Source: Thiotrichales bacterium (lineage in GTDB: Bacteria > Pseudomonadota > Gammaproteobacteria > Francisellales > CACEW01). Taken from it: a stretch of DNA of 64,000 bases. This document shows, in pieces, positions 1 through 64,000 of this stretch. The number at the start of each line of letters is the position of its first letter. Position 1 is the first letter of the stretch. Made by a program: the position numbers and the translations under genes. The stretch is from positions 4,761 to 68,760 of the forward strand of contig CANJUQ010000008.1 in NCBI GenBank assembly GCA_947478175.1, given 5' to 3'. Below the pieces are notes generated by a model. The model did not search any database. It was not told where the DNA came from and was given only the letters and a program-made list of their open reading frames with translations.

Positions 1-1302
1 ATGACCAGTTTCTCTCATGGTTTTGATTACCATATCTAGGCTCACTAGATGTGTTCCATCGCCCAATAAAGCTAACTTGGCTGAATTAACCGCCTGAATA
101 GCCCCCATGGTATTTCTCTCAATGCAGGGAATTTGAACTAATCCGCCTATGGGGTCACAGGTCAACCCCAAATGATGCTCCATGCCAATCTCTGCGGCGT
201 TTTCTATTTGAGCGACGGTTCCGCCCCACAACGCTGCCAAACCCGCTGCTGCCATCGAACAGGCCACGCCCACTTCTCCCTGACACCCGACTTCAGCTGC
301 TGAAATCGACGCACCCTCTTTAAATAAAATTCCAACCGCTGCCGCTGTCAGCATAAAAATTTTCACTCGTTCGGGGGTCATTCCACCTGGTTCAAATTCA
401 TCAAAATATTTCATAACAGCCGGAATAATCCCTGCTGCGCCATTCGTTGGCGCTGTCACGACACGCCCGCCCGCTGCATTTTCTTCATTGACAGCAATCG
501 CAAACAAATTAATCCAGTTCATTTCATCTTTTTTAGGTGCGCAAGCTAATTTTAAAAAAAGCTGATGTGCCCGACGTTTAACTTTAAGCCCTCCTGGCAA
601 AATCCCATCCGTCTGACTGCCTTTTTTAATACAGGCTTCCATCACTTGCCAAATTTTGATCAAACCTTGTTCTATTTCTAATTCACTCCGCCACGTTTTT
701 TCATTGGCAAGCATGACGTCAGAAATATTTAGTTTTTTCTCAGAACAAATAGCTAATAAATCCTGAGCTGACTTAAAAAAATAAGGGATTTTATTAGTTT
801 GATTTTCTAAATTTTTATCTTTTAAAAACTCTTGATCCGTATCCGTAATGACAAAGCCACCCCCAATCGAATAATAAGTCTTAGTCGCTAAAATTTTCCC
901 CGCTGAATCTATCAAAGAAAAAATCAAGCCATTCGAATGCCTGTCTAAAGTTTTATCAGAATGAAAAATCAAATGGTCCTGAGTATTAAAATTTAAAAAA
1001 AACTTTTCCAGTAATTTTATTTTCCCCTGGGAAATAATTTCCCCCATCAACCTGGGCACCTGATCTGGATCAATACTCTGGGGCTCATAGCCAGATAAAC
1101 CCATCAAAACTGCCATGTCTGTCCCATGACCCTTGCCAGTCAAAGCCAAAGATCCAAATAATTCAGCTTTGATAAAAACAGCCTGAGAAATCAGATTTTC
1201 AAATTCAATACAAAATCTTCTCGCAGCTCGCATCGGCCCTACGGTGTGAGAACTCGATGGTCCAATCCCAATTGAAAACAAATCAAACACACTGACATTC
1301 AT
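1..1302 (-). CDS. sdaA: L-serine dehydratase, single-chain Fe-S type (3' end beyond left edge)
   Basis: Not in the ORF track because it is open to position 1. My reverse translation from the ATG at 1302 gives [30 protein letters not shown], the conserved N-terminus of L-serine ammonia-lyases. The frame stays open for about 434 codons. Confidence 0.88.
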
Positions 1303-1354
1303 GTCTTAGCTCAGTTCAAATAATTAAAAGAGGGCCTGAGAATAACAGACAGGA

Positions 1355-1855
1355 CTATTGTTTTTGAGTACTATTTTTTTGATATAAAACATCCATCAAA
1401 TCTCGAGCTCCCCCCGACTGCTTTGCTTCTGTTAAAAGCCCAGCGGCCACTGAAAACTCACCGACTTTCTGCGCTGATTCAATCGCTAAATAATAAGTCT
1501 GCGGCGTGAAATAATGGCCCTGCGCGAGTTTTTTAAATTTTCTCCAAGCTATCTCATGCTGACCCAATAACTGCGCATCAATGGCAGAGCGGAATAATTG
1601 ATCTCGTTTTTTATTTTTGAAATTTAACCAAGAATCTTTCCAGCCAAACGGCAAATAGATAATCCAGAAAAATAATTTCCAGACAAAATAAATCACCAAA
1701 ATTAAAATAATAATTCCAAAGCCAACTAGCCATAAAGGCGCTGCCAGAGTCTTCTGGCCTAGTTCTAGAACCAACACCCCTGGAATATTCGCAATCCCAA
1801 GGCCCAACAAAACAGCGATTAATAAAACCCCTAATAAAATTAAAGCCCGTTTCAT
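1355..1855 (-). CDS. hemY: HemY N-terminal-domain membrane protein (short, 166 aa)
   Basis: Last gene of the hemC-hemD-hemX-hemY string. It has two N-terminal TM helices followed by a short helical region. It overlaps the hemX stop by 4 nt. Confidence 0.6.
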   Translation of the reverse strand: MKRALILLGVLLIAVLLGLGIANIPGVLVLELGQKTLAAPLWLVGFGIIILILVIYFVWKLFFWIIYLPFGWKDSWLNFKNKKRDQLFRSAIDAQLLGQHEIAWRKFKKLAQGHYFTPQTYYLAIESAQKVGEFSVAAGLLTEAKQSGGARDLMDVLYQKNSTQKQ

Positions 1856-2856
1856 GACTGAGCTCCTGCCAAAGAATCTAAGACTCGTTCAACACTCATC
1901 CTGGCCAATTTTTCCTGGGCTACAGGCGGATAATTCTGGACGATCTCTAATAAACTTAACCACGCATCTCTTTGAGAATTTTCTTGAAAACTGACCGTTA
2001 CTCGAGCACTGGCCAGATTTAAAGCATTGCTAAACATGACCCATTGGCCAGTCATCAAAGCTATTTCTGCTGTTTTAAGATTTAATAAAACATCAGCTAC
2101 CGTCGCTTGCCTCGCACTGTCTGTGATTAAATTTTCTCCAACAGTCTGGTCATTCCTAATAATCACTAAAGATTGCACCCTGGCCCAACTTTCTTCCCAT
2201 GCAGATTTCCAAGCACTTTCTCCTGCAATAGGGTTTGGGCTCGTAGAAGGGACTGTTTTAAAATCTTTGGGATCAACAGGCATGACAAAAGAAAGCTCCT
2301 GCACCGTACTTTCTAGTTTTCCTAAAGAACCCAAAGTTTGTTTATCTACACCTGATTTTGAGGGAGCTACGGATAGATTACTTAAGGCACGGTCTAATAA
2401 ATTTACTTCAGCGGTCCGATGGGCTAACACCAGCTCATCACGGGCTTCATAGATAAATCTAATGGCCGAATCTAAATGCCCGCCCAGTGCTAATTCAGCC
2501 AAAGCGCAATGTAAATTAACTTTGGCCATATCTAACGGATTAACTGCTGAATGGGCTAATGCTGAATTCAATTGCTCAATCTGAGCCTGCATGACGGCTA
2601 AGCGATCGCGTATATCTGAATTTTGATTTGAATCCTGACCATCTGCCACCGTCGATAAAGAGCCTGACATCGCTTCACTCGATTTTGGAAATAATCCTGA
2701 AAATAATTGAGGAAGCTCTTTTTGCTGATAAAAAATCCAAGCGGATCCCAGCACTCCCAATAGAGCCACCACCGAAAGAATCAAAGCCAACAAAGATAAT
2801 TTAACGGCAAACCATTCTTTACTGCCCAGCTTTCTTTTTGGATTTACATTTTCCAT
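1852..2856 (-). CDS. hemX: HemX-family membrane protein
   Basis: Lies between hemD and hemY. It has a single N-terminal TM helix (FAVKLSLLALILSVVALLGVLG) followed by a long helical periplasmic region, as in HemX. Confidence 0.6.
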   Translation of the reverse strand: MENVNPKRKLGSKEWFAVKLSLLALILSVVALLGVLGSAWIFYQQKELPQLFSGLFPKSSEAMSGSLSTVADGQDSNQNSDIRDRLAVMQAQIEQLNSALAHSAVNPLDMAKVNLHCALAELALGGHLDSAIRFIYEARDELVLAHRTAEVNLLDRALSNLSVAPSKSGVDKQTLGSLGKLESTVQELSFVMPVDPKDFKTVPSTSPNPIAGESAWKSAWEESWARVQSLVIIRNDQTVGENLITDSARQATVADVLLNLKTAEIALMTGQWVMFSNALNLASARVTVSFQENSQRDAWLSLLEIVQNYPPVAQEKLARMSVERVLDSLAGAQS

Positions 2857-2860
2857 TTTA

Positions 2861-3619
2861 TTATTTCCTCAAAAATTCATTTAATTTATCAACGATACAA
2901 ACGTTACTTAGACTTTTCAGCAGAAGAATTCGAGTTACGCCTTTAGATTTCAAAAATTTAGAAGTTCGTTCACTGCTTGATGTCACTGCCACCCTTTGAG
3001 ACCAAGCTTGCTCACCCCAGAGTTCAAATAAACATTGTGCCATTTCAAAACTCGTTAGCACCACTAGATCAACCGGTTTATCTAACCCTTCTGACAAGGC
3101 GGCCCATAATAGCTGGCGGTTAGAAAGCAAACATTCACGAGCATAGGTTTCTATATTTTTAACTTTAGCGCCTAAATTTTTGAGCCCTTCTTGAAGCAAA
3201 TTATTCCCCTCACCGCCCCTAATAATAAAAAAATTACTAGGTCGCTCTTTGAGAATTAATGGCTCCATTAATTTTAATAACTCTACAGAATTGGCTGAAT
3301 CCTCTGGATATCTAACAGGCGGACTGCCAGCGTCTAATAATATTTTCGCCGTCCCCTCTCCAATGGCATACAAATGCTCCGTCGGGAAAATTAAATTATC
3401 CAAACACAGCGCTAAATAGCTTTTGACCGATTGAGGCGAGATAAAAACCAAAAAATCTTCGGGTTTAATTTTTAATAAATCTTGCTTTACCTGATTTAAA
3501 TTTTGGGGCGGCACAAATTGCATGACAGACACCGCCTGCGCTTCAAAGCCTTCAGTACTTAAAAGATTAACCAGATTTTCAGCACGTTCTTGCGGGGTGA
3601 CGACTAGGATTTTTTTCAC
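2861..3619 (-). CDS. hemD: uroporphyrinogen-III synthase
   Basis: 252 aa, with a 4-nt overlap with the hemC stop. The two-lobed HemD-like sequence and the synteny both fit. Confidence 0.8.
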   Translation of the reverse strand: MKKILVVTPQERAENLVNLLSTEGFEAQAVSVMQFVPPQNLNQVKQDLLKIKPEDFLVFISPQSVKSYLALCLDNLIFPTEHLYAIGEGTAKILLDAGSPPVRYPEDSANSVELLKLMEPLILKERPSNFFIIRGGEGNNLLQEGLKNLGAKVKNIETYARECLLSNRQLLWAALSEGLDKPVDLVVLTSFEMAQCLFELWGEQAWSQRVAVTSSSERTSKFLKSKGVTRILLLKSLSNVCIVDKLNEFLRK

Positions 3620-4524
3620 AAAAACGCTCCAGCTCCCTGGGCTAATAACTTATCAGCCACTTCAATCCCTAGAGATTCAGGATCTTCGTTAGATCCTTCA
3701 GCTCTAAAAATCTTCAGCCCATCGGGATGCGCCACTGCGCCTCTCAAATAAAATTCTCGACCCTGAAACTCTGCCAAAGCCCCAATCGGCGAATAACAGG
3801 AACCATTTAAAACTCTACACAACGCTCTTTCAGCCATGACCAAGGCATAACTTAAATCATGATTCAAAGGCTGCAATAGATCTTTTAAAAACTGATTTCC
3901 CGACAAGATTTCTATGCCTATGGCTCCCTGCCCTGCAGCGCTGAGCATTTGCTCTGGCTGAAAGAAATGCTGAATTCTTGACTCCAACCCTAATCTTCTT
4001 AAACCACTCGCGGCCAAAATAATTCCATCAAACTTTCCAGCATCCACCTGAGTTAATCTAGTTTGTAAATTCCCCCGACAAGACAAAATTTTTAAATCTG
4101 GTCGTAAAAATTTTAACTGGGCTTGTCGACGTAAACTGGATGTTCCAATGGACGCTCCAATGGGCAAAGACTCAAACGTCGGATATTTCAGACTCACCCA
4201 AGCATCTAAGGGATTTTCTCTGGGCAAAACAGCGGCAATCTCAAAAGCATCCTCTAAAACAACCGGCACATCTTTCATTGAATGAACCGCTAAATCAGCC
4301 TGCCCTTCTAACAAAGCCAACTCTAAATTTTTAACAAATAACGCCTTACCGCCGACTTCTCGCAGCGGCCGATCTTGGATTTGATCCCCCTGAGTCGTCA
4401 TGGGGATTAAACTAATTTCTAGCTCAGGATAAAAATGCTTTAAATATTTTGCGACAGCCCGGGCTTGCCAAAGCGCCAAGGCACTTTCTCGAGTTGCAAT
4501 TTTGAGGGTATGCACAGCGCTCAT
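3616..4524 (-). CDS. hemC: hydroxymethylbilane synthase (porphobilinogen deaminase)
   Basis: The translation has LKIATRESALALWQA, GDQIQDRPL and GSCYSPIGA motifs. I place the start at the internal ATG at 4524, which forms an ATGA overlap with the upstream esterase stop. The track ORF extends to 4596. Confidence 0.93.
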   Translation of the reverse strand: MSAVHTLKIATRESALALWQARAVAKYLKHFYPELEISLIPMTTQGDQIQDRPLREVGGKALFVKNLELALLEGQADLAVHSMKDVPVVLEDAFEIAAVLPRENPLDAWVSLKYPTFESLPIGASIGTSSLRRQAQLKFLRPDLKILSCRGNLQTRLTQVDAGKFDGIILAASGLRRLGLESRIQHFFQPEQMLSAAGQGAIGIEILSGNQFLKDLLQPLNHDLSYALVMAERALCRVLNGSCYSPIGALAEFQGREFYLRGAVAHPDGLKIFRAEGSNEDPESLGIEVADKLLAQGAGAFL

Positions 4525-5171
4525 AATCCCAACCACCCACGAATATCCGCTAATTCCTGAGGACAGACAGAATGCGCCATGGGGTAATCTTTCCAATCAA
4601 CTAAGTAACCCCAGTTTTTTAACTTTTCACAAGAATTTTTACCTAAAAATATGGGCAGCAAATCATCTTGATCCCCATGGCAAAATAAGATTTTTGTTTT
4701 CAAACTGGCTTCTGATTTATTTTTTTCAAATTTTTCAGCAATGGGTAAATAAGTCGACAAAGCTATGATGCCCCCCAAAGTCTTCTCAAAAGTTAAACCC
4801 GCAAATAATGCAATGGCCCCGCCTTGGGAAAAGCCAATTAAATAAATATTTTCAGGCAAGATTCCTAATTTAATTTCTTGCCGAATTAAATCTTGAATGG
4901 ATTCAGAGGATTCGATTACACCTCTTTCATCCTGACGCTGATCCAAAGACAAATTAGAAATGTCATACCAGCCCCGCATCACCAGACCATTATTAATACT
5001 AATCGGTCGGCGCTTGGCATGGGGAAAAATAAATTTAGTGTTTAAAAACCTAAAACTCGGAACTACAGGCGCGAAATCATGACCATCGGCACCAAGGCCA
5101 TGCAGCCAGATAATGGTCGATTGATGGGTTTCTTTGGGGTTAATAATCACTGGGGGCGTCTGAAGATCCAT
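4521..5171 (-). CDS. phospholipase/carboxylesterase family alpha/beta hydrolase
   Basis: 216 aa with a GFSQGG nucleophile elbow and C-terminal D and H residues. Size and layout match the esterase II / acyl-thioesterase family. Confidence 0.85.
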   Translation of the reverse strand: MDLQTPPVIINPKETHQSTIIWLHGLGADGHDFAPVVPSFRFLNTKFIFPHAKRRPISINNGLVMRGWYDISNLSLDQRQDERGVIESSESIQDLIRQEIKLGILPENIYLIGFSQGGAIALFAGLTFEKTLGGIIALSTYLPIAEKFEKNKSEASLKTKILFCHGDQDDLLPIFLGKNSCEKLKNWGYLVDWKDYPMAHSVCPQELADIRGWLGL

Positions 5172-5280
5172 GGAATATCCGCTTAATTAAAGTTGAGTAA
5201 AACTAGAAGCGGCGGATTATCTAATGTTTAAACTTTAGAACCAACTCTTTTATTGAAACTAAATTTTTTGATTTTTTTGA

Positions 5281-5313
5281 TTGAATAATATGTCTATTAG
5301 ACATATTATTCAA
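5281..5313. promoter_or_regulatory. perfect 14-bp inverted repeat, probable higBA operator
   Basis: TTGAATAATATGTC-tatta-GACATATTATTCAA, 40 nt upstream of the higB ATG. Confidence 0.5.
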
Positions 5314-5352
5314 TCTGTCTTTGATACTAATACCCTCAGGGGTTTTAAATTC

Positions 5353-5661
5353 ATGCGAATAGTTTCCAAGAAAAGATTACGTGATTATTGGGTTAATAAT
5401 GCACAAGCAGAACTTCCTTTAATCGAGTGGTACTACAAAATGAAAGCTTCTACATCACGCAATTTAACAGAGCTACGCCAATGTTTTAATAGCACTGATG
5501 CTGTTCACGAATACACCGTGTTTAACATTGGTGGAAATAAGTTTCGTTTAATTACAGCCATTCATTACAAAACTGGCTGTTGTTTTATTCGGACAATTTG
5601 GACACACGCGGAATACAGCAAAAAATCTAATCAAGAAAAACTAAAAAGAGGTGAGCTATGA
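5353..5661 (+). CDS. higB: type II toxin HigB (RelE superfamily mRNA interferase)
   Basis: MRIVSKKRLRDYW...TVFNIGGNKFRLITAIHYKTGCCFIRTIWTHAEY parallels E. coli HigB (YVFNVGGNELRVV...CYIREVMTHKEY). The start is taken at the internal ATG. It has an ATGA overlap with the next gene. Confidence 0.85.
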   Translation: MRIVSKKRLRDYWVNNAQAELPLIEWYYKMKASTSRNLTELRQCFNSTDAVHEYTVFNIGGNKFRLITAIHYKTGCCFIRTIWTHAEYSKKSNQEKLKRGEL

Positions 5662-6104
5662 ATGCATTAGCAATTGATTATTCCAACAGCAAAAACAATC
5701 ACTCCATGCATCTTCCTATTACTGTGTTTAAAAAACCCACCAACTCCAAAGAGTATGCCAAGCTTCAAAAAGTCCTGGATTCACTTATTGACGAAGTCCG
5801 AGGGGATGAGAAACATCCTTTAGCATTGGTCATGCAAATTATTGGTGAAAACCTGGAGCAATATGATGACGAACATCACCCACCCATAGGATCGGGTATT
5901 AGCGATGTTGATTTGATTAAACATCTGATGACCTCCTCAGGACTACGCCAAAAAGATTTGACTGATATTTTTGGGAGCCAAGGTAATGTTTCTAAATTTC
6001 TTAATGGCCAACGCCCCCTCAGTAAGAAACAAATATTGGGGCTAAAAAATTTCTTTAAGATTAGCGCCGACTTTTTTGTGGATAGTTTCAGCTTAACTGC
6101 CTGA
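5658..6104 (+). CDS. higA: HigA-type HTH antitoxin
   Basis: Translationally coupled to higB. It has a C-terminal HTH-like segment (QKDLTDIFGSQGNVSKFLNGQRPLSKKQ). Confidence 0.75.
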   Translation: MNALAIDYSNSKNNHSMHLPITVFKKPTNSKEYAKLQKVLDSLIDEVRGDEKHPLALVMQIIGENLEQYDDEHHPPIGSGISDVDLIKHLMTSSGLRQKDLTDIFGSQGNVSKFLNGQRPLSKKQILGLKNFFKISADFFVDSFSLTA

Positions 6105-6400
6105 TTTTTTCGCTAGTTCTGCAAATTCTTCTACCAAATGGGTTTTACTGACTTGGCGTGCCCCACGGATAATCAATGGCTTTCGGTCACGAGAAACAGA
6201 CCATTTTTGAAGAAATTCCAGGAGCTTTCTTTTCATATTCAATCCAGATTTGGCCAAAACAGCCGTCTATTTCAACCATTAATTGGCTAAAAATAGGACA
6301 CTATGCACGCCGAATACAAAATTCGCCCACACCCTTCCATTCATGGATAATCCCGCCTTTTTTAATCGCTCTTTTAAATAAATTTTTGGAAAGATTCCCC

Positions 6401-9139
6401 ATGACTGACATAACTAATAAGCCCTTAATCTTGATCGACGGATCGTCTTATCTATTTCGCGCTTTCTATGCTCTGCCTAATTTAACCAACGCTACAGGCC
6501 AGCCCACGGGCGCTATTTTGGGCGTGATTAATATGCTCAAAAGTTTATTAACCCAATATGACCCCGAATACATCGCCGTTGTATTTGATACCAAGGGCCC
6601 TAATTTCAGACATCGGCTTTATCCAGACTACAAAGCCAATAGATCCGCAATGCCTGAAGATCTTGCAAGTCAGATAGAACCTATTTTTGAATTTATCGAT
6701 GCCCTAGGTTTGGTTTTAATTAAACAAATGGGTATTGAGGCTGATGATCTCATCGCGACTTTGGCTCATACCGATTTTGCTGAGCATCATGAAATCTTGA
6801 TAGCCACGGGCGATAAAGATTTAGCCCAGCTGGTTAATTCAAAAATATCTTTGATAGACACCATGAAAAACGTCCGACTAGATATCCCTGGCGTCAAAGA
6901 AAAATTCGGCGTCACACCCGAGCAAATCATTGATTACTTAGCCTTGATGGGCGACACCTCCGATAATATTCCTGGTATTCCCGGCGTAGGACCCAAGACA
7001 GCCATCAAATGGATTTCAGAATATTCATCTTTAGATTTGATTATTCAGAACGCGGACAAGATCTCCGGCAAAGTCGGTGAGAATCTCAGAGCTAATCTTT
7101 CCCAGCTAGAACTCGCAAGAAAACTAGTGACCGTCGATTCTCATGTACCTCTAGAATTTGCTGGGGAAAATTTTACCTGGGAAAAATTGCTTAAAAGACC
7201 TGAAGATCAAAATAAATTAGTGACCCTGTGTGAAAAATATGGGTTTAAAACCTGGTTAAAAAATTTAGGGCATGAACCCGGGCGAACACAAGGTTCGCCC
7301 CTACAGGACAATATTCCGGCAAATAATTCAGGCCTCTATGAAACCATTTTGACGCTGGACCAATGGAACCATTGGCAAGAAAAAATTAGCCAATCTACAG
7401 CTCTAGCGATTGATACGGAGACCACCGGACTAGATCCCTTAGAAGATCGCCTCGTCGGCGTATCTTTTTGTGTAGAACCTCACAAAGCTGCCTATTTACC
7501 CCTAGGTCATGATTTACTCGAAGCACCTGACCAACTTTCCATAGATCAAATTCTCCCAGGCTTAAAAAAAATATGCGAAAACCCAAAGCTAGAAAAAATT
7601 GGGCACCATTTAAAATTTGACTGGCAAGTGCTAGCCCAACACGGGATTATTTTTCAGGACCCTTTATTTGATAGCCTGTTAGCGTCCTATGTTTTAGAAG
7701 CTGGCCAAACAAGACATAACTTAGAAACTCTGGCCTTACGCCATCTCAACTTAAAAACAATTTCTTATGAAAGCATCACTGGCAAAGGCGTCAAACAGTT
7801 AACTTTCAATCAAGTCCCCCTAGATCAAGCGACCCAATATTCTGCTGAAGATGCCGATATTACTTTTCAGCTCTATCAAAAATTTAAAAAAACTTTGCAT
7901 GAAAATCCCACGCTCGAAAAATTATTTCGCGAAGAAGAACTTCCTATGCTCAAAGTTTTGGCCCGTATGGAATTACATGGGGTTTTATTAGATGTCCCAG
8001 CTTTACAAAAACAATCTCAAGCACTGGGAAAAACTATTTTAGAAATCGAAAACAATGTCCAAGCTCAACTGGGCATGCATTTTAATCTCAGCTCACCCAA
8101 ACAATTACAGACGGTCTTATTTGAAAAACTTCAGCTTAAACCCGTCAAAAAAACAGCAACAGGTCAGGCATCGACTGACGAAGAAGTTTTGCAAATCTTG
8201 GCTGAGCAACATGAGATTCCAAAATTATTATTAGAACATCGTCATCTTTCTAAACTCAAGACAACTTATACAGATAAGCTCCCACTCATGGTCAACCCCA
8301 AAACCAACCGGGTTCACACGCGATATCATCAAGCCTTCGTTGTCACAGGAAGATTGTCTTCGTCGGATCCCAACTTACAAAATATCCCTATTAAATCCCC
8401 ACAAGGCCGTCAAATTCGCCAAGCGTTTATTGCCCCACCGGGCTCTGTGATTTTGTCTGCAGATTATTCTCAAATAGAACTGCGCATCATGGCCCATTTG
8501 TCTCAAGACCTCAGACTGATTCAAGCCTTTAAAAATGGTGAAGATATTCATCAAGCCACCGCAGCTGAAGTCTTTGGCGTGGAAAATCCCTCTGATGTCA
8601 CTTCTGAACAAAGACGCCGCGCTAAAGCCGTTAATTTTGGATTGATCTATGGCATGAGTGCCTTTGGCTTAGCTAAGCAATTAGGCATCGAAAGATCTCT
8701 CGCTCAACATTACATTGAAACTTATTTTGCAAGATACCCAGGGGTAAAAAAATACATGGAAGAAACCCGAGAACAAGCAAAATCTTTGGGCTATGTCGAA
8801 ACGATTTGGGGCAGAAGATTAGCCTTGCCAGACATCCATTCTAAAAACGCTGTCATGCGACAAGGGGCTGAACGAGCCGCTATCAATGCCCCCATGCAAG
8901 GCTCAGCGGCTGATATTATTAAACGCGCCATGATTCAAATAGATCAAGTCATTGAGACCCAAAAACTTCCCATGGCCATGACATTACAAGTGCACGATGA
9001 ATTAGTTTTTGAGGTTCAAGAACAATCGATTCAACCCATGACCGCATTAATTCGCCACCTTATGACATCGTCCTCATTACTCTCCGTTCCACTCGAAATC
9101 AGTATCAATACGGGGGCCCATTGGGATGAAGCTCATTAA
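6401..9139 (+). CDS. polA: DNA polymerase I
   Basis: Contains a 5' nuclease domain (LILIDGSSYLFRAFYA), a 3'-5' exonuclease domain (DTETTGLD) and polymerase motifs (DYSQIELR, QVHDEL). Start chosen at ATG 6401. The track ORF begins at 6176. Confidence 0.95.
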   Translation: MTDITNKPLILIDGSSYLFRAFYALPNLTNATGQPTGAILGVINMLKSLLTQYDPEYIAVVFDTKGPNFRHRLYPDYKANRSAMPEDLASQIEPIFEFIDALGLVLIKQMGIEADDLIATLAHTDFAEHHEILIATGDKDLAQLVNSKISLIDTMKNVRLDIPGVKEKFGVTPEQIIDYLALMGDTSDNIPGIPGVGPKTAIKWISEYSSLDLIIQNADKISGKVGENLRANLSQLELARKLVTVDSHVPLEFAGENFTWEKLLKRPEDQNKLVTLCEKYGFKTWLKNLGHEPGRTQGSPLQDNIPANNSGLYETILTLDQWNHWQEKISQSTALAIDTETTGLDPLEDRLVGVSFCVEPHKAAYLPLGHDLLEAPDQLSIDQILPGLKKICENPKLEKIGHHLKFDWQVLAQHGIIFQDPLFDSLLASYVLEAGQTRHNLETLALRHLNLKTISYESITGKGVKQLTFNQVPLDQATQYSAEDADITFQLYQKFKKTLHENPTLEKLFREEELPMLKVLARMELHGVLLDVPALQKQSQALGKTILEIENNVQAQLGMHFNLSSPKQLQTVLFEKLQLKPVKKTATGQASTDEEVLQILAEQHEIPKLLLEHRHLSKLKTTYTDKLPLMVNPKTNRVHTRYHQAFVVTGRLSSSDPNLQNIPIKSPQGRQIRQAFIAPPGSVILSADYSQIELRIMAHLSQDLRLIQAFKNGEDIHQATAAEVFGVENPSDVTSEQRRRAKAVNFGLIYGMSAFGLAKQLGIERSLAQHYIETYFARYPGVKKYMEETREQAKSLGYVETIWGRRLALPDIHSKNAVMRQGAERAAINAPMQGSAADIIKRAMIQIDQVIETQKLPMAMTLQVHDELVFEVQEQSIQPMTALIRHLMTSSSLLSVPLEISINTGAHWDEAH
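7280..7307 (+). repeat. REP-like hairpin (family A) inside polA
   Basis: GGGCGAAC-acaag-GTTCGCCC-CTACAGG. Translated in frame as GRTQGSPLQ. Confidence 0.75.
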
Positions 9140-9423
9140 GCATCACATTAAAAACATCAGCTGGAATCCTATAAAACTGTTGATAACTCTGGTGAGAAAG
9201 TCTCGCTTAGTTTGCAATTTTTCGGCCTGTCAAGACCCCGCATTGTTCTTTCTGTTTTATTATTCACAAAATCAAAAATTGATTAAGCCTATTTTCTGTG
9301 TCTATAAAAAAATGGAAAAAATACATAACCAATTGATTATAAAAATAAATAATCTAAAAATAATTCTTTTATTAAGTTTAATTAACCCTAATGCTCCCGC
9401 TTGAAATTTTTTAACCAACAGAT

Positions 9424-9483
9424 TTATCCACAGAATTTAAATTTTTCTCTCTTTTAAAAAAATAAAAAATATTCTGTGGATAA
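9424..9483. promoter_or_regulatory. two perfect DnaA-box 9-mers in inverted orientation flanking an AT-rich spacer
   Basis: TTATCCACA at 9424-9432 and TGTGGATAA at 9475-9483. They form part of a 13-bp inverted repeat (TTATCCACAGAAT / ATTCTGTGGATAA), 48 nt upstream of priA. Confidence 0.45.
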
Positions 9484-9530
9484 CCCTGTGAAGAATCTGT
9501 TGCTCTTAGCCCATTCTGGAAACATAACAC

Positions 9531-11642
9531 ATGGAAAATCATCTAATTATTCAAGAAACCAAATCTAATCAAACCATCCCAATCATTCGGGTAGCCGTCC
9601 CGGGTCCCTTCTTAAATGGACTGGACTATGAAGTGGGTGAATTCCCTATTCCATTGCCTGGCACTCGAGTCCGAGTTCCCCTGCGAAACCGCAGTGTGAT
9701 TGGCGTTGTTCTGGGGACTATCTCGAAACAAACTCAAGACTTAAGCAAAAATTTAACCAAAAAATTTTCTTTAAAATCTATTCTTGAAATCATCGACGCT
9801 GAACCTATTTTCTCACCCAGCTGGCAAGATTTTTTACACTGGGCTTCTGACTACTATCACTATCCGATTGGCGACTGTTTATTCACGGCCATGCCTAAAA
9901 ATCTTTGTCAGGGAAAAAGTTTTTCTTTAAAAAAAACTCGCGCTTCAAAATTAAATTCCCCCCTCAATATTTCTTCTCAGCCTCCTCTCCGCCAAGAGAT
10001 ATTCATTCCAGCGCCGCCCCATGAATTAACTCATGAACAAAACACTGCTTTGATGGGTATTTCAGGCAAACTCAATCAATTCCAAGTTAGCCTAATTGAA
10101 GGCGTGACAGGCAGTGGAAAAACAGAAATTTACCTCCGACTGATTGAACAAATTTTAAAACAAAACAAACAAGCTTTAATTCTTGTCCCCGAAATTGGAT
10201 TAACCCCGCAGACAGTAGAAAGATTTACAAACCGTTTTTCAGCCCATCCTGACCTTCCAGGCATCATCATCGGTGTTTTACATTCCCAGCAAACCGAAAC
10301 TGAAAAATTAAATTTATGGGTCAAAGCGTCTTTGGGCGAGCCGTTAATTTTGATTGGTACCCGCTCGGCTTTATTTACGCCCTTTAAACAACTCGGCATG
10401 ATTATCATCGACGAAGAACACGACTTATCTTTTAAACAGCAAAGCCAATGGCGATATCACGCCAGAGATTTAGCGATCAAACGATCTCATCTAGAAAATA
10501 TCCCCTGTGTTCTGGGCACTGCGACGCCTTCTTTAGAAACTCGTTATCAAGCCCTACAAGGCAAATATCAGCACTATTTTTTATCCCAGCGCGCCGGCCA
10601 AAATAATCTTCCCAATTGTTTTCTAATTGATCTAAGAGCACAAAAAAATCGAGCGGGCCTAACGGACAATTTAATCAAAGCTATCCAAAAACATCTGGAT
10701 CAAAAACATCAGGTTTTAATTTTTATTAATCGCCGAGGTTATGCCCCAGCGCTCACCTGCCATGAATGCGGTCATATTGAACAATGCACTCGCTGCGATG
10801 CTGCGATGACCTTGCATCAAAAACCCATGCGGCTTTGCTGCCATCATTGCGGTCGAGTCACAGGTATTCCTAAGATTTGCCCCCAATGTGAACAGATAGA
10901 TTCTTTAGGTGATGTTGGAGTTGGCACTGAAAAAATTGAAACAGCTCTCATAAATTTATTCCCCAATAAAAAAATTATCCGTATCGATAAAAGCAATACC
11001 AGTCAGAAGGGCCAGCTAGATCAATTACTTTCCAGCGTCCATGAACAAGAAGCCGATATTTTGGTCGGCACCCAAATGATCGCCAAAGGGCATCACTTTG
11101 AGCATGTCTCCATGGTCGGGATTATTAATATCGATGATGGTTTGATGAGCGCAGACTTTCGGGGTATTGAACGCTGCGGCCAGTTAATTACTCAAGTCGC
11201 AGGCCGAGCAGGTCGAGCGGGGCTACAAGGCGAAGTGTTTATTCAAACTTATCAGCCCACGCATCCGTTATTAACGACTTTATTAAAACAAGGCTATGCC
11301 GCGTTTGCTGATCAGCTTTCTCAGGACAGACAAGCCGCCGCATGGCCACCCTACAGCTATCTGGCGTTATTACATGCTGAAGCTAAACAAGCCAAACCCT
11401 GTATTGAATTTTTAAATCATGTCAGTGAGCAGCTGTCTAATTTCCCAGAAATTATGGCCCTAGGACCCGTCCCTGCTTTGCTTCAGAAAAAATCAGGGTT
11501 CTATCGTTACCACTTACTATTGCAAACTCAATCTCGACAAATGCTTCATAACGCATTGGATCAAATTATTCCCAGGCTTTATGGGCTAAAACAGCACCAG
11601 GTGCGATTTTCACTGGATGTCGACCCATTGGAGTTGGGGTAA
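9531..11642 (+). CDS. priA: primosomal replication protein N' (PriA helicase)
   Basis: Has Walker A GVTGSGKTEIY, a DEEH box and the Cys-rich zinc region CHECGHIEQCTRCD...CHHCG...CPQC. Confidence 0.93.
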   Translation: MENHLIIQETKSNQTIPIIRVAVPGPFLNGLDYEVGEFPIPLPGTRVRVPLRNRSVIGVVLGTISKQTQDLSKNLTKKFSLKSILEIIDAEPIFSPSWQDFLHWASDYYHYPIGDCLFTAMPKNLCQGKSFSLKKTRASKLNSPLNISSQPPLRQEIFIPAPPHELTHEQNTALMGISGKLNQFQVSLIEGVTGSGKTEIYLRLIEQILKQNKQALILVPEIGLTPQTVERFTNRFSAHPDLPGIIIGVLHSQQTETEKLNLWVKASLGEPLILIGTRSALFTPFKQLGMIIIDEEHDLSFKQQSQWRYHARDLAIKRSHLENIPCVLGTATPSLETRYQALQGKYQHYFLSQRAGQNNLPNCFLIDLRAQKNRAGLTDNLIKAIQKHLDQKHQVLIFINRRGYAPALTCHECGHIEQCTRCDAAMTLHQKPMRLCCHHCGRVTGIPKICPQCEQIDSLGDVGVGTEKIETALINLFPNKKIIRIDKSNTSQKGQLDQLLSSVHEQEADILVGTQMIAKGHHFEHVSMVGIINIDDGLMSADFRGIERCGQLITQVAGRAGRAGLQGEVFIQTYQPTHPLLTTLLKQGYAAFADQLSQDRQAAAWPPYSYLALLHAEAKQAKPCIEFLNHVSEQLSNFPEIMALGPVPALLQKKSGFYRYHLLLQTQSRQMLHNALDQIIPRLYGLKQHQVRFSLDVDPLELG

Positions 11643-11670
11643 GGCCCTTTGTCTTTCATGACGATTCCTG

Positions 11671-11690
11671 GGGCGGCCCGTTGGCCGCCC
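11671..11690 (+). repeat. GC-rich hairpin related to family A (lacks the CTAC tail)
   Basis: GGGCGGCC-cgtt-GGCCGCCC followed by an A8 run. Lies in the convergent spacer between priA and vapC. Confidence 0.45.
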
Positions 11691-11712
11691 GAAAAAAAAC
11701 CAAAATAAAGAC

Positions 11713-12135
11713 CTAGAACACCCCCACCGTCTTCTGCGCTACTTGTTTTAATTTTTTATCATTCGTCGCTAATGGAATTTGGTGCCTCATCGCTAGCTCT
11801 AAATAAGCAGCGTCATAACTACTAATTTCATATTCCCGGGCTAGCTCATAAGTCTTTTCAGGAAAAAAATTAGTCAAAGAATCCAATTTCAAAGGCAACT
11901 TTCGCAGCGATTTAATAAATCTTTGACACTCATGGAAATCCATAATATTTCGACGCTCTAAAACTAATAAAACATTCGAAACTTCCAAGGGCCAAATATT
12001 GGGAACAAGCGCTGCTGTTTCTTGGAATTTTTTGAGAACCTGCTTCGCATATTTAGCCCCTGAGGGATTCGTCTCATCGTCATATGCCCAGAGCATGGCG
12101 ACCGAACAGTCCAGAACAAATTGTATTTCACTCAT
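11713..12135 (-). CDS. vapC: PIN-domain toxin VapC
   Basis: MSEIQFVLDCSVAMLW...ISSYDAAYLELA...LATNDKKL carries the PIN acidic residues. Start taken at ATG 12135, preceded by AGGAGAT. Confidence 0.85.
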   Translation of the reverse strand: MSEIQFVLDCSVAMLWAYDDETNPSGAKYAKQVLKKFQETAALVPNIWPLEVSNVLLVLERRNIMDFHECQRFIKSLRKLPLKLDSLTNFFPEKTYELAREYEISSYDAAYLELAMRHQIPLATNDKKLKQVAQKTVGVF

Positions 12136-12145
12136 GTCTGATCTC

Positions 12146-12376
12146 CTATTTCCTGCCCTCGTCAATGATTGCTTTGAGATCTATTTTTTTCGTCGTCTTT
12201 TTAACATTGGTTAATATAGTTTCAATCACTTGGCTCATCTCTTCGTCCTCTCCAATCGGCATTAACTTAGCGACAGGCTTGTCACGCAAAGTAATAACAA
12301 ATTCCTGCCCCTCGCATACCTGGTTTAAAATTTTTGAAAAATGCGTTTTAACTTCAAACGCTCCCACCTTATTCAT
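12146..12376 (-). CDS. Phd/YefM-type antitoxin
   Basis: MNKVGAFEVKTHFSKILNQVCEGQEFVITLRDKPVAKLMP is a typical prevent-host-death N-terminus. A GGAGG RBS lies before ATG 12376. Confidence 0.8.
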   Translation of the reverse strand: MNKVGAFEVKTHFSKILNQVCEGQEFVITLRDKPVAKLMPIGEDEEMSQVIETILTNVKKTTKKIDLKAIIDEGRK

Positions 12377-12556
12377 ATTTACCTCCTTCATACTTTAGGC
12401 TCGGCCAGGCTATCACAGACCAGTCTATCAATCTAGTCTGCTCATAAAATAATTTTAATGTACCCATAGCTAATCTTTAACTCTATTTGTTACATTGAGA
12501 CAATAAAAAAACTTATAAAAAAATTATAAAACCCCATCAAACCCTGGAGCTATCTT

Positions 12557-13165
12557 ATGAACGCTACTGAACTCAAACAATTGTTAACCCAGACAGCCGT
12601 AGGCATCGTCAAGCAATATTACATGACTGAAAAAAATTCTATGGATGCTGGGAAATACGGTGTTCTCTCTCGATATTTTCGAGGCATTGAGTCAAGCACA
12701 AGACGCCGATTTGGGTTTAGAAAAACGGACTATAACTGCTGGAATGTCACCTGGTCTGGAACCTCAAGAACCCAAGAAGAAAGCTCTTTAGCCAAAACCA
12801 TTCAAAACATTGAGCAGTTAATTTCCGAATGCCATCAGCAAGCTTCCGGACGTGAAAGTAAATTTGCCAAAACACTCAATAACGCCCTGCGACCCCTCAT
12901 AGGCTACCAAACAAAACAAACACTAGAAGTTTTAGAAGATCTAGAAACCAAAAAAACCCAAGCAGAAGCCCCTAGCGCTTTCTCACAAGCACAGCCCCTC
13001 AGCTATGCCCATCCAACCATGAAGTGCAGTTCTGTTGTTCCCAGAGAGCTTTCTCGAAAGACTTCTCATGTAATGTATGTCCCAGTCCCGATATCTAGCA
13101 CTTATCCAGATTCACAAGCCACCCAAGTACAAAGTAGTTCTTTCCATTTTATAGGCGACTGGTAA
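12557..13165 (+). CDS. hypothetical protein (202 aa, no recognisable domain)
   Basis: Long ORF with GGAG 8 nt upstream of the ATG. No motif recognised by eye. Confidence 0.5.
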   Translation: MNATELKQLLTQTAVGIVKQYYMTEKNSMDAGKYGVLSRYFRGIESSTRRRFGFRKTDYNCWNVTWSGTSRTQEESSLAKTIQNIEQLISECHQQASGRESKFAKTLNNALRPLIGYQTKQTLEVLEDLETKKTQAEAPSAFSQAQPLSYAHPTMKCSSVVPRELSRKTSHVMYVPVPISSTYPDSQATQVQSSSFHFIGDW

Positions 13166-13184
13166 AAATCAGGCTGGTAAAAAT

Positions 13185-13958
13185 TTAGACTTTTTCATAC
13201 TCAATCATGACCGGTGCATGGTCCGAAAATCTTTCAGTTTTATAGATACTCACTTGGCGGACTTTGTCTTTTAAATCTGGGGTAATAATTTGGTAATCAA
13301 TTCTCCAACCGACATTGTTTAACCAGGCCTGATAGCTTCTCGCCGTCCACCAGGTGTATTGATCTTTCTCTTGATTGGTCACTCTAAAAGCATCAACCCA
13401 GCCGTCTTGTGTGATTAATTTATCTAACCAAGCGCGCTCTTCTGGCAGGCACCCTGAATTTTTTTGGTTAGCTTTAAAATTTTTAATATCAATTTCTTTG
13501 TGAACAATATTCCAATCGCCACACAAAATATAAGACCGCCCTGAGTCTTTTTGATCTTTTAAAATTTGTCCATACAGATCTAGAAATTTAAACTTGGCAC
13601 CTTGTCTCTCTGGCCCACTGGACCCTGATGGCAAATACAAAGACCCAATAGATAAACTCCCAAAATCACACTGGATATATCGACCTTCTTTGTCAGATAA
13701 ATCAAAACCCAAACCCATTTTTATTTGATCAGGTTTTCTCTTGGTATAAATCGCAACCCCTGAATAGCCTTTTTTTTCAGCACTAAAAAAATATCGAAAA
13801 TAGCCTTTTGGATTAAAAAGTTCGTCACTTAATTGCGCTTCATGAGCCTTAGTCTCTTGTAAACATAAAACATCAGGATCTTCTTTTTGAATCCAATTAA
13901 ATAAGCCTTTCTTAGCCGCAGCTCGAATTCCATTCGCATTCAAAGAAATCACTTTCAT
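13185..13958 (-). CDS. xthA: exodeoxyribonuclease III
   Basis: MKVISLNANGIRAA...VLCLQETK...GDWNIVH...SDHAPV are ExoIII/AP-endonuclease motifs. Start at ATG 13958, with AGGA 8 nt upstream. Confidence 0.9.
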   Translation of the reverse strand: MKVISLNANGIRAAAKKGLFNWIQKEDPDVLCLQETKAHEAQLSDELFNPKGYFRYFFSAEKKGYSGVAIYTKRKPDQIKMGLGFDLSDKEGRYIQCDFGSLSIGSLYLPSGSSGPERQGAKFKFLDLYGQILKDQKDSGRSYILCGDWNIVHKEIDIKNFKANQKNSGCLPEERAWLDKLITQDGWVDAFRVTNQEKDQYTWWTARSYQAWLNNVGWRIDYQIITPDLKDKVRQVSIYKTERFSDHAPVMIEYEKV

Positions 13959-14099
13959 CCACATATTCCTAGTTTCATTTGCCAAAAACGCGCGAGAATA
14001 AAGTGAATTGCGGTCTATGGAAATCTTTTTACTCTTGCTATCCTTGCGCCGCTTTTTAATCCCCTCTCTTTTTATTTATTAACTATTTGGAGATTTTTC

Positions 14100-14564
14100 A
14101 TGAAAAAAATTCTTGCGACGGCTGTTCTCTTAGGTCTAAGCACAATGGCTTCTTTCAGCTTTGCAGATGATGCAACAGCTACAGCAACAACAGCGGCCCC
14201 AGCAGCGTCTAGCATGGCGACACAAGCCCCTGCACCTATCACTGCAGCACCTACAGAAGCAACCCCTTCAACAGCCACCAGCACAGAAGGCGCTTCAAAA
14301 GGTTCTGAGAAAACTTCTGGAAAAACTTCTGAGACCACTAAGCCCCATCATCATCACGCTAAAGCTTGCCCAGCGGGTGAGAAAAAACATGATGGCAAAT
14401 GTGAAAAAACAACCAAACATCATCACACCAAACCTGCAGAAACAACCAAACCGGCTTCTGATAAAAACTCTTCTGCAACCAGCGCGCCTACTACTGGAAC
14501 AGCTGCTAGTTCAACACCTGGATCAACAGGAATGGACTCTGGTTCTATGGCTACGTCTAACTAG
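14100..14564 (+). CDS. secreted low-complexity His/Thr/Ala-rich protein
   Basis: Has a signal peptide MKKILATAVLLGLSTMASFSFA and a GGAG RBS. It carries HHHH and HHH runs around a Cys pair (CPAGEKKHDGKC). Confidence 0.6.
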   Translation: MKKILATAVLLGLSTMASFSFADDATATATTAAPAASSMATQAPAPITAAPTEATPSTATSTEGASKGSEKTSGKTSETTKPHHHHAKACPAGEKKHDGKCEKTTKHHHTKPAETTKPASDKNSSATSAPTTGTAASSTPGSTGMDSGSMATSN

Positions 14565-14573
14565 TGAATGGGC

Positions 14574-15746
14574 CTACATAGCATCGACGGCATTACAAAG
14601 GAGGCTCACAGCCTCCTTTTTTGCAAGTGCCTTCGCCTTCTGACCCATGCTGTCTAATAGTTTTCTATCGTTAGATAAATCTTGAATCACTTGGGCTAAT
14701 TTCTCAGCGGTTAAATCTTTCTGAATTAAACAAATACCTGCACCTTGTTCTGATAACCATTCGGCATTCATACGCTGATGATCATCGACGACATTAGGAT
14801 GAGGAATAAAAATTGCTGGCAATCCAACCGCTGCGACTTCAGAGACGGTCAACGCTCCAGACCTGCAAATAATCAAATCTGCCCACTGATACTCCTGAAC
14901 AATTTCAGAAAAATAGGGGACCACTTGGATTTCATGTCCTGAATTATTTTTCATAAAATTTTTATAATTTTCTTGGGCTATTTCTAAAGTCTTAGGACCC
15001 GCTTGATGATGAATATTCATGGGATTTTTTATTTTCGAAAGGGCTTCGGGAATCAAAGTATTAAAAATCAAAGAGCCTTGACTGCCACCGGTGATTAAAA
15101 TTTTTAAAGGACCCTCACGCTTCCCCCCTCTCTGCCCCTCAACGCATACGCGTTTCGGGTCTGTCTCTCCCGCGAGGGGAGAGACGAAATCCATTCCATC
15201 TACAAATTTTGAACGAACAATTTCCAAAATATCCGCTCTAATCGGATTCCCAATCACTTCACTTTTAAAATGATTAATAGGAAACGCTGAAAATATTCTT
15301 GCCGCCATCTTGGCCAAATAAAAATTCGTCATGCCCAAGATCGCATTTTGCTCATGAATAAATAAAGGAACCCCCAATGATTTCGCCGCCAATCCCGCCG
15401 GCCCGCTGGCAAAGCCTCCAAAAGAAATAACTAGATCTGCTTTTTTATTTTTTAAAATTTTTCGAGCCTGTAATACGGCTCTCATTAATTTAAACGGTAA
15501 TTGGATCCAGCCCAGTAAGCTCTTGTTTCTGACCCCAGCAATTTTTAAAAAATCACTTTCTATTCCAATTCCAGCCTCAGGCACTAATTTTTTTTCTAAC
15601 CCCACTTCACTGCCAATCCAGCTAATTAAATAACCCCGCTGAATTAATTCTTTTGCGATGGCTAACCCTGGGTAAATATGTCCGCCCGTTCCTCCGGCCG
15701 TTATTACAATATTTTTAATATTTTTTAATTTTCTAATTTTGCTCAC
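14574..15746 (-). CDS. murG: UDP-N-acetylglucosamine--lipid I N-acetylglucosamine transferase
   Basis: Has GGTGGHIYPG and GGSQG motifs. At 390 aa it is longer than usual because of an in-frame repeat insertion. Confidence 0.93.
   Translation of the reverse strand: MSKIRKLKNIKNIVITAGGTGGHIYPGLAIAKELIQRGYLISWIGSEVGLEKKLVPEAGIGIESDFLKIAGVRNKSLLGWIQLPFKLMRAVLQARKILKNKKADLVISFGGFASGPAGLAAKSLGVPLFIHEQNAILGMTNFYLAKMAARIFSAFPINHFKSEVIGNPIRADILEIVRSKFVDGMDFVSPLAGETDPKRVCVEGQRGGKREGPLKILITGGSQGSLIFNTLIPEALSKIKNPMNIHHQAGPKTLEIAQENYKNFMKNNSGHEIQVVPYFSEIVQEYQWADLIICRSGALTVSEVAAVGLPAIFIPHPNVVDDHQRMNAEWLSEQGAGICLIQKDLTAEKLAQVIQDLSNDRKLLDSMGQKAKALAKKEAVSLLCNAVDAM
14600..14622 (+). terminator. rho-independent terminator for the 14100-14564 gene, embedded in the murG 3' coding end
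   Basis: GGAGGCT-cac-AGCCTCC followed by T6. Confidence 0.55.
15131..15197 (+). repeat. 67-bp GC-rich element (family B) inside murG
   Basis: TTCCCCCCTCTCTGCCCCTC...GTCTCTCCCGCGAGGGGAGAGACGA. It has the same length and the same termini as the copy at 38851-38917. Confidence 0.75.
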
Positions 15747-15747
15747 T

Positions 15748-16860
15748 CTAGATTCTCCAGCGATTCTGCAGATCTACTCTTAATAAAATCCCCAGAGCAA
15801 TCATGTCGATTAATAAACTAGACCCCCCATAGCTAATCAAAGGCAGTGTCAAACCCTTAGTTGGCAACAAACCTAGGTTTACCCCAAAGTTCACGACCAT
15901 CTGTAAACCCATCCAAAAAGTAATCCCGTAGGCTAAATAAGCGTCATATAATTTTTCAGCCAAATGCGCCGTTCTGGCAATCTGCAATCCTCGCCACATC
16001 AAAAGCGCATATAAACTCATGATCACCAGCGCACCGATCAATCCTAGCTCTTCACCCCCAATGGCTAAAATAAAATCCGTATGAGCCTCTGGGAGATAAA
16101 ACCATTTTTGAATACTCTCACCCAATCCCACCCCAAAGATTCCACCTCGTCCAAAAGCAATTAAAGACTGAGTCAGTTGATACCCCGTGTCGTATTGATT
16201 GACCCACGGGTGTAAAAATCCGGTGAGTCTAGCCAAGCGATACGGCGATAATAAAACCAATAAAGCCGATGCAATGGCCCCACAAGAAATCAATAAAACA
16301 AACCATCGAATCTGCATTCTGGCCATGAACATCATTCCGAAAGCTGTTAAGAAAACAACGACCGTTGCTCCAAAGTCTGGCTCTAGTAATAATAAAATTG
16401 CGAAAATCATCAGCAACCCCAAGGGCTTTAAAACACCTTCGATGGTTTCCTGAACAGATCTCGCGTGTTCGACCAAATAGCCAGACAAATACATCACGGC
16501 ACAAAGCTTCACTATCTCCGAAACTTGCAGCGCAATGGGCCCAAAATGAATCCATCGACGCGAACCATTGACTGTCGATCCAATGCCAGGCACTAAAACT
16601 AATATCAATAAAACCCCAGCGATGATTAACCACGCCCAGCGATACTCCGCATATTTTTGGGTTGGGATAAAAATAATCCCCCCCATCGCCATGCAGCCCA
16701 AAATTGCAAAACTCAGCTGCTTAATAAAATAAAAAAAACCCGCATGTCCCTGACTTAAAGCCAAGGGCATCGAAGCAGAAGCCACTAAAACAAGTCCAAT
16801 GGCTAATAGGGCAAAAATAGAAAATAACAATACGGCATCAAGAGATTGTTGGGATTTCAA
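15748..16860 (-). CDS. ftsW: peptidoglycan glycosyltransferase FtsW (SEDS family)
   Basis: 370 aa polytopic protein with SEDS motifs (RWI.FGP...QVSE, PEAHTDF, LPTKGLTLPLISYGGSS). Lies directly upstream of murG. Confidence 0.9.
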   Translation of the reverse strand: MKSQQSLDAVLLFSIFALLAIGLVLVASASMPLALSQGHAGFFYFIKQLSFAILGCMAMGGIIFIPTQKYAEYRWAWLIIAGVLLILVLVPGIGSTVNGSRRWIHFGPIALQVSEIVKLCAVMYLSGYLVEHARSVQETIEGVLKPLGLLMIFAILLLLEPDFGATVVVFLTAFGMMFMARMQIRWFVLLISCGAIASALLVLLSPYRLARLTGFLHPWVNQYDTGYQLTQSLIAFGRGGIFGVGLGESIQKWFYLPEAHTDFILAIGGEELGLIGALVIMSLYALLMWRGLQIARTAHLAEKLYDAYLAYGITFWMGLQMVVNFGVNLGLLPTKGLTLPLISYGGSSLLIDMIALGILLRVDLQNRWRI

Positions 16861-16896
16861 GGGGCAGATCTCCTTAATATAGGGCGCGACATTTTA

Positions 16897-16923
16897 GGGC
16901 AGCCCGCTGGCTGCCCCTACAGA
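16897..16923 (+). repeat. REP-like hairpin (family A) overlapping the hemF stop codon
   Basis: GGGCAGCC-cgct-GGCTGCCC-CTACAG. The hemF stop TAG is the complement of CTA at 16917-16919. Confidence 0.75.
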
Positions 16924-17840
16924 CGCCATTCTCTTGGCTTCAAAAATTTTTCGTATAACTCGGCTTCAGGACTGCCAATCTCTGGATGCCAGTTATATTT
17001 AAAACTCACCTCAGGCGGCAGGGACATCAAAATAGATTCTGTCCGTCCTCCCGATTGCAAGCCAAACAAAGTCCCCCGATCGTAAATCAAATTAAATTCG
17101 ACATAGCGACCTCGGCGATATCTCTGAAAATTAATTTCTCGATCGCCATAAGACCTATCTTTTCGACGAGCCACAATTTTTTCATAAGCCTGGATATATC
17201 CTGCCGTAATGCTCTGGAGCATTTCTAAACTTTTGTCTAATGGCAGCTGATTAAAATCATCAAAAAATAAACCGCCAATCCCACGGGGTTCTTTGCGATG
17301 TTTTAAATAAAAATACTCATCGCAGTCTTTTTTAAATTTTGGATATAACTCTTCTCCAAAAGATCTCACCGATTCATAAGCGATCTGGTGCCAGTCTCGA
17401 CAATCTTCTTCAAAGCCATAATACGGCGTTAAATCAAATCCACCGCCCACCCAGCCGACAGGTTTCTCGCCTGGTTTCTCTGCTTGGAAATATCGAATAT
17501 TAAAATGCGACGTTGGGACATACGGATTTTTAGGATGAATCACGACAGAAACTCCCATCGCCTGAAACGATCTTCCCACTAATTCAGGCCGATGTGCGGT
17601 TGCACTGGGTGGCAAAGCATTTCCAAAGACATGTGAAAAATTGACACCGGCTTGATCAAACACAGGGCCTTTTTTTAAAACACAAGTTCGACCACCACCG
17701 CCTTCAGATCGAGTCCATTCGTCTAGTTCAAATTTTTGTCCGTCTGCCTGATCTGCTTGATCTGCCTGACGCTCAACCATGGTGATAATATTTTTTTGGA
17801 CGGTTAATAAAATATTTTTAATAGCACTTAAATCTTGCAT
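16917..17840 (-). CDS. hemF: oxygen-dependent coproporphyrinogen-III oxidase
   Basis: [11 protein letters not shown]...GVNFSHV...[11 protein letters not shown]...[10 protein letters not shown] are HemF motifs. Start at ATG 17840, preceded by GGGAGA. Confidence 0.92.
17744..17770. repeat. 9-bp tandem repeat x3 in hemF (CTGCCTGAT CTGCTTGAT CTGCCTGAC)
   Basis: Read directly. Encodes QADQADQAD. Confidence 0.8.
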
Positions 17841-17864
17841 GCCTAATCTCCCTTTATCGATCAA

Positions 17865-17892
17865 GGGCGGACACGCGGGTCCGCCCCTACAA
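17865..17892 (+). repeat. REP-like hairpin (family A) in the ftsY-hemF spacer
   Basis: GGGCGGAC-acgcgg-GTCCGCCC-CTACAA. Confidence 0.8.
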
Positions 17893-17918
17893 CGTCATTC
17901 TTAGAAAATCCAATCCAA

Positions 17919-18998
17919 TTAAAACAACGCTTCCACAAAATCTTCTGCTTCAAAGACTCTTAGGTCATCTATTTTTTCACCCACACCGATATATCTCACC
18001 GGCAATTTCAAATTCTTAGCCAAGGCAAATAAAATCCCGCCTTTGGCAGTCCCATCTAATTTGGTCAAAACCACCCCTGAGATATTCACAGCTTTCTTAA
18101 ATTCAATAGCCTGAATCAACGCGTTTTGTCCCGTTGTCGCATCTAAAACTAACAAAGTTTCATGGGGGGCCGTAGGGTCAAATTTTTGCATTACTCGCAT
18201 AATTTTATTGAGCTCGTTCATCAGGTTAATTTTGTTATGCAATCGTCCTGCCGTATCTGCAATGACAACATCGATCCCTTTGGCTCTAGCTTTTGTCATA
18301 GCGTCAAAGATTACAGACGCACTGTCTGCCCCATGTTCTTGAGATTGCGAAACCACTTCGATTTGATTTCTCTCACCCCAGACTTGTAATTGCTCGACGG
18401 CAGCCGCTCTAAAAGTATCTCCTGCTGCGAGTAACACTTTCTTGCCGTCTAACTGAAATCTTTTGGCAAGTTTCCCAACAGTCGTTGTTTTTCCAGCGCC
18501 ATTAATACCGACCATTAAGATCACATAAGGTTTTTTATCAGGATTTATAACCAACGGAATTTCGACCGGTTTTAATAAGTTATTTAACTTATTTTTTAAT
18601 TCTTCTATCAGGGCCTCTGGATTTTTTAATATTTTTCTTTCTGACTGCTCCGTTAAGCTGTCAATTATTTCTGTCGTTGCCTCAACGCCGACATCGGCTG
18701 ATAACAAGATTGTTTCAATCTCTTCGAGTAATTCTTGGTCAATTTCTTTTTTACCCAAAATTACTCTTGAAAGAGAGGCTCCGACGGCTTGTCTTGTTTT
18801 AGTTAAGCCTTCTTTAAGTCGCGTAAACCAAGAACCTGTTTTTTCTGTTTGATCTGTTTGATCTGTTTGATCTGTTTGATCTGTTTGATCTTCAGGTTTC
18901 TCACCTTCTGGCATTTTGTCTTTACTTTTACCGACTAATCGTGAAAATAGCCCCACTTTGGCAATACCCCTGTCCCTGAATCCAAAAAAGCGGGGCAT
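17919..18998 (-). CDS. ftsY: signal recognition particle receptor FtsY
   Basis: SRP GTPase motifs GINGAGKTTT, DTAGR and TKLDG, plus an acidic N-terminal domain. Confidence 0.93.
   Translation of the reverse strand: MPRFFGFRDRGIAKVGLFSRLVGKSKDKMPEGEKPEDQTDQTDQTDQTDQTEKTGSWFTRLKEGLTKTRQAVGASLSRVILGKKEIDQELLEEIETILLSADVGVEATTEIIDSLTEQSERKILKNPEALIEELKNKLNNLLKPVEIPLVINPDKKPYVILMVGINGAGKTTTVGKLAKRFQLDGKKVLLAAGDTFRAAAVEQLQVWGERNQIEVVSQSQEHGADSASVIFDAMTKARAKGIDVVIADTAGRLHNKINLMNELNKIMRVMQKFDPTAPHETLLVLDATTGQNALIQAIEFKKAVNISGVVLTKLDGTAKGGILFALAKNLKLPVRYIGVGEKIDDLRVFEAEDFVEALF
18845..18889. repeat. 9-bp tandem repeat x5 in ftsY (CTGTTTGAT)
   Basis: Five perfect copies, read directly. Encodes the DQT repeat run in the acidic N-domain. 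Confidence 0.9.
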
Positions 18999-19019
18999 TT
19001 TATAAGGACCCCCTTCTGA

Positions 19020-19478
19020 ATGACAGCGTTAACAGACTCCACCGATCAAAATAGCCCTGAGATCCCAAGAGAAATTCCAGCAGAGATCTCTGTAGAAATC
19101 TCTCCTGCTAAAAAAGCCCTGCTGGATCAAATTAAATCCATGCGTGAAATGTTTGATAAAGCCCATGAAACTTCTCAAAAAGCCCAAGATAATTTTGATG
19201 CAGTCAAACAAGAGATGTATCACATTGAATTTTCTTCAGACGAAGAAGTCGTCAAAATCAAAGCGGCCGCGGATGTCGAGATTTATCAAATCCAGCAGGA
19301 TCTTGAAAGCTATAAAAGAGAGATAGAGACCCAAGTTCATCAGCTAAGAGATCAGATCTCTCGGGTTTATCACCATGCCCCAGCTATTGATCCAACTATT
19401 AACCCAATGACTAATGAGGCTGTTGCTTCATATAAGTCTGATGATCAATCTCAGGACGATCAAAATTTTAATGCCTGA
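19020..19478 (+). CDS. hypothetical acidic coiled-coil protein (152 aa)
   Basis: ATG-initiated ORF with heptad-like helical content. Its 3' end overlaps the convergent lyase gene by 19 nt. Confidence 0.5.
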   Translation: MTALTDSTDQNSPEIPREIPAEISVEISPAKKALLDQIKSMREMFDKAHETSQKAQDNFDAVKQEMYHIEFSSDEEVVKIKAAADVEIYQIQQDLESYKREIETQVHQLRDQISRVYHHAPAIDPTINPMTNEAVASYKSDDQSQDDQNFNA

Positions 19479-20623
19479 TCTAAATCCGCTTTGAGATCTT
19501 CAATATTTTCAATCCCAACAGAAATTCTCACAAAGCTGTCCAAGATTCCTAGCTGTGCCCGAATCTCTGGAGGCACAGACGCATGGGTCATAATCGCTGG
19601 ATGGTCCACCAGGCTTTCTACCCCACCCAAGCTTTCAGCTAGAACAAACACTCGACAATTTTCTAGAAATCTTACCGTCCCTGCCAAATCAGATTTCAAC
19701 ACAATTGAAATCATGCCACCGGGTAATTTCATTTGTTTTTGAGCCAAATCAAATTGTTCAAAAGATCTTAAACCCGGATAAATAACGCGTTCTATTTTGG
19801 GGTGTGTTTCTAAAAACTCAGCCAGCGCTTTCGCGTTTTGACTATGCCGTTCCATTCTGATTGGCAAAGTCTTCAAACCTCTCAAAGCTAAAAAACTATC
19901 AAATGGACTTAAAATTGACCCAATCGCATTTTGTAAAAATCCTAATTTTTCAGCCAACTCAGGATTTTTTGTGACAGCCACACCACCAATCATGTCTGAA
20001 TGGCCATTTAAATATTTGGTCACTGAGTGCATCACAATGCTAAAACCCAACTCTAAGGGCTGCTGAATACAGGGCGTCGCAAATGTATTATCTGCGACGG
20101 AGATTAAATTATGTTTCTTAGCAAACTTTGAGACATGATCTAAATCCGTCAGTTTCATCATGGGATTAGTAGGGGACTCAACCCAGATCATCTTTGTATT
20201 AGGTCTCAAAGCGGCTTCAAGAGCACCCGGCTGATTCATATCGACAAAACTAAAATTTAACCCCTGAGAACGCGCTCTGACTTTTTCAAATAATCGATAC
20301 GTCCCACCATACAAATCATCCACAGCAATCACATGATCCCCATGATTTAATAACTCTAAGATTGTCCCTATCGCAGCCAGTCCAGACGCAAATGCAAACC
20401 CATGGGTCCCACGTTCTAGAACAGCCATGCATCGTTCGAATGCCATCCGAGTTGGATTTTGTGATCGGGAATATTCATAGCCCTGATGCTTTCCAGGTGA
20501 AGATTGGACATACGTCGACGTTGCATAAATCGGCTGCATCACAGCACCCGTTGAGGGGTCTGGAGATTGACCGCCATGAATCGCGTCGGTTTCAAAATGG
20601 TAGGGGGATGGGGAAGACATCAA
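19460..20623 (-). CDS. cystathionine gamma-lyase/gamma-synthase family PLP enzyme
   Basis: Typical Cys/Met-metabolism PLP fold: YSRSQNPT, VDDLYGGT, and SVTKYLNGHSD with the Schiff-base Lys. Confidence 0.88.
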   Translation of the reverse strand: MMSSPSPYHFETDAIHGGQSPDPSTGAVMQPIYATSTYVQSSPGKHQGYEYSRSQNPTRMAFERCMAVLERGTHGFAFASGLAAIGTILELLNHGDHVIAVDDLYGGTYRLFEKVRARSQGLNFSFVDMNQPGALEAALRPNTKMIWVESPTNPMMKLTDLDHVSKFAKKHNLISVADNTFATPCIQQPLELGFSIVMHSVTKYLNGHSDMIGGVAVTKNPELAEKLGFLQNAIGSILSPFDSFLALRGLKTLPIRMERHSQNAKALAEFLETHPKIERVIYPGLRSFEQFDLAQKQMKLPGGMISIVLKSDLAGTVRFLENCRVFVLAESLGGVESLVDHPAIMTHASVPPEIRAQLGILDSFVRISVGIENIEDLKADLDQALKF

Positions 20624-20671
20624 AACAGTTCCTTTTTAAATTAAAAAATTTAATAAAATAAAATAAAAAAA

Positions 20672-21622
20672 TTAAATAAATTTATGTTCCTGCATCCACT
20701 TATCATCGACAAACTTGGACAGATAATTCCGAATCGAATCTGGCAATAACACCAAACATTTTTGGCCTGGTTTTAAATTTTTAGCGGCTTCTAATGCGGC
20801 ACACATCGCTGCGCCAGAACTACCCCCCACCAATAAACCTTCTTCGCGGATTAATCTTCGAGCCATTAATAAAGACGCTTTGTCTTCTGTTTTTATATAT
20901 CGATTAATTAACTTGTTATCTAAGACCTCTGGGAAAAAATCATAGCCAATCCCTTCGACTTGATAAGACGAAATAAAATCCCCACCGCCCAAAATAGACC
21001 CCATAGGATCGGCACCAATAATCTGAATATGGGGAATCACTTCTTTTAATCTTTTAGCGACACCCGTAATAGTCCCACCCGTCCCAGCACCCATGACGAC
21101 CATATGAAGATCCTGTCCAAAATCTTTCAAAATCTCTTCGGCTGTTCCGTGATAATGCGCGCCAGGATTAGACGGATTGCTGTACTGATCCAAAATATGA
21201 GAGTTAGGCATGGACTGGTTTAATCTTTTCGCCAAAGAAATATGGGAGTCATAAGCATCCCAAGCCGCTTCTGTCGGCGTTCTATAAATCTTGGCACCCA
21301 AGGCTTCTAGGACGACTTGTTTTTCACGACTCATTTTTTCAGGCATGGTAATAACAACGTTATAACCCTTCACGGCTCCCGCTAAAGCTAAGCCGATGCC
21401 TGTATTCCCAGAAGTGGGTTCAATCAAAGTATCACCCGGCTTGATTCGACCTGATTTCTCAGCATCTTCGATCATTTGATAAGCAATTCGATCTTTGATG
21501 GATCCGCCAGGATTAAAATATTCACACTTGGCATAGAGCTCACAGGCTAAGTCAGACCCAACCCGATTTAATTTGACCACTGGCGTATTGCCAATGGTTT
21601 GTAAAATATTTTCAAAGATCAT
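20672..21622 (-). CDS. cystathionine beta-synthase-type PLP enzyme, catalytic core only
   Basis: Has GGSIKDR and PTSGNTGIGLA motifs. The C-terminus LPDSIRNYLSKFVDDKWM resembles CBS (human [20 protein letters not shown]). At 316 aa it has no Bateman module. Confidence 0.8.
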   Translation of the reverse strand: MIFENILQTIGNTPVVKLNRVGSDLACELYAKCEYFNPGGSIKDRIAYQMIEDAEKSGRIKPGDTLIEPTSGNTGIGLALAGAVKGYNVVITMPEKMSREKQVVLEALGAKIYRTPTEAAWDAYDSHISLAKRLNQSMPNSHILDQYSNPSNPGAHYHGTAEEILKDFGQDLHMVVMGAGTGGTITGVAKRLKEVIPHIQIIGADPMGSILGGGDFISSYQVEGIGYDFFPEVLDNKLINRYIKTEDKASLLMARRLIREEGLLVGGSSGAAMCAALEAAKNLKPGQKCLVLLPDSIRNYLSKFVDDKWMQEHKFI

Positions 21623-21827
21623 CCGTAACTCCTAAGCCCAGCCAAAATAAAAAAGCACGGCACTATGGCAAAAAAAAGTACTTTTTTCATGCTTATTTTT
21701 TTCTTATTTTTTCTATTTTTTTACTGAATAGCCCATTTCGAAAATTCATAATTCTCGAATGGGCTCTATTTTCATTTAAGCGACATATATGCGCCAAAAT
21801 CAAAATATATGCGCCAAATTTTCTCTT

Positions 21828-23012
21828 TTAATCCCTTCTCAATTTGCTATTAAACGCAATCGGCGAGGGGTATTTCATAACGACGACATAAGACGACACA
21901 ATAAAAGTAATAATAGAAACCGCTTCGATGCTGATATACGCCTTTTGAGTAATCAAAGTACTCGAAAAAGCGAGAAACCCTACTAATAAAGAAAACTCTG
22001 ACGCCTGGCCTAATCTCATGCCAATTTCCCATGCTGTGCTTTTATTTTCGTCAATATTGCGATGTAAAAATCTATATACAACTGGCTTTAAAATAATCAT
22101 CAAACCCGCCAAAACTAACACGGGTAAAAGCACGCCCGGGAGTAATCTAAAATTAAATCCAGCCCCGACCGTAAAGAAAAAGACAATTAAGAAAAAATCT
22201 CTTAAGGGCTTTAAATTTTCAGCGATATATTGGGAAATTGGCGAAGAAGCCAAAGCAACCCCAGCAATAAACGCTCCAATTTCTTGAGATAAACCAAAGG
22301 TCCCAGCCACTTCAGAAAAAGCCAAACACCAGCCAATTGGGACTAAAAATACATATTCTTTAATACGATCAAATTTTCTAAATAATCGATGCAGTACAAA
22401 TTTCTCAGCGTAATAGGCCACGAGAATCAAGATAGGCACCGCAATTAAAGTTTTGACCACCATCCAGATATCAAAATTTCCTGTCCCTGGTTTCCATAGA
22501 TTTAAAACCAATAAAACCACAATCGCGATGACGTCTTGTAATAACAAAACAGAAACAACCACTCGACCAATATGCTGATGATGTAACACCGTCGTCGGTA
22601 AAAGTTTCAAACCAATAATGGTCGACGAAAACATCATGGAGACGCCAATGATGACTGAATCTTCCCAGTTAAAACCAAAGAGTTTAAAAACAGAAATTCC
22701 AACCGCTGCAAAGACCACCGAAGAAACAAGAGTGACTGCCATCGCCCCATGGAGCATTTTGATTAAACTTTTGGGCTGCAAATGCAGACCTAACAAAAAT
22801 AATAAAAACATAATCCCGACATTAGATATTTCTTGAATGGTCTGAGACGCTGGGATTAATTTCAGCCCATAGGGCCCAACTATTAAACCTAAAACAATAT
22901 AAGCCACCAACATGGACTGACGCGTAAACAAAGCCAGCGTCGCTAAAACAGACGCGCCGAAAAAAATCAAAAAGAAGGCAAAAGTGATGCTGTCATTCAT
23001 TGATAAAAACAT
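21828..23012 (-). CDS. cation:proton antiporter (CPA2/Kef-like membrane domain)
   Basis: 394 aa with about 12 TM helices and a Na+/H+ exchanger family sequence pattern. Confidence 0.8.
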   Translation of the reverse strand: MFLSMNDSITFAFFLIFFGASVLATLALFTRQSMLVAYIVLGLIVGPYGLKLIPASQTIQEISNVGIMFLLFLLGLHLQPKSLIKMLHGAMAVTLVSSVVFAAVGISVFKLFGFNWEDSVIIGVSMMFSSTIIGLKLLPTTVLHHQHIGRVVVSVLLLQDVIAIVVLLVLNLWKPGTGNFDIWMVVKTLIAVPILILVAYYAEKFVLHRLFRKFDRIKEYVFLVPIGWCLAFSEVAGTFGLSQEIGAFIAGVALASSPISQYIAENLKPLRDFFLIVFFFTVGAGFNFRLLPGVLLPVLVLAGLMIILKPVVYRFLHRNIDENKSTAWEIGMRLGQASEFSLLVGFLAFSSTLITQKAYISIEAVSIITFIVSSYVVVMKYPSPIAFNSKLRRD

Positions 23013-23074
23013 GGCCTTAAATAAGACGGGCGGGCATTATAGCCACCCCCCCGCTGCATTCACAGGAAATTTTT

Positions 23075-23491
23075 ATGCCTCAAAATTCAGAATCTATAGA
23101 ACTAAAAAAAGATTTAAAAAAATCACTACAGACAGAAGTTTCGCGCCTTGGTATTAATTCTATTGAGCGACATATTTTTCTTTGTGCGGATCAATCCAAT
23201 CCTAAGTGCTGTAGCAAATCAGAAGGATTACTTAGCTGGGATTATCTAAAACAAAGATTACAAGAGCTCAATCTCTCTGCGCCTGGATTAGGGATTCCAC
23301 CCAATTCTGGCTTTCCTGTTTTTAGAACCAAGGCCAATTGTTTGCGCGTCTGTCAGCAGGGTCCCATCGCCGTGGTTTACCCAGAAGGCGTCTGGTATCA
23401 CTCGTGTAGCCCAGAGGTTCTAGAAGAAATTATTCAAAAACATTTGATTAAAGGTGAGCCTGTTTTGGATTATGTTTTTTATCCAGAGTGA
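23075..23491 (+). CDS. thioredoxin-like [2Fe-2S] ferredoxin-family protein
   Basis: The Cys pattern HIFLCAD...PKCC...[20 protein letters not shown] is typical of COG3411-type ferredoxins. Confidence 0.65.
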
Positions 23492-23511
23492 TTTTTTGAT
23501 CAAAAAAATAA

Positions 23512-23538
23512 GGGCGAATACAAGATTCGCCCCTACAA
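23512..23538 (+). repeat. REP-like hairpin (family A)
   Basis: GGGCGAAT-acaag-ATTCGCCC-CTACAA, in the convergent spacer before minE. Confidence 0.75.
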
Positions 23539-23565
23539 AAAACAAAAAATTAATACCCTAAAATT

Positions 23566-23856
23566 CTAAGCCGGCTCTAGCACCCGCTCTGTTTTGTCAA
23601 ACGTTCTTTCGACTCTGTCTGGCAAAGTAACATTGAGCTCTAAAATTTGACGCTCGCCTTTTTGGGCAAATTCCACGACGACTTGTTCACGATTCACATG
23701 AACATACTTCGCAATCACTTCCATGATTTCTTGTTGGAGTCTTGGCAAATAATCAGGATCTTGACGACTGGCAGATAAAATCACTTGCAAGCGATCTTTC
23801 GCGACAGACGCTGATGTTTTTGGCGGGCTTTTGAAAATTTTTTGTAACCAGTTCAT
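23566..23856 (-). CDS. minE: cell division topological specificity factor MinE
   Basis: Sequence ...SASVAKDRLQVIL... lies downstream of minD, with a 4-nt overlap. Confidence 0.9.
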   Translation of the reverse strand: MNWLQKIFKSPPKTSASVAKDRLQVILSASRQDPDYLPRLQQEIMEVIAKYVHVNREQVVVEFAQKGERQILELNVTLPDRVERTFDKTERVLEPA

Positions 23857-24674
23857 ACCGCTCTCCTCTTACCAAATAATTTCTGTAACAAGCCTCTTTT
23901 TTCGACGGTCATAAATCGATGCGGTTTTGCCTCTCCTAAGAAACGATCCACGGCGTCTAAATAAGCCTGACCTGCGTCAGATTCTTTATCTAAACTAACC
24001 GGCACGCCTGAATTAGAAGCTTTCAGAACAGATTTAGATTCAGGAATAATGCCTAACAAGGGAATAGACAAAATCTCTTGAACATCATCCACGCTAAGCA
24101 TTTCGCCTTTTTCTACGCGTTCTGGCGAATATCTTGTCAATAATAAATATTCTTTGACGGGCTCTTTGCCTTCTTCAGCGCGTTTGGTCTTACTGGCCAA
24201 GACACCCAAAATGCGATCAGAATCTCGAACGCTCGAAACTTCTGGATTAGTAACCACAATCGCTTCATCCGCAAAATACATCGCTAATAAAGCACCGCGT
24301 TCAATCCCTGCGGGAGAATCACACAAAATAAAATCAAATGTTTTGGCTAATTCATTCAAGACAGTCTCGACGCCTTCTTTGGTCAACGCATCTTTATCTC
24401 GAGTTTGAGAGGCCGGTAGAATATAAAGATTATCCACACGCTTATCTTTAATTAGAGTCTGAGCAATATTAGCCTCACCATGGATGACATTAATTAAGTC
24501 ATAAACCACGCGTCGTTCGCAGCCCATGATTAAATCAAGATTTCTGAGACCCACATCAAAATCAATAATGACAGTCTTATGACCTTTAAGCGCCAACGCA
24601 GTACCGAGTGCAGCGCTGCTAGTCGTCTTACCGACCCCTCCTTTCCCAGAGGTGACTACGATAATCTTTGCCAT
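23853..24674 (-). CDS. minD: septum site-determining ATPase MinD
   Basis: Has the deviant Walker A SGKGGVGKTT. Full-length MinD-like sequence. Confidence 0.95.
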   Translation of the reverse strand: MAKIIVVTSGKGGVGKTTSSAALGTALALKGHKTVIIDFDVGLRNLDLIMGCERRVVYDLINVIHGEANIAQTLIKDKRVDNLYILPASQTRDKDALTKEGVETVLNELAKTFDFILCDSPAGIERGALLAMYFADEAIVVTNPEVSSVRDSDRILGVLASKTKRAEEGKEPVKEYLLLTRYSPERVEKGEMLSVDDVQEILSIPLLGIIPESKSVLKASNSGVPVSLDKESDAGQAYLDAVDRFLGEAKPHRFMTVEKRGLLQKLFGKRRAV

Positions 24675-24717
24675 GTTTTACTTTCCCTAGCGATTATTAA
24701 TAAAAAAACGGGCGGCA

Positions 24718-25488
24718 TTATAGAGAGCCGATACACAACTGCCCATCTTGGAGATAGAGCTGTTTATAAAAATCATCATCGTCCGGACGGACGTCTTCGA
24801 ACACTTTGTAATGCCCAGCAATCGCGACTAAATCCGCTTGCAACTTGTGACAAAAAACTCGGGCTTTTACATCGCCATTGATCCCAGCTAGAGCACGTCC
24901 ACGCAACGTTCCATACACATGAATATTGCCATCGGCCAATAATTCAGCCCCAGGACTCACCGAAGAAACCACAACCAAATCTCCGCCCTGGGCATACACT
25001 TGCTGACCCGAACGAATCGGCGAAGTAATTAATGTCGTCCCTGTCTTACGATTTGAATTAGGAATTTCTTTAGGGGTTTCATCAGGATTAGGACGAGTGG
25101 TTTCACAGGTCACAGTTTTTTTATTGGCCAAACTGGGCTGAGCTTTGTCCGCTTGATTATTAGGCTCAATCATCACGGCGAACCCGGCTATTTGGGCTTT
25201 TTGATGGGCTTCTGCTGAACCGCCTCTCACACCGACCGGAATTAATTTATGCGAACGCATGACTTGATTAAACACATCAAAATTCACCTGGCCTTGTAAA
25301 GCAGAAGGCAATTTTGAAAGATCAATGACGACGGGTGCATAGTGAAAAAACTTAGGCGCTAATCTGATTTTTTCTGAAAGCTCGCGATCTAATTTTTGCG
25401 GATCGCATTCTAATAATTGCAAAACACTGAGGGTGAACAAACTGCCTTTGAGTACAAATGCAGGCTCTATTTTGATAACTTGTTCCAC
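24718..25488 (-). CDS. minC: septum site-determining protein MinC
   Basis: Has the C-terminal beta-helix motif IRSGQQVYAQGGDLVV...GAELLADGNIHVYG. Lies upstream of minD. Confidence 0.88.
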   Translation of the reverse strand: MEQVIKIEPAFVLKGSLFTLSVLQLLECDPQKLDRELSEKIRLAPKFFHYAPVVIDLSKLPSALQGQVNFDVFNQVMRSHKLIPVGVRGGSAEAHQKAQIAGFAVMIEPNNQADKAQPSLANKKTVTCETTRPNPDETPKEIPNSNRKTGTTLITSPIRSGQQVYAQGGDLVVVSSVSPGAELLADGNIHVYGTLRGRALAGINGDVKARVFCHKLQADLVAIAGHYKVFEDVRPDDDDFYKQLYLQDGQLCIGSL

Positions 25489-25701
25489 GACAACTTTCTC
25501 CCAAAAGATTTTGCAAAAAATGTAAAGGCGCTTTCAAAAAACCCCTTTCAAAAAAGGAGCCGCTTTATAAAGGTCTTTCCCCGTATTTTCAAGCTGAGGG
25601 AATGATTAAACCTTAACCATGAACCCTAGCCATGAGATGACAAATCTTTTTCAATTCTCAATAATCCGCCGCCCTGCTCTCACCTAACATTAAAAATTCT
25701 T

Positions 25702-26439
25702 ATGGCTTCTTTTATTTTTAAGCTTTTTTTAGCCCTACGTGCTGTGATTTTTTATCTGGTCATGGCCATCACTATTTTGATTGGCGTGAGCCTAGTTTTT
25801 ATCACCTGGCCCCTGCCCTTTAGCCGGGGAAGATTTCAAGTGATCAAAATTTGGTCCCGATTCATGGCGCTCACGGGCAAATATATTTGTGGCTTAGCGT
25901 ATGAAATCCAAGGCCTAGAAAATTTATCTAATCCACCTTTTATTGTTTTTAGTAAACATCAATCCGCTTGGGAGACCATTTGTTTCTCAGGAATATTCCC
26001 ACCCAATTGTTTTATTACTAAAAAAGAACTGACTTATATTCCTATTTTTGGCTGGGCTTTTGGGCTGTCAAAACATATTCCCATTGATAGATCTCAAGGC
26101 CGAAAAGCCATTCAAAAAATTTCAGAACAGGGTCTAAAAAGACTTAAAGAAAACATCAGCATTATTTTATTTCCCGAAGGCACTCGCGTGCCGCCTTTTG
26201 AGAATCCAGAGTTTCATAAAGGCGGATCGCTCTTAGTTAAATCAACAGGAAGTCCGATTATTTGCGTCGCTCATAACGCAGGACATTTTTGGAAAAGAAA
26301 TTCTTTTTTAAAAACACCCGGCAAAATTATTGTAAAGATCAGCCCGCCCATGCAGACAACGGGTCTATCTATCAAAGAAATAAATCAAATGGCCTACGAC
26401 TGGATTTGTCAGGCGATGGCTGAAATAGAAAATAAATAA
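25702..26439 (+). CDS. plsC: 1-acyl-sn-glycerol-3-phosphate acyltransferase
   Basis: Has the HQSAWE (HX4D-type) and FPEGTR acyltransferase motifs and an N-terminal TM helix. Confidence 0.85.
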   Translation: MASFIFKLFLALRAVIFYLVMAITILIGVSLVFITWPLPFSRGRFQVIKIWSRFMALTGKYICGLAYEIQGLENLSNPPFIVFSKHQSAWETICFSGIFPPNCFITKKELTYIPIFGWAFGLSKHIPIDRSQGRKAIQKISEQGLKRLKENISIILFPEGTRVPPFENPEFHKGGSLLVKSTGSPIICVAHNAGHFWKRNSFLKTPGKIIVKISPPMQTTGLSIKEINQMAYDWICQAMAEIENK

Positions 26440-26464
26440 AATTTAAAAAATTAAAGAGAAAAAA

Positions 26465-27214
26465 ATGGCTGTTGAAAAATTTAATCTAATCCTCGATCAC
26501 ACAAAATCGTTAGGTCCCAAATTAATTCACTTAGCTTTTAAAAAAGAAGATGGGCAAGATTTTAATTTTATTCCGGGCCAATTTATTACTTTTTTACTTA
26601 CTAATTCAGAAGGCCAGCTTAAACGCCGAAGTTATTCGATCTCCAGTATTCCCAATCCAAATAATCAAACAGCTCTCATAGAAATCGCTGTCTCTTATGT
26701 AGATGGCGGCATCGCCTCTGAGATTTTATTTAATTTAAAACCTGACGAATCTTTACCCGCCATGGGGCCTGCCGGTCGACTGGTCATGCAAGAAGACAAT
26801 GCAAAAAGATATTTATTAATTGGAACCGGGACGGGCATTGCGCCTTATCGATCCATGTTGCCTGAAATATCTAAACGCATGTCTGCGAATCCAGATTTTG
26901 AAGTCGTTATGTTACTCGGCGTTCAATACAGAGCTGACTTGCTCTATCTCGAGGATTTTTTAAATTTTTCTAAAACACACCCCAGATTTATTTTGAGAGC
27001 CCAGCTCTCCAGAGAAGATTTAAATCAAGCCAAATCTTATGAACATAAAGGCTATGTCCAGACAGCTTTTGATCAGTTAAATCTCAATCCATCTTCTGAC
27101 ATTATTTTTCTATGCGGTAATCCCAACATGATTGATAACGCTTTTATGGAATTACAAACCCTGGGCTTTGAATCAGGGTCTATCAAACGCGAAAAATACA
27201 TCTCATCCAATTAA
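26465..27214 (+). CDS. fpr: ferredoxin--NADP(+) reductase
   Basis: Has the FAD motif RSYSISS and the NADP motif GTGIAP. 249 aa. Confidence 0.85.
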   Translation: MAVEKFNLILDHTKSLGPKLIHLAFKKEDGQDFNFIPGQFITFLLTNSEGQLKRRSYSISSIPNPNNQTALIEIAVSYVDGGIASEILFNLKPDESLPAMGPAGRLVMQEDNAKRYLLIGTGTGIAPYRSMLPEISKRMSANPDFEVVMLLGVQYRADLLYLEDFLNFSKTHPRFILRAQLSREDLNQAKSYEHKGYVQTAFDQLNLNPSSDIIFLCGNPNMIDNAFMELQTLGFESGSIKREKYISSN

Positions 27215-27389
27215 ACCAAGGTGTTCCTAGCGTTATAAAAACACCTGGGTATAATCGCGCCCCGCCAGGTGGGTTAAGCGGGAGTTCTTTCCCATGGAGA
27301 TATCCAAAAATATTTTCATGTTTATCTTGAAAAAAAAGAAACTCCGACTAATTTCCGCCGGGTTCGATTTAACACTAGGGAGTAAATAT

Positions 27390-28049
27390 ATGAGAACACT
27401 TACTGCGTTAGCCGTTGCTGCCGCGTTATCTTTTGGCGTCACTGCCGCTTATGCAAGCCAGAGCGAAGGTGGATTTTCCATCGGCGTGAAGGGTGGTTAT
27501 AACGATATGTCTGTACCAACAGCTAGCCAAACTTATACAGACATCTTCAACGGAGACACGGTCAATGTGTCTGAAAAGAAAGATAAATACATGGCTGATA
27601 TTCATGTCGCTTATCTTTGGCCCGTTGCTGATACTTTCCAATTAGGTGGCCAATTGGGTTATTCCTATTATGGAAAATATAAAACAACTGTAACAGAAGG
27701 CTCTGACTCGACAGAAGCTACTGCCAAATTCTTTGACCCTAATTTACAGTTAGTGGGCCAATGGAATATCCAACAATGGTTCCTCCAAGCACGCGCAGGG
27801 GTTGGTTATTTCAAACCTACAGTCTCTAATGGCTCTGATAACGATGTAACTTATGAGACGAAGAGCACCTGGGACCCTGTAGCAGGCATTTCTGGCGGTT
27901 ACTTCTTCACCGACAACTTCTCAGCTGAAGTTTTCTATGATCACGTCTTTGGCACAAATTATAATTCTGCTTCTAATTTGAACAGCGATACTAGCAACAA
28001 GCCACCGACCATGAACTCCGCTGGTATTGGTATCACTTACAGCTTCTAA
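27390..28049 (+). CDS. outer-membrane beta-barrel protein (small porin/OmpA-like barrel family)
   Basis: Has a signal peptide MRTLTALAVAAALSFGVTAAYA, alternating amphipathic strands and a terminal YSF. Start at ATG 27390, after GGGAG. Confidence 0.75.
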   Translation: MRTLTALAVAAALSFGVTAAYASQSEGGFSIGVKGGYNDMSVPTASQTYTDIFNGDTVNVSEKKDKYMADIHVAYLWPVADTFQLGGQLGYSYYGKYKTTVTEGSDSTEATAKFFDPNLQLVGQWNIQQWFLQARAGVGYFKPTVSNGSDNDVTYETKSTWDPVAGISGGYFFTDNFSAEVFYDHVFGTNYNSASNLNSDTSNKPPTMNSAGIGITYSF

Positions 28050-28090
28050 TTTTTATAAAATTAAAGCTCAAAGTTTTATCAAGACTTTAA

Positions 28091-28115
28091 AAAGCCACCT
28101 TCGGGTGGTTTTTTA
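28091..28115 (+). terminator. rho-independent terminator
   Basis: CCACC-ttcg-GGTGG followed by T6. Confidence 0.7.
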
Positions 28116-28258
28116 TTGGCTTATATTTTTATATTAAGCATTAAATATATTTTTAAATCTGCTGGAAATAAGTTGACCCAATAATCAATATTCTTAAAAT
28201 CGTCCCCGGTTTTCTAACAAACCAAAATTTAACTAATAAAAATTACCGAGGGATCACG

Positions 28259-28993
28259 ATGAAATTATCTAATCTTTTAGTTGCAGCCGCTGCACTCTCT
28301 TCTTTATCAGCTTTATCCACCGCTGCTTTCGCAGACGACGTTACTTCCACTAACAATAGCCAAATCTATGTTGGTGCTGAAGGTGGTTTAGCCGATGCTG
28401 GTTTTGACTTAGACAAGTTTTACAAAAGCTATATTCCAAGCGATTTAACTGGAACCGATTTGACCAGCGTTTCCTACAAACGCAAAAGCTACAACCTTTA
28501 TGGCAACTTGCATGTAGGCATGTTGTTCCCAGTCGCCGATGATATTTCTGTTGGCGGTCAATTGGGTTATGACAAATTTGGCAACCAACAAGTTAAATTG
28601 TCTGCCACCAATTATTCCAATGTTTCTGACAGCTCCAAAGAATCAGAAAAAATCTCTGACTTGAATGCTGAATTAGTCGTTCAAGGCGTTTACAACAAAT
28701 TCTTCGGTAACGTCCATGGCGGTATGGGTTATTTCATGATTGATAATTCTGGCGAAGTTAAAAACTTCTCCTCAGGCGTTGTTCCTGCTTCTGCAGCTAA
28801 CACCACTGGCGCACCTCAAAACAAAAACAGCTTGCGTCCAATCGCTGGCGTTGAATTTGGCTACAGCTTTACTGACCACGTTCAAGGGTATGTTGATTAC
28901 AACCATGTGTTTGGAACCAACACACACGGCGACTTCAGCAACAAAGTACCTAACATCAATACCTTGGGTGTTGGCGTTAACTACGTGTTCTAA
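28259..28993 (+). CDS. outer-membrane beta-barrel protein, paralog of 27390-28049
   Basis: Has a signal peptide ending AFA, the shared motifs GGQLGY and HVFGTN, and a terminal YVF. Confidence 0.75.
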   Translation: MKLSNLLVAAAALSSLSALSTAAFADDVTSTNNSQIYVGAEGGLADAGFDLDKFYKSYIPSDLTGTDLTSVSYKRKSYNLYGNLHVGMLFPVADDISVGGQLGYDKFGNQQVKLSATNYSNVSDSSKESEKISDLNAELVVQGVYNKFFGNVHGGMGYFMIDNSGEVKNFSSGVVPASAANTTGAPQNKNSLRPIAGVEFGYSFTDHVQGYVDYNHVFGTNTHGDFSNKVPNINTLGVGVNYVF

Positions 28994-29024
28994 GCTTAAA
29001 TTCTAAGTTTTAAGTTTTTTAAAA

Positions 29025-29052
29025 AGCCCCACCCTGATGGGGCTTTTTTTTT
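29025..29052 (+). terminator. rho-independent terminator
   Basis: AGCCCCA-ccctga-TGGGGCT followed by T8. Confidence 0.78.
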
Positions 29053-29113
29053 GAATTTACCCCAGACCTTCTGTAGCCTTCCCTTCTTTTCAAAACACAG
29101 CTATTGGCCATTT

Positions 29114-30262
29114 ATGCTCCCCCTCTCACTCTATATTCATTTCCCCTGGTGCGTCCAAAAATGTCCGTACTGTGACTTTAATTCCCATGCCATTAAAAAT
29201 TCTGGCGTCCCCGAAGAAATTTATATCGACCGATTGATCTTAGATTTTGAACAAGATTTACCACTTATCTTGGACAGAGATCGCCCTCTGATTTCTATTT
29301 TTATGGGTGGTGGTACGCCCAGCTTATTTTCCCCAAAGGCTTTATCAAGATTATTAAAACATATTGAATCCAGACTGAAATTTTCTAGCACCATAGAAAT
29401 CACGCTGGAAGCCAATCCAGGGACTATCGAGCGCGGAAAATTTCAAGAATATTTTGATATCGGAATCAACAGGATTTCTTTGGGCGTCCAAAGTTTTAAT
29501 AATAACCATCTTAAAAAATTAGGCCGTATCCATGGATCAATGGAAGCCTGCCGAGCCATCGAAGAAATTTACCAGGCTGGGTTTAATACTTTTAATTTAG
29601 ACCTCATGCATGGTTTACCTAATCAAACCCCCGAAGAAGCTTTTGAAGATTTAAAACAGGCATTAAGTTTTGATCCACCGCATCTTTCTTGGTATCAGCT
29701 AACTCTGGAACCTAATACTTTGTTTTATGCCAAACCGCCTGTTTTACCATCAGAAGAAATATTAGAAATCATTGAAACTAAGGGTCTAGATTTATTAAAA
29801 AATAAAAATTTAACTCGCTATGAAATCTCAGCTTATTCAAAACAAAATCATGAAAGCCAACACAATAAAAATTACTGGGAATTCGGCGATTATTTGGGCA
29901 TTGGCGCAGGGGCTCATGGAAAGCTTTCAGATCCTATTAAACAAATTATTGTAAGAACCACTAAGAAAAAACACCCAAAAGATTATTTAGAGTGCTCTCA
30001 AAATTTGCTTCAAGAATCTCGAGAAATTCCAGAATCTGAAAGACCGTTTGAGTTTTTATTAAACACTCTGAGATTAATAAACGGCGTTGAAAATAATTTA
30101 TTTTTACCCCGAACTTTTTTGCCCATTCAAACTATTTCAAACCCAATCAATCTATTACGAGAACAAGGGCTAATTCAGCCGGATAAACTAGCTACAACGC
30201 CCTTGGGACTTAGATATTTAAATAGTGTTCTGGAGAAGTTTTTGTCTTTAAGTAAGGACTAG
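29114..30262 (+). CDS. hemW: radical SAM heme chaperone HemW (HemN-like, YggW family)
   Basis: LSLYIHFPWCVQKCPYCDF carries the CX3CX2C radical SAM cluster motif. The HemN_C-like C-terminus is present. Start at ATG 29114. Confidence 0.88.
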   Translation: MLPLSLYIHFPWCVQKCPYCDFNSHAIKNSGVPEEIYIDRLILDFEQDLPLILDRDRPLISIFMGGGTPSLFSPKALSRLLKHIESRLKFSSTIEITLEANPGTIERGKFQEYFDIGINRISLGVQSFNNNHLKKLGRIHGSMEACRAIEEIYQAGFNTFNLDLMHGLPNQTPEEAFEDLKQALSFDPPHLSWYQLTLEPNTLFYAKPPVLPSEEILEIIETKGLDLLKNKNLTRYEISAYSKQNHESQHNKNYWEFGDYLGIGAGAHGKLSDPIKQIIVRTTKKKHPKDYLECSQNLLQESREIPESERPFEFLLNTLRLINGVENNLFLPRTFLPIQTISNPINLLREQGLIQPDKLATTPLGLRYLNSVLEKFLSLSKD

Positions 30263-30288
30263 AAAAAACTTGATACCTATACACGCAA

Positions 30289-30318
30289 ATGCTAGCATAT
30301 TTAATAATTTGCTAGCAT
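30289..30318. promoter_or_regulatory. two TGCTAGCA palindromes 20 bp apart, probable vapBC operator
   Basis: ATGCTAGCAT at 30289-30298 and TGCTAGCA at 30310-30317, just upstream of the antitoxin ATG at 30339. A TTGATA hexamer sits at 30270. Confidence 0.45.
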
Positions 30319-30338
30319 TTATTAAAACAGAAAACAAA

Positions 30339-30575
30339 ATGGCTAATCTCAGCATTAGAAAACTTAATGACAACATTTATCAAAAACTAAGATCTAGAGC
30401 CATCTCTCACAAAGTATCCATGGAAGAAGAAGCTCGGCAAATCTTATCTAAAGCCATTGATGACGATCTCAGTATTTTTGATGTTTTTTCAAAATATTTT
30501 GGTCAAAAAAACGGTGTTGACCTGATATTACCGCCTCAAAATACCCCCCATAGCCCCATTAATTTTTCTGAGTAA
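30339..30575 (+). CDS. vapB: ribbon-helix-helix antitoxin (FitA/VapB-like)
   Basis: MANLSIRKLNDNIYQKLRSRAISHKVSMEEEARQIL is a typical Arc/MetJ-type antitoxin N-terminus. It ends 7 nt before vapC. Confidence 0.72.
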   Translation: MANLSIRKLNDNIYQKLRSRAISHKVSMEEEARQILSKAIDDDLSIFDVFSKYFGQKNGVDLILPPQNTPHSPINFSE

Positions 30576-30582
30576 TTTTCTC

Positions 30583-31020
30583 ATGATCATCCTAGATACC
30601 AATGTCATCTCTGAACTAATGAAAGAAACTCCGAATCCTTTAGTCATCCAATGGATTAAGACCCAAGAAAAATCCAACATTGCGATCACAACTATCACCA
30701 TTGCCGAAATTACTTACGGTCTTCAAGCACTTCCCTCAGGGTTGCGCCAACGGACTCTTGAAAATGCTTTTCAAAAAACCATTGAGCTTTTGTTCTCAGA
30801 AAGAATGCTAGGTTTTGACCAGAAAGCGGCTGAAATTTATGGACACCTCATGGCTCATAGAAAAAAAATGGGGTCCCCCATGGGCATTTGCGACGGCCAA
30901 ATTGCAGCCATCGCTTTGGCGCATCAAACGGACCTTGCAACACGCAATGTCCGAGATTTTATTGAATGCCACTTAGAAATGATTAACCCGTTCTCAGACT
31001 GCTCAAAAAACTCTGAATAA
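30583..31020 (+). CDS. vapC: PIN-domain toxin VapC/FitB
   Basis: Has MIILDTNVISELMK...DGQIAAIA...LATRNVRDF with the PIN acidic residues. Confidence 0.88.
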   Translation: MIILDTNVISELMKETPNPLVIQWIKTQEKSNIAITTITIAEITYGLQALPSGLRQRTLENAFQKTIELLFSERMLGFDQKAAEIYGHLMAHRKKMGSPMGICDGQIAAIALAHQTDLATRNVRDFIECHLEMINPFSDCSKNSE

Positions 31021-32062
31021 TCTGATAATGATCATCATGCATTTGATCTTCGATTTGATTTAACTCAGACAATTTCCACCATTGGGCTAATAAAGCATCA
31101 TCATTGGCTTTGACCTCAGGGCATTCAGATAGTTCTAAATTAATTAATCCGGCATGGGTAATCACCCGGCCTACTTGGCAGCGCTCGGGGTGATCAAATA
31201 ATTTCATTTGGACTAATGATTGTTTTAATAAAAACGGCGAAATCTTAATTTGAGTTTCTTCTATTAATTCTCGAAACAAACCTTGCTCTGTTCTTTCTGT
31301 CACTTCTAGAAATCCACCCGGTGTCGCCCATAAATTTTTACCGGGCGGGTACTTTCTTTTGACTAACAAAATATGCTCTTGGCAAATCACCACAGCGTCT
31401 GTTGTCACAAAAATTGGCGGATAGGGGGTATGTGCCCAGGCTTTTTTGTAATTTAAAATTAAATCATATTCTTCTTGGAGTCTTAGATATTCAGGCCGTG
31501 TTTGAGCATTTTCTAAATAATTTTTTAAAAATAATTGTGTAGGTTTTGGCAGAGAATCTAAATCTGTCCGACCGTCTATAAAATAAATCTGACGAATGCC
31601 CGTACTGTTTAGATTTTTAAAATTAGAAATAAAAATCCGACCGTACTCTGGGAATAATTTTAAGTAATAAGTTGAGTGATCTTTCTCAAAACCCACGATG
31701 GCGACTGATTGGCCTGATTTTAAATTTTTATGAATAGAATTTTTGACATCCTGTATCCAAAGTAAATCGTCATAGAGATAATCTTTTAAGCCCTCGAAAA
31801 AAATACGACTAGATAAATTTGTCTGATGTTCTTGATCATAAGTTTTTAGATTATTTTTTAATAAATCTAATCTTTCTTCATAGATCCAAGGATTTCGAAT
31901 ATTGCGCGCACGATGGGCCGAGCCAATCAAAATTAATAATTTCTCACAAGATTTCAGCGCTTCAACAATGGAATACAAATGTCCCAGATGAAACGGCTGA
32001 AAGCGGCCAATAAAAACCCCCAGATCAAAATTATATTTTTTTGAATTCTTGAGATCGCTCAT
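30983..32062 (-). CDS. nadM: bifunctional NMN adenylyltransferase / Nudix hydrolase
   Basis: Has the N-terminal nucleotidyltransferase motif GRFQPFHLGH and the C-terminal Nudix box GGFLEVTERTEQGLFRELIEET. Start at ATG 32062. Confidence 0.85.
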   Translation of the reverse strand: MSDLKNSKKYNFDLGVFIGRFQPFHLGHLYSIVEALKSCEKLLILIGSAHRARNIRNPWIYEERLDLLKNNLKTYDQEHQTNLSSRIFFEGLKDYLYDDLLWIQDVKNSIHKNLKSGQSVAIVGFEKDHSTYYLKLFPEYGRIFISNFKNLNSTGIRQIYFIDGRTDLDSLPKPTQLFLKNYLENAQTRPEYLRLQEEYDLILNYKKAWAHTPYPPIFVTTDAVVICQEHILLVKRKYPPGKNLWATPGGFLEVTERTEQGLFRELIEETQIKISPFLLKQSLVQMKLFDHPERCQVGRVITHAGLINLELSECPEVKANDDALLAQWWKLSELNQIEDQMHDDHYQIIQSFLSSLRTG

Positions 32063-32159
32063 GGATAACACCCCCTGTTTTAGACCCATAAATAAAAGAT
32101 CGGCATGATATCAGACTCTAATCTAATCTTGACTTCCCGCTTACCAACTCTTAGCTTCC

Positions 32160-32345
32160 CACCTGCCGCCTGCGGGGTTCGATTGTTGAGATGATCTCGA
32201 GCTAATACTTTAAAACCTCGGGGTTCAGCCAAGTTTCAGGAGTGCATGCCAGCTTTAAGCCGGAAGCCCGAAGAAACTTTTAGAATCCCACCTAGTCCTC
32301 CCAGTTCGAGGATACGAAACATAGGCCTGGCGGGCGGCACTTCTT
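32160..32345 (+). ncRNA. ssrS: 6S RNA
   Basis: About 185-nt non-coding stretch immediately upstream of the 5-formyl-THF cyclo-ligase gene, which is the conserved ssrS-ygfA synteny. The 5' UGCCGCCUGC can pair with the 3' GCGGGCGGCA. The internal GAGUGCAUGC...GAAGCC and the 3' GGCGGCAC resemble E. coli 6S RNA. A possible promoter is TTGACT (32129) with TAGCTT (32152). The ends are approximate. Confidence 0.7.
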
Positions 32346-32370
32346 TTGTTTTTATCTTAAAGAGATTGTT

Positions 32371-32943
32371 TTGAACAAAAACCAGCTTCGTGAAATCTTA
32401 AAAACCAAACGCCAAGCGCTTTCTGATCAAGATTTAAAAAACTCAGCTCAAGCCATCATGAAAATTCTTTTAGAATCTGATTATTGGCAAAAAAAACAAA
32501 ATCAAATTCAAACTATCGCTGTTTATCAAGCTATTCAGGGCGAACTCTCTTTAGAACCCCTGATTAAAAAATTTTGGGAATTTAATAAAAAAATCTATTT
32601 ACCCGTGATTAGCCCTAACTCAAAAATTTTAAAATTCGCACGTTATTTACCTAATACAGCTTTTCAGAAAAATTCTTTTGGCATCCCTGAACCCCTTTCT
32701 CAAGAATTTTTAGCGCCAGAAAATTTAAATTTAGTTTTAACGCCACTATTGGCTTTTGACACTCAAGGCCATCGATTGGGGATGGGTGGCGGTTATTACG
32801 ATGCGACTTTTGCTCAAAAATCATCTCAGACGGATTTAATTGGCTGCGCTTATGAATTTCAGAAAATTAATCAGTTACCTTCAGAACCCTGGGATATCTT
32901 GCTTCAAGCCATTATCACCGAGCATTTTTTCATAGAGCCTTAA
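32371..32943 (+). CDS. ygfA: 5-formyltetrahydrofolate cyclo-ligase
   Basis: Has LGMGGGYYD and PWD motifs. TTG start. Lies downstream of the 6S RNA. Confidence 0.85.
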   Translation: MNKNQLREILKTKRQALSDQDLKNSAQAIMKILLESDYWQKKQNQIQTIAVYQAIQGELSLEPLIKKFWEFNKKIYLPVISPNSKILKFARYLPNTAFQKNSFGIPEPLSQEFLAPENLNLVLTPLLAFDTQGHRLGMGGGYYDATFAQKSSQTDLIGCAYEFQKINQLPSEPWDILLQAIITEHFFIEP

Positions 32944-32993
32944 TATTCATCAGCTAAGTTTATCAGCATGAATTTTTCTACTGGTATAACACT

Positions 32994-33779
32994 ATGTTTA
33001 ATACGCCCTATGATCTGTACCACTTTATTCACAGACTTAAAAGAGAAGCTGATGACCTAACTAGTCGTCCTGGCCTAGCAGGTGCCACTCTTTTTGAAAA
33101 TTATCAAAAAATATTGGAACTATTTCTATCTTTTGAAACACGTCACTCAGCCTTATTAAAATCCCCCTCTCTTTTTGAGGGAATCAACTTAGGCCGCACG
33201 GCTAAAGATCAAATTGATACAGCCTGGCATGTGTTTTTTGAAAATAAAACAGTCACTAAAGCTAGATTTTTTCGAAAAGATATTACCTATGAATTTAAAA
33301 CGATTGCTCACCCATTCGATCTATTTGCTGCCACACGGCTTTATCTGCTCTTGGAAGGCACTATGGGCTTTGGGACACCCCTTGAAAAAAATAACCTGCT
33401 TAAAGATATCCCAGATCTCCTATTGAATCGGCTAGTCAAATCAGTCCATCACAAACATGATCGCATTGAAAAAGCCCTTACAGAACATGCGTTTTGCAAA
33501 AGCCGCGCTGAAGTGCGTGAATATCTTGCGACGATCCAACAACTCAAAACAGCTTTCTCGAAGGGCGAAGCAGCACCAGCAGGACACGGTTCAATTTTTT
33601 TCGACATCATAGAAATAGATTCCTTCAGCTCACCCGTTGGCTTTTCGCCTGTTTCTTCCACCCCCATGTACACAGCAACAACAGCACTCACAGCCGTCGC
33701 TTCAGTAGATGCAGTGGCAACAGAAGACCCTCCGTTTGTCTGTGGTGGTTCCGGAGGTGGTAGTTCTGGCCTTGGTTAA
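32994..33779 (+). CDS. hypothetical protein (261 aa) with Ser/Thr/Ala/Gly-rich C-terminus
   Basis: Long ATG ORF with no recognisable motif. Convergent with the MATE-like gene. Confidence 0.5.
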   Translation: MFNTPYDLYHFIHRLKREADDLTSRPGLAGATLFENYQKILELFLSFETRHSALLKSPSLFEGINLGRTAKDQIDTAWHVFFENKTVTKARFFRKDITYEFKTIAHPFDLFAATRLYLLLEGTMGFGTPLEKNNLLKDIPDLLLNRLVKSVHHKHDRIEKALTEHAFCKSRAEVREYLATIQQLKTAFSKGEAAPAGHGSIFFDIIEIDSFSSPVGFSPVSSTPMYTATTALTAVASVDAVATEDPPFVCGGSGGGSSGLG

Positions 33780-33789
33780 TTCCAGCTAT

Positions 33790-35913
33790 TTACAATACTG
33801 ATGGGTACACACCTGAAGCTGATACTGGGCTAACTGGTGCTGGTACTGGTGTTGAACTTCTTCTGTCTGGAGGAATGCCTAAGCCTTCTTCGATGTTCGT
33901 TCCATCTTGAAGTTCGAAATACTCATCACCTGATGGCGTGCGGAATGTAGTGCTGCCAGAGAGCACTCCCGATGCTGCACGGTGTTGCTCTTGAGGTACA
34001 ACGCCTACACCGCCGTATTGGCCTCCGTTTCCGAAAGATTGGAGTCTATGCCGACGATTGAAACATGCGGCTATTCTCGTACAAGGCTTAGATTCTTGCG
34101 GAAGATCAGTGCTTTGATAATTAGCTCGGAACCAAAGTGCTAAACACAAACTTCCTGCAACGGCATTTCCAACAATACCCCCTATCGCGACGCCATAAGG
34201 ACTGTGCATTACCTTGACGCCCAGCTCATAAGAAAGAAGGAGTCCGACCAGCCCCATTCCAAACAGGCTGGCGAACATGGGATTAAGGGTTACTTTAGTT
34301 AACCCCTGATACGCACTCGCCGCCCCGTAACGAAGACCATCGAAGACCTGTCCTACAACCACTAAACTCATAATGGGCAGCAACCAATCATGAACAAAAG
34401 GACTGCTCAAGGCTTCAGCGCCTAAAAATAATTGAGCCACTGGGTTAGCAATAAAAGGCGTGATGCCACACCAAGCAACTGCCCAGATCAACGAAAGCAT
34501 CATGCTGATGTTCCCCAGACGATACGCAGCAGAAAAATCTTTAGCCCCTACCATAGTTCCTATTAATTGAACCCCGGCATTCCCAAAACTCTGCGTCACG
34601 GTAAAAACCAAATTACTCACTGTACTCACAGCACTTGCGACTGTGACAGCGTCTTTGTTAATCCAACTATAAAAACCGGTACCAAAAAAAGCAGAAGACC
34701 ATTCAACGCCTAAGCGTCCAATCAAAGGAAGGCCTGTGCATAAAAACTCTTTCATCATGGAACCTGGAGGGAGTTTGTAACTTAAATCTTCCCGCTCCTT
34801 GGAAATTAAAAATTGACGAAGCTCATCAACCTCTGAAGAGGACAACATCAGTGTTTTAAAATCAGCGATGGGGAGTACGTTATTCCCTTCTTGTACGTCA
34901 ACATGAATGCTACTCACTCCCATGTTCACTGGATTCACTGGGCTCTCTGAGTCCACTTCCTGCTCCATTATCTCGGAAAAAATGCTTTTTAGGCTCTTTG
35001 TTTTTAAATCCTGTTGTGATTCCCTCAGAAAGTCCTGCAAGGCCGAAAAATCCCTTGATTCAAATTTTGAAAATGGGAATTTTAAAAATTCACTCCTTAA
35101 TTTACGACTTTTAGCGTCTTCAAGTTTAAATCGAAAAAGACCTGAGAGTTTTATTTCCCCAACATTTAAGTCCTTCCCAGAGACTTTTAAAACGGGTGGG
35201 GTTTTCTTAAATGCAATAAGCAGACTAAAAGCAATCGCGTTAAACCAAATACGAACTGCCCCTGCAATCGCTAACCCTTCAAGGCCTAGCTCAGGGAGGC
35301 CCATTTTGCCCATGCTCAAACCATAACTAAAAAACCACACCAAAGGCACGCTGCTAAGATTAAGCGCCGTCACCCAACCCCTTTGGTTAAACAAATTCAA
35401 ATAAGGCCGAACTACTGCCCCATAAGCAAAAGCAGGCACACTGACAAGGTACCAACGCAAAAATTTTTGAGTCATTGAAGTAATGAGCTTATTTTCATGA
35501 AAAATATTTTCCAGGGCAAATCCTGAAAAATAAAAAGCTGCCACGGTGATGGCAGCAGAAACAAAGGCGTAATAAAGTCCTTGCCGCCCCATACGAAAAA
35601 CGGCCTCTCGGGCCGTTTTCTTATCTTTTTCTGCTTGGGCCGCATGGATGGCCCCTAGCTTCTCGCCCATCAGGCCGTATAAGGCATTCATCGGCGCTGA
35701 CAAAGCAGTCTGCGATAACTTATAAGTCATCACCCACTGATTGGCCGTTAACTCGTCCGGTCCCAAATGAGCCATATAGATCTGAGTTATTATGTCAGTC
35801 GCTGTTGACGCCAACATGCCCGCTACAATAGGCATTGCAGTCTTGATAACTCCACAGGTTTCCCCCCATCTGGAACTTTGTAAAACGGTTTGAGTAACGC
35901 TAGCCCCTGACAT
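33790..35913 (-). CDS. MATE/MOP-superfamily-like polytopic membrane protein with central insertion and C-terminal tail (paralog 1)
   Basis: 12-TM layout. The N-terminal pattern IKTAMPIVAGMLASTATDIITQIYMAHLGPDELTANQ resembles MATE transporters. AGGAGA lies before the ATG. Confidence 0.68.
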   Translation of the reverse strand: MSGASVTQTVLQSSRWGETCGVIKTAMPIVAGMLASTATDIITQIYMAHLGPDELTANQWVMTYKLSQTALSAPMNALYGLMGEKLGAIHAAQAEKDKKTAREAVFRMGRQGLYYAFVSAAITVAAFYFSGFALENIFHENKLITSMTQKFLRWYLVSVPAFAYGAVVRPYLNLFNQRGWVTALNLSSVPLVWFFSYGLSMGKMGLPELGLEGLAIAGAVRIWFNAIAFSLLIAFKKTPPVLKVSGKDLNVGEIKLSGLFRFKLEDAKSRKLRSEFLKFPFSKFESRDFSALQDFLRESQQDLKTKSLKSIFSEIMEQEVDSESPVNPVNMGVSSIHVDVQEGNNVLPIADFKTLMLSSSEVDELRQFLISKEREDLSYKLPPGSMMKEFLCTGLPLIGRLGVEWSSAFFGTGFYSWINKDAVTVASAVSTVSNLVFTVTQSFGNAGVQLIGTMVGAKDFSAAYRLGNISMMLSLIWAVAWCGITPFIANPVAQLFLGAEALSSPFVHDWLLPIMSLVVVGQVFDGLRYGAASAYQGLTKVTLNPMFASLFGMGLVGLLLSYELGVKVMHSPYGVAIGGIVGNAVAGSLCLALWFRANYQSTDLPQESKPCTRIAACFNRRHRLQSFGNGGQYGGVGVVPQEQHRAASGVLSGSTTFRTPSGDEYFELQDGTNIEEGLGIPPDRRSSTPVPAPVSPVSASGVYPSVL

Positions 35914-36043
35914 ACGACTTTTCTCCTGTTATTTTTTAACCCATTAGAAAATACCGCGCAAAGTACTATAAAAACATCAAAGAAAGAACGCTAAAAGATA
36001 ACAACTAAAAAATAATAAATTTAAATCAAGCGTGTTTTATGTT

Positions 36044-36378
36044 TTTATTTTTTCACATACGGGACATAGCCCGGTTGCCAAATTTTGGCATCAATCGCCG
36101 CAATGACTTCTTGTTCAAACATCGGTTTCGTTAAACCTGATCTCACTGCTTCCAAAGCCACATCTATCGCCACTTGGCATGAGACAGACCTAATTTGATC
36201 TAACGGCGGTAGTAAATTTTCTTCTGTGAATAATCCTGGTTGGCCTGAAACACCTAAATAAAACGGTCGGTTTTAAATTTTTAACCACATCGTAAAAATT
36301 AATGACCCCAGGCTGACGCAATGTCCAATTTTGATAAACCGCTTTTTTCTGAGCGAATGGAGCTTGAAAAGACAACAG
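36044..36378 (-). pseudogene. malic enzyme (maeA) 3' fragment with internal deletion and frameshift
   Basis: Nucleotide-level match to 38960-39147 plus 39469-39618 of the intact maeA. Track ORF 36190-36375 reads SFQAPFAQKKAVYQNW..INFYDV, matching maeA SFQAPFAQKKSAYQNW..INFYDV, and then loses frame. Confidence 0.85.
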
Positions 36379-36428
36379 AATATCTTGCAGTGCTCAGGAA
36401 AACCAGAACAACTGGCCTAACAACTAAC

Positions 36429-38198
36429 CTAACAGACACTGTGAACTGTTACAGGGCTAACTGGCACGGGTGTTGAACTGCTTCTGTTTGCAGGAGGAGT
36501 GCTCAAGCCTTCTTCGATGCTCGTTCCATCTTGAAGTTTGAAATAATCCTTACCTGATGGCGTGCGGAATGTAGTGCTGCCAGAGAGCACCCCCGATGCC
36601 TCACGATGTTCTTCTGAAGGTACAACGCCTTCGCCTACACCGCCGTATTGGCCTCCGTTTCCGAAAGGTTGGAGCCTATGCCGACGATTGAAACATGCGG
36701 CTATTTTCGTACAAGGCTTAGATTCTTGCGGAAGATCAGTGCTTTGATAATTAGCTCGGAACCAAATGCCCAAACATAAACTCCCCGCAATAAAATTCCC
36801 CAAGATGGCTCCCGTCGCAACACCCTCAGGACTCTTCATCGCCTTCACACCCAAGCCATAAGAAAGACTCAGCCCAACCAAGCCCATTCCAAATAAACTA
36901 GAAAGCATGGGCTGAATAGTCTTTTTTGTGAGGCCTTGATAAGCACTCGCGGCAGCGTAGCGAAGCCCATCAAAGACTTGTGCCACAACCGTCAAGCTCA
37001 TGATGGATGGCAACCAAGCGAGTACCAAAGGATTATTTACAGCGTCAGCCCCTAAAAATAACTTAGACACTGGATTAGCAATAAAAGGCGTGATAACACA
37101 CCAAAGCGTCGCCCAAATAAGCGGAAGAATAATACTGATATTCCCCAGACGATAAGCTGCTTCAAAATTTTTGGCCCCCACCATGGTTCCCAATATTTGA
37201 ACTCCAGCATTCCCTAAACTCTGTGTCACGGTAAAGATCAAGTTACTGAAAATGCTGACAGCACTCGCCACGGTCAGAGCCTCTGAGCTAATCAAATTAT
37301 AAAAAGCACTTCCAAAAAAAGCAGAGGACCACTCCACCCCCAACCGTACACTTAAAGGCAGCCCTGTTTGTAACAGCTCTTTCATCATGTCCCAGGAGCC
37401 TGCTAATTTAAATTTAAACAGCCCTGAAAGCTTTATTTCTCCGATGTTTAGCTCTTTCCCAGAAACAGTTAAAACCGCTGGTGTTGTTTTACATAAAATA
37501 AGCGCTGTAGAAGCAATCGCGTTAAACCAAATACGACTAATCGCTGCCAACGCAAGTCCTTCAATGCCTAGTTTAGGAAACCCAAACCCACCCAGCCCGA
37601 ACCCATAACCCAAGAGGACCATCAAAGGCACACTGGCATAATTAAAACTTGAGACCCAGCTTCTTTGGTTCAACACGCATAGATAAGGCCTGACCGCCGA
37701 ACCGTAACTAAAGGCCAAAACACTCGGGAGATACCAACGTAAAAATCTTTGAGCCATTCCAGTAATAATGGCGTTTTCATGAAATAGCCTTCCCAACACA
37801 AACCCTGAAAAGTAGAAAGCTGTTGCCACGATCGAGGCAGAAGCTAAGGCGTAATACAGGCCTTGTTGCCCCATAAGAAAAACGGCCTCGCGGGCCGTTT
37901 GTCTATCTTCTTCTGTGGTGGCTGCATGAATGGCCCCCAATTTATTACCTAACAAGCCATATAAGGCGTTCATAGGCGCTGATAGCGCCGTCTGGAATAG
38001 TTTGTAAGTCATGGCCCACTGATTGGCGGTTAATTCATCTTTACCCAATCGCGCCATAAAAATCTGAGTCGCCATGTCAGCCGCTGTGGATGCCAACATG
38101 CTTGCCATAATGGGTCCTGCCGTTTTTATCACCTCACAAACTTCTGTTTTCTGTGCCTTGATTTTCAAGATGGTTTGAGTAAAACAAGTCCCTGACAT
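36429..38198 (-). CDS. MATE/MOP-superfamily-like polytopic membrane protein with C-terminal tail (paralog 2)
   Basis: Collinear with 33790-35913. Start placed at ATG 38198 (MSGTCFTQ), aligned with the paralog 1 start and preceded by AGGAGA. Confidence 0.68.
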   Translation of the reverse strand: MSGTCFTQTILKIKAQKTEVCEVIKTAGPIMASMLASTAADMATQIFMARLGKDELTANQWAMTYKLFQTALSAPMNALYGLLGNKLGAIHAATTEEDRQTAREAVFLMGQQGLYYALASASIVATAFYFSGFVLGRLFHENAIITGMAQRFLRWYLPSVLAFSYGSAVRPYLCVLNQRSWVSSFNYASVPLMVLLGYGFGLGGFGFPKLGIEGLALAAISRIWFNAIASTALILCKTTPAVLTVSGKELNIGEIKLSGLFKFKLAGSWDMMKELLQTGLPLSVRLGVEWSSAFFGSAFYNLISSEALTVASAVSIFSNLIFTVTQSLGNAGVQILGTMVGAKNFEAAYRLGNISIILPLIWATLWCVITPFIANPVSKLFLGADAVNNPLVLAWLPSIMSLTVVAQVFDGLRYAAASAYQGLTKKTIQPMLSSLFGMGLVGLSLSYGLGVKAMKSPEGVATGAILGNFIAGSLCLGIWFRANYQSTDLPQESKPCTKIAACFNRRHRLQPFGNGGQYGGVGEGVVPSEEHREASGVLSGSTTFRTPSGKDYFKLQDGTSIEEGLSTPPANRSSSTPVPVSPVTVHSVC

Positions 38199-38311
38199 AT
38201 GACTTTTCTCCTGTGATTTCTTAGCCAATTAAAAAATACAGCGCAAAGTACTATAAAAATATTAAAGAAAGAACGCTAAAAAATAACAGCTAAAAAAATA
38301 ATAAATTTAAA

Positions 38312-38836
38312 TCAAGCAGGCTCTGTCAGGTCAAATCTCTTACGAATAAAATAAATCAGCCCAGACAAGACCAAAGCAATCGCGACCCCAACACATGATT
38401 CTAGAAATCGCGAAGAGGCATTCACCCAGGGACTGATATAAATACCTCCCACCTGACTCACCGCGAAAATAATGGCCACTGTGATACAGCTCAGACGATA
38501 GAGCGATAGTTTAAAGAACGCACAAATCATGACTGATAAAAGCATGCCAATAAAAAAAGATTCGTCGTGATAGCCCATGAAAGAAAAAACAATCCAAGAA
38601 ATCAAAACGCCTATCAGAGTCCCCAAAACACGGTTTTTTGCATTGTTTAACATTTCTCGATAATTAACATGTCCAATAATCACCGCTGAGATCATGGCCC
38701 AGAGCCCACCAATCAAAGGGCTTCCAGCATGTAAATAATGAGAAATCCAAGCGCCCAATAAAAAACCAATCAAAGCTGTGACACTGGCTTCAAGCGCTGT
38801 GAGCAATTTAAAACGACGAATGATTTTTTTGAGCAT
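38312..38836 (-). CDS. FUSC/aromatic-acid-exporter-like small membrane protein
   Basis: About 174 aa with 5-6 TM helices. Start at ATG 38836 (MLKKIIRR). The upstream part of the track ORF is just the translated family B repeat. Confidence 0.55.
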   Translation of the reverse strand: MLKKIIRRFKLLTALEASVTALIGFLLGAWISHYLHAGSPLIGGLWAMISAVIIGHVNYREMLNNAKNRVLGTLIGVLISWIVFSFMGYHDESFFIGMLLSVMICAFFKLSLYRLSCITVAIIFAVSQVGGIYISPWVNASSRFLESCVGVAIALVLSGLIYFIRKRFDLTEPA

Positions 38837-38850
38837 TTTATTTTTCCTAT

Positions 38851-38917
38851 TTCCCCCCTCTCTGTCCCTACAGGCTAGGGCCTTTCGGGCCTGTCTCTCC
38901 CGCAGGGGGAGAGACGA
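38851..38917 (+). repeat. 67-bp GC-rich element (family B), intergenic copy
   Basis: TTCCCCCCTCTCTGTCCCTA...GTCTCTCCCGCAGGGGGAGAGACGA. The termini are identical to the murG copy and the central ~13 nt differ. Confidence 0.75.
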
Positions 38918-38959
38918 TTCAAGCAATCAGCAGGGCCTAAAATTCGCCCCATTATTCTT

Positions 38960-40672
38960 TTATCTCTGTTTTTTCACATATGGGACATAATTGGGCCACC
39001 AAATTTTGGCATCAATCGCTGCAATGACTTCTTGTTCAGACATCGGTTTCGTTAAACCTGATCTCACTGCTTCCAAAGCAACATCGATAGCCACCTGGCG
39101 TGAGACAGACCGAATTTGATCTAACGGCGGTAGTAGATTTTCTTCTGAATTATTTTTAGCAGGCGATAAAGCTGCAAGCGCTTTCGCCGCGACCATAAAC
39201 ATGCTGTCCGTCACATGCTTGGCTTTGACCGCAATAATCCCCAAACCCATCCCCGGGAAAATATAAGAATTATTGGTCTGATCAATATGCCTAGATTTGC
39301 CATTAAACATCACATCAGGAAAGGGACTTCCCGTTCCCATAATCACACGACCGTCTGTCCACCGACACAAATCCTCAGGTTTTCCTTCACTGCGAGAAGT
39401 GGGATTAGAGAGTGGGAAAATAATGGGCCGTTGGGTCTTAGACGCCATGAGTTTCACGATTTCTTCTGTGAATAATCCTGGTTGGCCTGAGACGCCCAAC
39501 AAGACCGTTGATTTTAAATTTTTCATGACATCGTAAAAATTAATTGTCCCAGGTTTTTGTAAGACCCAATTTTGATAAGCCGATTTTTTTTGAGCAAATG
39601 GGGCCTGAAAAGACAAAAGACCTGACATTTCTTCAGTTAATAACCCATGAGCATCAATAATAAAAAATCGCGCACGAGCCTCAGATTCAGACAAACCTGC
39701 AGCCATCATGGCTTGGGCCATTAAATTACTAATACCGCAACCGGCCGAACCTCCACCGACAACGACAATCAATTGATCTTGAATCTTACTTCCAATGGAT
39801 TGAACCGCGGCCAAAAGCGTCCCTGTTGCCACAGCAGCTGTCCCCTGAATATCGTCATTGAATGTACAAAGTTGATCTCGGTATTTAGCCAAAATAGGGT
39901 TCGCATTTTGTTGAGCGAAATCTTCCCACTGCAATAAAACATGCGGGAATCTTTTTTTAATCGCTTTAACAAATAGGTCCACAAAATCTTCATATTCTTT
40001 GCCGCGGACACGCTCATGACGCCAACCCATATAAAGCGGATCTTTCAATAAATCCTGATTATTGGTCCCCGTATCAAGCAAAATAGGGAGTGTCTTAGCG
40101 GGATGAATTCCGGCACACGCGGTATAAAGCGCAAGTTTTCCAATGGGGATTCCCATTCCTCCCGCCCCTTGATCGCCCAAGCCTAGAATTCTTTCACCAT
40201 CTGAAACGACGATGGCTTCCACCGCATCAAAACGAATATGGCTAAGAATTTCATCCAGATTGTCTTTGCAAACAGGGGTCAAATATAAGCCCCGAGGACG
40301 GCGATAAATATGACTAAAATTTTGGCAGGCCTCACCAACAACTGGCGTATAGACAATCGGCAGCATCTCTTGAATATGGTCAACTAACAGGCTGTAAAAC
40401 AAAGTTTCGTTGGAGTCCTGTAATTCACGCAGATAAATATATTTTTCAATCGGCTTAGATTTGTTTTGGAAAGCTTGATAAGAGCGTTTCTTTTGAGTTT
40501 CTAAATCACTCACACCAAACGCTAACAGGCCATGTAAACCAAAAGCATGACGCTCATCCTCAGGAAAAGCTGAGCCTTTGTTTAAAATTGGATTGCGAAC
40601 CAGATCAAAATCAGATTGATTTACTTCGTAATAGACATGCCCTACAGCGTCTCTTTTTTCCTGATGATGCAT
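38960..40672 (-). CDS. maeA: NAD-dependent malic enzyme
   Basis: 570 aa with VYTPVVGEAC, GLGDQGAGGMGIPIGK, GGSAGCGI and FPLSNPT motifs. Confidence 0.93.
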   Translation of the reverse strand: MHHQEKRDAVGHVYYEVNQSDFDLVRNPILNKGSAFPEDERHAFGLHGLLAFGVSDLETQKKRSYQAFQNKSKPIEKYIYLRELQDSNETLFYSLLVDHIQEMLPIVYTPVVGEACQNFSHIYRRPRGLYLTPVCKDNLDEILSHIRFDAVEAIVVSDGERILGLGDQGAGGMGIPIGKLALYTACAGIHPAKTLPILLDTGTNNQDLLKDPLYMGWRHERVRGKEYEDFVDLFVKAIKKRFPHVLLQWEDFAQQNANPILAKYRDQLCTFNDDIQGTAAVATGTLLAAVQSIGSKIQDQLIVVVGGGSAGCGISNLMAQAMMAAGLSESEARARFFIIDAHGLLTEEMSGLLSFQAPFAQKKSAYQNWVLQKPGTINFYDVMKNLKSTVLLGVSGQPGLFTEEIVKLMASKTQRPIIFPLSNPTSRSEGKPEDLCRWTDGRVIMGTGSPFPDVMFNGKSRHIDQTNNSYIFPGMGLGIIAVKAKHVTDSMFMVAAKALAALSPAKNNSEENLLPPLDQIRSVSRQVAIDVALEAVRSGLTKPMSEQEVIAAIDAKIWWPNYVPYVKKQR

Positions 40673-40762
40673 AAAAAAATATCCTGTTTAATCTGGTTAA
40701 TAAAGAAGCTCCGGAGTAAATCAGGAAAAATTGATATCGCCAATAAAATCTAGTTTGATTCT

Positions 40763-42205
40763 TTATTCTGGAGATCGCGAAGGACGCGGATGGGGTTTCT
40801 GCTGATTAGATTGATTATTTGACCGGCCATTATATCGGCGAAACGGTCTAGACCCTGAATGAGAAGACCTTGGATTCTCACCCTGTCCTGCTTGTGAATT
40901 TTTAGAAACATTCACAAATCCATAAAGCAAAATACTGGAGACTAATAATCCCATGCCATACACAATCACAGTCTCACCCGTACTCATGAGGGCCCAAGCC
41001 GAATAAATCAAAGCCAGTACAGCAATACCAATATCAAAACGACGGCGCAGTAAATTTTGCTTTTGATCTTTGGCCAAGATCCACTGAGCTGCTGCGGTAT
41101 ATAAATAGGGCAAAAGGGATGCAAAGACGGCGAGTAAAATACAAACATTAAATTGATCAATCAGGCTATGGGACATTTGCATCAGCAATAAAACCGTAAT
41201 TAACAAAGCCGAAATAGTTAAACCCAAATAAGGCGATCCATGATGATTTCTTCTCGCAAATAATTTAGGAAATAATCCATCATCCGCGGCTGCCATCGCG
41301 ACTTGGCCTTGTAACATGACCCAGCCATTGAGCGCCCCAAAACAAGAGATCGCAGCCCCTGCTCCAATCAGATATAACCCCGTTTTCCCAAACATAATGT
41401 TGGCAGCATCTGCAAAAGGACTGGTTGATTTAGCTAAGACGGCCGCGGGAATCATCCCCATGATGACCAGTGAACTAAAGATATAAATAAACGCGCCAAT
41501 CAATACACCAATCAAAGTTGCCAAAGGAATATTCCGCCTAGGATTTTCGACACTACTTTGAGGCACTGTCGCCGCTTCTAAGCCAATAAACGCCCAAAGG
41601 GTCAAGCTTGCTCCATGAGAAATCGCGACCCAGCTGGTTTCACCCGAAACATTTGTATCTTGAATGAGATAACTGGGATGAAAATAAAACCAACCCAATA
41701 AAATAATAATAATCAGGGGAATTAATTTAATCGTCGTTGAAATCAGCTGGAGTGTCCCAGCTCTCGCGATGCCAATAATATTCACAAAAGTTAAAACCCA
41801 AACAAATGCAATGGCGGTCCAAGTGGTTGCTTCCATGCTGGCCAAACTAGGAAAAAATACCCTGAGATAGCCGACTAAAGCTAATGCAATCGCAGCATTC
41901 CCAATCCAGAGCGCCGCCCAATAATGATAAGCTGTCTGGAATCCAATAAATTCACCAAAACCGGCTTTGGCATAGGCATAAGGCCCGCCCGTCTTGGGCA
42001 CTAAGACACTCATACGAGCAAAAACTAAGGCTAAAACAATAGAACCTAAAGCTGTTAAAACCCAAGAATAAAGACTGATAGATCCAATCTGAGCTAAAGA
42101 CGCAGGCAGTAGAAAAATCCCTGAACCAATCATGTTGCCAGCGACCAGCGCGATCAGCATCCAAAGGCCCAATTTCGCTGGGCGGCGAGAAGAAGACGAA
42201 GACAT
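40763..42205 (-). CDS. APC-family amino acid permease with basic C-terminal tail
   Basis: Has GNMIGSGIFLLP near the N-terminus and 12 TM helices. Start at ATG 42205. Confidence 0.85.
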   Translation of the reverse strand: MSSSSSRRPAKLGLWMLIALVAGNMIGSGIFLLPASLAQIGSISLYSWVLTALGSIVLALVFARMSVLVPKTGGPYAYAKAGFGEFIGFQTAYHYWAALWIGNAAIALALVGYLRVFFPSLASMEATTWTAIAFVWVLTFVNIIGIARAGTLQLISTTIKLIPLIIIILLGWFYFHPSYLIQDTNVSGETSWVAISHGASLTLWAFIGLEAATVPQSSVENPRRNIPLATLIGVLIGAFIYIFSSLVIMGMIPAAVLAKSTSPFADAANIMFGKTGLYLIGAGAAISCFGALNGWVMLQGQVAMAAADDGLFPKLFARRNHHGSPYLGLTISALLITVLLLMQMSHSLIDQFNVCILLAVFASLLPYLYTAAAQWILAKDQKQNLLRRRFDIGIAVLALIYSAWALMSTGETVIVYGMGLLVSSILLYGFVNVSKNSQAGQGENPRSSHSGSRPFRRYNGRSNNQSNQQKPHPRPSRSPE

Positions 42206-42466
42206 AGGTGTCCTTGAAAAAGTTAAGTGGTGAAAAAAAGGGGCGCATTGTTTCATTTTTTTCGCAGGGTTACCATGCCGGATTTTTTAGCTAGGGTTGA
42301 AGCTTTTCTAATTCTTTAAAATAAATTTCAAAATCTTTCTCAACCTGACTTTTGTCTTCTTCCCTCTGGACTTGGCGATCAGCCTCTTTTTGAACTGTTG
42401 CAAAATTTGCAACAGTTGCCATTTTCAAACATTGATTTGCGAGTCGATGACTTTACCTGCTGAACG

Positions 42467-42890
42467 AATGGCACTGACTTAAGGTCGGCAAGGCTTATCT
42501 TGCTTGAATTCCCCTCTCCAATATTGGAGAGGGCAAGCCACTGAAAGTGGCGCGGGAGAGGGATTTAAAAAACATCCCACTATTGCAAGTTCAGATAAAT
42601 AGCTTCAAGAACAGCTGCTTTTTCTTTAAATACTTCATGATTACGTCATGATTTCAAAATCTAATGACGTGAAATCCCAAAGACTCTAAATGCTTTGTTC
42701 GATTTGAATCTCTTTTGGCATGTGATTCTTCCAGATGTTGACTGCCATCGAGTTCGATAATCAGATATTTTTAATGTGTTATTTATTTTTAAATCCCTCT
42801 CCCGCGCCACTTTCAGTGGCTTGCCCTCTCCAATATTGGAGAGGGGAATTCAAGCAAGATAAGCCTTACCGACCTTAAGTCAGTGCCATT
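42467..42890. mobile_element. foldback / MITE-like element with 105-bp terminal inverted repeats
   Basis: 42467-42571 is the reverse complement of 42786-42890 with a single mismatch. The arms carry nested hairpins (CCCTCTCC-aatatt-GGAGAGGG and GCCAC-tgaaa-GTGGC). Confidence 0.65.
42579..42770 (-). pseudogene. DUF559 (Vsr-like endonuclease) C-terminal remnant
   Basis: The reverse frame reads KYLIIELDGSQHLEESHAKRDSNRTKHLESLGFHVIRF then TGA then NHDVIMKYLKKK. A 1-nt shift restores AAVLEAIYLNLQ. The N-terminal half is missing. Confidence 0.6.
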
Positions 42891-42989
42891 TCACCCGCTG
42901 AACTTCTTATGAATTTGCTTGAATAGGTCTTAACAGGCATTATCCGCCGCCGAAAATAAGGGCACCTAGAACGGACTCAGATTCAAAAT

Positions 42990-45563
42990 ATGAACACAGA
43001 ACACCTCGAAGTCTTAGTCATAACGACTGACCACACCCCCATGATGAAGCAATATTTATCTATCAAAGCCAAGCACCCTGATTTGCTGTTGTTTTACCGC
43101 ATGGGTGACTTCTATGAAATGTTCTTTGAAGACGCCATCGAAGGTGCCAAATTATTAGATATCACGCTCACACAAAGAGGCCAATCAGCCGGCCAGCCCA
43201 TTCCGATGGCGGGAATCCCTGCGCATTCTGTCGAAAGTTATTTGGCCAAATTAATTATCCAAGGTAAATCCGTTGCTATTTGTGAACAAATCGGCGACCC
43301 CAGCACGAGCAAAGGCCCTGTCGCTCGCGAAGTCACTCGAATTGTCACGCCTGGCACAGTCACAGAAGAACATCTACTTCAAGAAAAACAAGATAACTGG
43401 CTCGTCGCTTTATCTAGAAATCCTAAAAAACTTTCTATCGCCGCTGTTAATTTATCAGGCGGTGAATTAGTCCTATATCCCATTAATTCACTCACCGAAC
43501 AGAATGCTTTATTGGCTCAATTAAAACCTGCTGAAATTTTAATGCCCGACTCAGAAGATTTAACTCAAGAACAAGAATCAGGGGTGACTCGGCGGTCTGA
43601 TTTAGATTTTGATAGTAAAGCGGGTCAGCGGCTTTTAGAAAAACAACTCGGCGTCTCGACTTTAATTTCTTTTGGAATGGACCCTGCCAAGCTCACTCAT
43701 GTATTAGGTTTGGGGGCTTTAGGCGCTTTATTAAATTATTTAAACGAAACCCAAAAAATAGCGTTACCCCATTTAAAACGCTTTAGGCTTCAACAGTCTG
43801 ATCAAATTTTAATGCTCGACGAATCCACGCGACGCAATCTAGAAATCGACCAAAATCTCCGCGGCGGTAAAACACACACGCTTTTATCTGTTCTAGATCG
43901 CTGCCAGACCCCGATGGGTTCTAGGTTACTGCGCCGATGGCTCAATGAGCCTTCAAGAGAAATCAAAATAATTTTGGCCAGGCAACAGGCCATCACAGAA
44001 CTCAAAGAAAAATTAATCTACCCAGAACTGACGCCGCTATTACACAGCATTGGCGATGCTGAAAGAATTTTAACTCGTGTGGCTTTACTCTCGGCCCGAC
44101 CTCAAGATTTATTAAAACTAAAATCTTCTCTTTTTGTTTTACCTAATCTTTTAAAAATTTTAAAAAATTTAAACTCTCAAAAAATTCAAATTCTTTCTGC
44201 TCAGATCCAATTATTTCCAGACTTACATCAGCTCTTAGATTTATCTATAGATCCCAATGCCCCGACGATTTTGCGGGATGGCGGTGTCATTAGACCTGGC
44301 TTTGATGCTGTCTTAGACGAACTCAAAAGCTTGGGAGAAAACGCCAGTCAATATTTACTAGATCTCGAAATTCGAGAAAAAGCTCGAACTAAAATTCCGA
44401 CACTCAAAGTGGGTTATAACCGGGTTCATGGGTTTTATATCGAAATTTCTAAAGGCCAGTCAGACAAAGCACCGTTAGATTATCAAAGACGCCAGACTCT
44501 CAAGAATGCTGAGAGATATATCACTCCAGAGTTAAAAACGTTGGAAGATAAAGTCTTATCTGCCCAAGAAAGAGCGCTCGCTCGAGAGAAGCAGCTCTAT
44601 GAAGAAATTTTGATCAAAATAAATCAATCTCTTGAATCTTTACAAAAAACTTTTGAAGCCATTTGTGAATTAGATATTTTGCAAAATTGGGCTGAACGCG
44701 CTGAAAAATTAAAGCTTACTTGCCCCCAGCTCACCCCAGAATCTGTCTTGAAAATTTCTAAAGGCCGTCATCTTGTGGTCGAGTCTGTTTTAAAAGAACC
44801 CTTTATTCCCAATGACACTGCGTTAGATTCAAACACCCGAATGTTACTCATCACTGGGCCAAACATGGGCGGAAAATCAACTTATATGCGACAAGTCGCT
44901 TTGATTACTTTATTGGCTTACACCGGCTGCTTTGTCCCAGCCCAATCTGCCCTAATTGGACCGATCGATCGAATCTTTACCCGCATTGGCGCGAGTGATG
45001 ACTTGGCTTCTAATCGATCGACTTTCATGGTCGAAATGAGCGAAACAGCCCAAATATTGCACCATGCGACAGATCGCTCTTTAGTTTTATTAGACGAAAT
45101 TGGCCGAGGAACTAGTACGTTCGATGGTTTATCTCTGGCGTTTGCGACAGCTGAATATTTAAGTTCTCAGGTCAAACCTTTGACTTTATTTGCGACTCAT
45201 TATTTTGAATTAACCACGTTAGATAAAAACCCAGGCATTCAAAATATCCATGTCAGTGCGAGAGAAATCCAAGGCCAGTTAGTTTTACTGCATGAAATTA
45301 AACCTGGCCCTGCCAGTCAGAGCTATGGTATTGCAGTCGCAAAACTAGCGGGTTTACCTAACTCAGTGATTCAGACGGCTAAGAAATATTTGAAAGACTT
45401 AGAGCAAAAAAGCTTGTCGCTTCACCATCCTCAGCAAAGTTTAAATTTTGATGAAGATATTTCAAAAGATACATTGTCAAAATGGTTAGAAAATTTAGAT
45501 CTAGAGGCTTTGACGCCTAAGCAAGCCTTGGATTTGCTGTATGCGCTCAAATCTAAAAAATAA
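42990..45563 (+). CDS. mutS: DNA mismatch repair protein MutS
   Basis: Has [20 protein letters not shown], Walker [10 protein letters not shown] and DEIGRGTST motifs. Confidence 0.95.
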
Positions 45564-45742
45564 AGCCAAAGATTATCAATGCACAAAAACATTCAAAACC
45601 ATAGATTCTGGATGATCAGATAATGCCTAAAGTTTATATTGCCAATATATACCGCTCCCAGGACTCTTTTTTCCTAAAATCCCTTGAGCCCAGCACCCCC
45701 CCTCTATAAAATCCGCCGACTTCAACAGGCCAAAAGTTCAGG

Positions 45743-47011
45743 ATGACACACCAAAAAACCGCTCGCCCTTATTTCCCATGGATCATTGTCTTAATTGGCG
45801 CGCTGTTTTTTCTCTATGAATTCATCCAAATGAACATGTTTAATTCATTGGCTTTAAGTTTTGAACAGACTTTTTCTCTCTCTGCTTTTCAAGTGGCCCT
45901 AGTCTCTGCTTTCTATTTTTTATCTGATTCTTTACTGCTTTACCCTGCTGGGGTCATGCTAGATAGATATTCTTCCAAGAAATTAATTTTACTAGGCATG
46001 GCGCTTTGTATTACCGGAACAGGCCTGATTGCTATGTCTAGCAATGCCTGGTTCTTAGTACTTTCTAGATTTTTATCCGGCACGGCCAGTGCTTTTTGCT
46101 TACTCAGTATTTTAAGACTGGCCGCTAGCTGGTTCCCCGCCAGAAAGATGGGCCAGGTGACTGGCATCGTCGTGACTCTAGGCATGTTAGGTGGAGCAGT
46201 GTCTCAGACGCCTTTAGTTTATTTAATTCAGTGGACCGGTTGGCGTGAGGCCTTATTTTTAGTCGCATTGGCAGGGATTTTTATTTTTATTTTAATGGGC
46301 TTAATGATTAAAGACGCCCCTGAAGAAATCTCTCATGCTGCCTTACAAACCAAGCCTTTAAGATGGTTTGAAGGGTTTCTAGAAATGCTGAGAAATCCCT
46401 TTAATTGGCTCGCAGGTTTATATATTTGCACCATGAACTTACCCATCATGATTTTGGCGGGTTTATTTGGAACTCAGTGGATGGTCCAAGCGCATGGTCT
46501 AAGCCATATCCAAGGCTCAAATGTCAGTATGATGATTTTTATCGGGACCATCATTGGCTCGACGGTATTTGGCTTTTGGTCGGATAGGCTGCGTTCTCGT
46601 AAAAAACCCATGCTAATCACTGCCATTATTTCGCTGATTACTTTTTCATGGATGCTGTATTTACCTCCTGAAGGCTATGGGGTGGATTTATTATCATTTT
46701 TGTCTTTAGGATTTTTTACAGGCGCCCAAATCATTGGCTACCCCGTCGTTCGCGAGACTAATCGAGCAGAAAATATCGGAACGGCTTTGGGGTTTGTATC
46801 TGTGATTATCATGGGATTCCCTGCAGTCTTACAGCCTTTAGTGGGCTATCTCATGAACTGGGACTGGGATGGCTTAATGTCTAATGGCGTCCGGCTTTAT
46901 TCCACGCATGACTATACTCTAGGCCTCAGCGTTTTAACGGTTGGTTTTATTATTAGTATTTTTTGTGCTTGGAAATTACCAGAGACCTATGGTGTAAAAT
47001 TAAATAAATAA
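45743..47011 (+). CDS. MFS transporter
   Basis: 422 aa with 12 TM helices and an MFS loop 2-3 motif (GVMLDRYSSKK). Confidence 0.82.
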   Translation: MTHQKTARPYFPWIIVLIGALFFLYEFIQMNMFNSLALSFEQTFSLSAFQVALVSAFYFLSDSLLLYPAGVMLDRYSSKKLILLGMALCITGTGLIAMSSNAWFLVLSRFLSGTASAFCLLSILRLAASWFPARKMGQVTGIVVTLGMLGGAVSQTPLVYLIQWTGWREALFLVALAGIFIFILMGLMIKDAPEEISHAALQTKPLRWFEGFLEMLRNPFNWLAGLYICTMNLPIMILAGLFGTQWMVQAHGLSHIQGSNVSMMIFIGTIIGSTVFGFWSDRLRSRKKPMLITAIISLITFSWMLYLPPEGYGVDLLSFLSLGFFTGAQIIGYPVVRETNRAENIGTALGFVSVIIMGFPAVLQPLVGYLMNWDWDGLMSNGVRLYSTHDYTLGLSVLTVGFIISIFCAWKLPETYGVKLNK

Positions 47012-47049
47012 AAAAATAAAATAAAAAAATTAAATAAGGACAAACCCTC

Positions 47050-47457
47050 ATGAATCAGCAAACCCTAGAAATCATGGCTAAACAAGCCATTGAAGCCCAA
47101 GAAAAAGCCTATGCGCCTTATTCAAAATTCAAAGTCGGGGTTTGTTTAGAAAGTTCAGACGGTCGATTATTCACAGGCTGTAATGTCGAGAATGTTGCCT
47201 ACCCTGTCTGTCAATGCGCCGAAGCGACGGCTGTTGGAAAAATGGTTTCTGAAGGATCATTAGAAATTAAAACTATTTTCTTAGTCGCCAGCACGCCAGA
47301 ACCCATCTGGCCTTGCGGTGGCTGTAGACAACAGTTGGCTGAATTCGCTCAGCCTAACACGCAAATTTATTCGGAAACTCGATCCGGCATTCGTGCGCAG
47401 TGTTCTTTTTCTGAACTACTCCCTAAGCTGTTCTCCAAGGCTATTTTAAATAAATAA
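47050..47457 (+). CDS. cdd: cytidine deaminase (homotetrameric type)
   Basis: Has the zinc ligand motifs CAE and PCGGCRQ. 135 aa. Confidence 0.88.
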   Translation: MNQQTLEIMAKQAIEAQEKAYAPYSKFKVGVCLESSDGRLFTGCNVENVAYPVCQCAEATAVGKMVSEGSLEIKTIFLVASTPEPIWPCGGCRQQLAEFAQPNTQIYSETRSGIRAQCSFSELLPKLFSKAILNK

Positions 47458-47466
47458 AACATCTGG

Positions 47467-48171
47467 ATGAGAATTTTAATTGCCATTCCGACCCTCAATG
47501 AAGTCAATACGATTGAGCCCCTGCTTTTAAGCTTACTGAATGACTCGTCCAAGCCTGACATTATTGTCATCGATGATCATTCTTTAGATGGCACCCCTCA
47601 AATCATTAAAAAAATCCAAACGCAATATCTCAATCGAGTTTGTCTTTTCGAACGTCCTAATAAACATGGCATTGCCAGTGCTTATCTTTTGGCCTTCCAA
47701 CAGGGTCTCAGAAATAATTATGACTGTTTTTTTCAAATAGACGCCGATCTTTCTCATGATCCTTCTGCCATTAGCCAATTTATAATTGCCATTAAACAAG
47801 GCGCAGGCTGTGTCTTGGGCAGCCGTTATATTCCTGATGGCAAAATAGAAAACTGGACTCTTTCACGAAAAATTCTCAGTGCTGCGGGAAATCTTTACGC
47901 CAGAATTTTCTTATGTTTGCCTTATAAAGACGTCACGTCAGGTTATAAATGCTTTAGTCGAAAAGCTTTGCTAGCCCTAGATTTTTCAAAAATTAATTGC
48001 TGTGGCTATGCCTTTCAAATCGAAATGACTTATAGGCTCCACCGCCAAAAAATAAAAATTCTAGAAATCCCCATTATTTTTTCAGATCGAACCCAAGGCA
48101 AATCTAAGATGTCTAAAAAAATTATCTTAGAGGCCATTCTGAAAGTGCCTTTGATGCGATGGGGTTTTTAA
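47467..48171 (+). CDS. GT2 polyprenol-phosphate mannosyltransferase-like glycosyltransferase
   Basis: Has the Dpm1-like pattern IPTLNE...VIDD.S.DGT...DADLSHDP...GSRY. Confidence 0.8.
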   Translation: MRILIAIPTLNEVNTIEPLLLSLLNDSSKPDIIVIDDHSLDGTPQIIKKIQTQYLNRVCLFERPNKHGIASAYLLAFQQGLRNNYDCFFQIDADLSHDPSAISQFIIAIKQGAGCVLGSRYIPDGKIENWTLSRKILSAAGNLYARIFLCLPYKDVTSGYKCFSRKALLALDFSKINCCGYAFQIEMTYRLHRQKIKILEIPIIFSDRTQGKSKMSKKIILEAILKVPLMRWGF

Positions 48172-48518
48172 GTAACCCCGACAAATAACACCCGATTAAC
48201 TTCATCGATATGATGTTTAAACGGCGGGTAAGTAATTAACTCGTAGGCGTTAATATCTACTTTGTAAGGCAAAGAACTTTCATTAAATAAAGTCCAAATT
48301 CGATCCATTATTTTTGTATCTAATGGATCATCAGCATTGCTATAAAGAACTAAATCAATATCTGAATTATCCCGATATTTCCCTGTTGCCCGAGAACCAA
48401 ACAAAGCTACACGATTAATCTGGTGAGCCCAGGGTTTTAAAATTTTTTTAATTATTTCTAAATGGCCATGGCTCAATCCATGATTAATTGGCTGATTAGC
48501 ATTAGTAAAATTAGACAT
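48168..48518 (-). CDS. mntA: MNT-domain nucleotidyltransferase (MntA-type antitoxin)
   Basis: Has the minimal NTase signature FGSRATGKYRDNSDIDLVL. Start at ATG 48518, overlapping the hepT stop by 8 nt. Confidence 0.8.
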   Translation of the reverse strand: MSNFTNANQPINHGLSHGHLEIIKKILKPWAHQINRVALFGSRATGKYRDNSDIDLVLYSNADDPLDTKIMDRIWTLFNESSLPYKVDINAYELITYPPFKHHIDEVNRVLFVGVT

Positions 48519-48924
48519 CTTGCGAACCTGCCAAAGTCTCATAAAGATTTTTTAAGCAAGCCAAATACTGTTGTTCAATATCTGTGATAACTGATTCAAA
48601 CTGTTTCAAATCATAGGTATGACTCATCTTGTTTCGATCATCTAGTGCTTGCATCCAAATGTCGCCCTGATGGATTAATCGACTGGCAATAGCTTCTTTA
48701 ATCACAGCTCTGGGTGTGATTTGCTCAAATACAACATTCTGGCTTTCTAAATAATCTTTCATGGTCTTCCAAGCCAGCTCAATGCTGTATTCAAAACGTT
48801 GAATCACTCCTTCTTTTTCTAGTGTACTGAGACCACGTTCTTTTTTTTGATCTATGGATTCTTGGAGTAAAAAGTAAGCCCGTTTGAAATTATCAAAACG
48901 ATATTGCCAGCGTTTCTTTTCCAT
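48511..48924 (-). CDS. hepT: HEPN-domain protein, HI0074 family (HepT-type toxin)
   Basis: RWQYRFDNFKRAY...IQRFEYSIELAWKTMKDYL...DRNKMSHTY contains the Rx4H HEPN motif. Confidence 0.8.
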   Translation of the reverse strand: MEKKRWQYRFDNFKRAYFLLQESIDQKKERGLSTLEKEGVIQRFEYSIELAWKTMKDYLESQNVVFEQITPRAVIKEAIASRLIHQGDIWMQALDDRNKMSHTYDLKQFESVITDIEQQYLACLKNLYETLAGSQDV

Positions 48925-49104
48925 GATTTTTACTCTTAACCCCTATTATTTTTGGCCGCGAATAATGCACGCTAAGCTCTATTCAGGCAAATAGAGCAAG
49001 ACCATAAATCCATACCCATTTAAGCTAACTCGTAATTGACATCCCCCCTCTCAAAATATCTACTTCCCGCCCGATTTTTGACTGACTTCCTGGCTTAGAT
49101 AAAC

Positions 49105-52038
49105 ATGACTATTGCTGACTATCTCTCTGCCCTTCGCCATTCTAATTTCTCTGGCGAAATTCGAACGGATTTCTCGACTCGACTGGCTTTATCGACTGAC
49201 AACAGTATTTATCAAAGAATTCCTGAAGCCGTTTTATTTCCCAAGACTCATCAAGATATTGTCGAAATTTTTAAACTGGCCGGAAAACCAGAATTTAAAA
49301 AAATCAGATTTTCTCCCCGAGCTGGCGGCACTGGGACTGACGGTCAATCTTTAACGTCAGATATTTTGATCGACTGTTCGAAATATTTGCGAGAAATCTT
49401 AGAAATCAATCTCGAAGCCGGTTATGCCCGAGTCCAAGCAGGCGTGGTCTTAGATCAATTAAATAATATCCTTAAACCCCATGGCGTATTTTTTGCCCCT
49501 CAAGTTTCACCGTCTAACAGAGCTTGCATTGGCGGGATGTTTAATACGGATGGATGCGGCCTAGGGTCTGCTAAATATGGCCGAACGAGTGAGCATGTTT
49601 TAGGGGTCACCGCCGTTTTGATTAATGGCGAAGTTTTAAATACTCAAGCCAGAACTTTGCCTTTATCTAATCACCAAAATCTCTCGCCCACAGAATTAAA
49701 TCTCAGTGAGAAAATTTTAACCTGGCTCTCTGAGCATCAAAATTTAATTCAAGAAAAAGCCCTCAAAATGCCCAGATTTCTCACGGGCTACAACTTATTG
49801 CACCCACTTCAAAATAATCAATTAGACCTCACAAGATTGCTTTCAGGTTCTGAAGGGACATTGGCCATGATCACAGAACTGACGGTCAAACTTACTCCCT
49901 TGCCTAAACATAAAGCTTTACTAGTTATTAAATATTTAGATTTTGATCGGGCTTTAAGACATGGCGCTTCACTGTTAATTCACCAACCCGAAGCGACAGA
50001 AACCATTGATGACAAGATTATTAATCTCGCCCGAAAAGACGAAGTTTTTCTGAAAGTAAAACCCATGTTTGAATATGACGGCCCGGATGAAACCACGCAG
50101 GCGATTAATTTAATTGAATTCACTCATGAGCATCCCCAGGCTTTGTTAGACAAAATTCAAGAAATTAAAACTCTTTTAGCTCAAGACACTCAAATCAATG
50201 GGATTTTTATAACTCAAGACCCCAAAGAAATTTCAGCTTGGTGGGAACTTCGTAAAAAAAGCGTGGGCCTTTTAGCTAATTTACCTGGCAAACGTCAGCC
50301 CGTTCCCTTTGTCGAAGATACGGCCGTCGATCCTTCTGTGTTGCCAGAATTTATTCGGGATTTTCGAGCTGTCTTAGATCAGGACAATTTGGTCTATGGC
50401 ATGTTTGGGCACATAGATACTGGCTGTATTCATGTCAGACCGGCGTTAGATATGACCGATCCTGACGATGCTAAAAAAGTTAAAATTATTTCAGACAAAA
50501 TTCAAAAACTCGTTAAACACTATGGCGGCTTACTTTGGGCTGAACACGGTGCTGGATTTCGTAGTCATTATATTCCTGAATACTTTGGGCCAGAGCTCAC
50601 TCAGCTCATGGTAAAAATCAAAACATTATTTGATCCAGAGAACCAACTCAACCCAGGCAAAATTATTTCGTCAGATCCCAGTATTCCTATTGTCAGACCC
50701 GGCGAAGAATTAAGAGCAACACGAGAATCTCAAGTACCCAGTGATGTAAGACATCAATTTGAGAAAGCCTTCAAGTGCAATGGCAATGCCATCTGTATGA
50801 ACGTCATGCCAGACATCGCGATTTGCCCGTCTTATAAAATCACACGAGATCGAGTGCATTCACCCAAAGGTCGGGCTGTTTTAATGCGAGAATATCTCCG
50901 ACAAGAATCATTAGGTGAAATAGATTTATCTTTTGCTGAAGAAGTTAAAAAATCCATGGATGGTTGTTTAGGCTGTAAATCTTGTGTTTCTGGCTGTCCT
51001 GTCAATGTCGATGTACCGAGTTTTAAAAGTGAATTTTATGCACGGTATTACCGATCTAAACTCAGGTCTTTACGAGATATTTTGACGGCGAATTTTGAGC
51101 GATTGACGCAGATCAAGGCATGGTTTGTAAACATTGGTGGTAGGTGCTTATCGAGGGCGGACACGCAGGTCCGCCCCTACAGGAAAAATCAAAAAATTAG
51201 GTTCGCTACAAGAATAACTGGCCTCGTCGATCTCCCGAAAATTTCTAAAAATCTTTCGCTTTTAAAACAAATCCCCAAAGCCAATTCTAAAAATATTTCC
51301 CAGGCCCAAAAACCTATTTTATTAATGGGCGATGTTCTGACCCGCTTTCATCATCCTGAATTATTACTCGACGCTGCCAAGTTAATAAAAAAACTAGGCT
51401 ACACGCCCCTACTATTACCATTTATTCAAAACGGAAAATCTTTTCACGCCCTGGGATATCTTAAAAAATTCGAATATTTAGCTAAAAAAAATCAGCAATT
51501 TTTAAAAAAATATTTTGATCAAAATATTCCCATCTTGGGCATCGAACCGGCTTTGACGCTCGCTTTTCGAGATGAATATAAAAATATTTTAGAAAAAAAT
51601 AATAATAAAATAGGGTTTTCAGTCCAATTGATTTCGGAATGGTTAGAAAAACTGGATCTTTCTGGTTTAAAGGGCGGACACGCAGGTCCGCCCCTACGAA
51701 TGCCCTCAAAGTCTTATGCTTTTATTTCCCACTGTTCTGAAAAATCCCTCGTGCCCTACTCTGCAAAACACTGGCAAAAAATATTCACACAAATGGGATT
51801 AGATTTGATTTTGCTCGAAGCAGGTTGCTGTGGCATGGCGGGTGTCTATGGCCATCAGATAGAACATCAAGAAAACTCTAAAAATCTCTATGAACTTTCC
51901 TGGGAAACTCATGTCAAAAATTATGGGGAAAACTTACTAGCCACGGGCCATTCCTGTCGATCTCAAATAAAAAGATTGGGGGGGGGAAATATCAAACACC
52001 CTCTATCTGTTTTGACGTCTTATTGGCTTAATGATTAA
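49105..52038 (+). CDS. FAD-linked oxidase fused to Fe-S/CCG-domain oxidoreductase (YdiJ-like)
   Basis: 977 aa with an N-terminal FAD-binding PCMH-type domain (GGTGTDGQS). The middle region has the 4Fe-4S motif CLGCKSCVSGCP and the C-terminus has Cys-rich CCG-type repeats. Confidence 0.82.
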   Translation: MTIADYLSALRHSNFSGEIRTDFSTRLALSTDNSIYQRIPEAVLFPKTHQDIVEIFKLAGKPEFKKIRFSPRAGGTGTDGQSLTSDILIDCSKYLREILEINLEAGYARVQAGVVLDQLNNILKPHGVFFAPQVSPSNRACIGGMFNTDGCGLGSAKYGRTSEHVLGVTAVLINGEVLNTQARTLPLSNHQNLSPTELNLSEKILTWLSEHQNLIQEKALKMPRFLTGYNLLHPLQNNQLDLTRLLSGSEGTLAMITELTVKLTPLPKHKALLVIKYLDFDRALRHGASLLIHQPEATETIDDKIINLARKDEVFLKVKPMFEYDGPDETTQAINLIEFTHEHPQALLDKIQEIKTLLAQDTQINGIFITQDPKEISAWWELRKKSVGLLANLPGKRQPVPFVEDTAVDPSVLPEFIRDFRAVLDQDNLVYGMFGHIDTGCIHVRPALDMTDPDDAKKVKIISDKIQKLVKHYGGLLWAEHGAGFRSHYIPEYFGPELTQLMVKIKTLFDPENQLNPGKIISSDPSIPIVRPGEELRATRESQVPSDVRHQFEKAFKCNGNAICMNVMPDIAICPSYKITRDRVHSPKGRAVLMREYLRQESLGEIDLSFAEEVKKSMDGCLGCKSCVSGCPVNVDVPSFKSEFYARYYRSKLRSLRDILTANFERLTQIKAWFVNIGGRCLSRADTQVRPYRKNQKIRFATRITGLVDLPKISKNLSLLKQIPKANSKNISQAQKPILLMGDVLTRFHHPELLLDAAKLIKKLGYTPLLLPFIQNGKSFHALGYLKKFEYLAKKNQQFLKKYFDQNIPILGIEPALTLAFRDEYKNILEKNNNKIGFSVQLISEWLEKLDLSGLKGGHAGPPLRMPSKSYAFISHCSEKSLVPYSAKHWQKIFTQMGLDLILLEAGCCGMAGVYGHQIEHQENSKNLYELSWETHVKNYGENLLATGHSCRSQIKRLGGGNIKHPLSVLTSYWLND
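51155..51183 (+). repeat. REP-like hairpin (family A) inside the YdiJ-like gene
   Basis: GGGCGGAC-acgcag-GTCCGCCC-CTACAGG. Translated as RADTQVRPYR. Confidence 0.8.
51672..51700 (+). repeat. REP-like hairpin (family A) inside the YdiJ-like gene
   Basis: The same 26-mer as at 51155. Translated in another frame as GGHAGPPLR. Confidence 0.8.
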
Positions 52039-52043
52039 TCAAT

Positions 52044-52979
52044 TTACAGCCCCATATCAGCTAAAAGCCAATTTAATAGCTGTTTGAATCTTTCACTGGG
52101 AACCCCTGTTCCCAGTATTTTATTTTCAAATTTTGTGACAGGCAGCAAACCAAAACTAGTCCCAATCATCATGACATCTTGAGCCTGTAATAAATCATCC
52201 ATCAAGATAGGCCTAACGGCTGTTTTCCAGCCTTGTTGTTTAGCTAGATTAAATAATCTTCCCATCGTCGTTCCCTGCAAAATAAAATCAGGCATCGGAC
52301 AAGTTAAGATTCCTGCTGAATCAATAATAATAAAATTCTCGGTCGCACTTTCTGTCAAATAATTTTGATCATCTAGACCCAAGACATAATCAAGACCCCG
52401 GTCTATGGCTTCTTTTCGCATCAAAACATTGGGTAAATAATTACAAGATTTCATGCGGGCTAGCCAAGAAGGTTTTCCAGGAATTTTACTAATTCCAATA
52501 TTCACTCCCTTCTCATATTTCTCAGCAGGCGTTGGATTAAATTTGGTCACGGCCAAATAAAACTGGGGCCCCGTGGGTTCATAAGGGTTGACAGAAAAAT
52601 TACCGGGACCGCGAGATAAATAGGCCCGAATCATGGTGTCTGGGTGATTCGCAATTTTTAAAGTTTCCAAAATAATTTCTTTCATACCTGCTTGGCTCAT
52701 AGGGGGTTCTAAAGAAATAGTTTTGGCTGAACGCCAGAATCTTTCTAAGTGCGCGTCGAATAAATACACCTGATGATTAATCGCTCTTAAAGTCTCAAAG
52801 ACCCCATCACCTCGTGTGACCAAATGGTCATCCATGGGAACAATCATCCAATGGGGATCCGTCGTGATGCCACCCAGCCAAGTGGAATAGCAGGCAAGAT
52901 AATCTTTAAAGAAGGGGTTTTGTTGGGATTTGATGTTTTGAATAATCTGGGATTCGTTTAATAAAACTGGGGGATGCAT
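52044..52979 (-). CDS. class IV (fold type IV) aminotransferase family protein
   Basis: 311 aa with a branched-chain/D-amino-acid aminotransferase-like sequence pattern (RGDGVFET...H..R...S). Confidence 0.75.
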   Translation of the reverse strand: MHPPVLLNESQIIQNIKSQQNPFFKDYLACYSTWLGGITTDPHWMIVPMDDHLVTRGDGVFETLRAINHQVYLFDAHLERFWRSAKTISLEPPMSQAGMKEIILETLKIANHPDTMIRAYLSRGPGNFSVNPYEPTGPQFYLAVTKFNPTPAEKYEKGVNIGISKIPGKPSWLARMKSCNYLPNVLMRKEAIDRGLDYVLGLDDQNYLTESATENFIIIDSAGILTCPMPDFILQGTTMGRLFNLAKQQGWKTAVRPILMDDLLQAQDVMMIGTSFGLLPVTKFENKILGTGVPSERFKQLLNWLLADMGL

Positions 52980-53264
52980 AAGGGGCCTTATTTTATTTTT
53001 GTGTTTTAGCAGACAGCTTAATCAAGCTATTGCGCCATCAAAAACAGGTTAACTCCAGAAATATATTACTATTATGGAATTCATTCCATTTTAGTTTTAA
53101 GTAACCAGTTAATAAACATGGGATTTATAGATTAAATTTATGTGATGCTGGAATTACGAGTGTCCTCGCTAATCAATCTAATAAACCCCCAATACAATCT
53201 CGCGTATGAATTTTCCAATCACTATAATGGCCGCCTTTTTCCCATCTAGAGTTTCTCAAAAATC

Positions 53265-54017
53265 ATGCGTGACTATGCCAAGAAATCTTTTAAACCTACG
53301 CCTACCCCGGCTTTTAATACCCCTGGCAATATTCCCAGTGATTTAAATAAAAACCCTTCTAAAAACAATACCTGGCAATATTGGGGAGTCGCTCTAGCAA
53401 TAGCCCTAGGCGGGTTATTCACAATCCAAATGATTTATAAACATTTTCATCATGAGCCCCTCACATCCGCTCAAAATAATCAAAACGCCCCGATCAAAAC
53501 CTTACCTACTGTTAATCCCAATACCCCGCCAAAACCTGTCTTTGATTTTTATAACATGCTGCCTAAGCAAACCCCCACACCCCCTCAAACTAATTCTGCT
53601 CAGACTAATTCTTCTCAGAGCAATCCTTCTAACAACCCCTCTAATAATCTCTCCAATAATCCAATAACTAATGAACCGGCCCCCATTCTTTCAGCTAGCC
53701 CAACTGGCATGACTCCTCAAAATAATGCCGCGGCTCCCATCTCGACTATTTCCAGTAATTCAGCCAGTGCGGATAAACCCAGCGCCTATTTAATCCAAGT
53801 CGGCGCCTATCGAAATAAAGATGCCGCCAGAAGCATGCAAGCCCGGTTATTACTTCTGGGGCTTCACCCCAGTATTTCTCCAATGGATTCTGGCTGGTAT
53901 CAAGTCACCCTGGGGCCATTTAGTTCTATTAATACGGCTAAGAATATTCGCCATAAATTACAAAGTTCCCGGATTAATAGCGCAGATATCAAGCCTGTTG
54001 TGACCAATCAGAAATAA
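53265..54017 (+). CDS. SPOR-domain cell-division protein (FtsN/DedD-like)
   Basis: Has a short cytoplasmic N-terminus, one TM helix and an Asn/Pro/Ser/Gln-rich linker. The C-terminal SPOR motif is YLIQVGAYRNKDAARSMQARL...GWYQVTLGPF. Confidence 0.78.
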   Translation: MRDYAKKSFKPTPTPAFNTPGNIPSDLNKNPSKNNTWQYWGVALAIALGGLFTIQMIYKHFHHEPLTSAQNNQNAPIKTLPTVNPNTPPKPVFDFYNMLPKQTPTPPQTNSAQTNSSQSNPSNNPSNNLSNNPITNEPAPILSASPTGMTPQNNAAAPISTISSNSASADKPSAYLIQVGAYRNKDAARSMQARLLLLGLHPSISPMDSGWYQVTLGPFSSINTAKNIRHKLQSSRINSADIKPVVTNQK

Positions 54018-54027
54018 CTTCGATTTT

Positions 54028-55866
54028 TCACCTCAAAAAAACACTCGCCGTGATCATCAAAATCACCCAATAAATCAGCGTCACCCATAACCCGACGCCG
54101 ATAAAATCTTTCAATCGATAACCCCCGCCCCCAGAAATCAAAGTACTGACTTGGTGCGTGGGTAACACAAACGCATTAGAGGTCCCTAACGCCGTCACAA
54201 TGGCGAACATTCTGGGATCTGCATGAATGCTATGCGCCAGAGACATCGCAATAGGCACTAGCGCCACCGTGGCTCCAACGTTAGTCATCAGTAAAGAACT
54301 AAATCCTGCAATCAAAACCAAAAGACTCAAAACTAAAAACCAATGATCCACTCCAAAAATAGCCAGAATCCAACCTGAAATATGACTCGCCAAGCCAGAC
54401 TCTTGAATAGACAACCCAAAGGGAATCAAACCCGCCATTAAAAAAACAGTTTTCCAGCTAATGCTTTTATAGGCCTCATCCATTTCGACAATTTTTAATA
54501 AAATCATTAAGACCGCCCCGAGCATCAAACAAGTCGAAATAGAAAGATTCGAAAATAAAATCGTTAATAAACTCACTAAACAACAGCCAACGGCCGGCAT
54601 CATCCGATGTCTTAAATAAACCTGACGTGGATATTCCGTGGTCACAATGGCAAATTCATGATGTTTTTCGAGTAGCTGTAAAGCGTCCCACTGGGCAAAA
54701 ATCCCCAAAGCATCACCTGATCTTAGGGTTATCTCTTTCATCTCTTCACCATGATAAAAACGCTGCCCTCTAAAAACAGCCAAGACCTGCAAACCATATT
54801 GCCGTCTCATGTGAAGTTCATTCATTTTTTGGCCAATCAGCGCGGATCCTGGCGGGATAATAATTTCACCAAATCCAGATCTCATGGGATTTAAAATATC
54901 TGCAAAAACTCTGAGCCCTTCTCGAACTCTCAGCCCATGCTCTTCTGCAAATTTTTGAATACTGACTTCATCGCCTACCACCGCAATTCTCGAACTGGGT
55001 GTCAGATGCAATCGTCTTAAAGGCGGCATCTGGATCTCTCCCCCCGTCGCAATTGCTAAGACACAAATATTTCGATCGCCAATTAAGTTTTCGATTTCTT
55101 TGACGGTCATGTCTTTGAGAGAGCTAGTAGGCGTGATTTTTAATTCATAAAATTTTCCGCCATATCCATAGGTCTGTCTAAAAGCTTCTGGGTCTACGCC
55201 GACGCCTGATTTTTCTTCTTTAGGATTGGGCAATTGGCGCAATCCACCCCACATAAAGAAACCAATCACACCGGCTAATAAACAAATCCCAATGGGCGTC
55301 ACCGTAAAAAATCCAATGGGTTTAAATACGCCCAATCCAGAATGGTTCATTAAATCTGTGACCATTAACATAGGCCCCGATCCCACCAGTGTTAAAGTCC
55401 CACCGACAATCGCGCAAAATCCTAATGGCAAATAAAGCTTGGCGCGGGGAATGCCAAAATATAAAGACAGCCTATGAATCACCGGCATCAATAAAGCAAA
55501 GCCCCCTAACGATCTAAAAAACCCAGACAATACTCCAGAAAAAATGGCGAGATAAAAAAAAGCCCGATGGGGATTCCCTTCGGACTTTCTAACAATAAAC
55601 GTCGAAATCGTACTGACCAACCCTGCTTTCTCTATCCCTTTTCCCAGAATCATCACGGCAATCAGCGCAATCACCGCATCAGACGAAAACCCTAAAAAAA
55701 TCTGATCACTGGGAATCAAATGAAAAACACCCAGTAAAACCAGGACAATCAGGGCAACAATATCTTGGCGTAATCTATCCCAGATAAATAACACAACCAT
55801 TAGAAAACCAAGGGCGACAACGCAATATTCATTCAAAGTCAGACTTGAATTTAAATTTAAACTCAT
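54028..55866 (-). CDS. SLC13/DASS-type anion transporter with two central TrkA-C domains
   Basis: Two polytopic halves flank a soluble region of about 200 aa with RCK_C-like repeats. ATG at 55866; the track ORF starts at an upstream TTG. Confidence 0.75.
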   Translation of the reverse strand: MSLNLNSSLTLNEYCVVALGFLMVVLFIWDRLRQDIVALIVLVLLGVFHLIPSDQIFLGFSSDAVIALIAVMILGKGIEKAGLVSTISTFIVRKSEGNPHRAFFYLAIFSGVLSGFFRSLGGFALLMPVIHRLSLYFGIPRAKLYLPLGFCAIVGGTLTLVGSGPMLMVTDLMNHSGLGVFKPIGFFTVTPIGICLLAGVIGFFMWGGLRQLPNPKEEKSGVGVDPEAFRQTYGYGGKFYELKITPTSSLKDMTVKEIENLIGDRNICVLAIATGGEIQMPPLRRLHLTPSSRIAVVGDEVSIQKFAEEHGLRVREGLRVFADILNPMRSGFGEIIIPPGSALIGQKMNELHMRRQYGLQVLAVFRGQRFYHGEEMKEITLRSGDALGIFAQWDALQLLEKHHEFAIVTTEYPRQVYLRHRMMPAVGCCLVSLLTILFSNLSISTCLMLGAVLMILLKIVEMDEAYKSISWKTVFLMAGLIPFGLSIQESGLASHISGWILAIFGVDHWFLVLSLLVLIAGFSSLLMTNVGATVALVPIAMSLAHSIHADPRMFAIVTALGTSNAFVLPTHQVSTLISGGGGYRLKDFIGVGLWVTLIYWVILMITASVFLR

Positions 55867-55990
55867 GGGGATTCTCAAAAATAAATAAAATAAAAATCAG
55901 CGGGAGAGTATACCCATCAAGAATCATTTTGCTGGACGCTTTAACATGCAATGCCCCGCTGTTTTTTTAATTAATCTTTATGGAGTACTC

Positions 55991-56518
55991 ATGAAAATCT
56001 GGAGTCACAATATTAAAAACAATGTTCTAGAAGACTCTTTTGGGCATCGCGGAACAGAATTTCTAAAAACAAAACCCTGCCGGTCTTTTCATGTAGCCTG
56101 GGAAGGTGCTCCTGATAAGACAAAATCTCTCGCTTTAATTTTTTTAGATTATGAGGCCATTCCTGTCTGCGGATTTCCCTGGATTCATTGGACCGTCGCG
56201 AATATTCACCCTGGCCAAAATGGCTCTGGTGCGCTTCATGAAAATATGAGCATGGAAAAAAAATTACTAGAAGGTGTCACCAGCTGGAACTCAGGCTTAC
56301 TCCCCAAAGAATGGTATTTAGATAAAGAAGACGCCAGTGGTTACGGTGGCTGCGCCCCTCCTGATAAAGCTCATCTCTACAGCATTGATTTATATGCCTT
56401 GGATACAGCGCTAGATCTTCAAAGAGGCTTTTTCATGAATGAATTAACCAGTCAAATGAAAGGCCATATTTTGGCTCATGCGACCATGGATTTTTGGTAC
56501 AAGGCGAAAGATCAATAA
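55991..56518 (+). CDS. YbhB/YbcL (PEBP, Raf-kinase-inhibitor-like) family protein
   Basis: Has PWIHW and GYGGCAPPDKAHLY motifs. Start at ATG 55991, after GGAG. Confidence 0.8.
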   Translation: MKIWSHNIKNNVLEDSFGHRGTEFLKTKPCRSFHVAWEGAPDKTKSLALIFLDYEAIPVCGFPWIHWTVANIHPGQNGSGALHENMSMEKKLLEGVTSWNSGLLPKEWYLDKEDASGYGGCAPPDKAHLYSIDLYALDTALDLQRGFFMNELTSQMKGHILAHATMDFWYKAKDQ

Positions 56519-56591
56519 AATTTCTCCAATTAAAAAAGCGCGCAGTGGATCAAGTTCCAAAACATGAAATTCCTGACTTTTTGACACAAGC

Positions 56592-56617
56592 GCCATAAAG
56601 TCAATTGACTTTATGGC
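56592..56617. promoter_or_regulatory. perfect 26-bp palindrome
   Basis: GCCATAAAGTCAA|TTGACTTTATGGC, 52 nt upstream of the ATPase gene. No T-run follows it. Confidence 0.4.
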
Positions 56618-56668
56618 ATAAACGCTAAAAAATCATATAAGATCTATAAAAAAATTAGGTGGGAAATC

Positions 56669-57988
56669 ATGTTTAGACAGGCTGAAGCTTACTTAACTCG
56701 TTGGTTAAAAAAGAAAAACAGATCGCCTTTATTAATTCGAGGCGCCCGACAAGTCGGAAAAAGCTATTTAATTAAAGCATTTGGTGAAAAAAACTTTAAA
56801 AACACAGTCACTATTAACTTCGAATTTATGCCAACCTGCATTGCAGATTTTAAATCTCTGGACCCTGTAGAAATCATTAATCGCTTGCAGATTCAAACAG
56901 GCCAAAAAATTACGCCGGGAGACACCCTTTTATTTCTAGATGAAATTCAAGATTGCAAAGAGGCTCTAGTAGCACTGCGTTATTTCAAAGAAAAAATGCC
57001 TAATCTCGCTCTCATCGCTGCGGGGTCTTTATTGGAATTCACATTGAATGACACTGAATTTCGAATGCCTGTTGGTCGTGTTGAATTTTTGTTTTTAAAT
57101 CCCATGAGCTTTGAAGAATTTTTACTCGCTAAAAATGAAGACTTTTTATTAGAGTGGATTCGAACTATTAAACCTGGGGATCCCATCCCAGACAGCATTC
57201 ATCAAAAAGCCTTATCTCTCGTTCGTGACTACACCTTCACAGGTGGCATGCCTGAGGCTGTCCAATATTTTATAGATAACCCCACGGATGTTTTGGGAGT
57301 CGCAGAAGTTCAAAGTAAATTAGTTCAGGGCTATGCCCTCGATTTTGGTAAATATAGTAAGACGCAAAATCAACATGCCTTACTTAAAACTATTTTTCCC
57401 AAACTGCCCTATCACCTAGGCCAGCAAATCACTTATTCCAAACTAGAAGAAAATGTAGGGATTCGAGAAATCAAAGCCGCTTTAGAGCTGCTCCGACTCG
57501 CGGGTCTTTGTCATTTTATTACCTGGACTAATGGAGAAGGCCTACCCTTAGCAGCTAATCAAAATCCAAAAAAAATCAAATTACTTTATTTAGATACCGG
57601 GCTGTATTTACGAGAACTCAGACTCAACAGCACACTATTTGCACAGGGCGATTTATCTCTGGTGAATAAAGGTGTTCTAGCTGAGCAATGGGTTGGACAG
57701 CAATTACTTGGTTTAAATTCCGTCTCTGAAAAACCTGCTTTATTTTTTTGGTCAAATGACACGCGAGGATCTCAATCTGAAATCGATTACCTCTGGCAAA
57801 AAGAGGACAAGATTATTCCTATTGAAGTCAAAGCAGGAAACAGCCGCCAAATGAAATCATTAAAAATTTATCTAGAAAAATTCCCAGCCCCTTACGGCAT
57901 TCGAATCTCTCATGCCCCCTTAGGTTGGGAGTCAGAAAAACTCTTATCTGTGCCTTATTATTTAATAGGCCAGCTCGCTCGGTTTTAA
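56669..57988 (+). CDS. AAA+ ATPase with C-terminal DUF4143/PD-(D/E)XK-like domain
   Basis: Has Walker A GARQVGKS and Walker B LFLDEIQ. The C-terminal EIDYLW...IPIEVKAG is nuclease-like. Confidence 0.8.
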   Translation: MFRQAEAYLTRWLKKKNRSPLLIRGARQVGKSYLIKAFGEKNFKNTVTINFEFMPTCIADFKSLDPVEIINRLQIQTGQKITPGDTLLFLDEIQDCKEALVALRYFKEKMPNLALIAAGSLLEFTLNDTEFRMPVGRVEFLFLNPMSFEEFLLAKNEDFLLEWIRTIKPGDPIPDSIHQKALSLVRDYTFTGGMPEAVQYFIDNPTDVLGVAEVQSKLVQGYALDFGKYSKTQNQHALLKTIFPKLPYHLGQQITYSKLEENVGIREIKAALELLRLAGLCHFITWTNGEGLPLAANQNPKKIKLLYLDTGLYLRELRLNSTLFAQGDLSLVNKGVLAEQWVGQQLLGLNSVSEKPALFFWSNDTRGSQSEIDYLWQKEDKIIPIEVKAGNSRQMKSLKIYLEKFPAPYGIRISHAPLGWESEKLLSVPYYLIGQLARF

Positions 57989-58031
57989 GAAAAACTAATT
58001 TTAGTAGGTGGGGTTCTAGGATCGCTTACCT

Positions 58032-58688
58032 TTATTTGTGCCTAATCCGCGACGACGCCTGTGGTGACAATGTTCCTAAACAAGTCGGTGGGTAGCCATC
58101 ATTACCGTTACTATTATTATCGTTAGGATTAAAATTGTAATACATGCGGGGAGATGCGTAGTACGAATTAGAAGCAATGGCCATGCTAGGACAAGTCGTA
58201 CCATTGACCAACGGACCCGATAACATATTCCCATTTGCCGCAGTACTGCCGCACGAAGCTGTCGAGTTCTCCCCATAAATATTGATTGCAATGATTGGAT
58301 AAGGTGCGTTTTCCAAATAGTTCATACAGGGCTGTAGATCAATCGTGACCGCAGGATTAGTAGGTGAAAGTATTGCCCCCGTAACGGGGTCAGAAACAAT
58401 AAGTGTTAATACCGTACTATTTCCAAGAATATTATACTTATCTAAATTGATGTTGCGACAGCCTTCGACACCCGCCGGACCAGGGTTAAAAATGGTCAAC
58501 GAGCCCCCATTTCCTATGAGCTCCACAGAAGGAGCCATCTGCCCAACGTCATACTTATTGAAGACCCCACAAAAAAAGAGCTCTCCGCCCAATACAGGAA
58601 GCCCAGAGGCATTAAGAGACAGTCCTAAAAAAGAGGCCATCACCCCTCCACGAAGTCCTGCAACCAAAAATTTTCTCTGAATGTTCAT
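58032..58688 (-). CDS. hypothetical secreted Cys-containing protein (218 aa)
   Basis: Has an N-terminal hydrophobic segment and an Asn/Gly-rich C-terminus. GGAG lies upstream of the ATG. No recognisable domain. Confidence 0.45.
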   Translation of the reverse strand: MNIQRKFLVAGLRGGVMASFLGLSLNASGLPVLGGELFFCGVFNKYDVGQMAPSVELIGNGGSLTIFNPGPAGVEGCRNINLDKYNILGNSTVLTLIVSDPVTGAILSPTNPAVTIDLQPCMNYLENAPYPIIAINIYGENSTASCGSTAANGNMLSGPLVNGTTCPSMAIASNSYYASPRMYYNFNPNDNNSNGNDGYPPTCLGTLSPQASSRIRHK

Positions 58689-58731
58689 TTCTCAATCTCC
58701 TTGTTTCAAACTTTAATTAACACCAATTAAT

Positions 58732-59766
58732 TTAACCCATTAAATTCCCACTCTGCACCACTAAAGTTCCTAGTGGAGCCTTCTTAGCCAATGCCGATTC
58801 CAACATAGCCAATCGGATATAAGACTGACGGTCAGATAAATCTAATTTTCCACACATCCAGACCAAAGATTCGACTGTTTTTTCCAGGGTCATCTGGGGC
58901 TGATAATCAGGAGCTAGTTCTCTAAATTTTGCAAAATTAACTCGATAAGAACGCTTGTCTGGCATCGCTTTGGGGTTTATTTCTATTTTGATTTTTGGAA
59001 TTAATTTCGCACAAATTTCAGCCAAATCTTTAATCTGATAGTTCCAGTGATCCGATCCAATATTAATCACCAAATAATCTTCTTGAGCTTGATAATTCAG
59101 CGCCCAGAGCAGGCTTCTTGAAATATCTTTGACATGAATCAGCGGTCGAATGGGAGACCCGTCACTCATGACCCGAATGATTTTTTCAGAAAGCGCTGTG
59201 GCCACAAAATCATTTAAAACTAAATCTAATCTTAATCTCGGCGAAGCCCCACAAGCGGTCGAAAATCTCAAGGCCATGATTTTAAAATCTGGACTGGCCA
59301 GGTTTTTTAATTCCGCTTCCACGGCAGATTTAGACCGTGCGTAAGCTGTCAATGGATTCAAACTATCTAATTCTGTTTTAGCTAAATCCCCCCCAGCGCC
59401 ATAAAGCGAACAACTAGACGCAAAAATAAATTTTGGGACTCCGTGAGCTCGAGCCATCTGAGCAAGTTTGACACTAGCTTGATAATTCACTGCCTCTGTC
59501 AGCTGATCGAATCTCACGCCCATCGCATCGTTAGATAAAGCCGCTAAGTGAATCACCGCATCCATGCCGTTTAATAATTCATCTGGAAAATTCTGGATAT
59601 CGCCTCGGTATTGCCGAACTAAAAAATTCTCAGGACGTGGGCCGGTCAAGCATTCTTCGAAATAACCTGCATCAAAACCATATAATTCATAGCCACCTCT
59701 TGAAGCCAAATAAGGCACCAAGACTGATCCGATATAACCCATGTTTCCTGTGACTAGTATTTTCAT
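58732..59766 (-). CDS. NAD-dependent epimerase/dehydratase (extended SDR)
   Basis: Has the Rossmann motif VTGNMGYIGS and the catalytic YxxxK (YARSK). Confidence 0.85.
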   Translation of the reverse strand: MKILVTGNMGYIGSVLVPYLASRGGYELYGFDAGYFEECLTGPRPENFLVRQYRGDIQNFPDELLNGMDAVIHLAALSNDAMGVRFDQLTEAVNYQASVKLAQMARAHGVPKFIFASSCSLYGAGGDLAKTELDSLNPLTAYARSKSAVEAELKNLASPDFKIMALRFSTACGASPRLRLDLVLNDFVATALSEKIIRVMSDGSPIRPLIHVKDISRSLLWALNYQAQEDYLVINIGSDHWNYQIKDLAEICAKLIPKIKIEINPKAMPDKRSYRVNFAKFRELAPDYQPQMTLEKTVESLVWMCGKLDLSDRQSYIRLAMLESALAKKAPLGTLVVQSGNLMG

Positions 59767-59883
59767 TTTTATTTAACTCACCCCACGAAGGCCGTGGAGA
59801 CTAGCATGCGATATAAAATATTCATTAAAAATAGCAAATACATATCGACTAAATTTCAAACAAATTAAAAATTAAATATCAGG

Positions 59884-60288
59884 TTAAGACAGCCGCTCAA
59901 GAATTATTTTGTTCCCCTCGGGAAAAACATAGCCCGATAAATCATTGCGAGAGACCATTCGAACCACTTGGCCTTCTTTAGACTCTGGGGTTCCCGTATA
60001 TAAATCTATTTTCCAGATATCTAATAAAACATAAATTTGATTGGGATATTCATGTTCAATCTGAAACCAAGGATGTGCTTCTTTTATTTCTACGCCGATT
60101 TCTTCCTGGAACTCCCGAACTAACGCTTCAAAAGCCGACTCCCCTTCATCTTTTTTACCGCCTGGGAATTCCCAATAGCCTTCCAGATGCTTGCCCTTTG
60201 GGCGCTGGCTAATACAAATCTGACCCTCAGAATTTTCTAAGATTCCGACTAAAACATGAATTCTTGAATCTATTTTTGAACCTGCCAT
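59884..60288 (-). CDS. mutT: Nudix hydrolase, MutT-type
   Basis: Has the Nudix box WEFPGGKKDEGESAFEALVREFQEEIG. Start at ATG 60288. Confidence 0.8.
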   Translation of the reverse strand: MAGSKIDSRIHVLVGILENSEGQICISQRPKGKHLEGYWEFPGGKKDEGESAFEALVREFQEEIGVEIKEAHPWFQIEHEYPNQIYVLLDIWKIDLYTGTPESKEGQVVRMVSRNDLSGYVFPEGNKIILERLS

Positions 60289-60305
60289 TTTTAAAAAAAT
60301 CCCTA

Positions 60306-60776
60306 TTAAAAAACAGGCTGATTCGCCATCAAATAAAAAACAAAAACCAACGCAATAAACGCGGGCCAACCAAATACAAACCAATAAAAATAAAGCTTAT
60401 GGTATAGACTCGGCAGCGGTGTCCCATCCTGTAATGCTTGCCTGGCCAGATCTCTTAATCGAATCTGAAAATAAACGACAGGCAACCAAAATAATCCCGC
60501 AATGACATAGCCCGCCAAAGATCCTAAAACCCAGAATGACAAAACGGGATAGCCTTTTAAATAAATTAATAAAAACCCCGTAATAGGCTGCAAAATTCCC
60601 GCCGTACCCGTGAAAATCCAATCAGCAATAACCACCTGGCCCGTCACCGCTGCGATGATTTTTATATCGCCCAAATAATTAGCCCTGAACATATAGAGCG
60701 CCGACCCCAGCCCCGTTCCAAATAAAACGGCCGCGCCCATCACGTGCAAAATTTTTAAATAAAAAAACAGTTCCAT
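60306..60776 (-). CDS. DUF2269-like 4-TM membrane protein
   Basis: 156 aa beginning LKILHVMGAAVLFGTG. The family assignment is from memory of the architecture. Confidence 0.55.
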   Translation of the reverse strand: MELFFYLKILHVMGAAVLFGTGLGSALYMFRANYLGDIKIIAAVTGQVVIADWIFTGTAGILQPITGFLLIYLKGYPVLSFWVLGSLAGYVIAGLFWLPVVYFQIRLRDLARQALQDGTPLPSLYHKLYFYWFVFGWPAFIALVFVFYLMANQPVF

Positions 60777-60795
60777 AAAACACTCACCTACTCAC

Positions 60796-62121
60796 CTAAC
60801 GATCGCTGGCCAAGGCCATTTGAACCAAAATCAAAACCAAAATAGGGAAATTTTTAATCACTCCGCCAAACGGATCCAACCAAAAATGGGGCAACCAGAG
60901 ACTGATAAAAAGGGTGTAACCCACTATCACCGCCATCTGAAGCCACCCAACCCAGAGTGTTTTCCAGCCCGTTAGAATCCAGAGTCCAATTAGAATATCT
61001 AGGCTTCCTGAAAAATATTGAATCCCTATCCAAATTATTTCAGAAAAAGGCAACATATTTTTAATATCTTGAGTCATGCTATCTGGCAGGACAAAACCCC
61101 ATAGTCCCGACACAATCCATAGCAAAGCCAAAACCCATTGAATCAACGGCTTAATCCAATAAAGCCTCGCATGCCAACGGTCTTGAACAAAACTGGGGTG
61201 GGACTCTAAAAACTCACTCAAGCCCTGAGGTCTAACACCTGTTTCTTGAATAATTTTTTCATAACTCCCAGGACTTCCTACGGCTAAGCCTGGAATCTGC
61301 ATGAGCTCATAACTGGTTTGATTTAAAGGCACAGAAGAAAAACCAGGAATCCAGCTTCCCAACAAACTCAAAACTTTAACCCAGCACAGGGGCATATGAA
61401 TCACCCGGCCTGATTTAAATCCCAGCCATTTTCTCGTTTTTTCTAATAATTCTTGAATCGTAACTATTTCTGGACCGACACCCTCTAATGCTCTGAGGCC
61501 CTGCTTTGGATTTTCTAAACATGTGCAGACTATTTGAGCCAAATCTTCTGCGGCAATGGGCTGAAACAACTGATCACCTTTTCCCACAACTGGCAAAATT
61601 TTTGGAAAAGCAGCTAATGCCCGAAATAACGACCCACCCCCATACGAACCTTTAGAAAAAATAAAAGACGGCCGAATAATCGTCGCACTTCGCAAAGGGT
61701 TAAGAGCGATCAGATTTTTTAAAGCTTTCTCTGCAGCCCGTTTAGTGTCGCTGTAAAGAATCCCCTGCGTTTTTTCACAGTCGGGTTCAGACCCTTTGGC
61801 TGAAATCTGAATAATCTGTTGAATATGAGAACTTTGAAAACAGGCCTGAAATAAAGCTTGCGGCGTCTCAAAATGAACGGCTTCTAATAATTTTTTAGAC
61901 CCGTGCAAAATACCCACGGCATTCACGGCCCCATCAATATCTTTCAATCTGGGTAACCAAATCTCAGACTGAGTGTCTTTTTCATAATCCACTTGAATAT
62001 CTACGCCAGGGCCCCGTCCGCCTAAAACAACTTCATGCCCTCGCCGTTGTAATTCTGAAACAATATGGGACCCTACAAAACCAGCCCCCCCAAGCACTAA
62101 GACTCTTAATTTTTTCATCAA
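60796..62121 (-). CDS. NAD(P)-binding SDR domain fused to a DoxX-like 4-TM domain
   Basis: The N-terminus has VLGGAGFVGSH and the C-terminal ~120 aa form four TM helices. Confidence 0.7.
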   Translation of the reverse strand: MMKKLRVLVLGGAGFVGSHIVSELQRRGHEVVLGGRGPGVDIQVDYEKDTQSEIWLPRLKDIDGAVNAVGILHGSKKLLEAVHFETPQALFQACFQSSHIQQIIQISAKGSEPDCEKTQGILYSDTKRAAEKALKNLIALNPLRSATIIRPSFIFSKGSYGGGSLFRALAAFPKILPVVGKGDQLFQPIAAEDLAQIVCTCLENPKQGLRALEGVGPEIVTIQELLEKTRKWLGFKSGRVIHMPLCWVKVLSLLGSWIPGFSSVPLNQTSYELMQIPGLAVGSPGSYEKIIQETGVRPQGLSEFLESHPSFVQDRWHARLYWIKPLIQWVLALLWIVSGLWGFVLPDSMTQDIKNMLPFSEIIWIGIQYFSGSLDILIGLWILTGWKTLWVGWLQMAVIVGYTLFISLWLPHFWLDPFGGVIKNFPILVLILVQMALASDR

Positions 62122-62154
62122 TTTTTCTCTATCTCTCTTGCTTATTAAAACTTA

Positions 62155-62562
62155 TTAAAACCAAGTTGATTGGGTCACAGCGTCATGCAAAATAATCACA
62201 AAAATCACCAAAACTAAGATCTGAAAAATCAAATATAAATTTTTCCGCTCAGGTTTTTTCCACCGTAACCAAGCACTGATAGACCAGAGAATTAAATTAA
62301 TGCTCAGAAAAATATAGGCATTCAAAACCCAATGCACATGAAGCGACAAATGCGTCCCGTGGACCATTCCTGTCCCAAAAATAAAAGTCAGCAACATAAA
62401 AGGCAGAATGATCCAACGATCGAGCTTTAAAGATTCTTTAATGGCATGAGGATACAAAGCCTGACTCGCTGACCGGACATAATAAACACTGGAAATACAC
62501 AGGCCGAATAAAGTCACGGCAAAGATAAGATGCAAAAATTTAATCCAGGGAAACATATCCAA
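62155..62562 (-). CDS. small 4-TM membrane protein (DUF2269-like architecture)
   Basis: 135 aa beginning IKFLHLIFAVTLFG, similar to 60306-60776. Confidence 0.5.
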   Translation of the reverse strand: MDMFPWIKFLHLIFAVTLFGLCISSVYYVRSASQALYPHAIKESLKLDRWIILPFMLLTFIFGTGMVHGTHLSLHVHWVLNAYIFLSINLILWSISAWLRWKKPERKNLYLIFQILVLVIFVIILHDAVTQSTWF

Positions 62563-62668
62563 ATCTCAAAACCTCTATTTAAACGGGCGGCCATGGTAGT
62601 GGGAATTTCGAGTAAAAAAAATACACCTGCTTGCGAGCACAAAAACACCATCTACCCTCCGCTCCGCT

Positions 62669-63220
62669 ATGGAACTAATCAATCAATTATTAATCGCACT
62701 CCCCAGACCTTCAGATCCGACTTTCAATCGTGCAGTGATTTATATCATTCACCATGATCGCTTCGGCACTGCAGGCTTGATCATCAATCATCCCACTCAT
62801 TCTCGTGTGAGCGATATCATGACGCACATGGAAATTGAGCATGACGGCATTGAGCAAGACGGCGTGGTTTTAGACGGGGGTCCGACAGATAGTCAACGAG
62901 GGTTTGTGTTGCACTCCCCAGTCAATTACTGGCAAACAACCGCTTCTATTAGCCAACATATCGCCCTAACGACTTCACAAGACATGATGGCCGCCATCGC
63001 TGGCAACGAACCTCCAGAAAACTATTTATTAACCTTGGGTCATTGTCGTTGGCATGGGGATAAACTCGAAAAAGAGATTAGAAATAACCATTGGCTGGTC
63101 GCTCCCTCTACGCGTGAACTTTTATTTCGCACGCCGTATTCAGAGCGGTACCAAAAAGCATTACGATTAGCAGGCGTTCATTCATCGATTTCCCTAACGG
63201 AGTTTGCTGGTCATGCCTGA
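62669..63220 (+). CDS. yqgE: YqgE/AlgH family protein (UPF0301)
   Basis: Has FNRAVIYIIHHD..GTAGLIINHP and GGPTDSQRGFVLH motifs. Lies upstream of ruvX. Confidence 0.85.
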   Translation: MELINQLLIALPRPSDPTFNRAVIYIIHHDRFGTAGLIINHPTHSRVSDIMTHMEIEHDGIEQDGVVLDGGPTDSQRGFVLHSPVNYWQTTASISQHIALTTSQDMMAAIAGNEPPENYLLTLGHCRWHGDKLEKEIRNNHWLVAPSTRELLFRTPYSERYQKALRLAGVHSSISLTEFAGHA

Positions 63221-63737
63221 CCCTAATAAAAATAATTTTGATAACCCAAAAAATTCTAATAATCCCCAAAATCTCCCAGAAAATATCTCAGAAATTTTTG
63301 CGGAGAATCCTGCAGAAATTTCCCCAGAAACCTATCAAACCGCTTTGGGTTTTGATTTTGGTTTAGCCAAAATTGGTGTGGCTTTTGGTCAGTCCATTAC
63401 TAAAACAGCCTCACCCGTCTGCGTTCTAAGAGCTAAAGACGGTCAACCTGACTGGAAAGAAGTCGAAAAATTATTAAAAACTTTCAGACCTCAAGTCATC
63501 ATTGTCGGCTTGCCTTTAAACATGGACGAAAGTGAAAACGGCATGTGCATCCAAGCCCGCAAATTCGCAGGCAGACTTCATGGGCGTTTTGGCAAAGTAG
63601 TTTTATTAGTCGACGAGCGATTGAGTTCGACGGGCGTTGCTTATGCCTTGGAAGACATGGGCCAAAATAGATATGGCCGAGCTCGCATCGATGATCTAGC
63701 GGCTTGTTTAATTCTCGAAACTTTTTTTAGATCCCTT
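63213..63737 (+). CDS. ruvX: Holliday junction resolvase-like RuvX/YqgF; no stop codon, reads through into idi
   Basis: Not in the ORF track because the frame stays open to the window end. My translation reads ALGFDFGLAKIGVAFGQ...IIVGLPLNMDESEN...DERLSS...DDLAACLILETFF. The ATG at 63213 overlaps the yqgE stop. Confidence 0.8.
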
Positions 63738-64000
63738 ATGACCGAAAAACCAAAACTTATAGACCCTATTGTCTTAGTGGACACAGAAGATCAACCCATT
63801 GGCATCGAAGAAAAGCTAAAAGTTCACGAACTCGGCTTATTACATCGGGCTTTTTCTGTTTTTGTTTATCGCAAAAATTTACAAAACCAAACCCCGAACA
63901 AGACCATCGAGCTCTTGTTACAAAAACGGGCCGCTGAGAAATATCACAGTGCTGGCTTGTGGACTAACACTTGCTGTTCACATCCAAGGCTCAATGAAGA
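63738..64000 (+). CDS. idi: isopentenyl-diphosphate delta-isomerase type 1 (partial, runs off right edge)
   Basis: MTEKPKLIDPIVLVDTEDQPIGIEEKLKVHELGLLHRAFSVFVY...LLQKRAAEKYHSAGLWTNTCCSHP matches the Idi N-terminal region. It is in the same frame as ruvX. Confidence 0.8.
   Translation, partial: MTEKPKLIDPIVLVDTEDQPIGIEEKLKVHELGLLHRAFSVFVYRKNLQNQTPNKTIELLLQKRAAEKYHSAGLWTNTCCSHPRLNE

Follow-up and report, generated by a model that had tools for sequence, protein, structure and literature searches.

What are the short GC-rich hairpins that recur along a contig of an AT-rich gammaproteobacterium, and do they belong to a family of repeats that is already known? A preliminary description of a 64-kb stretch of this contig (referred to as the window in the following) had listed seven of them as REP/RPE-like palindromic elements in a common orientation and had left open whether the family had been described before.

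A pattern scan of the window for GGGC-N4-loop(4-6)-N4-GCCC recovered the seven hairpins with exactly the coordinates and sequences given there. Altogether eight sites match the pattern, compared to 2.0 ± 1.5 in shuffled sequences (eight or more in 0 of 100 shuffles), and one of them, at position 6808, matches by chance and does not fold into a hairpin. At six of the seven hairpin sites the plus strand continues with a CTAC tail, corresponding to a GTAG at zero distance from the hairpin on the minus strand, and GCCCCTAC occurs eight times on the plus strand and not once on the minus strand of the window. The biologically meaningful reading is that of the minus strand, 5'-GTAG-hairpin, which corrects the plus-strand reading used previously. 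Read in this direction, the six full copies have a length of 24–26 nt and are composed of GTAG, an 8-bp GC-rich stem, a loop of 4–6 nt and the second arm of the 8-bp stem; all of them start with GTAG-GGGC and finish with GCCC, which puts three G-C pairs in a row at the base of the stem. A covariance model run unfiltered over the whole window recovered exactly these six copies at full length, each of them on the minus strand, with scores of 29–40 bits (E 1e-6 to 6e-10). The remaining site at 11671..11690, GGGCGGCC-cgtt-GGCCGCCC, is located between the convergent priA and PIN-toxin genes and matches the model at positions 4–26 only (20.9 bits). Neither GTAG nor CTAC flanks it on either side; lacking the tag in both orientations, it cannot be assigned a polarity and was rejected as a REP member. 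Of the seven copies claimed, six are therefore full members and the second one is a tag-less GC hairpin. It is also not terminator-like on either strand, with an A-run after it on the plus strand and a T-run before it on the minus strand.

The elements are indeed GC-rich islands in AT-rich DNA, as had been noted, with 56–81% G+C compared to 41% for the window, and each of the six copies is predicted to form a stable DNA hairpin (−9 to −11 kcal/mol; z-scores from −3.4 to −6.3). All six are singletons and share at most 3–5 nt of flanking sequence (repeat families D13 and D15). They are the only copies in 72 kb of this contig, as no further REP copy was found in the 8.1 kb upstream of the 64-kb window. 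We ruled out an artefact or contaminant: copies are placed in frame within conserved genes, several samples yielded an identical contig, and the 26-mer described below is also present in isolate genomes such as that of Methylobacter marinus A45. Exact-protein look-ups led back only to this contig or to short contigs identical to it, without any strain polymorphism.

The exact complementarity of the 3' arm, a central point of the preliminary description, was confirmed for all seven sites, whose inner stem positions are perfectly paired with a chance of about 1/256 per site. The six copies carry four different stems (GGAC, GAAC, GAAT and AGCC), all of them Watson-Crick paired. In loci from other genomes that carry the same repeat, the inner stem is perfect in 90 of 103 sites that were chosen by the outer frame only, and 23 distinct inner stems occur over all matching sites; pair counts on alignment A2 are illustrative only, as its variants were preselected for pairing. 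The stem-preserving covariation is real, but it is the ordinary sub-family structure of REPs and nothing new.

The six copies are evenly divided between genes and intergenic regions: three lie antisense within genes of the plus strand and three are intergenic, in sense and downstream of genes of the minus strand, so that their polarity is constant whatever the strand of the neighbouring gene, as had been proposed. The copy at 7280..7304 (minus strand, GTAG-GGGCGAAC-cttgt-GTTCGCCC, 37.8 bits in the covariance model) is antisense and in frame within polA and encodes PGRTQGSPLQ. According to Pfam limits and alignments to PolA from E. coli and close homologues, it lies in the linker between the 5'-3' exonuclease and the 3'-5' exonuclease domains. 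The peptide found at the same place in the two closest relatives resembles one that is encoded by a second hairpin family in murG of this genome. A possible decayed relic, CGCCGAAT-acaaa-ATTCGCCC-ACAC at 6308..6333 (minus strand, repeat family D13), shows 69% identity to the 7280 copy and shares its orientation; it scores below the threshold of the covariance model and lies upstream of the true polA start, which the alignment to E. coli PolA places at Met76 of the ORF (position 6401). Two copies are found in ydiJ, at 51155..51180 and 51672..51697 (both minus strand, 40.3 bits each), and they are, as stated before, identical 26-mers (GTAG-GGGCGGAC-ctgcgt-GTCCGCCC). The first one is antisense and in frame and encodes SRADTQVRPYR, a stretch that is a gap in 10 of 10 aligned homologues (11 residues; 7 in one homologue). 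The second one, likewise within ydiJ, is read in a different frame from the first, in a region that is variable in length among homologues. As read from the window, the three in-frame copies are tolerated where PolA and YdiJ are flexible or variable, and the inter-domain linker of PolA is an insertion hot spot that takes up hairpin repeats repeatedly in this clade.

Among the intergenic copies, the one at 16897..16920 (minus strand, GTAG-GGGCAGCC-agcg-GGCTGCCC, 29.3 bits) is located between hemF and a gene of the rodA/ftsW family, and the TAG of its tag is the stop codon of hemF, the minus-strand ORF 16917–17864 ending at 16917. The copy at 17865..17890 (minus strand, GTAG-GGGCGGAC-ccgcgt-GTCCGCCC, 39 bits), a variant also present in one of the foreign loci, occupies the intergenic spacer between ftsY and hemF and is in sense to both genes. 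For the copy at 23512..23536 (minus strand, GTAG-GGGCGAAT-cttgt-ATTCGCCC, 36.1 bits) the stop codon of minE is 30 nt upstream and TTATTTTTTT comes directly after the copy (minE, minD and minC identified via Pfam); together with its U-tract it was picked up in a terminator scan as a putative terminator-like structure for the minCDE genes.

To which type of repeat do these elements belong? A GTAG next to a GC-rich palindrome is the defining anatomy of the GTAG-tagged REPs (PMC3733652, PMC3333891), a superfamily that includes the REP/BIME of E. coli, the REPs of Pseudomonas and the SMAGs of Stenotrophomonas (Di Nocera, De Gregorio and Rocco 2013, BMC Genomics 14:522; PMC3733652). Complementary stem variants, donated TAG stop codons and copies inside genes including DNA polymerase I have all been reported for it (PMC3733652). 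The REP part of the earlier REP/RPE-like reading is supported by this anatomy, and the RPE part applies only loosely, in that both kinds of element insert in frame into genes. Strings of the exact consensus are absent from the supplements examined of Di Nocera 2013, a study with 24 numbered families; a literature search for the exact sequence gave unrelated primer matches only.

Genomes of many phyla contain the exact 26-mer from ydiJ, with at least 120 DNA stretches carrying it, and in Methylobacter marinus A45 five loci of one scaffold carry it, showing that it is multi-copy in other genomes. In 124 aligned occurrences conservation does not reach past either end of the 26-mer, and the flanks are without information content. 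An all-against-all clustering of the ORFs from 120 foreign loci revealed no shared neighbour gene besides one small RAYT-like family: in four loci from four different phyla (L014, L029, L046 and L113) the 26-mer is located within or beside genes for RAYT-like Y1 transposases, and its in-frame translation (VGADLRVRP) falls between their HuH and Tyr motifs. Two full-length members, from L014 and L046, were tested: they match Y1_Tnp at 24.5 and 25.1 bits, above the cutoff of 23, and in NCBIfam come closest to the REP-associated tyrosine transposase (REP_Tyr_transpos; E 3e-13 and 3.5e-14, below the cutoff of this model). An in-gene REP insertion between HuH and Y is reported to be unique to TnpA-REP subclass 2.4 (Quentin 2018, PMC6006769), whose REPs carry a 5' GT[AG]G and a stem with three G-C pairs in a row at its base (PMC6006769). 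We therefore consider it very probable that the hairpins of the window are GTAG-tagged REPs of the sub-type with three G-C pairs at the stem base that the literature links to TnpA-REP subclass 2.4, i.e. RAYT Group 4. Group 4 has been described from 17 bacterial classes (Bertels et al. 2017, PMC5581495), and that the 26-mer is common to many phyla fits a horizontal spread of Group 4 RAYTs carrying their own REP. RAYT Group 4 is reported to be rare in Proteobacteria, whereas the contig is gammaproteobacterial according to its best named protein matches. No GTAG REP was found in the nearest available relatives over 23 kb and 15 kb surrounding their ydiJ orthologues (64% and 51% identity).

We also searched for a cognate enzyme. 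None of the 60 ORFs of the window contains a Y1_Tnp domain (Pfam), a phmmer search with E. coli RayT gave no match among the six-frame ORFs of the window, and the gene table of the additional 8.1 kb of the contig lists no Y1_Tnp family. As these 72 kb are without a RAYT gene, mobilisation by an active cognate enzyme in this genome is what we infer, and the copies could be relics. In E. coli, TnpA-REP cuts REP DNA in its single-stranded form and joins it again, with GTAG as the guide (PMC3333891). By analogy with this family, the GTAG strand would fold into the 8-bp hairpin when single-stranded, a Y1 HuH tyrosine transposase (RAYT/TnpA-REP) would recognise this hairpin along with its 5' guide tetranucleotide GTAG, and its cleaving and rejoining of the GTAG strand would copy the short element to new sites. 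Since such an enzyme would read shape and tag, the stems could drift as long as both arms change together, giving rise to compensatory sub-families. As they now stand in the window, one copy provides hemF with its stop codon, another forms a hairpin after minE that is terminator-like and has a U-tract, one occupies the spacer within an operon, and three are tolerated in frame in PolA and YdiJ.

The orientation of the copies needs a separate discussion. All six that can be oriented carry GTAG on the minus strand, so that the one-orientation claim holds for them and does not extend to 11671. With a two-sided p = 0.03 for 6/6, the uniform orientation is real, but it is only weakly significant. 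The GC skew of the plus strand is negative in all 2-kb bins but one (+0.002), and the GTAG strand is therefore the G-rich strand. As the Y1 transposases of IS200/IS605 prefer the lagging-strand template (PMC3333891, PMC6006769), the orientation of the six copies on the G-rich strand could point to a replication-coupled insertion, in which the GTAG strand would always be on the lagging-strand template, as it is for IS608. We nevertheless regard this as rather unlikely, because the two-sided probability is not lower than the value given above and because in 8-kb loci of other genomes that carry this REP, GTAG falls 57 times on the G-rich strand and 67 times on the C-rich one; no bias of orientation relative to GC skew was found overall, among singletons, at stronger skew, in AT-rich loci from gammaproteobacteria or per genome. 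Still more doubtful is the wider idea of one pan-bacterial, horizontally moving REP-RAYT unit, whose 26-nt master is identical across more than a dozen phyla, possibly via the copy inside the RAYT gene, and whose GTAG strand has been inserted only on the lagging-strand template in this gammaproteobacterium. If true, such a lagging-strand-only insertion would be a genomic signature of REP spread coupled to replication, as for IS608.

Compared to GTAG-tagged REPs, other identities for the hairpins fare worse. They might be independent terminators or mRNA-stabilising structures that evolved in place and not copies of a mobile repeat, as could be suggested by the U-tract of the 23512 copy downstream of minE and by the sense orientation of all three intergenic copies downstream of minus-strand genes. 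This is very improbable, as the other five copies are without a U-tract, three are inside coding sequences and antisense to the mRNA, termination does not involve the invariant GTAG tag, and a 26-mer present in two identical copies here also occurs in many phyla in unrelated contexts. With the 23512 copy alone having a U-tract, we also rejected the class of intrinsic (Rho-independent) terminators as a whole.

Some IS110-family elements insert into REPs, and the hairpins could thus be attachment or target sites, or orphaned sub-terminal hairpins, of insertion sequences (IS200/IS605-type or REP-targeting IS110/IS1111-type) instead of RAYT-dependent REPs. The window is without a transposase of any kind, the sequence is unconserved beyond the 26-mer, the best-scoring match for the proteins beside this 26-mer in other genomes is the REP-associated tyrosine transposase, and their genes contain the REP, the signature of subclass 2.4, and show no left/right-end layout of IS200/IS605, which together make this origin highly unlikely. 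A MITE or an element of the Rickettsia RPE-1 type (upwards of about 100 bp, bounded by terminal inverted repeats and conserved in the interior) was rejected as well, as was any longer conserved mobile element, given the end of conservation at the 26-mer and the unconserved flanks in the 124 occurrences.

Least likely of all are structured RNA elements, i.e. regulatory or sRNA hairpins selected at the RNA level, for although compensatory changes keep the stem and Di Nocera et al. hold that transcripts are made from many REPs and could function as RNA, no Rfam family matches the hairpins at gathering thresholds, the strand that is transcribed varies (three sense, three antisense) while the DNA polarity is constant, and the window stems are all Watson-Crick without G-U intermediates, a weak point since there are only four different stems. 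The sole Rfam match in the window is 6S RNA.

In summary the hairpins had been observed correctly and are an ordinary, already characterised kind of element: the question about their family is answered by the GTAG-tagged REPs, a family type described before, whose anatomy, covariation, stop-codon donation and in-gene insertion have all been published. For annotation it is of use that GRTQGSPLQ in PolA and the REP-derived peptides in YdiJ are repeat-encoded and not native.

A comparison with known systems places the elements at different distances. With the sub-terminal hairpins of IS200/IS605 (IS608, ISDra2) they share a hairpin with a 5' guide tetranucleotide, of which one strand is read by a Y1 HuH transposase, but the REP copies are not the ends of a transposase-carrying element and their surroundings are unrelated from copy to copy. 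Like the Rickettsia RPEs they are palindromic repeats that an AT-rich bacterium carries in frame within protein-coding genes, where surface or linker regions tolerate them; the RPE-1 insertions, compared by description only, are longer (PMC3733652), and the short RPE-4 and RPE-6 have been assigned to the CGTC-tagged and not to the GTAG superfamily (PMC3733652). Closer are the REPs of subclass 2.4 and RAYT Group 4, which show the same 5' GT[AG]G tag, the three G-C pairs at the stem base and a patchy spread over many phyla, and to which the 26-mer in frame between the HuH and Tyr motifs of RAYT-like genes in four foreign loci also points. They differ in that no cognate RAYT was found in the 72 kb of this genome and in that Quentin et al. 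describe 'canonical long' REPs compared to the simple 8-bp stem found here. Within the GTAG REP superfamily as a whole, many families form inverted dimers (REPINs/BIMEs), unlike the six copies of this contig, which are singletons and form neither dimers nor clusters. Shared with it are the short palindromic unit (20–40 bp in the superfamily), the unpaired GTAG at the foot of a 6–13 bp GC-rich stem with a short loop, the sub-families set by complementary stem changes, the location mostly downstream of ORFs with a TAG stop donated by the tag, here to hemF, and the occasional in-frame copies within genes including DNA polymerase I. An uncultured AT-rich gammaproteobacterium is added as one more host to this known class of repeats.

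With the pattern GGGC-N4-loop(4-6)-N4-GCCC we found eight matches in the window, compared with 2.0 ± 1.5 in 100 dinucleotide-preserving shuffles of it, none of which reached eight. Seven of them coincide with the sites of the preliminary description and have the sequences it gave, and its claim that the 3' arm is always the exact complement holds, the inner stem positions being perfectly paired at 7/7 sites. The eighth match (6808) was rejected as an element as it forms no hairpin. CTAC follows the hairpin at six of the seven sites and is absent at 11671, as had already been noted, and over the whole window the + strand contains the octamer GCCCCTAC eight times and the - strand lacks it. A covariance model built from the window copies and foreign variants and run over the entire window with filters off recovered six full-length copies and no more, each of them on the minus strand, so that the seven copies originally claimed become six. 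At 11671 only the hairpin part fits the model and a tag is present on neither side, so no orientation can be assigned; for these reasons this tag-less GC hairpin, whose membership in the GTAG family is doubtful, was kept apart from the six members. The minus-strand sequence of each copy consists of 5'-GTAG, an 8-bp stem (GGGC plus four variable positions), a loop of 4–6 nt and the 8-bp stem again. The six hairpins have folding energies of -9 to -11 kcal/mol as single-stranded DNA, well under shuffles, and with 56–81% G+C against 41% for the window they are indeed GC-rich islands in AT-rich DNA.

The gene context of the copies was assigned from Pfam. The copy at 7280-7304 (minus strand; Pfam, covariance model) is in frame within polA, encodes PGRTQGSPLQ and lies in the linker that joins the 5'-3' exonuclease domain (up to residue 337) to the 3'-5' exonuclease domain (from residue 388). 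Alignment to E. coli PolA places this peptide in the unconserved linker and the true start at Met76 of the ORF (at 6401). The ORF as listed begins 75 codons upstream of it (extension 6176-6400), and the gene caller of the public contig likewise chose the long form (987 aa); within this spurious extension a 69% identical stretch (6308-6333) may be a decayed REP relic. Two further copies (51155-51180 and 51672-51697, both minus) are in frame within ydiJ, which encodes a FAD-oxidase/Fe-S protein: at the place of the first, all 10 aligned YdiJ homologs show a gap, of 11 residues or, in a single homolog, of 7, and the second falls in a region of varying length among homologs. The remaining copies, also on the minus strand, abut hemF, with the TAG of GTAG being the hemF stop codon (16897-16920), lie in the ftsY-hemF spacer (17865-17890) or lie 30 nt past the minE stop, followed by TTATTTTTTT (23512-23536). 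Three copies lie antisense within + strand genes, the other three follow - strand genes in sense, and all six have the same DNA polarity, in agreement with the earlier observation that polarity does not follow the neighbouring gene. The copy at 23512 is the top terminator-like site of its region in a terminator scan, and the hairpins might be taken for terminators evolved in place, but a U-tract is present at one copy only and three copies lie within genes. An RNA element is also a poor description, as no Rfam match covers the copies, the window's stem variants are Watson-Crick throughout and the transcribed strand varies between copies.

A second repeat family is present as a 67-nt unit at 15121-15187 and 38851-38917 (82% identical), ending in the hairpin GTCTCTCCC-loop-GGGAGAGAC, which on the minus strand is preceded by C, making CGTC. 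The first copy is read in frame as VSPLAGETD... and falls between the two domains that Pfam recognises in MurG; the second lies at the 5' end of ORF 38312-38926. The closest relatives have peptides of this type (SPLVGETG, VSPPAGETD, VSPTGGET) in their YdiJ and PolA-linker regions, so that the second family seems to be common to the clade and to use the same PolA linker as the window's GTAG REP. The YdiJ homologs P0006 (L132) and P0002 carry different repeat-encoded insertions; that of P0006, ERGLDSRLRGNDEK, resembles GSRLRGND, a peptide of the Coxiella burnetii CGTC-1 REPs (Di Nocera supplement), and P0006 also has a tandem NAAKNKAPEPVEGSF repeat. Hairpin repeats land recurrently in the variable regions of YdiJ.

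The window holds several other features. The 5' part of ftsY (minus strand) contains about 6–7 copies of the 9-nt tandem repeat CTGTTTGAT (18836-18898), giving a repeated tripeptide in the FtsY N-terminal region, and 6S RNA (SsrS, 32164-32340, + strand, full length, 82.5 bits) is the only Rfam match. Between permease and mutS lies a 424-bp foldback (42467-42890) with 105-nt arms, 99% complementary and 214 nt apart, each arm containing the small hairpin CCCTCTCCA-atat-TGGAGAGGG. Its core encodes on the minus strand IELDGSQHLEESHAKRDSNRTKHLESLGFHVIRF*NHDV, which looks like the C-terminal end of a DUF559/Vsr-like endonuclease interrupted by an in-frame stop; the core may therefore be what is left of a pseudogene, with the inverted repeats on either side. 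The tandem paralogs 33790-35913 and 36429-38228 (MatE-domain membrane proteins) share DNA blocks of 68–85% identity, and part of the malic-enzyme gene, its 3' end (38958-39620), recurs in the spacer 36037-36379 with 79–88% identity, which suggests a segmental duplication leaving a gene fragment (33790-39620). Toxin-antitoxin-type pairs are found at 5281-6104 (HigB, ORF 5281-5661, and its partner, ORF 5658-6104), 11713-12391 (Phd/YefM and PIN), 30270-31020 (FitA-like RHH and PIN) and 48168-48924 (nucleotidyltransferase and NTase-substrate-binding protein). A perfect 17-bp palindrome, GATTGAATAATATGTCT-att-AGACATATTATTCAATC (5279-5315), overlaps the start of the HigB ORF and may be the operator of that pair.

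The exact 26-mer shared by the two ydiJ copies occurs in at least 120 DNA stretches. Its hosts among the matches listed include, by genome label, delta-proteobacteria, Bacteroidales, Acidobacteriota, Chloroflexota, Oscillospiraceae and cyanobacteria, as well as Nitrospirales, Lentisphaeraceae, Thermaceae, Methylobacter, Kangiella, a Coxiellaceae MAG and others. Directly outside the 26 nt the information content is about zero (124 aligned occurrences among the matches listed), and therefore the unit is tag plus hairpin alone and not the end of a longer element. Ends or target sites of an IS would be another explanation, but conservation stops at the ends of the unit and the window has no transposase. 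Among the foreign loci listed, the inner stem is perfectly complementary at 90 of 103 further sites sharing only the outer frame, and all matching sites together show 23 different inner stems; the covariation first described in the window, and found there at all seven sites, is therefore a general property of the family. Pair counts from our alignment of hairpin variants serve as illustration only, since we had picked its foreign rows for being paired. Anatomy, covariation and dispersal of the element are direct observations, and an artefact is contradicted by the identical contig in several samples and by the 26-mer in isolate genomes. The window corresponds to positions 13420-77419 of a metagenomic contig of 77.8 kb. 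Its best named protein matches are gammaproteobacterial (Piscirickettsia PolA 55%, YdiJ 43%), with 64–68% for proteins of the nearest relatives, and GTAG REPs are absent from the loci of these relatives that we examined.

All ORFs of the 120 loci listed were clustered and no recurrent neighbour gene was found except for one small family next to the 26-mer, with members in four loci (L014, L029, L046 and L113). It shows weak similarity to E. coli RayT. The two full-length members tested (L014, L046) exceed the gathering score of Pfam Y1_Tnp; in NCBIfam they match the REP-associated tyrosine transposase best, under the cutoff of that model. They have HuH (MPNHIHGII) and Tyr (LWQRNYYEHI) motifs. 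Between HuH and Tyr the REP is read in frame as VGADLRVRP, and extra copies adjoin the gene; in other genomes the exact REP is physically linked to RAYT-like genes. Neither the window nor the 8.1 kb of contig DNA upstream of it contains a RAYT. We infer that one exists or existed in the Thiotrichales genome and moved the window's copies. For E. coli TnpA-REP, GTAG-guided cleavage and rejoining of the REP strand on single-stranded DNA has been demonstrated (PMC3333891), and this is the mechanism that we favour as the most likely one here. A Y1 HuH enzyme would bind the hairpin on single-stranded DNA with the 5' GTAG as a guide, and would cut and rejoin the GTAG strand, spreading the unit; compensated stems would persist because such an enzyme reads hairpin shape and tag.

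That all copies share one orientation is true of the six that can be oriented (GTAG on the minus strand in 6/6; p = 0.03, two-sided), 11671 being unorientable. The GC skew of the + strand is negative in all 2-kb bins but one, and the GTAG strand is therefore the G-rich strand, by convention the lagging-strand template. This would fit a coupling to replication as in IS200/IS605, whose Y1 transposases show replication-coupled behaviour (PMC3333891, PMC6006769). Among the matches listed from other genomes with the same REP, orientation showed no relation to local GC skew (GTAG strand G-rich 57 times, C-rich 67 times). A bias was also absent when singletons, loci with stronger skew, AT-rich gammaproteobacterial loci or single genomes were considered. 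The uniform orientation is real, unexplained and quite possibly due to chance.

The initial REP-like reading is supported by the published definition of GTAG-tagged REPs, which the anatomy of the window copies matches. Di Nocera et al. (2013) described 24 GTAG families with stems of 6–13 bp and sub-families set by complementary stem changes, with tags that can provide the TAG stop of adjoining ORFs and with copies in frame inside genes, especially those for replication and repair, DNA polymerase I included (PMC3733652). In the searchable literature we came across no text that spells out the exact consensus. According to Quentin et al. (2018), the stem base of REPs belonging to TnpA-REP subclass 2.4 is made up of three consecutive G-C pairs, and an in-frame REP between HuH and Y of the tnpA-REP gene is unique to this subclass (PMC6006769), which is exactly the insertion in the RAYT-like genes beside the 26-mer. 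Subclass 2.4 corresponds to Group 4 in the RAYT classification of Bertels et al. (2017), which extends over 17 bacterial classes and is common among Cyanobacteria, Chlorobia and Caldilineae and rarely found in Proteobacteria (PMC5581495), a spread that fits the taxa carrying the 26-mer among the matches listed. The window's elements belong to the GTAG REPs of the type tied to RAYT Group 4/subclass 2.4, a kind of element already well described.

Follow-up and report, generated by a model that had tools for sequence, protein, structure and literature searches.

How a perfect DNA hairpin came to lie inside the reading frame of polA, an essential replication and repair gene, and whether it belongs to the gene, serves it or is merely carried by it, are the questions raised by this locus in a 64,000-nt stretch of DNA (the window) from an uncultured gammaproteobacterium. 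The longest open reading frame (ORF) of polA, 6176..9139 on the plus strand, is uninterrupted, and homology to DNA polymerase I (PolA) begins at its M76, position 6401; residue numbers given here refer to the 912-aa protein read from that position. The plus strand at 7280-7304 reads GGGCGAAC-acaag-GTTCGCCC-CTAC (full 25-base string, GGGCGAACACAAGGTTCGCCCCTAC), a perfect 8-bp stem with a 5-nt loop and a CTAC tail. The codons GGG CGA ACA CAA GGT TCG CCC CTA are translated as GRTQGSPL, residues 294-301 of PolA (...LGHEPGRTQGSPLQDNIP...), and the element consists of the codons of G294 to L301 plus the first base of Q302. The claim of the earlier note that the hairpin is translated in frame inside polA therefore stands, the ORF being continuous; of the extent 7280-7307 given there, the element is real, but its end lies at 7304, and 7307 takes in an extra AGG. 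The plus strand of the element has no stop codon in any of the three frames. The length of 25 nt is not a multiple of three. Tryptic peptides of PolA at this segment are NLGHEPGR and TQGSPLQDNIPANNSGLYETILTLDQWNHWQEK. The features of the window are listed in Table 1.

Table 1. Coordinates of the polA element, its host gene, the related hairpin copies and their surroundings in the window.
Feature	Position	Strand	Remarks
polA (DNA polymerase I)	6401..9139	+	912 aa from start common to homologues; all domains present, frame unbroken
Disordered inter-domain linker of PolA, residues 291-310	7271..7330	+	pLDDT < 50; AlphaFold and linker alignment
GTAG-type REP element in polA	7280..7304	-	minus-strand reading GTAG + GGGCGAAC-cttgt-GTTCGCCC
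REP copy, variant stem	16897..16920	-	GTAG + GGGCAGCC-agcg-GGCTGCCC
hemF	16917..17864	-	TAG stop codon supplied by GTAG of the REP copy at 16897..16920
Intergenic REP copy, hemF/ftsY	17865..17890	-	GTAG + GGGCGGAC-ccgcgt-GTCCGCCC
Intergenic REP copy	23512..23536	-	GGGCGAAT..ATTCGCCC; compensatory stem change relative to polA copy, same loop
YdiJ-like D-2-hydroxyglutarate dehydrogenase gene	49105..52038	+	977 aa; host of two REP copies
REP copy in frame in YdiJ-like FAD/Fe-S dehydrogenase gene	51155..51180	-	peptide RADTQVRPY
Second in-frame REP copy in YdiJ-like gene	51672..51697	-	peptide GGHAGPPL; variable loop

The palindrome could be a chance feature of native linker sequence, given that linkers drift freely and that the PolA linker has an ordinary length here (22 aa, compared with 12-71 aa and a median of 25 among 84 polA genes). 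Against this, the G+C content of the element is 64% and that of the window 37-44%, and as single-stranded DNA it folds at -9.8 kcal/mol (z = -3.7), none of 200 shuffled sequences folding equally well. The hairpin pattern, allowing two mismatches, gave 2 matches in the window compared with 0.01 expected, five further family copies were found in the window, and the exact 25-mer recurs in many phyla (see below). This family membership effectively refutes a chance origin, to which we give next to no credence. The hairpin is also present in the minimum-energy fold of the mRNA. A covariance-model scan of the window with Rfam, judged at the gathering score, gave no hairpin match and only 6S RNA at 32164-32340, and a tRNA scan gave nothing at the hairpins.

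A scan for perfect hairpins with a CCCCTAC tail found six in the window, all in the same orientation, compared with about 0 expected, as would follow from the earlier proposal that the polA element is one member of a dispersed hairpin family. The tail motif TTCGCCCCTAC, with up to one mismatch, generated 6 matches compared with 0.71 expected; five were hairpin copies, and the match at 34541 was not. Stem changes between the window copies are compensatory (GAAC/GTTC, GAAT/ATTC, GGAC/GTCC), and three of the sister copies have 6-nt loops. The copies at 17865 and 23512 are extragenic, while the polA copy and two others are intragenic. In the YdiJ-like gene, translation of the copy at 51672..51697 uses another frame of the element, and the segment with the copy at 51155..51180 was gapped in 15 of 16 orthologues aligned by MAFFT (11 gap columns). 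No duplicated flank indicating a target-site duplication was visible among the six copies. The GTAG strand is the G-rich strand for all six (6/6), a bias that replication-coupled single-strand transposition would predict; as the split across 83 other loci was not significant (48 vs 34, p = 0.15), the bias was not counted as evidence. A separate 67-nt repeat lies in frame in the inter-domain linker of murG in the same genome.

The extragenic copy at 23512-23536 is followed by a T-run, and downstream of minE no other site (here 23536-23508, minus strand) resembles a terminator more closely. The polA hairpin, located exactly between the 5′-nuclease and the Klenow-like part of the gene, could likewise be an internal terminator or attenuator for separate expression of the 5′-nuclease part. 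On the polA sense strand, however, CUACAGGAC comes after the stem and offers no U-run, the terminator scan was blank on the plus strand here and found only a weak alternative stem on the minus strand, and a stop codon and a restart signal are both absent. A terminator within polA is thus very unlikely, and this reading of the polA copy was rejected for lack of a T-run on either strand.

REPs are short non-autonomous DNA hairpins of a kind that REP-associated tyrosine (HUH/Y1) transposases mobilise in single-stranded form. The polA element is a canonical GTAG-type REP. Under the definition used here, GTAG or GTGG near a paired hairpin (PMC6006769), the tetranucleotide lies 0-2 nt 5′ of a hairpin with a fully paired basal stem of 7-20 nt and a loop of 2-5 nt; on the minus strand of polA, the stem GGGCGAAC begins right after GTAG, with 8 bp paired and 5 nt in the loop. 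The polA copy does not occupy the extragenic site 3′ of a gene typical of REPs, which does not exclude membership, and intragenic members exist in published REP families (Di Nocera, De Gregorio and Rocco 2013, BMC Genomics 14:522, PMC3733652). The base of the stem consists of three consecutive G-C pairs (GGG...CCC) and in other genomes copies occur in frame inside RAYT-like genes, both characters of subclass 2.4 REPs. The element is not an RPE as known from Rickettsia (RPE-1 to RPE-8, of which the short ones are tagged CGTC), its tag being GTAG and its length 25 nt. Nor is it a MITE, in which terminal inverted repeats would flank 70-300 bp and target-site duplications would be expected; here the hairpin is the whole 25-nt element.

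A search pattern for the family is GTAGGGGCGRAY-n5-6-RTYCGCCC. A scan of genome contigs located the hairpin in other genomes at no fewer than 120 loci (at least 146 matches) from many phyla. Among the matches listed, the exact polA 25-mer, GTAG tail and loop included, recurs in many phyla, and both variable stem positions are complementary in 139 of the 146. About 13% of the 146 matches listed were intragenic according to an ORF-spanning heuristic, a rough figure, long spurious ORFs being common in GC-rich DNA. At 6 of the 120 loci listed, the hairpin lies inside a RAYT-like ORF. The products of these ORFs generated a hit on Y1_Tnp in Pfam (E = 6e-7) and on REP_Tyr_transpos in NCBIfam (60 bits, under the model cut-off of 80), and they fall in a family, named RayT by JGI, with at least 5520 members. 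The inverted REP pair inside the RAYT ORFs was seen both in the DNA and as the conserved peptides VGADLRVCP and GEHxGSPLH; the idea that this pair is new was rejected, as it is an already published hallmark of TnpA-REP subclass 2.4. No RAYT gene was detected in the 64-kb window by motif scan or by phmmer with three RAYT-like ORFs. Mobilisation by a RAYT would account for the element in this genome.

As the source is metagenome-assembled and misassembly is possible at repeats, the insertion might be an assembly or binning artefact, or polA might be a decaying pseudogene. However, 5 independently assembled contigs encode an identical 987-aa PolA product, and the adjacency of polA and priA was also seen in relatives. 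The ORF is unbroken, the product retains all residues invariant across 21 homologues, and the AlphaFold model has a mean pLDDT of 86. Neither artefact nor decay is a credible explanation of this locus. Apart from residues 1-4, the sole segment of the model with pLDDT < 50 is 291-310, and the REP-encoded residues lie inside it. This linker is bounded by the last helix of the 5′-nuclease domain (283-288) and by the 3′-5′ exonuclease domain, which begins at about 314, in agreement with the earlier placement of the element between these two domains.

An empty-site allele was not found in a search of 5.8 billion protein sequences, which returned only the identical protein and then relatives of 68% identity or less. 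The earlier note had predicted a gap at the element in an alignment of orthologues. The linkers of relatives at 57-61% identity are indeed about 8 aa shorter at this point, but the test is a weak one: because linker length varies over 12-71 aa, the gap is suggestive and not decisive. The case for an insertion therefore rests mainly on membership of the repeat family and on the different repeats present in the linker of relatives. In the same linker, a few residues away, the two PolA proteins closest to this one (68% and 66% identity) have another repeat, GTCTCTCCC-n5-GGGAGAGAC, and both repeat families also occur elsewhere on the contig of the nearest relative. The polA gene of Crenothrix has a third kind of repeat in its linker, a 'double-foot' GTAG...CTAC REP. 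Repeats of three families have thus entered the PolA linker independently across four lineages. In 82 other polA genes, the linker makes up 3.0% of the residues and contains 9 of the 30 perfect GC-rich hairpins, an enrichment of about 10-fold (binomial p = 1.6e-7).

Such recurrence could indicate that the hairpin is functional in the polA linker, whether through targeted insertion, through selection for an altered activity or fidelity of PolA (the 'mutator' idea put forward in PMC3733652), or as an RNA or DNA pause or regulatory signal between the two domains. The enrichment in 82 genes and the occupation of the linker by several repeat families are compatible with a function, as are the over-representation of replication and repair genes among REP-tagged genes (PMC3733652) and the stem of the polA copy, in which 8/8 pairs are still intact. 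Tolerance alone, however, predicts the enrichment equally, since the protein has no other internal segment that is disordered. The linker repeats are unrelated in sequence and differ in position and encoded peptide, and some of the palindromes counted in the linkers of high-GC genes may have arisen by chance where the sequence is rich in Ala and Pro. Similar insertions are present in ydiJ and murG, which have no relation to DNA repair, and no U-tract follows the hairpin, so that it is no terminator. We consider a functional hairpin unlikely. We are equally doubtful that the polA linker is a preferred landing site for hairpin repeats, for example one targeted or selected to tune activity or expression; if it were, biology and not tolerance would lie behind the independent recurrence there of GTAG REPs, CGTC-like repeats and double-foot REPs.

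Very probably, a REP landed in the disordered linker of polA and added eight residues as neutral or near-neutral passenger DNA. A GTAG-type REP copy would have been inserted between the 5′-nuclease and 3′-5′ exonuclease domains. As the gene is essential, only frame-preserving insertions would survive, and the frame may have been kept by selection among insertions, possibly together with small flanking indels. The gene would have stayed intact because the element has no stop in three frames and because insertions that break the frame would be lost, and PolA would have gained GRTQGSPL where its chain has no fixed structure. The insertion is presumably neutral or nearly so and no functional part of the polymerase; the analyses made gave no sign of a function for the REP-encoded segment. 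A tolerated linker insertion had been suggested in the earlier note, and both the disorder of this segment and the other repeats found there in relatives bear it out. Further insertions are tolerated in the genome, namely the two in-frame REPs in the ydiJ-like gene and the 67-nt repeat in murG.

The locus provides a well-documented case of selfish hairpin DNA translated within an essential gene for replication and repair, here in an uncultured gammaproteobacterium. The kind of insertion is already known, also in polA (PMC3733652), and the organism is new. The quantitative addition is that about 3% of PolA, the linker, collects about 30% of the perfect hairpins in polA genes. The results favour the simple explanation, that a disordered linker tolerates such insertions, over the 'mutator' idea, a speculation in the literature, without deciding between the two. 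When GRTQGSPL, RADTQVRPY, VSPLAGET or similar peptides turn up in predicted proteins, they should be taken as products of repeats; a literature search on REP-encoded peptides found no papers. Differences in PolA linker length in alignments call for caution against over-interpretation.

REP/BIME elements of E. coli combine GTAG with an imperfect palindrome, occur in many copies and are processed as single-stranded hairpins by a Y1 HUH transposase (RayT). They are frequent at gene 3′ ends, like the window copies at 17865 and 23512, whereas their stems are longer and bulged (subclass 2.2) and their location is essentially extragenic. In sequence, only GTAG is common to them and the polA element. 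REPs of subclass 2.4 (RAYT group 4) are canonical, have three G-C pairs and occur in many phyla (Quentin et al. 2018, PMC6006769); the 8-bp stem of the polA element is at the short end of the 'long' REPs of that study. The same authors described subclass 2.4 REPs in frame within the transposase gene, between the HUH and Tyr motifs, an arrangement reproduced here at six loci and in alignment A4.

The earlier note had held that in-frame palindromic insertions in essential genes are rare outside Rickettsia, a view that is outdated: numerous GTAG and CGTC REPs inside genes, with DNA polymerase I among the hosts, were reported in PMC3733652, where tolerance in linkers and loops was already proposed for intragenic REPs, a proposal repeated in PMC6006769. 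In the GTAG REPs of Di Nocera et al., GTAG likewise stands at the base of a short GC-rich hairpin, one unit adds 7-9 in-frame residues to genes for known proteins, and GTAG ends give TAG stops to neighbouring ORFs, as here to hemF; the difference is the organism, an uncultured gammaproteobacterium, which is new. The stem of the polA element was not found in the text of PMC3733652, which distinguishes 24 GTAG families. In the DNA polymerase I of Rhodopseudomonas palustris (RPE_4821), a CGTC-3 REP dimer is in frame at residues 338-367 of 1012 (PMC3733652 supplement), which, judged by position, is probably the same inter-domain linker. This repeat differs from the polA element in belonging to the CGTC super-family and in being a dimer of 30 aa rather than a single unit of 8 aa. 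According to Ogata et al. 2000, as cited in PMC3733652, and to PMC3733652 itself, RPE-1 is about 100-150 bp long and RPE-4 and RPE-6 fall in the CGTC super-family. RPEs are unrelated to the polA element in sequence, occur in another bacterial class and, in the case of RPE-4 and RPE-6, carry CGTC and not GTAG; in common with it, they are in-frame palindromic repeats, often in surface loops or linkers of genes that are still functional, and amount to translated passenger DNA. The polA element thus works like an RPE without being one.

The REP (repetitive extragenic palindrome) in polA occupies window positions 7280-7304 and reads GGGCGAAC-acaag-GTTCGCCC-CTAC, with 8-bp arms of perfect complementarity. 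The hairpin folds as single-stranded DNA at -9.8 kcal/mol (z = -3.7 against 200 shuffles) and is present in the minimum-energy structure of the polA mRNA; its pattern has 0.01 expected occurrences in the window, and its G+C content is 64%, versus 37-44% for the window. The earlier note had described an in-frame hairpin here, and this reading was correct, as the element lies within one ORF (6176..9139, +) and belongs to a family of dispersed copies. The peptide it gave was also right, the element encoding G294-R-T-Q-G-S-P-L301 of the 912-aa protein. DNA polymerase I homology runs from M76 (position 6401); the database protein P0001 (987 aa), like the longest polA ORF, begins 75 codons upstream of the common start of the homologues, and this N-terminal extension (6176-6400) is probably not real. 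The identical PolA protein was found on five contigs of independent assemblies, which argues against an assembly artefact.

Read on the minus strand, the element has GTAG immediately before the stem, as in GTAG-type REPs; by the published definition (PMC6006769), a REP has a fully paired 7-20 nt stem closed by a 2-5 nt loop, with GTAG or GTGG at 0-2 nt on the 5′ side of the stem. The window contains six such hairpins, each with a CCCCTAC tail on the plus strand, and their stems vary by compensatory changes (GAAC/GTTC, GAAT/ATTC, GGAC/GTCC). None of these window hairpins is represented by an Rfam family. The copy at 16897-16920 supplies, from its GTAG (16917-16920), the TAG stop of hemF (coproporphyrinogen oxidase; 16917..17864, -), the same behaviour as described by Di Nocera et al., who had already noted stop codons from GTAG termini (PMC3733652). 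An intergenic copy just downstream of minE is followed by the T-run TTATTTTTTT; no terminator-like site in 6000-24500 is stronger than this one (23508-23536, -), which may be the terminator of the gene or genes ending with minE. The GTAG strand lies on the G-rich strand in all six window copies, as replication-coupled single-strand transposition would predict; this bias had no significance in 83 other loci and is therefore not relied on.

Features of the window and of loci from other genomes (L-numbers)
Feature	Position	Strand	Context
REP copy	7280		polA, in frame
REP copy	16897-16920		variant stem; overlaps hemF end
REP copy	17865		intergenic
REP copy	23512-23536		intergenic
REP copy	51155-51180		YdiJ-like gene, in frame
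REP copy	51672-51697		YdiJ-like gene, in frame
Family-B copy	15121-15187		murG (14574..15746 -), in frame in inter-domain linker, as VSPLAGETDPKRVCVEGQRGGKR
Family-B copy	38850-38917
6S RNA gene	32164-32340	+	Rfam RF00013, 82.5 bits
Family-B hairpin	L122 10901-10923		polA linker, peptide VSPPAGET
Family-B hairpin	L124 2890-2912		polA linker, peptide VSPTGGET
'Double-foot' GTAG...CTAC REP GTAGAGACGCGATTAATCGCGTCTCTAC	L125 3869-3896		Crenothrix polA, same linker
RAYT-like gene with internal REP pair	L008 3366-3962
RAYT-like gene with internal REP pair	L026 233-925
RAYT-like gene with internal REP pair	L063 1889-2647
RAYT-like gene with internal REP pair	L088 1575-2123
RAYT-like gene with internal REP pair	L114 2400-3056
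RAYT-like gene with internal REP pair	L043 6870-7322

In the region 5281..6104, a HigB-like toxin gene is followed by a 148-aa ORF that may encode the antitoxin; a perfect 18-nt inverted repeat (5279-5315) overlaps the toxin gene at its start and may be an operator. The region holding two near-identical palindromes (CCCTCTCCAATATTGGAGAGGG; 42512-42533 and 42824-42845) has no ORF that reaches 100 aa; the palindromes are separated by about 290 bp and may mark the two ends of a small element.

polA is not the only gene of this genome to tolerate such insertions: the gene for a YdiJ-like FAD/Fe-S dehydrogenase (49105..52038, +) has two in-frame REP copies, which use the two frames of the element not used in polA. 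The first encodes RADTQVRPY and lies where the alignment shows gaps for 15 of 16 orthologues (11 columns), and the second encodes GGHAGPPL in a variable loop. No stop codon interrupts any of the three frames on the CTAC strand of the element, and the GTAG strand is closed in only one; thus, read-through is possible in five of the six frames, as the sequence itself shows. In P0126, a YdiJ homologue, the peptide LDSRLRGNDE, close to where the second REP sits, may be encoded by yet another hairpin repeat of wide occurrence. Family B, a second and longer repeat family with a unit of about 67 nt (..CCCCCCTCTCTGCCCC..TTTCGGGYCTGTCTCTCCC-n5-GGGAGAGACGA), may be a CGTC-type REP.

No empty site was found among PolA relatives, as the nearest show only 68%, 66%, and 60% identity. 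The earlier note had proposed an alignment gap at the element as a check; relatives at 57-61% identity do have linkers about 8 aa shorter there, but linker length varies too widely for this to settle the matter, ranging from 12 to 71 aa across 84 polA genes, among which the 22 aa of the window protein is ordinary. As the linker sequence is unalignable and its length variable, the decisive evidence is that the element belongs to a dispersed repeat family, along with the repeats that relatives carry. The two closest polA genes (L122 and L124) carry another perfect hairpin, GTCTCTCCC-n5-GGGAGAGAC of family B, in the same linker a few residues further in, with about 63 nt of the family-B element present in L124. 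The L122 contig holds both repeat families elsewhere too, so the lineage has the repeats in common, placed independently; two other called genes of L122 also contain family-B copies. Among 82 polA genes (80 from a metagenome scan and the two nearest relatives), the linker makes up 3.0% of residues and accounts for 9 of the 30 perfect GC-rich hairpins (p = 1.6e-7); some of those in high-GC genes may be chance palindromes. In the AlphaFold PolA model (mean pLDDT 86), residues 291-310, which enclose the REP residues, have no secondary structure and are the only ones below pLDDT 50 besides residues 1-4.

When one genome per species was scanned with the pattern GTAGGGGCGRAY-n5-6-RTYCGCCC, at least 146 matches were found, at 120 or more loci. 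The matches listed come from Bacillota, Bacteroidota, Acidobacteriota, Desulfobacterota, Chloroflexota, cyanobacteria, Coxiellaceae, and others; the polA 25-mer recurs exactly in several of them, and some form close inverted pairs. Both variable stem positions remain complementary in 139 of the 146 matches listed, so it is the hairpin that is conserved. At six of the loci listed, the hairpin lies inside an ORF matching Pfam Y1_Tnp and, with a score below the curated cut-off, NCBIfam REP_Tyr_transpos. These RAYT-like ORFs (RAYT, REP-associated tyrosine transposase) belong to a family that JGI names RayT and that has at least 5520 members. In the RAYT alignment, an in-frame inverted REP pair occupies a place after the HUH motif and before the following helix, encoding VGADLRVCP and GEHxGSPLH, both near-invariant across the at least 5520 homologues and separated by a partly tandem, repeat-coded stretch of variable length. 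Internal REPs are already published as a hallmark of TnpA-REP subclass 2.4 (PMC6006769); the near-invariance of the two peptides may merit a closer look. No RAYT gene lies within the 64-kb window.

The best-supported account is that a RAYT would have mobilised a REP as single-stranded DNA, that this REP would have inserted into the polA linker, that an allele with the polA frame preserved would have been kept by selection, and that the eight added residues would be passengers in a disordered tether. We infer that this mobilisation by a RAYT took place in this genome; selection would be how the 25-nt unit came to be in frame, and the insertion would be neutral. The statement in the earlier note that such insertions are rare outside Rickettsia is outdated. 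Intragenic GTAG and CGTC REPs were catalogued by Di Nocera, De Gregorio and Rocco in 2013 (PMC3733652) in genes including DNA polymerase I (R. palustris RPE_4821, residues 338-367 of 1012), uvrA, dnaE2, and recBCD, with tolerance in linkers and loops proposed, and Quentin et al. in 2018 (PMC6006769) reported in-frame REPs within the transposase genes of subclass 2.4. Three G-C pairs form the base of the stem both in canonical REPs of that subclass and in the polA REP. Given these precedents, the polA REP is real but of a kind already known; the modest addition is evidence that different repeat families strike the polA linker recurrently and independently.

Follow-up and report, generated by a model that had tools for sequence, protein, structure and literature searches.

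A dispersed triplex-type DNA repeat in frame in murG of an uncultured gammaproteobacterium, and its association with DUF559 genes

Two copies of a repeat, in murG and beside maeA

The window analysed here, a 64,000-nucleotide stretch of DNA from a low-GC uncultured gammaproteobacterium, contains two 67-nt sequences that align without gaps at 82% identity. One lies within murG and the other between maeA and a gene for a FUSC_2-like small membrane protein (Table 1), so both the relatedness of the copies and the intergenic position of the twin were correctly seen in a preliminary description of this DNA. The window has exactly two occurrences of the conserved 26-mer TGTCTCTCCCGCNNGGGGAGAGACGA, against 0 expected from 100 shuffles, and a search with the family profile (nhmmer --max) finds these two copies only. 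The preliminary description located the twin exactly, but its murG coordinates (15131-15197) had slipped by 10 nt: the 67-nt copy occupies 15121-15187, and conservation across the family stretches it from 15187 to about 15191, with a 3' extension, GAAATC, that many copies keep. Its hairpin, drawn with a 10-nt arm and an n4 loop, is a 9-bp stem with a 5-nt loop, GTCTCTCCC-N5-GGGAGAGAC. The central block of about 13 nt in which the copies were said to differ proves to be a second hairpin, variable in sequence and retained in its pairing. The twin does falsely extend ORF 38312-38926, whose first 30 codons are derived from the element; the Met at 38836 is a plausible start.

Table 1. Positions of the repeat copies, their parts and neighbouring features in the window
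Feature	Position	Strand	Remarks
murG	14574-15746	-	390 aa; insertion in the interdomain linker
murG copy of the repeat	15121-15191	- (murG sense strand, G-rich strand)	encodes MurG residues 186-209
Third block, murG copy	15123-15134		CCCCCCTCTCTG on the plus strand, CAGAGAGGGGGG on the minus strand
Hairpin 2 (linker), murG copy	15135-15160		outer stem CCC/GGG, inner stem ACGC/GCGT
Hairpin 1, murG copy	15163-15185		GTCTCTCCC, 5-nt loop GCGAG, GGGAGAGAC
Intergenic twin	38851-38917	-	third block 38853-38864, hairpin 2 38865-38890, hairpin 1 38893-38915
maeA	38960-40672	-	one neighbour of the twin
Sister-family element (foldback)	42467-42890		two 105-nt arms, 42467-42571 and 42786-42890, 99% complementary
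DUF559 (PF04480) C-terminal remnant	42657-42770	-	38 aa, KYLIIELDGSQH...GFHVIRF*, between the foldback arms

The murG copy is translated in frame, as had been proposed, and reads ...D FVSPLAGETDPKRVCVEGQRGG K... in the protein. In E. coli MurG the corresponding site is enclosed by residues 170 and 175, with 4 residues in chain 1F0K against 28 in the protein encoded here. The ortholog alignment that had been suggested as a check confirms the insertion: the 24-26 extra residues are absent from 13 orthologs as well as from E. coli MurG, and at the DNA level the window murG has 25-26 additional codons. Among the orthologs compared, the site is filled in the window only; the three closest orthologs (61-66% identity over the alignment) lack the segment and have the ftsW-murG synteny in common. 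An AlphaFold2 model of the protein has a mean pLDDT of 85, with values below 50 only at the N-terminal 4 residues and at residues 182-205, a segment between helix 171-176 and strand 214-219. The insert thus loops out of the hinge in the model, the second check that had been suggested. With the murG copy, the hinge between the two Rossmann-like domains gains about 24 residues, which we predict to form a disordered loop that spares the invariant catalytic columns.

The segment could also be read as a native, lineage-specific linker whose likeness to 38851-38917 is due to coincidence or gene conversion, a reading helped by the poor conservation of length and sequence in this region of MurG. It is refuted by the shared 26-mer, for which 0 chance matches are expected, by the recurrence of the unit at dozens of sites, in unrelated genes and between genes, and by the absence of the segment from orthologs, and we give it next to no weight. 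Further copies do exist, and the linker of the relatives is not of equal length.

Dispersal among relatives and residence in genes

That these sequences belong to a dispersed family, as first suspected, is borne out by two related uncultured gammaproteobacteria, which hold at least 40 further copies in total; 33 complete copies lie in 214 kb of the metagenome-assembled genome (MAG) CAMCUU01 and 3 in 18 kb of the other relative. Both genomes are only about 70-73% identical to the window in nucleotide sequence, which rules out CAMCUU01 as the genome of the window itself; it is the species of one of the MurG orthologs (P0004, 99% nucleotide identity to locus L098). Many of the copies sampled come from this single MAG and are hence not independent.

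Inside long ORFs lie 16 of 35 complete copies (about 46%), all in frame and divided evenly, eight and eight, between the two orientations. The hosts are real genes, since Pfam matches flank or span the insert in RibF, the PolA exonuclease, NagZ, WecB, RsmA and RarA, and likewise in FolC, PyrD, LipB, an E2 acyltransferase and a UvrD-like helicase. The frames used have no stop codon, which lets copies survive in genes when the length they add to a surface loop is a multiple of three bases. Presence and absence vary between relatives: one polA site is filled in CAMCUU and empty in locus L100, which is filled at a different polA site. Comparison of filled with empty murG and polA sites gave no exact insertion boundary or target duplication at solo copies. 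At polA the difference between filled and empty sites is 48 nt and not one element length; boundaries are blurred in both genes, the difference amounting to 25-26 codons for murG and to a net 16 for polA.

The distribution suggests selfish, non-autonomous DNA that has spread through a single lineage of uncultured low-GC freshwater gammaproteobacteria since the species of that lineage diverged. In behaviour it resembles the Rickettsia palindromic elements (RPEs) and, less closely, the Coxiella QMITE1, which are small palindromes in frame in unrelated housekeeping genes (PMC10969869; PMC5896051). As with the RPEs, inserts are tolerated as surface loops and genes hold about half of the copies, a likeness that is behavioural only, no relation in sequence being expected: RPEs are about 100-150 bp long, are confined to Rickettsia and have no mirror (triplex) block (PMC10969869; PMC5896051). 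The repeat is a second clear case of the phenomenon, affecting both essential and housekeeping genes, and it makes available a set of natural loop insertions, at positions that tolerate them, in MurG, PolA, RibF, RsmA and other proteins.

Architecture, the mirror rule and kinship with BoxC/PIT repeats

Read on the G-rich strand, the unit consists of a pyrimidine block TCTCTCCCC, a 5-nt loop, the complementary purine block GGGGAGAGA, CAG, hairpin 2, CAG and a third block, AGAGAGGGG. The order of the blocks allows a single strand to fold into two hairpins, and these two are all that ViennaRNA predicts, triplexes being outside its model. Hairpin 1, formed by TCTCTCCCC and GGGGAGAGA, is invariant in 36 of 37 aligned copies, the remaining copy having a single mismatch. 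Hairpin 2 sits in a linker of 17-32 nt and behaves quite differently, with 36 distinct sequences in the 37 copies, all of which fold (mean z = -3.2); its covariation is seen at column pair 37/56, which is CG in 11 copies, UA in 11 and AU in 8.

The third block is the mirror of the purine block, and in the murG copy and its twin alike 9 of 9 positions give purine-motif triads. Across all units surveyed, the linker measures 0-4 nt in 76 and 10-59 nt in about 200. Among 297 hairpins whose purine arm is not itself mirror-symmetric, 219 have a perfect third block in mirror register within 70 nt; the corresponding count is 36 with the arm reversed and averages 27 with permuted arms (maximum 38). The rule is obeyed by 22 of 24 arm types. 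Hairpins with a GGGAGAGA arm are followed by exactly AGAGAGGG in 61 of the 94 that have at least 85% allowed triads. Covariation in mirror register over more than 20 sequence types is, at the level of sequence comparison, evidence for selection on a three-block, triplex-competent fold, something that biophysics on one E. coli sequence cannot reach. The G-rich tail may fold back on hairpin 1 as a purine-motif triplex by the G*G-C / A*A-T rule, by analogy with the E. coli repeat TM_ECO in vitro. We prefer this purine motif on the G-rich strand to a pyrimidine-motif triplex on the C-rich strand because the latter would require runs of protonated cytosine.

BoxC and PIT repeats have been in the E. 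coli literature for decades, and we know of no origin or function that has been established for them. The 'intrastrand triplex motif' TM_ECO follows the pattern CCCTCNCCC-N3-6-GGGNGAGGG-N3-GGGNGAGGG, forms a triplex by CD and NMR, occurs in inverted A+B pairs, and was not found as a triplex in vivo (Holder et al. 2015, PMC4666352, where the earlier BoxC work and the PIT work of Hoyne and Maher are cited). The repeat described here has the same pyrimidine block, short loop, complementary purine block and second purine block in mirror register on the G-rich strand, the mirror blocks being of class II with C-G*G and T-A*A/T triads. Like the E. coli repeats it is GC-rich, multicopy, without strand bias and not known to have a function. 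Its 5-nt loop and perfect 9-bp stem agree with the first loop of 3-6 nt and the full complementarity of TM_ECO, and its second G-rich block can form purine-motif triads, for which at most one mismatch is allowed. TM_ECO frequently forms inverted pairs in which two sub-types are separated by about 16-17 nt, and such pairs recur here at three loci (L002, L017 and L054).

There are also clear differences. The pyrimidine block is TCTCTCCCC in all 37 copies and not CCCTCNCCC, the host is a low-GC uncultured gammaproteobacterium, and a 17-32-nt linker with a covarying hairpin takes the place of the 3-nt second loop. The repeat has the three blocks of 6-15 nt that define the ITxF and PIT patterns, but its loop 2 is too long for either (1-6 nt for ITxF, 0-10 nt for PIT), so neither search would find it. 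Whereas TM_ECO is always intergenic, 46% of the copies here are in frame inside genes; triplex-type repeats are thus not confined to intergenic DNA, with about half of the sites in genes in one lineage. Judged by its sequence, the murG repeat appears to be a variant of the BoxC/PIT/TM_ECO intrastrand triplex repeats with a hairpin in place of the second loop. That the two 67-mers belong to a dispersed, non-coding GC-rich repeat of this class has, in our estimate, a probability of about 0.8; triplex formation in vivo, selfishness and DUF559-linked spread we infer.

The closest Rfam model is that of whalefall-1 (RF01762), described as a non-coding RNA whose only known source is a whale-fall metagenome (Weinberg et al. 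2010, PMC2864571). It shares with the repeat a hairpin (UCUCUCC/GGAGAGA in whalefall-1), CAG, a variable hairpin and a G-rich tail, ...GGGUGAGG, and its consensus tail, compared by hand, fits the mirror rule with one mismatch. On the transcribed strand, both window copies match the model over its entire length, positions 1-56 of 56. This match, the position of both copies on the sense strand of neighbouring genes and the covariation of hairpin 2 might point to a functional structured RNA, either related to the whalefall-1 sRNA or acting in cis on mRNA, with a role, for example, in transcript stabilisation or termination. We consider this very unlikely. The matches are below threshold (18.6 bits for the murG copy and 14.1 for the twin, against a gathering score of 37), 18 further loci have no RF01762 match at the gathering score, and the only Rfam match at that score in the window and these loci is 6S RNA. 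The mirror rule suits a purine-motif triplex, a structure that RNA does not adopt (Holder et al. 2015, PMC4666352). The G-rich strand and the majority coding strand coincide in 18 of 35 copies, that is, without orientation bias, and the even split of in-gene copies between orientations points to a DNA repeat. Nor is there usable bias with respect to local composition, the G-rich strand of the unit being the locally G-rich strand in 12 of 35 copies (p = 0.09).

DUF559 genes between inverted units

The preliminary description also noted a resemblance to the arms of a foldback at 42.5 kb, and the two are indeed sister families of the same architecture. Each foldback arm has a hairpin 1 (CCCTCTCC/GGAGAGGG), a hairpin 2 (GCCACT/AGTGGC) and a tail, GGGAGAGGGA, with the tails facing inward. 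Between the arms lies the C-terminal remnant of a DUF559 gene, recognised by jackhmmer (E = 1.4e-12) and by Pfam (E = 1.7e-10, profile positions 55-88 of 109), and the 42.5-kb foldback is a decayed DUF559 element. DUF559 is a large family of PD-(D/E)xK proteins with a Vsr fold and a function that is not known. The DNA available for the window's lineage contains no intact DUF559 gene, and the 38-aa remnant, too short as a query unless padded, gave no candidates in the protein database. Inverted units flank DUF559 genes at 55 of 58 metagenome loci as against 4% of control windows, apparently a new observation. A search of 20 DUF559 loci against Rfam by E-value returned spurious microRNA matches only.

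This arrangement is similar to that of REP/REPIN elements and their RAYT genes, with a small nuclease or transposase gene between inverted copies and the repeat found elsewhere as singlets and doublets. A REP/REPIN-type element mobilised by a RAYT (a Y1 HUH transposase) would account for a dispersed short palindrome and for the inverted doublets at L002, L017 and L054, which look like REPINs, and a canonical GTAG-type REP is present in the same genomes. That REP family, common to the window and its relatives, is however distinct from the triplex-type repeat, whose unit has neither GTAG nor another REP-type 5' tetranucleotide and whose three-block mirror architecture is foreign to REPs. The bracketed gene is always DUF559 and not a Y1 transposase, at six loci as at the 55 of 58, and in an all-against-all comparison DUF559 is the only small nuclease- or transposase-like family adjoining units in more than two taxa. 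We regard a RAYT-mobilised element as very unlikely.

An ordinary MITE, derived by deletion from an insertion sequence with a DDE transposase and having terminal inverted repeats and target-site duplications, would match the 60-nt inverted arms of the doublets, the 105-nt arms of the 42.5-kb element and the direct repeats of 17-21 nt around some whole DUF559 elements. We find this origin highly improbable, as single units have no terminal inverted repeats or detectable duplication, none of the units in the sampled loci has a transposase gene nearby, and plasmid and phage collections gave no match to the 71-mer (BLAST, low-complexity filter on).

Mobilisation by DUF559 is the inference we prefer. 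Single units would be the solo ends of an element in which a DUF559 nuclease gene lies between two inverted units, and the nuclease would act on these structured ends. More tentatively, and at somewhat less than even odds, BoxC, PIT and triplex repeats in general may form the termini of a selfish element that is widespread and whose sole gene encodes a YcjD-like, Vsr-fold DUF559 endonuclease. The complete element would then read [hairpin 1 - hairpin 2 - G tail] - DUF559 - [C tail - hairpin 2 - hairpin 1], and in its series of decay the inverted doublets would be gene-less derivatives, the 42.5-kb foldback an intermediate and the murG 67-mer a solo end. The nuclease would recognise the single strand in its folded form, hairpin or triplex, in much the way of RAYTs on REPs, and 'whalefall-1 RNA' would be this DNA repeat. 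For repeats first described in E. coli, whose spread has had no explanation since then, the tight association offers a candidate enzyme; conversely, it offers the DUF559 family a candidate DNA substrate.

In E. coli, ycjD is present in 3378 of 5426 genomes and TM_ECO in 1 to 29 copies. O157:H7 and strain AST240 are without ycjD yet hold 12-16 TM_ECO copies, so there is no simple present-day dependence of the repeat on this gene. E. coli ycjD, a DUF559 gene, is itself also bracketed by inverted units of the triplex type.

The murG insert and its intergenic twin

The repeat is present in the window in two 67-nt copies of one family (D14), at 15121-15187 and 38851-38917, with 82% ungapped identity. 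This two-copy repeat is real and its interpretation in the preliminary description is supported; the twin had been located exactly there, but the murG copy was placed 10 nt too high, and the hairpin, which is indeed present, has a 9-bp stem and a loop of 5 nt rather than 4. A conserved 26-mer spanning the hairpin occurs twice in the window versus zero times expected from 100 shuffles, and a filter-free profile search of the window returned no third copy. The twin lies in one of two diverged, tandemly duplicated segments, 33814-36379 and 36442-39620, which are 73-90% identical. The first duplicate lacks 651 nt that are present in the second (38318-38968, where a FUSC_2-like gene and the intergenic copy of the repeat are located), and of the 3' end of maeA it retains only pieces.

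As had been proposed, MurG contains an extra block, of ~21-26 residues, directly before the GGSQG loop. It is absent from 13 orthologs, the closest three of which show 61-66% identity over the alignment. The ftsW-murG-small gene synteny is conserved in the three closest relatives, and codon alignment with these makes the window gene longer by 25-26 codons. E. coli MurG is shorter at this point, as stated previously, with residues 171-174 of 1F0K facing query residues 177-204. The element encodes residues 186-209. In an AlphaFold2 model (mean pLDDT 85, pTM 0.84), pLDDT drops below 50 only at the first four residues and at 182-205, between helix 171-176 and strand 214-219, which agrees with the idea that the insert loops out of the hinge. 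All alignment-invariant columns are retained in the window protein. Since murG is essential in bacteria where tested, the insert-bearing protein is probably functional. Another MurG ortholog, P0007, has a different insert at a different site (...ERHPRAGGDLEKPMQELDSRLRGNDENK...), which looks like the translation of another GC-rich repeat family.

Features of the window
Feature	Position	Strand	Description
murG	14574-15746	-	390 aa
REP family	7280-7305, 17860-17891, 23512-23537, 51150-51181, 51667-51698	+	canonical, separate from the 67-nt repeat
6S RNA (RF00013)	32164-32340	+	Rfam 82.5 bits, full length; the only Rfam match at gathering score in the window
9-nt tandem array (CTGTTTGAT)n	18836-18898		~6 copies

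A variant of the triplex-type repeats

Alignment of units gives, on the G-rich strand, the consensus yTGAyn-TCG-TCTCTCCCC-N5-GGGAGAGAC-AG-[hairpin 2]-CAGAGAGGGGG. Hairpin 1 is unchanged in 36 of 37 aligned copies, and the remaining copy has one mismatch. Hairpin 2 takes 36 distinct sequences in the 37 copies, folds in all of them (mean z = -3.2) and has a covarying column pair (CG 11, UA 11, AU 8). Its closing position is A/G in 12 units, G/A in 12, Watson-Crick in 12 and G/G in one, and A/A in none of the 37. A/G and G/A closures are found around identical inner hairpin sequences, which suggests selection for purine-purine pairing here, on the G-rich strand.

The 3' tail of the unit is the mirror image of the purine arm, neither a copy of it nor its complement. 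Among 363 pyrimidine-first hairpins gathered across all loci analysed, 297 lack mirror symmetry within the purine arm itself; for 219 of these 297, a perfect block in mirror register lies no more than 70 nt away, compared with 36 for the reversed arm and a mean of 27 (maximum 38) for permuted arms. Because many hairpin instances are related copies, the count by arm type, with 22 of 24 obeying the rule, is the safer figure. Examples are GGGAGAAGG / GGATGAGGG, GGGAGGGG / GGGGAGGG and GGGGGAAGG / GGATGGGGG. Copying mechanisms yield direct or inverted repeats rather than mirror ones, and we therefore infer selection on a fold that requires the mirror relation.

The same mirror rule governs the E. 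coli BoxC/PIT/TM_ECO repeats, and the window family follows it in 9/9 triads; the element is a known kind of repeat in a novel variant form. TM_ECO has the pattern CCCTCNCCC-N3-6-GGGNGAGGG-N3-GGGNGAGGG; its 23 copies in E. coli K-12 are all intergenic, show no strand bias and include five inverted A+B pairs, its purine-motif triplex was seen by CD and NMR in vitro but not detected in vivo, and no mobile elements were found associated with it (Holder et al. 2015, PMC4666352). The window family differs in block sequence and in having, instead of a 3-nt loop, a 17-32-nt linker containing a hairpin, and published triplex-motif searches would therefore miss it. In the related MAG CAMCUU01, units of two sub-types are paired in inverted orientation around a 17-nt spacer, resembling the A+B pairs. 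The nearest Rfam model, whalefall-1, has the same layout as the window units, which score 18.6 and 14.1 bits, below its gathering score of 37.

Dispersal and residence inside genes

Searching 185,579 species genomes with the pattern GTCTCTCCC-N5-GGGAGAGAC gave at least 97 loci and confirmed a dispersed family. CAMCUU01 contributes 29 of the matches listed and has at least 33 complete units, which among those matches are 48-70 nt long, most commonly 59 nt. It is a relative and not the window's own genome: nucleotide identity is ~70-73% to the window and 99% to the contig encoding the MurG ortholog P0004. Its public label, 'Francisella tularensis subsp. holarctica', looks wrong, given a GC content of 39% and MurG-type genes only ~42-45% identical to named gammaproteobacteria. 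Three further units lie within 18 kb in a third relative (L100/L101). L100 also has a sister-family unit at 14450-14498 (CCCCCTCCCTC - hairpin GGAC/GTCC - CCTCTCCC/GGGAGAGG), inside the PriA reading frame (gene 12813-14939).

Of the 35 units analysed, 16 are embedded in long open frames that continue for 30 or more codons to either side of the unit, with eight units in each orientation. The unit-bearing genes are real, with Pfam matches that span the insert or flank it on both sides; confirmed hosts are RibF, PolA 3'-5' exonuclease, NagZ, WecB, RsmA, RarA, FolC, PyrD, LipB, a UbiH-like oxidoreductase, an E2 acyltransferase linker and a UvrD-like helicase. Insertions are lineage-specific: among the orthologs compared, the murG site is filled in the window alone, one polA site carries a unit in CAMCUU01 but none in L100, and at a different polA site only L100 has one. 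In-gene residence is also the behaviour of Rickettsia palindromic elements, and in-frame colonisation of genes is unusual for this repeat class.

The window and CAMCUU01 also share the GTAG-type REP family, absent from the other loci among the matches listed. In the window it consists of a hairpin, GGGCGGAC/GTCCGCCC or GGGCGAAY/RTTCGCCC, followed by CCTAC, the opposite strand reading GTAG plus hairpin. Identical variants occur in CAMCUU01 and the relatives' loci L098-L101, and some copies lie within long ORFs (L063, L076).

Association with DUF559 genes

When the proteins of the loci were compared all against all, DUF559 was the sole small nuclease-like family recurring beside units across phyla. 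A DUF559 gene or remnant lies between two inverted units, tails inward, at five loci and in the window, and assignment of the bracketed genes to PF04480 was confirmed. Scanning metagenomes with a DUF559 alignment yielded an independent sample of 80 loci, which represents one clade, 52-68% identical to the query. Here a complete three-block unit lies within 300 nt upstream at 54/67 loci and downstream at 41/71; 55/58 loci have a unit on at least one side and 26/58 the inverted, tails-inward arrangement, and control windows 700-1300 nt away contain a unit in 7/170 cases. Among PDB entries, the DUF559 profile matches 3HRL and gives a weak match (E = 0.015) to 3R3P, the homing endonuclease I-Bth0305I. 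In the literature library searched, no paper ties DUF559 to repeats, and the association is apparently undescribed.

Five whole DUF559 elements (L112, L120, L114, L116, L118) lie between direct repeats of 13-21 nt that have GCGCGATGA as their common core. Each repeat copies the ...AR-stop terminus of the gene upstream, suggesting that whole unit-DUF559-unit blocks inserted site-specifically. The DUF559 gene ycjD of E. coli K-12 is followed, 168 nt downstream, by TM_ECO number 9, which lies between ycjD and fabI; a degenerate second ycjD 3' end sits between ycjD and this repeat. Of 5426 complete E. coli genomes, just 3378 have ycjD. When strains with the gene are compared with strains lacking it (K-12 1346000-1354000, L184; O157:H7, L185), homology resumes on the fabI side of TM_ECO number 9, ~40 nt from the repeat. 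That DUF559 mobilises the units is a tentative proposal, somewhat short of even odds, because the DNA examined from the window's lineage holds no intact DUF559 gene, ycjD-negative E. coli strains retain 12-16 TM_ECO copies, and no target duplication was detected at solo units.

The foldback at 42.5 kb, whose arms had been noted to resemble the repeat, does carry a sister-family unit in each arm. The arms are 105 nt long with 99% complementarity, and the 214-nt spacer encodes the C-terminal 38 residues of a DUF559 protein. The foldback fits an intermediate between full DUF559 elements and gene-less doublets.

Follow-up and report, generated by a model that had tools for sequence, protein, structure and literature searches.

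The results of our analysis indicate, with a probability of roughly 70%, that the window studied here (the whole stretch of 64,000 nucleotides that was analyzed, part of a MAG contig from a metagenome assembly and belonging to the chromosome of a Legionellales-like, uncultured gammaproteobacterium) carries a genuine and old tandem duplication, in head-to-tail orientation, of a unit composed of maeA, a leader and a MATE-like transporter gene. The minus strand carries, in this order, maeA, a small membrane protein gene of the FUSC_2 type, MATE-2, a maeA relic and MATE-1; open reading frames, Pfam and NCBIfam place these five features at the positions given in a first-pass annotation of the same DNA. 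The copy containing intact maeA and MATE-2 is hereafter called unit B and that containing the relic and MATE-1 unit A.

Structure of the two repeat units

Comparison of the region 33000-41500 with itself by sensitive BLASTN produced four direct matches, collinear and on the same strand, and nothing further. Two of these connect the MATE genes (33814-34759 with 36442-37389, 78.6% identity, E = 0; 35125-36031 with 37407-38317, 72.8%, E = 1e-149, which takes in both leaders), and two connect the relic to maeA (36048-36226 with 38969-39147, 90.5%, E = 4e-67, for its 3' piece; 36218-36379 with 39460-39620, 81.5%, E = 2e-39, for its 5' piece). Direct repeat families, D1 to D7, were also detected across the duplicated units. 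The homology includes non-coding DNA and crosses gene boundaries, for the leaders are alike and the junction between the maeA 3' end and the leader is kept in unit A; the matches thus run past the intact coding regions, whereas the first-pass annotation had named an absence of collinearity beyond them as the observation that would speak against duplication. At the other end, homology between the units stops at 33809 and 36436, five codons short of the MATE-1 stop. The last two codons of MATE-2 (C and stop) derive from the junction sequence, a 56-nt filler (36380-36435, unstranded) between the relic 5' end and the MATE-2 3' end, which gave no significant match to maeA, the region upstream of maeA, the downstream flank of MATE-1 or the rest of the window.

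As the window is a MAG contig, the apparent tandem might stem from two strains present together or from a repeat that was joined wrongly, all the more as independent Logan assemblies break within the tail tract common to the two MATE genes. We regard such an artefact as scarcely credible. For most of their length the units share no more than 73-79% identity, with 60 nt as their longest exact common run, so that collapse or expansion of a repeat is unlikely; the sequence that joins the units (36380-36436) is unique rather than a repeat-mediated join; and the relic, with deletions of its own, occupies unique sequence on the upstream side of leader A and MATE-1. Moreover, the Logan contigs stop exactly where a 31-mer present in two contexts predicts: four independent contigs end at 33957, within a 39-nt exact repeat (33928-33966), and in four other sequencing runs the flank matches the window at 100% identity, with the contigs breaking exactly at the first 31-mer common to both tails. 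Breaks inside the 39-nt repeat fit the presence of two copies but fall short of proving their linkage.

A segment of about 630 bp (38318-38950) is found in unit B only. Between maeA and the small gene it contains a palindromic, GC-rich repeat element (38851-38917, unstranded), for which folding predicts a long hairpin and a search of Rfam returned no match; a second copy, 82% identical, is situated in frame within murG (15121-15187). The small gene itself (38312-38836, minus strand) encodes a membrane protein of 174 aa with a FUSC_2/ArAE_1 domain (48.4 bits against a Pfam FUSC_2 cutoff of 25.6, E = 1e-12), having eleven homologs of 172-174 aa, those of 173 aa being 56-72% identical. In the three of these homologs that were looked up (67-72% identical) the gene context differs, adjoining ligA or recO. 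The small gene is indeed missing from unit A, as the first-pass annotation reported, but its loss from that unit, the cause then proposed, is no better supported than a later insertion into unit B.

A maeA copy under selection before its truncation

The intact maeA (38960-40672, minus strand) is predicted to encode an NAD-dependent malic enzyme of 570 aa with Pfam domains malic and Malic_M, which scores 801 bits against NCBIfam NF010052 (cutoff 326) and covers profile positions 7-562 of 564. Its closest homologs are 77-81% identical and lie in a different context, namely murC-murB-maeA-nadC. The relic (36379-36045, 335 bp, minus strand) corresponds to maeA 39620-39460 joined to 39147-38965, limits that refine those of the two joined pieces recognized previously. 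Its 5' piece (36218-36379, minus strand) equals maeA codons 352-404 with 81.5% BLASTN identity and its 3' piece (36045-36226, minus strand) codons 512-569 with 90.5%; codons 1-351 and 405-511 are thus absent. The internal deletion, earlier estimated at about 320 bp and attributed to microhomology, is exactly 321 bp (107 codons, in frame) as deduced from the spacings of 2921 and 3242, and it is bounded by the two 9-nt copies of TTTCTTCTG present in maeA (39139-39147 and 39460-39468), of which a single copy is left at the relic junction (36218-36226, unstranded). Additionally, the 5' piece has a +1 insertion near 36259 that shifts the frame, while the relic ends with TAA at 36045-36047, two codons ahead of the normal stop. 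No internal stop codon is present in its 112 aligned codons.

The differences between relic and maeA are those of a gene under constraint. There are 28 synonymous and 17 non-synonymous differences, giving a dN/dS of 0.13 (P = 1.4e-4 with respect to the averaged 0.55 expected of a pseudogene from birth), and third codon positions hold 29 of the 48 differences (60%). Ahead of the frameshift, the 5' piece shows a dS of 1.06 and a dN of 0.13, the corresponding values of the 3' piece being 0.34 and 0.045, a difference in dS that is marginal (P = 0.035) with 112 aligned codons in all. Polarization with outgroup maeA sequences assigns about half of the changes, including several amino acid replacements, to the branch of the intact gene, with the 5' piece of the relic retaining ancestral residues at sites that are derived in intact maeA; non-synonymous changes on the relic branch are about as few as on that of the intact gene. 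Given this dN/dS and the distribution of changes on both branches, the second maeA was a selected, working gene for most of the time since the duplication, and its truncation would therefore represent a recent deletion rather than a duplication breakpoint. The scarcity of non-synonymous changes on the relic branch and the lack of internal stops likewise point to a recent truncation.

The most economical structural model would nevertheless place the breakpoint inside maeA, with duplication of a segment bounded by the MATE 3' end and by codon 352 of maeA. The fragment would then have been dead on arrival and its 5' deletion unneeded, given that a tandem-duplication breakpoint always leaves a truncated copy; the relic 5' end, moreover, adjoins a junction without homology. 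For such a neutral fragment, the averaged dN/dS is expected to reach at least about 0.5 and the differences to be spread evenly among codon positions, contrary to what is observed. At a neutral dS of about 1.2 it would also be hardly recognizable, while the relic is still 81-90% identical to maeA and free of internal stops, and repeated conversion could maintain similarity but not yield differences biased toward synonymous sites. We consider a breakpoint of this kind very improbable, and a never-functional maeA fragment produced by one breakpoint was rejected on the low dN/dS and the third-position bias. The same two features sustain the first-pass proposal of a duplication followed by deletions, in which the second maeA was cut down later. 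Such prolonged selection on a redundant maeA that was eventually lost is somewhat unexpected.

MATE paralogs, leader and age of the duplication

MATE-1 (33790-35913, minus strand, 707 aa) has kept the 3' end and the downstream synteny of the ancestral gene, and MATE-2 (36429-38198, minus strand, 589 aa) is a distant MATE/NorM-like paralog that starts with ATG at 38198, after an AGGAGA Shine-Dalgarno motif and in alignment with the MATE-1 start. Pfam MatE (PF01554) is matched in both lobes, with two matched stretches per protein (58.4 bits for MATE-1 and 60.9 for MATE-2; cutoff 24.9). The scores with TIGR00797 of NCBIfam are 58-61 bits (58 for MATE-2), under its cutoff of 147.4, and those with the NorM equivalog NF001214 (PRK00187) and with NF000263 are 49-59 and 25-26 bits against cutoffs of 449 and 950, respectively. 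By these profile scores, the two proteins classify as MATE-like but outside the named NCBIfam subfamilies. NorM structures are the best PDB matches (E = 3e-8 for MATE-2), the hydropathy of the proteins agrees with the presence of many membrane helices, and an AlphaFold2 model, of low confidence (pLDDT 48, from a four-sequence alignment), is all-helical. MATE-like domains in both lobes, NorM as best structural hit and a predicted helical core are shared with NorM-type multidrug/cation antiporters. Our proteins differ from ordinary MATEs in their identity of about 24-25%, in failing to reach the TIGR00797 cutoff, and in having S/P/G-rich C-terminal tails of ~110 residues, lineage-specific loop inserts and a conserved upstream DNA element of their own. 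One such insert, of about 117 codons in the loop that links the lobes (34762-35118, minus strand), is specific to MATE-1, appearing as an alignment gap in MATE-2; it had no match in Pfam and is weakly similar (E = 2e-4, pairwise) to an insert of P0003 that occupies a different loop. The clade is rare, with ~10 representative clusters at E < 1e-30 among 1.84 billion.

MATE-1 and MATE-2 share 71% amino acid identity and are each other's closest relatives, the identity of MATE-1 to the only MATE of L001, the syntenic relative, being 49-57%. They evolve at similar rates and are both under purifying selection (dN/dS 0.14-0.20), in agreement with the earlier view of an extra, diverging transporter paralog. 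Each is preceded by a copy of the upstream element: leader A (35914-36030, minus strand) begins 14 nt past the relic stop codon, and leader B (38199-38311, minus strand) is about 83-85% identical to it, which bears out the collinearity already noted between the two. A leader core of ~70 nt is also present upstream of the MATE genes of L001 and of another lineage, L002 (z = 14 and 8, respectively, versus shuffles), and so is kept in every lineage of the MATE clade, three in all, for which the DNA upstream was read. Since it is conserved in three lineages, the leader is probably a functional DNA element, and its conservation at least partly functional; a consensus RNA structure was sought in it and none was found.

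The lobes of the MATE proteins have NG86 dS values of 1.24 and 1.23, with dN/dS of 0.20 and 0.14; a dS of about 1.2 is near saturation and is here a simple NG86/Jukes-Cantor estimate. The pS of the relic 5' piece (0.57) is indistinguishable from that of the MATE core (0.605, P = 0.68). By comparison, three flanking genes show a dS of about 1.6 between the window and L001, and dN is 0.20 between MATE-1 and MATE-2 but 0.45-0.50 to the MATE of L001, the locus of which has this single gene directly after the orthologous permease (84% amino acid identity) and lacks maeA. These values, together with the synteny comparison that the first-pass annotation had suggested for dating, indicate a duplication that is old, with dS about 1.1-1.2, and younger than the split from L001. 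The relatives found comprise one syntenic lineage and one more distant, so that the ancestral state and the succession of events are deduced from a very small number of genomes, and no genome turned up that has orthologs of MATE-1 as well as MATE-2.

Divergence is far from uniform along the paralogs. A tract of ~270 bp encoding the C-terminal tail (33870-34140 in MATE-1, starting just past the last membrane helix, and its partner 36494-36770 in MATE-2, both on the minus strand) is 93-98% identical, with identity jumping from about 65% to this level within about 30 nt at 34140 and 36770. Its dS is 0.12 versus 1.2 in the core (Fisher P = 1e-9), and 250 of 270 positions match, the maximum of 5000 permutations being 234 (P < 2e-4). 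The pattern resembles gene conversion. This mosaic divergence, together with the age of the duplication and the at least partly functional conservation of the leader, extends beyond what the first-pass annotation contained.

Alternatively, a related lineage, about 1.1 away in dS and with the same gene order, could have supplied a maeA-leader-MATE segment that was inserted beside the resident unit, after which the redundant maeA, incoming or resident, decayed at once and later conversion made the near-identical tracts. This would neatly explain how the parent of the relic experienced long purifying selection yet became a pseudogene recently; the locus also seems prone to rearrangement, with maeA and the small gene located elsewhere in relatives and mobile palindromic elements nearby, and the 117-codon insert is unique to MATE-1. 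However, no donor lineage is known among the ~10 clusters of the MATE clade, only L001 being syntenic, and the donor would have to share the derived adjacency of maeA, leader and MATE. The GC content of the two units is close (0.455 and 0.466), and the close kinship of MATE-1 and MATE-2 is also predicted by duplication in situ. We thus deem a foreign origin of one unit unlikely, and duplication in situ is retained in what follows.

Proposed history and comparison with known systems

The ancestral locus would have consisted of an amino acid permease followed by the leader and MATE, as seen in L001. The context of maeA in relatives suggests that this gene was subsequently placed directly upstream of the leader in the lineage of the window. 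The resulting unit, which takes in maeA, the leader and MATE and ends five codons ahead of the MATE stop, was then duplicated in tandem after the split from L001, at a dS of about 1.1-1.2, with purifying selection acting on both maeA and both MATE copies, as their dN/dS values indicate. In the region of the C-terminal cytoplasmic tail, and perhaps at the maeA 3' end as well, short recombination tracts may have re-homogenized the copies, while the MATE membrane cores went on diverging. Recently, the downstream maeA would have become dispensable and been whittled down by deletion of codons 1-351 with upstream DNA, by the 321-bp in-frame deletion between 9-nt repeats and by the +1 frameshift.

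Bacterial models of duplication and divergence, for example innovation-amplification-divergence, envisage a tandem duplication after which the copies diverge and the redundant partner is lost. The present locus follows them in its head-to-tail multi-gene duplicate, in a MATE pair that is kept and diverges under purifying selection, and in the removal by deletions of a redundant housekeeping maeA copy; it departs from them in that this copy was not lost rapidly, being selected over most of a dS of about 1, and in that higher-order amplification has left no trace. The tufA/tufB genes are among the classical bacterial examples of concerted evolution, in which short gene-conversion tracts keep nearby paralogs alike. 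The tail tract, with its sharp boundaries and 93-98% identity in genes otherwise about 65-75% identical, is comparable, but here only the region of the cytoplasmic tail is homogenized and not the membrane cores. In the reductive genomes of Rickettsia and Mycobacterium leprae, pseudogenes decay by deletions through short direct repeats. The 321-bp deletion between 9-nt direct repeats, the large terminal deletion and the frameshift of the relic are similar, whereas the region here is otherwise gene-dense and intact, with decay limited to the redundant maeA copy.

Overall, the locus is a case of ordinary genome evolution that is unusually well recorded. The net outcome is a single working maeA together with two transporter paralogs, with a copy of the conserved upstream element in front of each, the retained MATE proteins having diverged in their membrane cores while their tails are nearly identical.

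Architecture of the locus and reliability of its assembly

Both the ORF list and the domain scans bear out the order of five features that the first-pass annotation had given for the minus strand, namely maeA (40672-38960; 570 aa, scoring 801 bits with NF010052 against a cutoff of 326), a FUSC_2/ArAE membrane gene of 174 aa (38836-38312), MATE-2 (38198-36429), a maeA fragment (36379-36045) and MATE-1 (35913-33790). Sensitive self-BLASTN of 33000-41500 yielded exactly four direct collinear matches: the 3' halves of the MATE genes (78.6% identity), their 5' halves together with both leaders (72.8%) and the two pieces of the fragment with maeA (90.5%, E = 4e-67; 81.5%, E = 2e-39). Since leaders and fragment are included in these matches, the homology of the two units spans gene boundaries and takes in non-coding DNA, so that the collinearity does extend beyond the coding regions. 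It stops at 33809 / 36436, five codons ahead of the MATE-1 stop; the final two codons of MATE-2 come from a 56-nt stretch (36380-36435) that matches neither maeA, nor the maeA upstream region, nor the remaining window. MATE-1 additionally carries an insertion of ~117 codons in its inter-lobe loop (34762-35118). The earlier interpretation of the locus, a tandem duplication followed by deletions that left an extra transporter paralog, is supported by the four collinear matches and by the coding-type divergence of the maeA fragment. Of the 67 window ORFs with 100 aa or more, only one other pair is paralogous, two adjacent plus-strand genes (27294-28049 and 28259-28993) with 35% identity, one of them matching an outer-membrane beta-barrel domain.

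The small membrane gene is indeed missing from the second unit, as part of ~630 bp (38318-38950) present in unit B (the unit with intact maeA) and absent from unit A; besides the gene, this segment contains a GC-rich palindrome (38851-38917). No target duplication and no clear microhomology mark its boundaries, and the difference may equally reflect loss from unit A or gain in unit B. Both flanks are rather alike in the two units, suggesting an indel younger than their last homogenisation. The palindrome, intergenic between maeA and the small gene, belongs to a dispersed GC-rich repeat of ~67 nt, the second copy of which (15121-15187, 82% identical) lies in frame within murG (14574-15746, minus strand), where it lengthens the linker of the two GT28 domains by ~23 residues (FVSPLAGETDPKRVCVEGQRGGK) and resembles the in-frame palindromic elements of Rickettsia. 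A structured RNA in the GC-rich hairpin was considered and rejected, given no Rfam match and a fold z-score of only -1.5.

Collapse of repeats in the assembly is unlikely because the units are too diverged, their longest common exact run being 60 nt, and the inter-unit junction is unique sequence. Logan contigs, assembled from other sequencing runs, break off within repeats, at positions 33957 and 42838. Those from four runs are 100% identical to the window flank and all end at 33957, the first 31-mer lying wholly within a 39-nt repeat common to both MATE tails, as is expected if this repeat has two contexts in the reads. The tandem linkage across the 39-nt repeat is a candidate linkage given by the assembly. 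Two other contigs (L020 and L021) start at 42838, within the right arm of an apparent foldback or MITE-like element, an inverted repeat (42467-42571 / 42786-42890; 105 nt, 99% complementary, 214-nt spacer) in the interval from the amino-acid permease gene to mutS.

The maeA relic and the age of the MATE pair

The two pieces of the relic overlap on TTTCTTCTG at 36218-36226, and the identical 9-mer is found at both 39139 and 39460 in maeA. With one 9-mer in the relic versus two in the intact gene, it follows that 321 bp (107 codons) were deleted in frame between direct repeats, which confirms and sharpens the previous report of a ~320-bp internal deletion at a microhomology. A +1 insertion near 36259 further shifts the frame of the relic, which terminates two codons early; none of its 112 aligned codons is an internal stop. 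Over these codons NG86 estimates of its divergence from maeA are dS 0.52 and dN 0.069 (dN/dS 0.13), the 5' and 3' pieces taken separately having dS 1.06 and 0.34, and 29 of the 48 differences fall in third positions. A gene neutral from birth is expected to show an averaged dN/dS near 0.55; under this model the proportion of non-synonymous differences (17/45) has P = 1.4e-4. Comparison with three outgroup maeA loci (L006, L008 and L010) divides the changes about evenly between both branches, and at codons 370, 372, 373, 383 and 388 it is the relic that keeps the ancestral residue, the intact gene having the derived one.

Because the differences are of coding type by dN/dS, codon position and outgroup polarisation, the whole of maeA would have been duplicated with the MATE gene and then held for long under purifying selection. 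The fragment is accordingly a later-deleted duplicate, as first proposed, and its substitutions indicate that the second maeA was selected for most of the time since duplication and truncated only recently. An initial reading that placed the duplication breakpoint inside maeA was rejected on the dN/dS and codon-position tests.

In the MATE codon alignment the two membrane lobes have NG86 dS values of 1.24 and 1.23 (dN/dS 0.20 and 0.14, respectively); judged by these substitution patterns, both copies are selected genes that have long been separated. The asymmetry in rate between MATE-1 and MATE-2 is not significant (42 vs 29 unique changes). The relic identity of 81-90% seemed at first incompatible with a MATE core dS of 1.2, a conflict that the codon analysis settled. 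The 5' piece of the relic and the MATE cores do not differ significantly in pS (0.57 vs 0.605; P = 0.68). We have dropped the alternative in which the duplication was recent and one core was replaced later, for relic dS values of 0.5-1.06 do not represent the low neutral divergence of young flanks.

Identity between the MATE genes rises from ~65% to 93-98% at 34140 / 36770, directly after the last predicted membrane helix, and remains high for ~270 bp. In this tail dS is 0.12 (codons 599-660), the top 270-nt window contains 250 matches, a count that in 5000 codon permutations never exceeded 234, and synonymous differences are distributed unequally between tail and core (Fisher P = 1e-9). Such a pattern is the signature of gene conversion, as read from the alignment, limited to the part encoding the hydrophilic C-terminal tail.

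A conserved leader in a rare MATE-like clade

The leaders of the two MATE genes (35914-36030 and 38199-38311), previously described as collinear, are so at ~83-85% identity, as against ~49% at third positions in the first 60 codons downstream. Their core of ~70 nt, with the rough consensus TTTTTTTAG...ATTCTTTC...TTTTTTATAGTACYTT..GCG and including a conserved TTCTTTC...TTTTTATAGTAC, is found also upstream of the single MATE gene of the sole syntenic relative found (contig L001, 1701-1796) and of a distant MATE gene in unrelated genomic context (environmental contig L002, ~9860-9935). Scored against shuffled sequence, the local alignments reach z = 12-14, 6-8 and ~10, and the element is thereby present in 3/3 clade lineages examined, despite saturated synonymous divergence. 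A riboswitch or other structured RNA was rejected, given the lack of a consensus structure in the leaders and of any Rfam match at E <= 1 in 33000-41500; a consensus scan of the coding strand of the leaders found no sigma-70 promoter. The leader is probably a DNA-level regulatory element, promoter or operator, that accompanies the MATE clade. This reading accounts for its conservation without recency, and the persistence of the leader across lineages further undercuts young flanks around old cores.

From 5.8 billion proteins, word-indexed searching retrieved only the two window MATEs, P0003 of L001 (54-57% identity) and the P0004 cluster (42-47%), the next matches being ordinary MATEs at ~24%; in a full HMMER run over 1.84 billion representatives, about 10 clade members had E < 1e-30. 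The MATE is ~55% identical between genomes whose adjoining permease is 84% identical, and by these comparisons the clade is very rare and fast-evolving. The full-length members examined have long S/P/G-rich tails, probably disordered, and loop inserts with a common helical motif occur in at least two lineages. The inserts of MATE-1 (residues ~266-384) and P0003 (~96-196) have in common a 34-residue motif (...LxxFLxxKxxxDLS...; pairwise E 2e-4), placed in different loops, between the lobes in the former and in an earlier loop in the latter; neither insert has a Pfam match. The predicted structure of MATE-1 (pLDDT 48) was too low in confidence for a fold search. It is conceivable, if rather improbable, that the pair are other than ordinary drug exporters, with differing substrates and the same docking partner, possibly a host-facing or regulatory one in a Legionellales-like intracellular bacterium; a shared partner would fit the near-identity of the two tails alongside diverging membrane cores. 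The literature on Legionella was searched for any account of a MATE effector or MATE duplication, and nothing relevant was found.

Origin and significance of the neighbourhood

The L001 contig has the order amino-acid permease (84%), single MATE, unrelated ORF, 5-formyl-THF cyclo-ligase and NUDIX/NMN adenylyltransferase, with neither maeA nor the small gene at the syntenic locus. Its dS from the window is ~1.6, and the MATE paralogs have dN 0.20 from each other, much less than the 0.45-0.50 that separates them from the L001 MATE, so the duplication is younger than the split from L001. The main rival explanation, less probable on the few genomes available, is that a related unit was acquired from a sister lineage. 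When the MATE alignment was run for wider synteny against collections of genomes and of metagenomes, each scan returned one locus, in both cases of the distant P0004 lineage. One MATE of this type is found in L004 (CAMCUU010000008.1), in the same gene context as in environmental contigs L002 and L003; its MAG record is titled Francisella tularensis subsp. holarctica, an organism label that seems doubtful.

In situ duplication is the reading that we prefer. The maeA-small-MATE neighbourhood is itself derived in this lineage and rearrangement-prone, since the nearest maeA homologs (77-81%) all lie in a murC-murB-maeA-nadC context and those of the small gene that were examined adjoin ligA or recO. 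The slot between MATE and cyclo-ligase is occupied by unrelated orphan ORFs, of 261 aa in the window (32994-33779, plus strand; no Pfam or NCBIfam match) and of 441 aa in L001 (3974-5299), a further sign of a variable locus. Directly upstream of the cyclo-ligase gene lies a 6S RNA gene (32164-32340, plus strand; Rfam RF00013, 82.5 bits), a pair in the classical ssrS-ygfA arrangement.

The locus is a well-preserved case of a known process, and neither a new kind of system nor a new mechanism. Our comparisons refine the earlier reading by dating the duplication as old and by adding a long-functional second maeA, the conversion tract in the tail and a functionally conserved leader. The locus shows cleanly, and in datable form, how a tandem duplication in a bacterium is resolved, in that surviving genes and relic agree on age by synonymous sites and the relic substitutions show that a 'redundant' enzyme gene was long selected before its deletion. 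In practical terms, 36045-36379 should be annotated as a maeA relic, not as a small gene, and a rare MATE-like clade with a private conserved upstream element is flagged. The sharply bounded conversion tract marks which part of the transporter is kept alike and which is free to diverge, at a locus now marked as rearrangement-prone in an uncultured Legionellales-like lineage.
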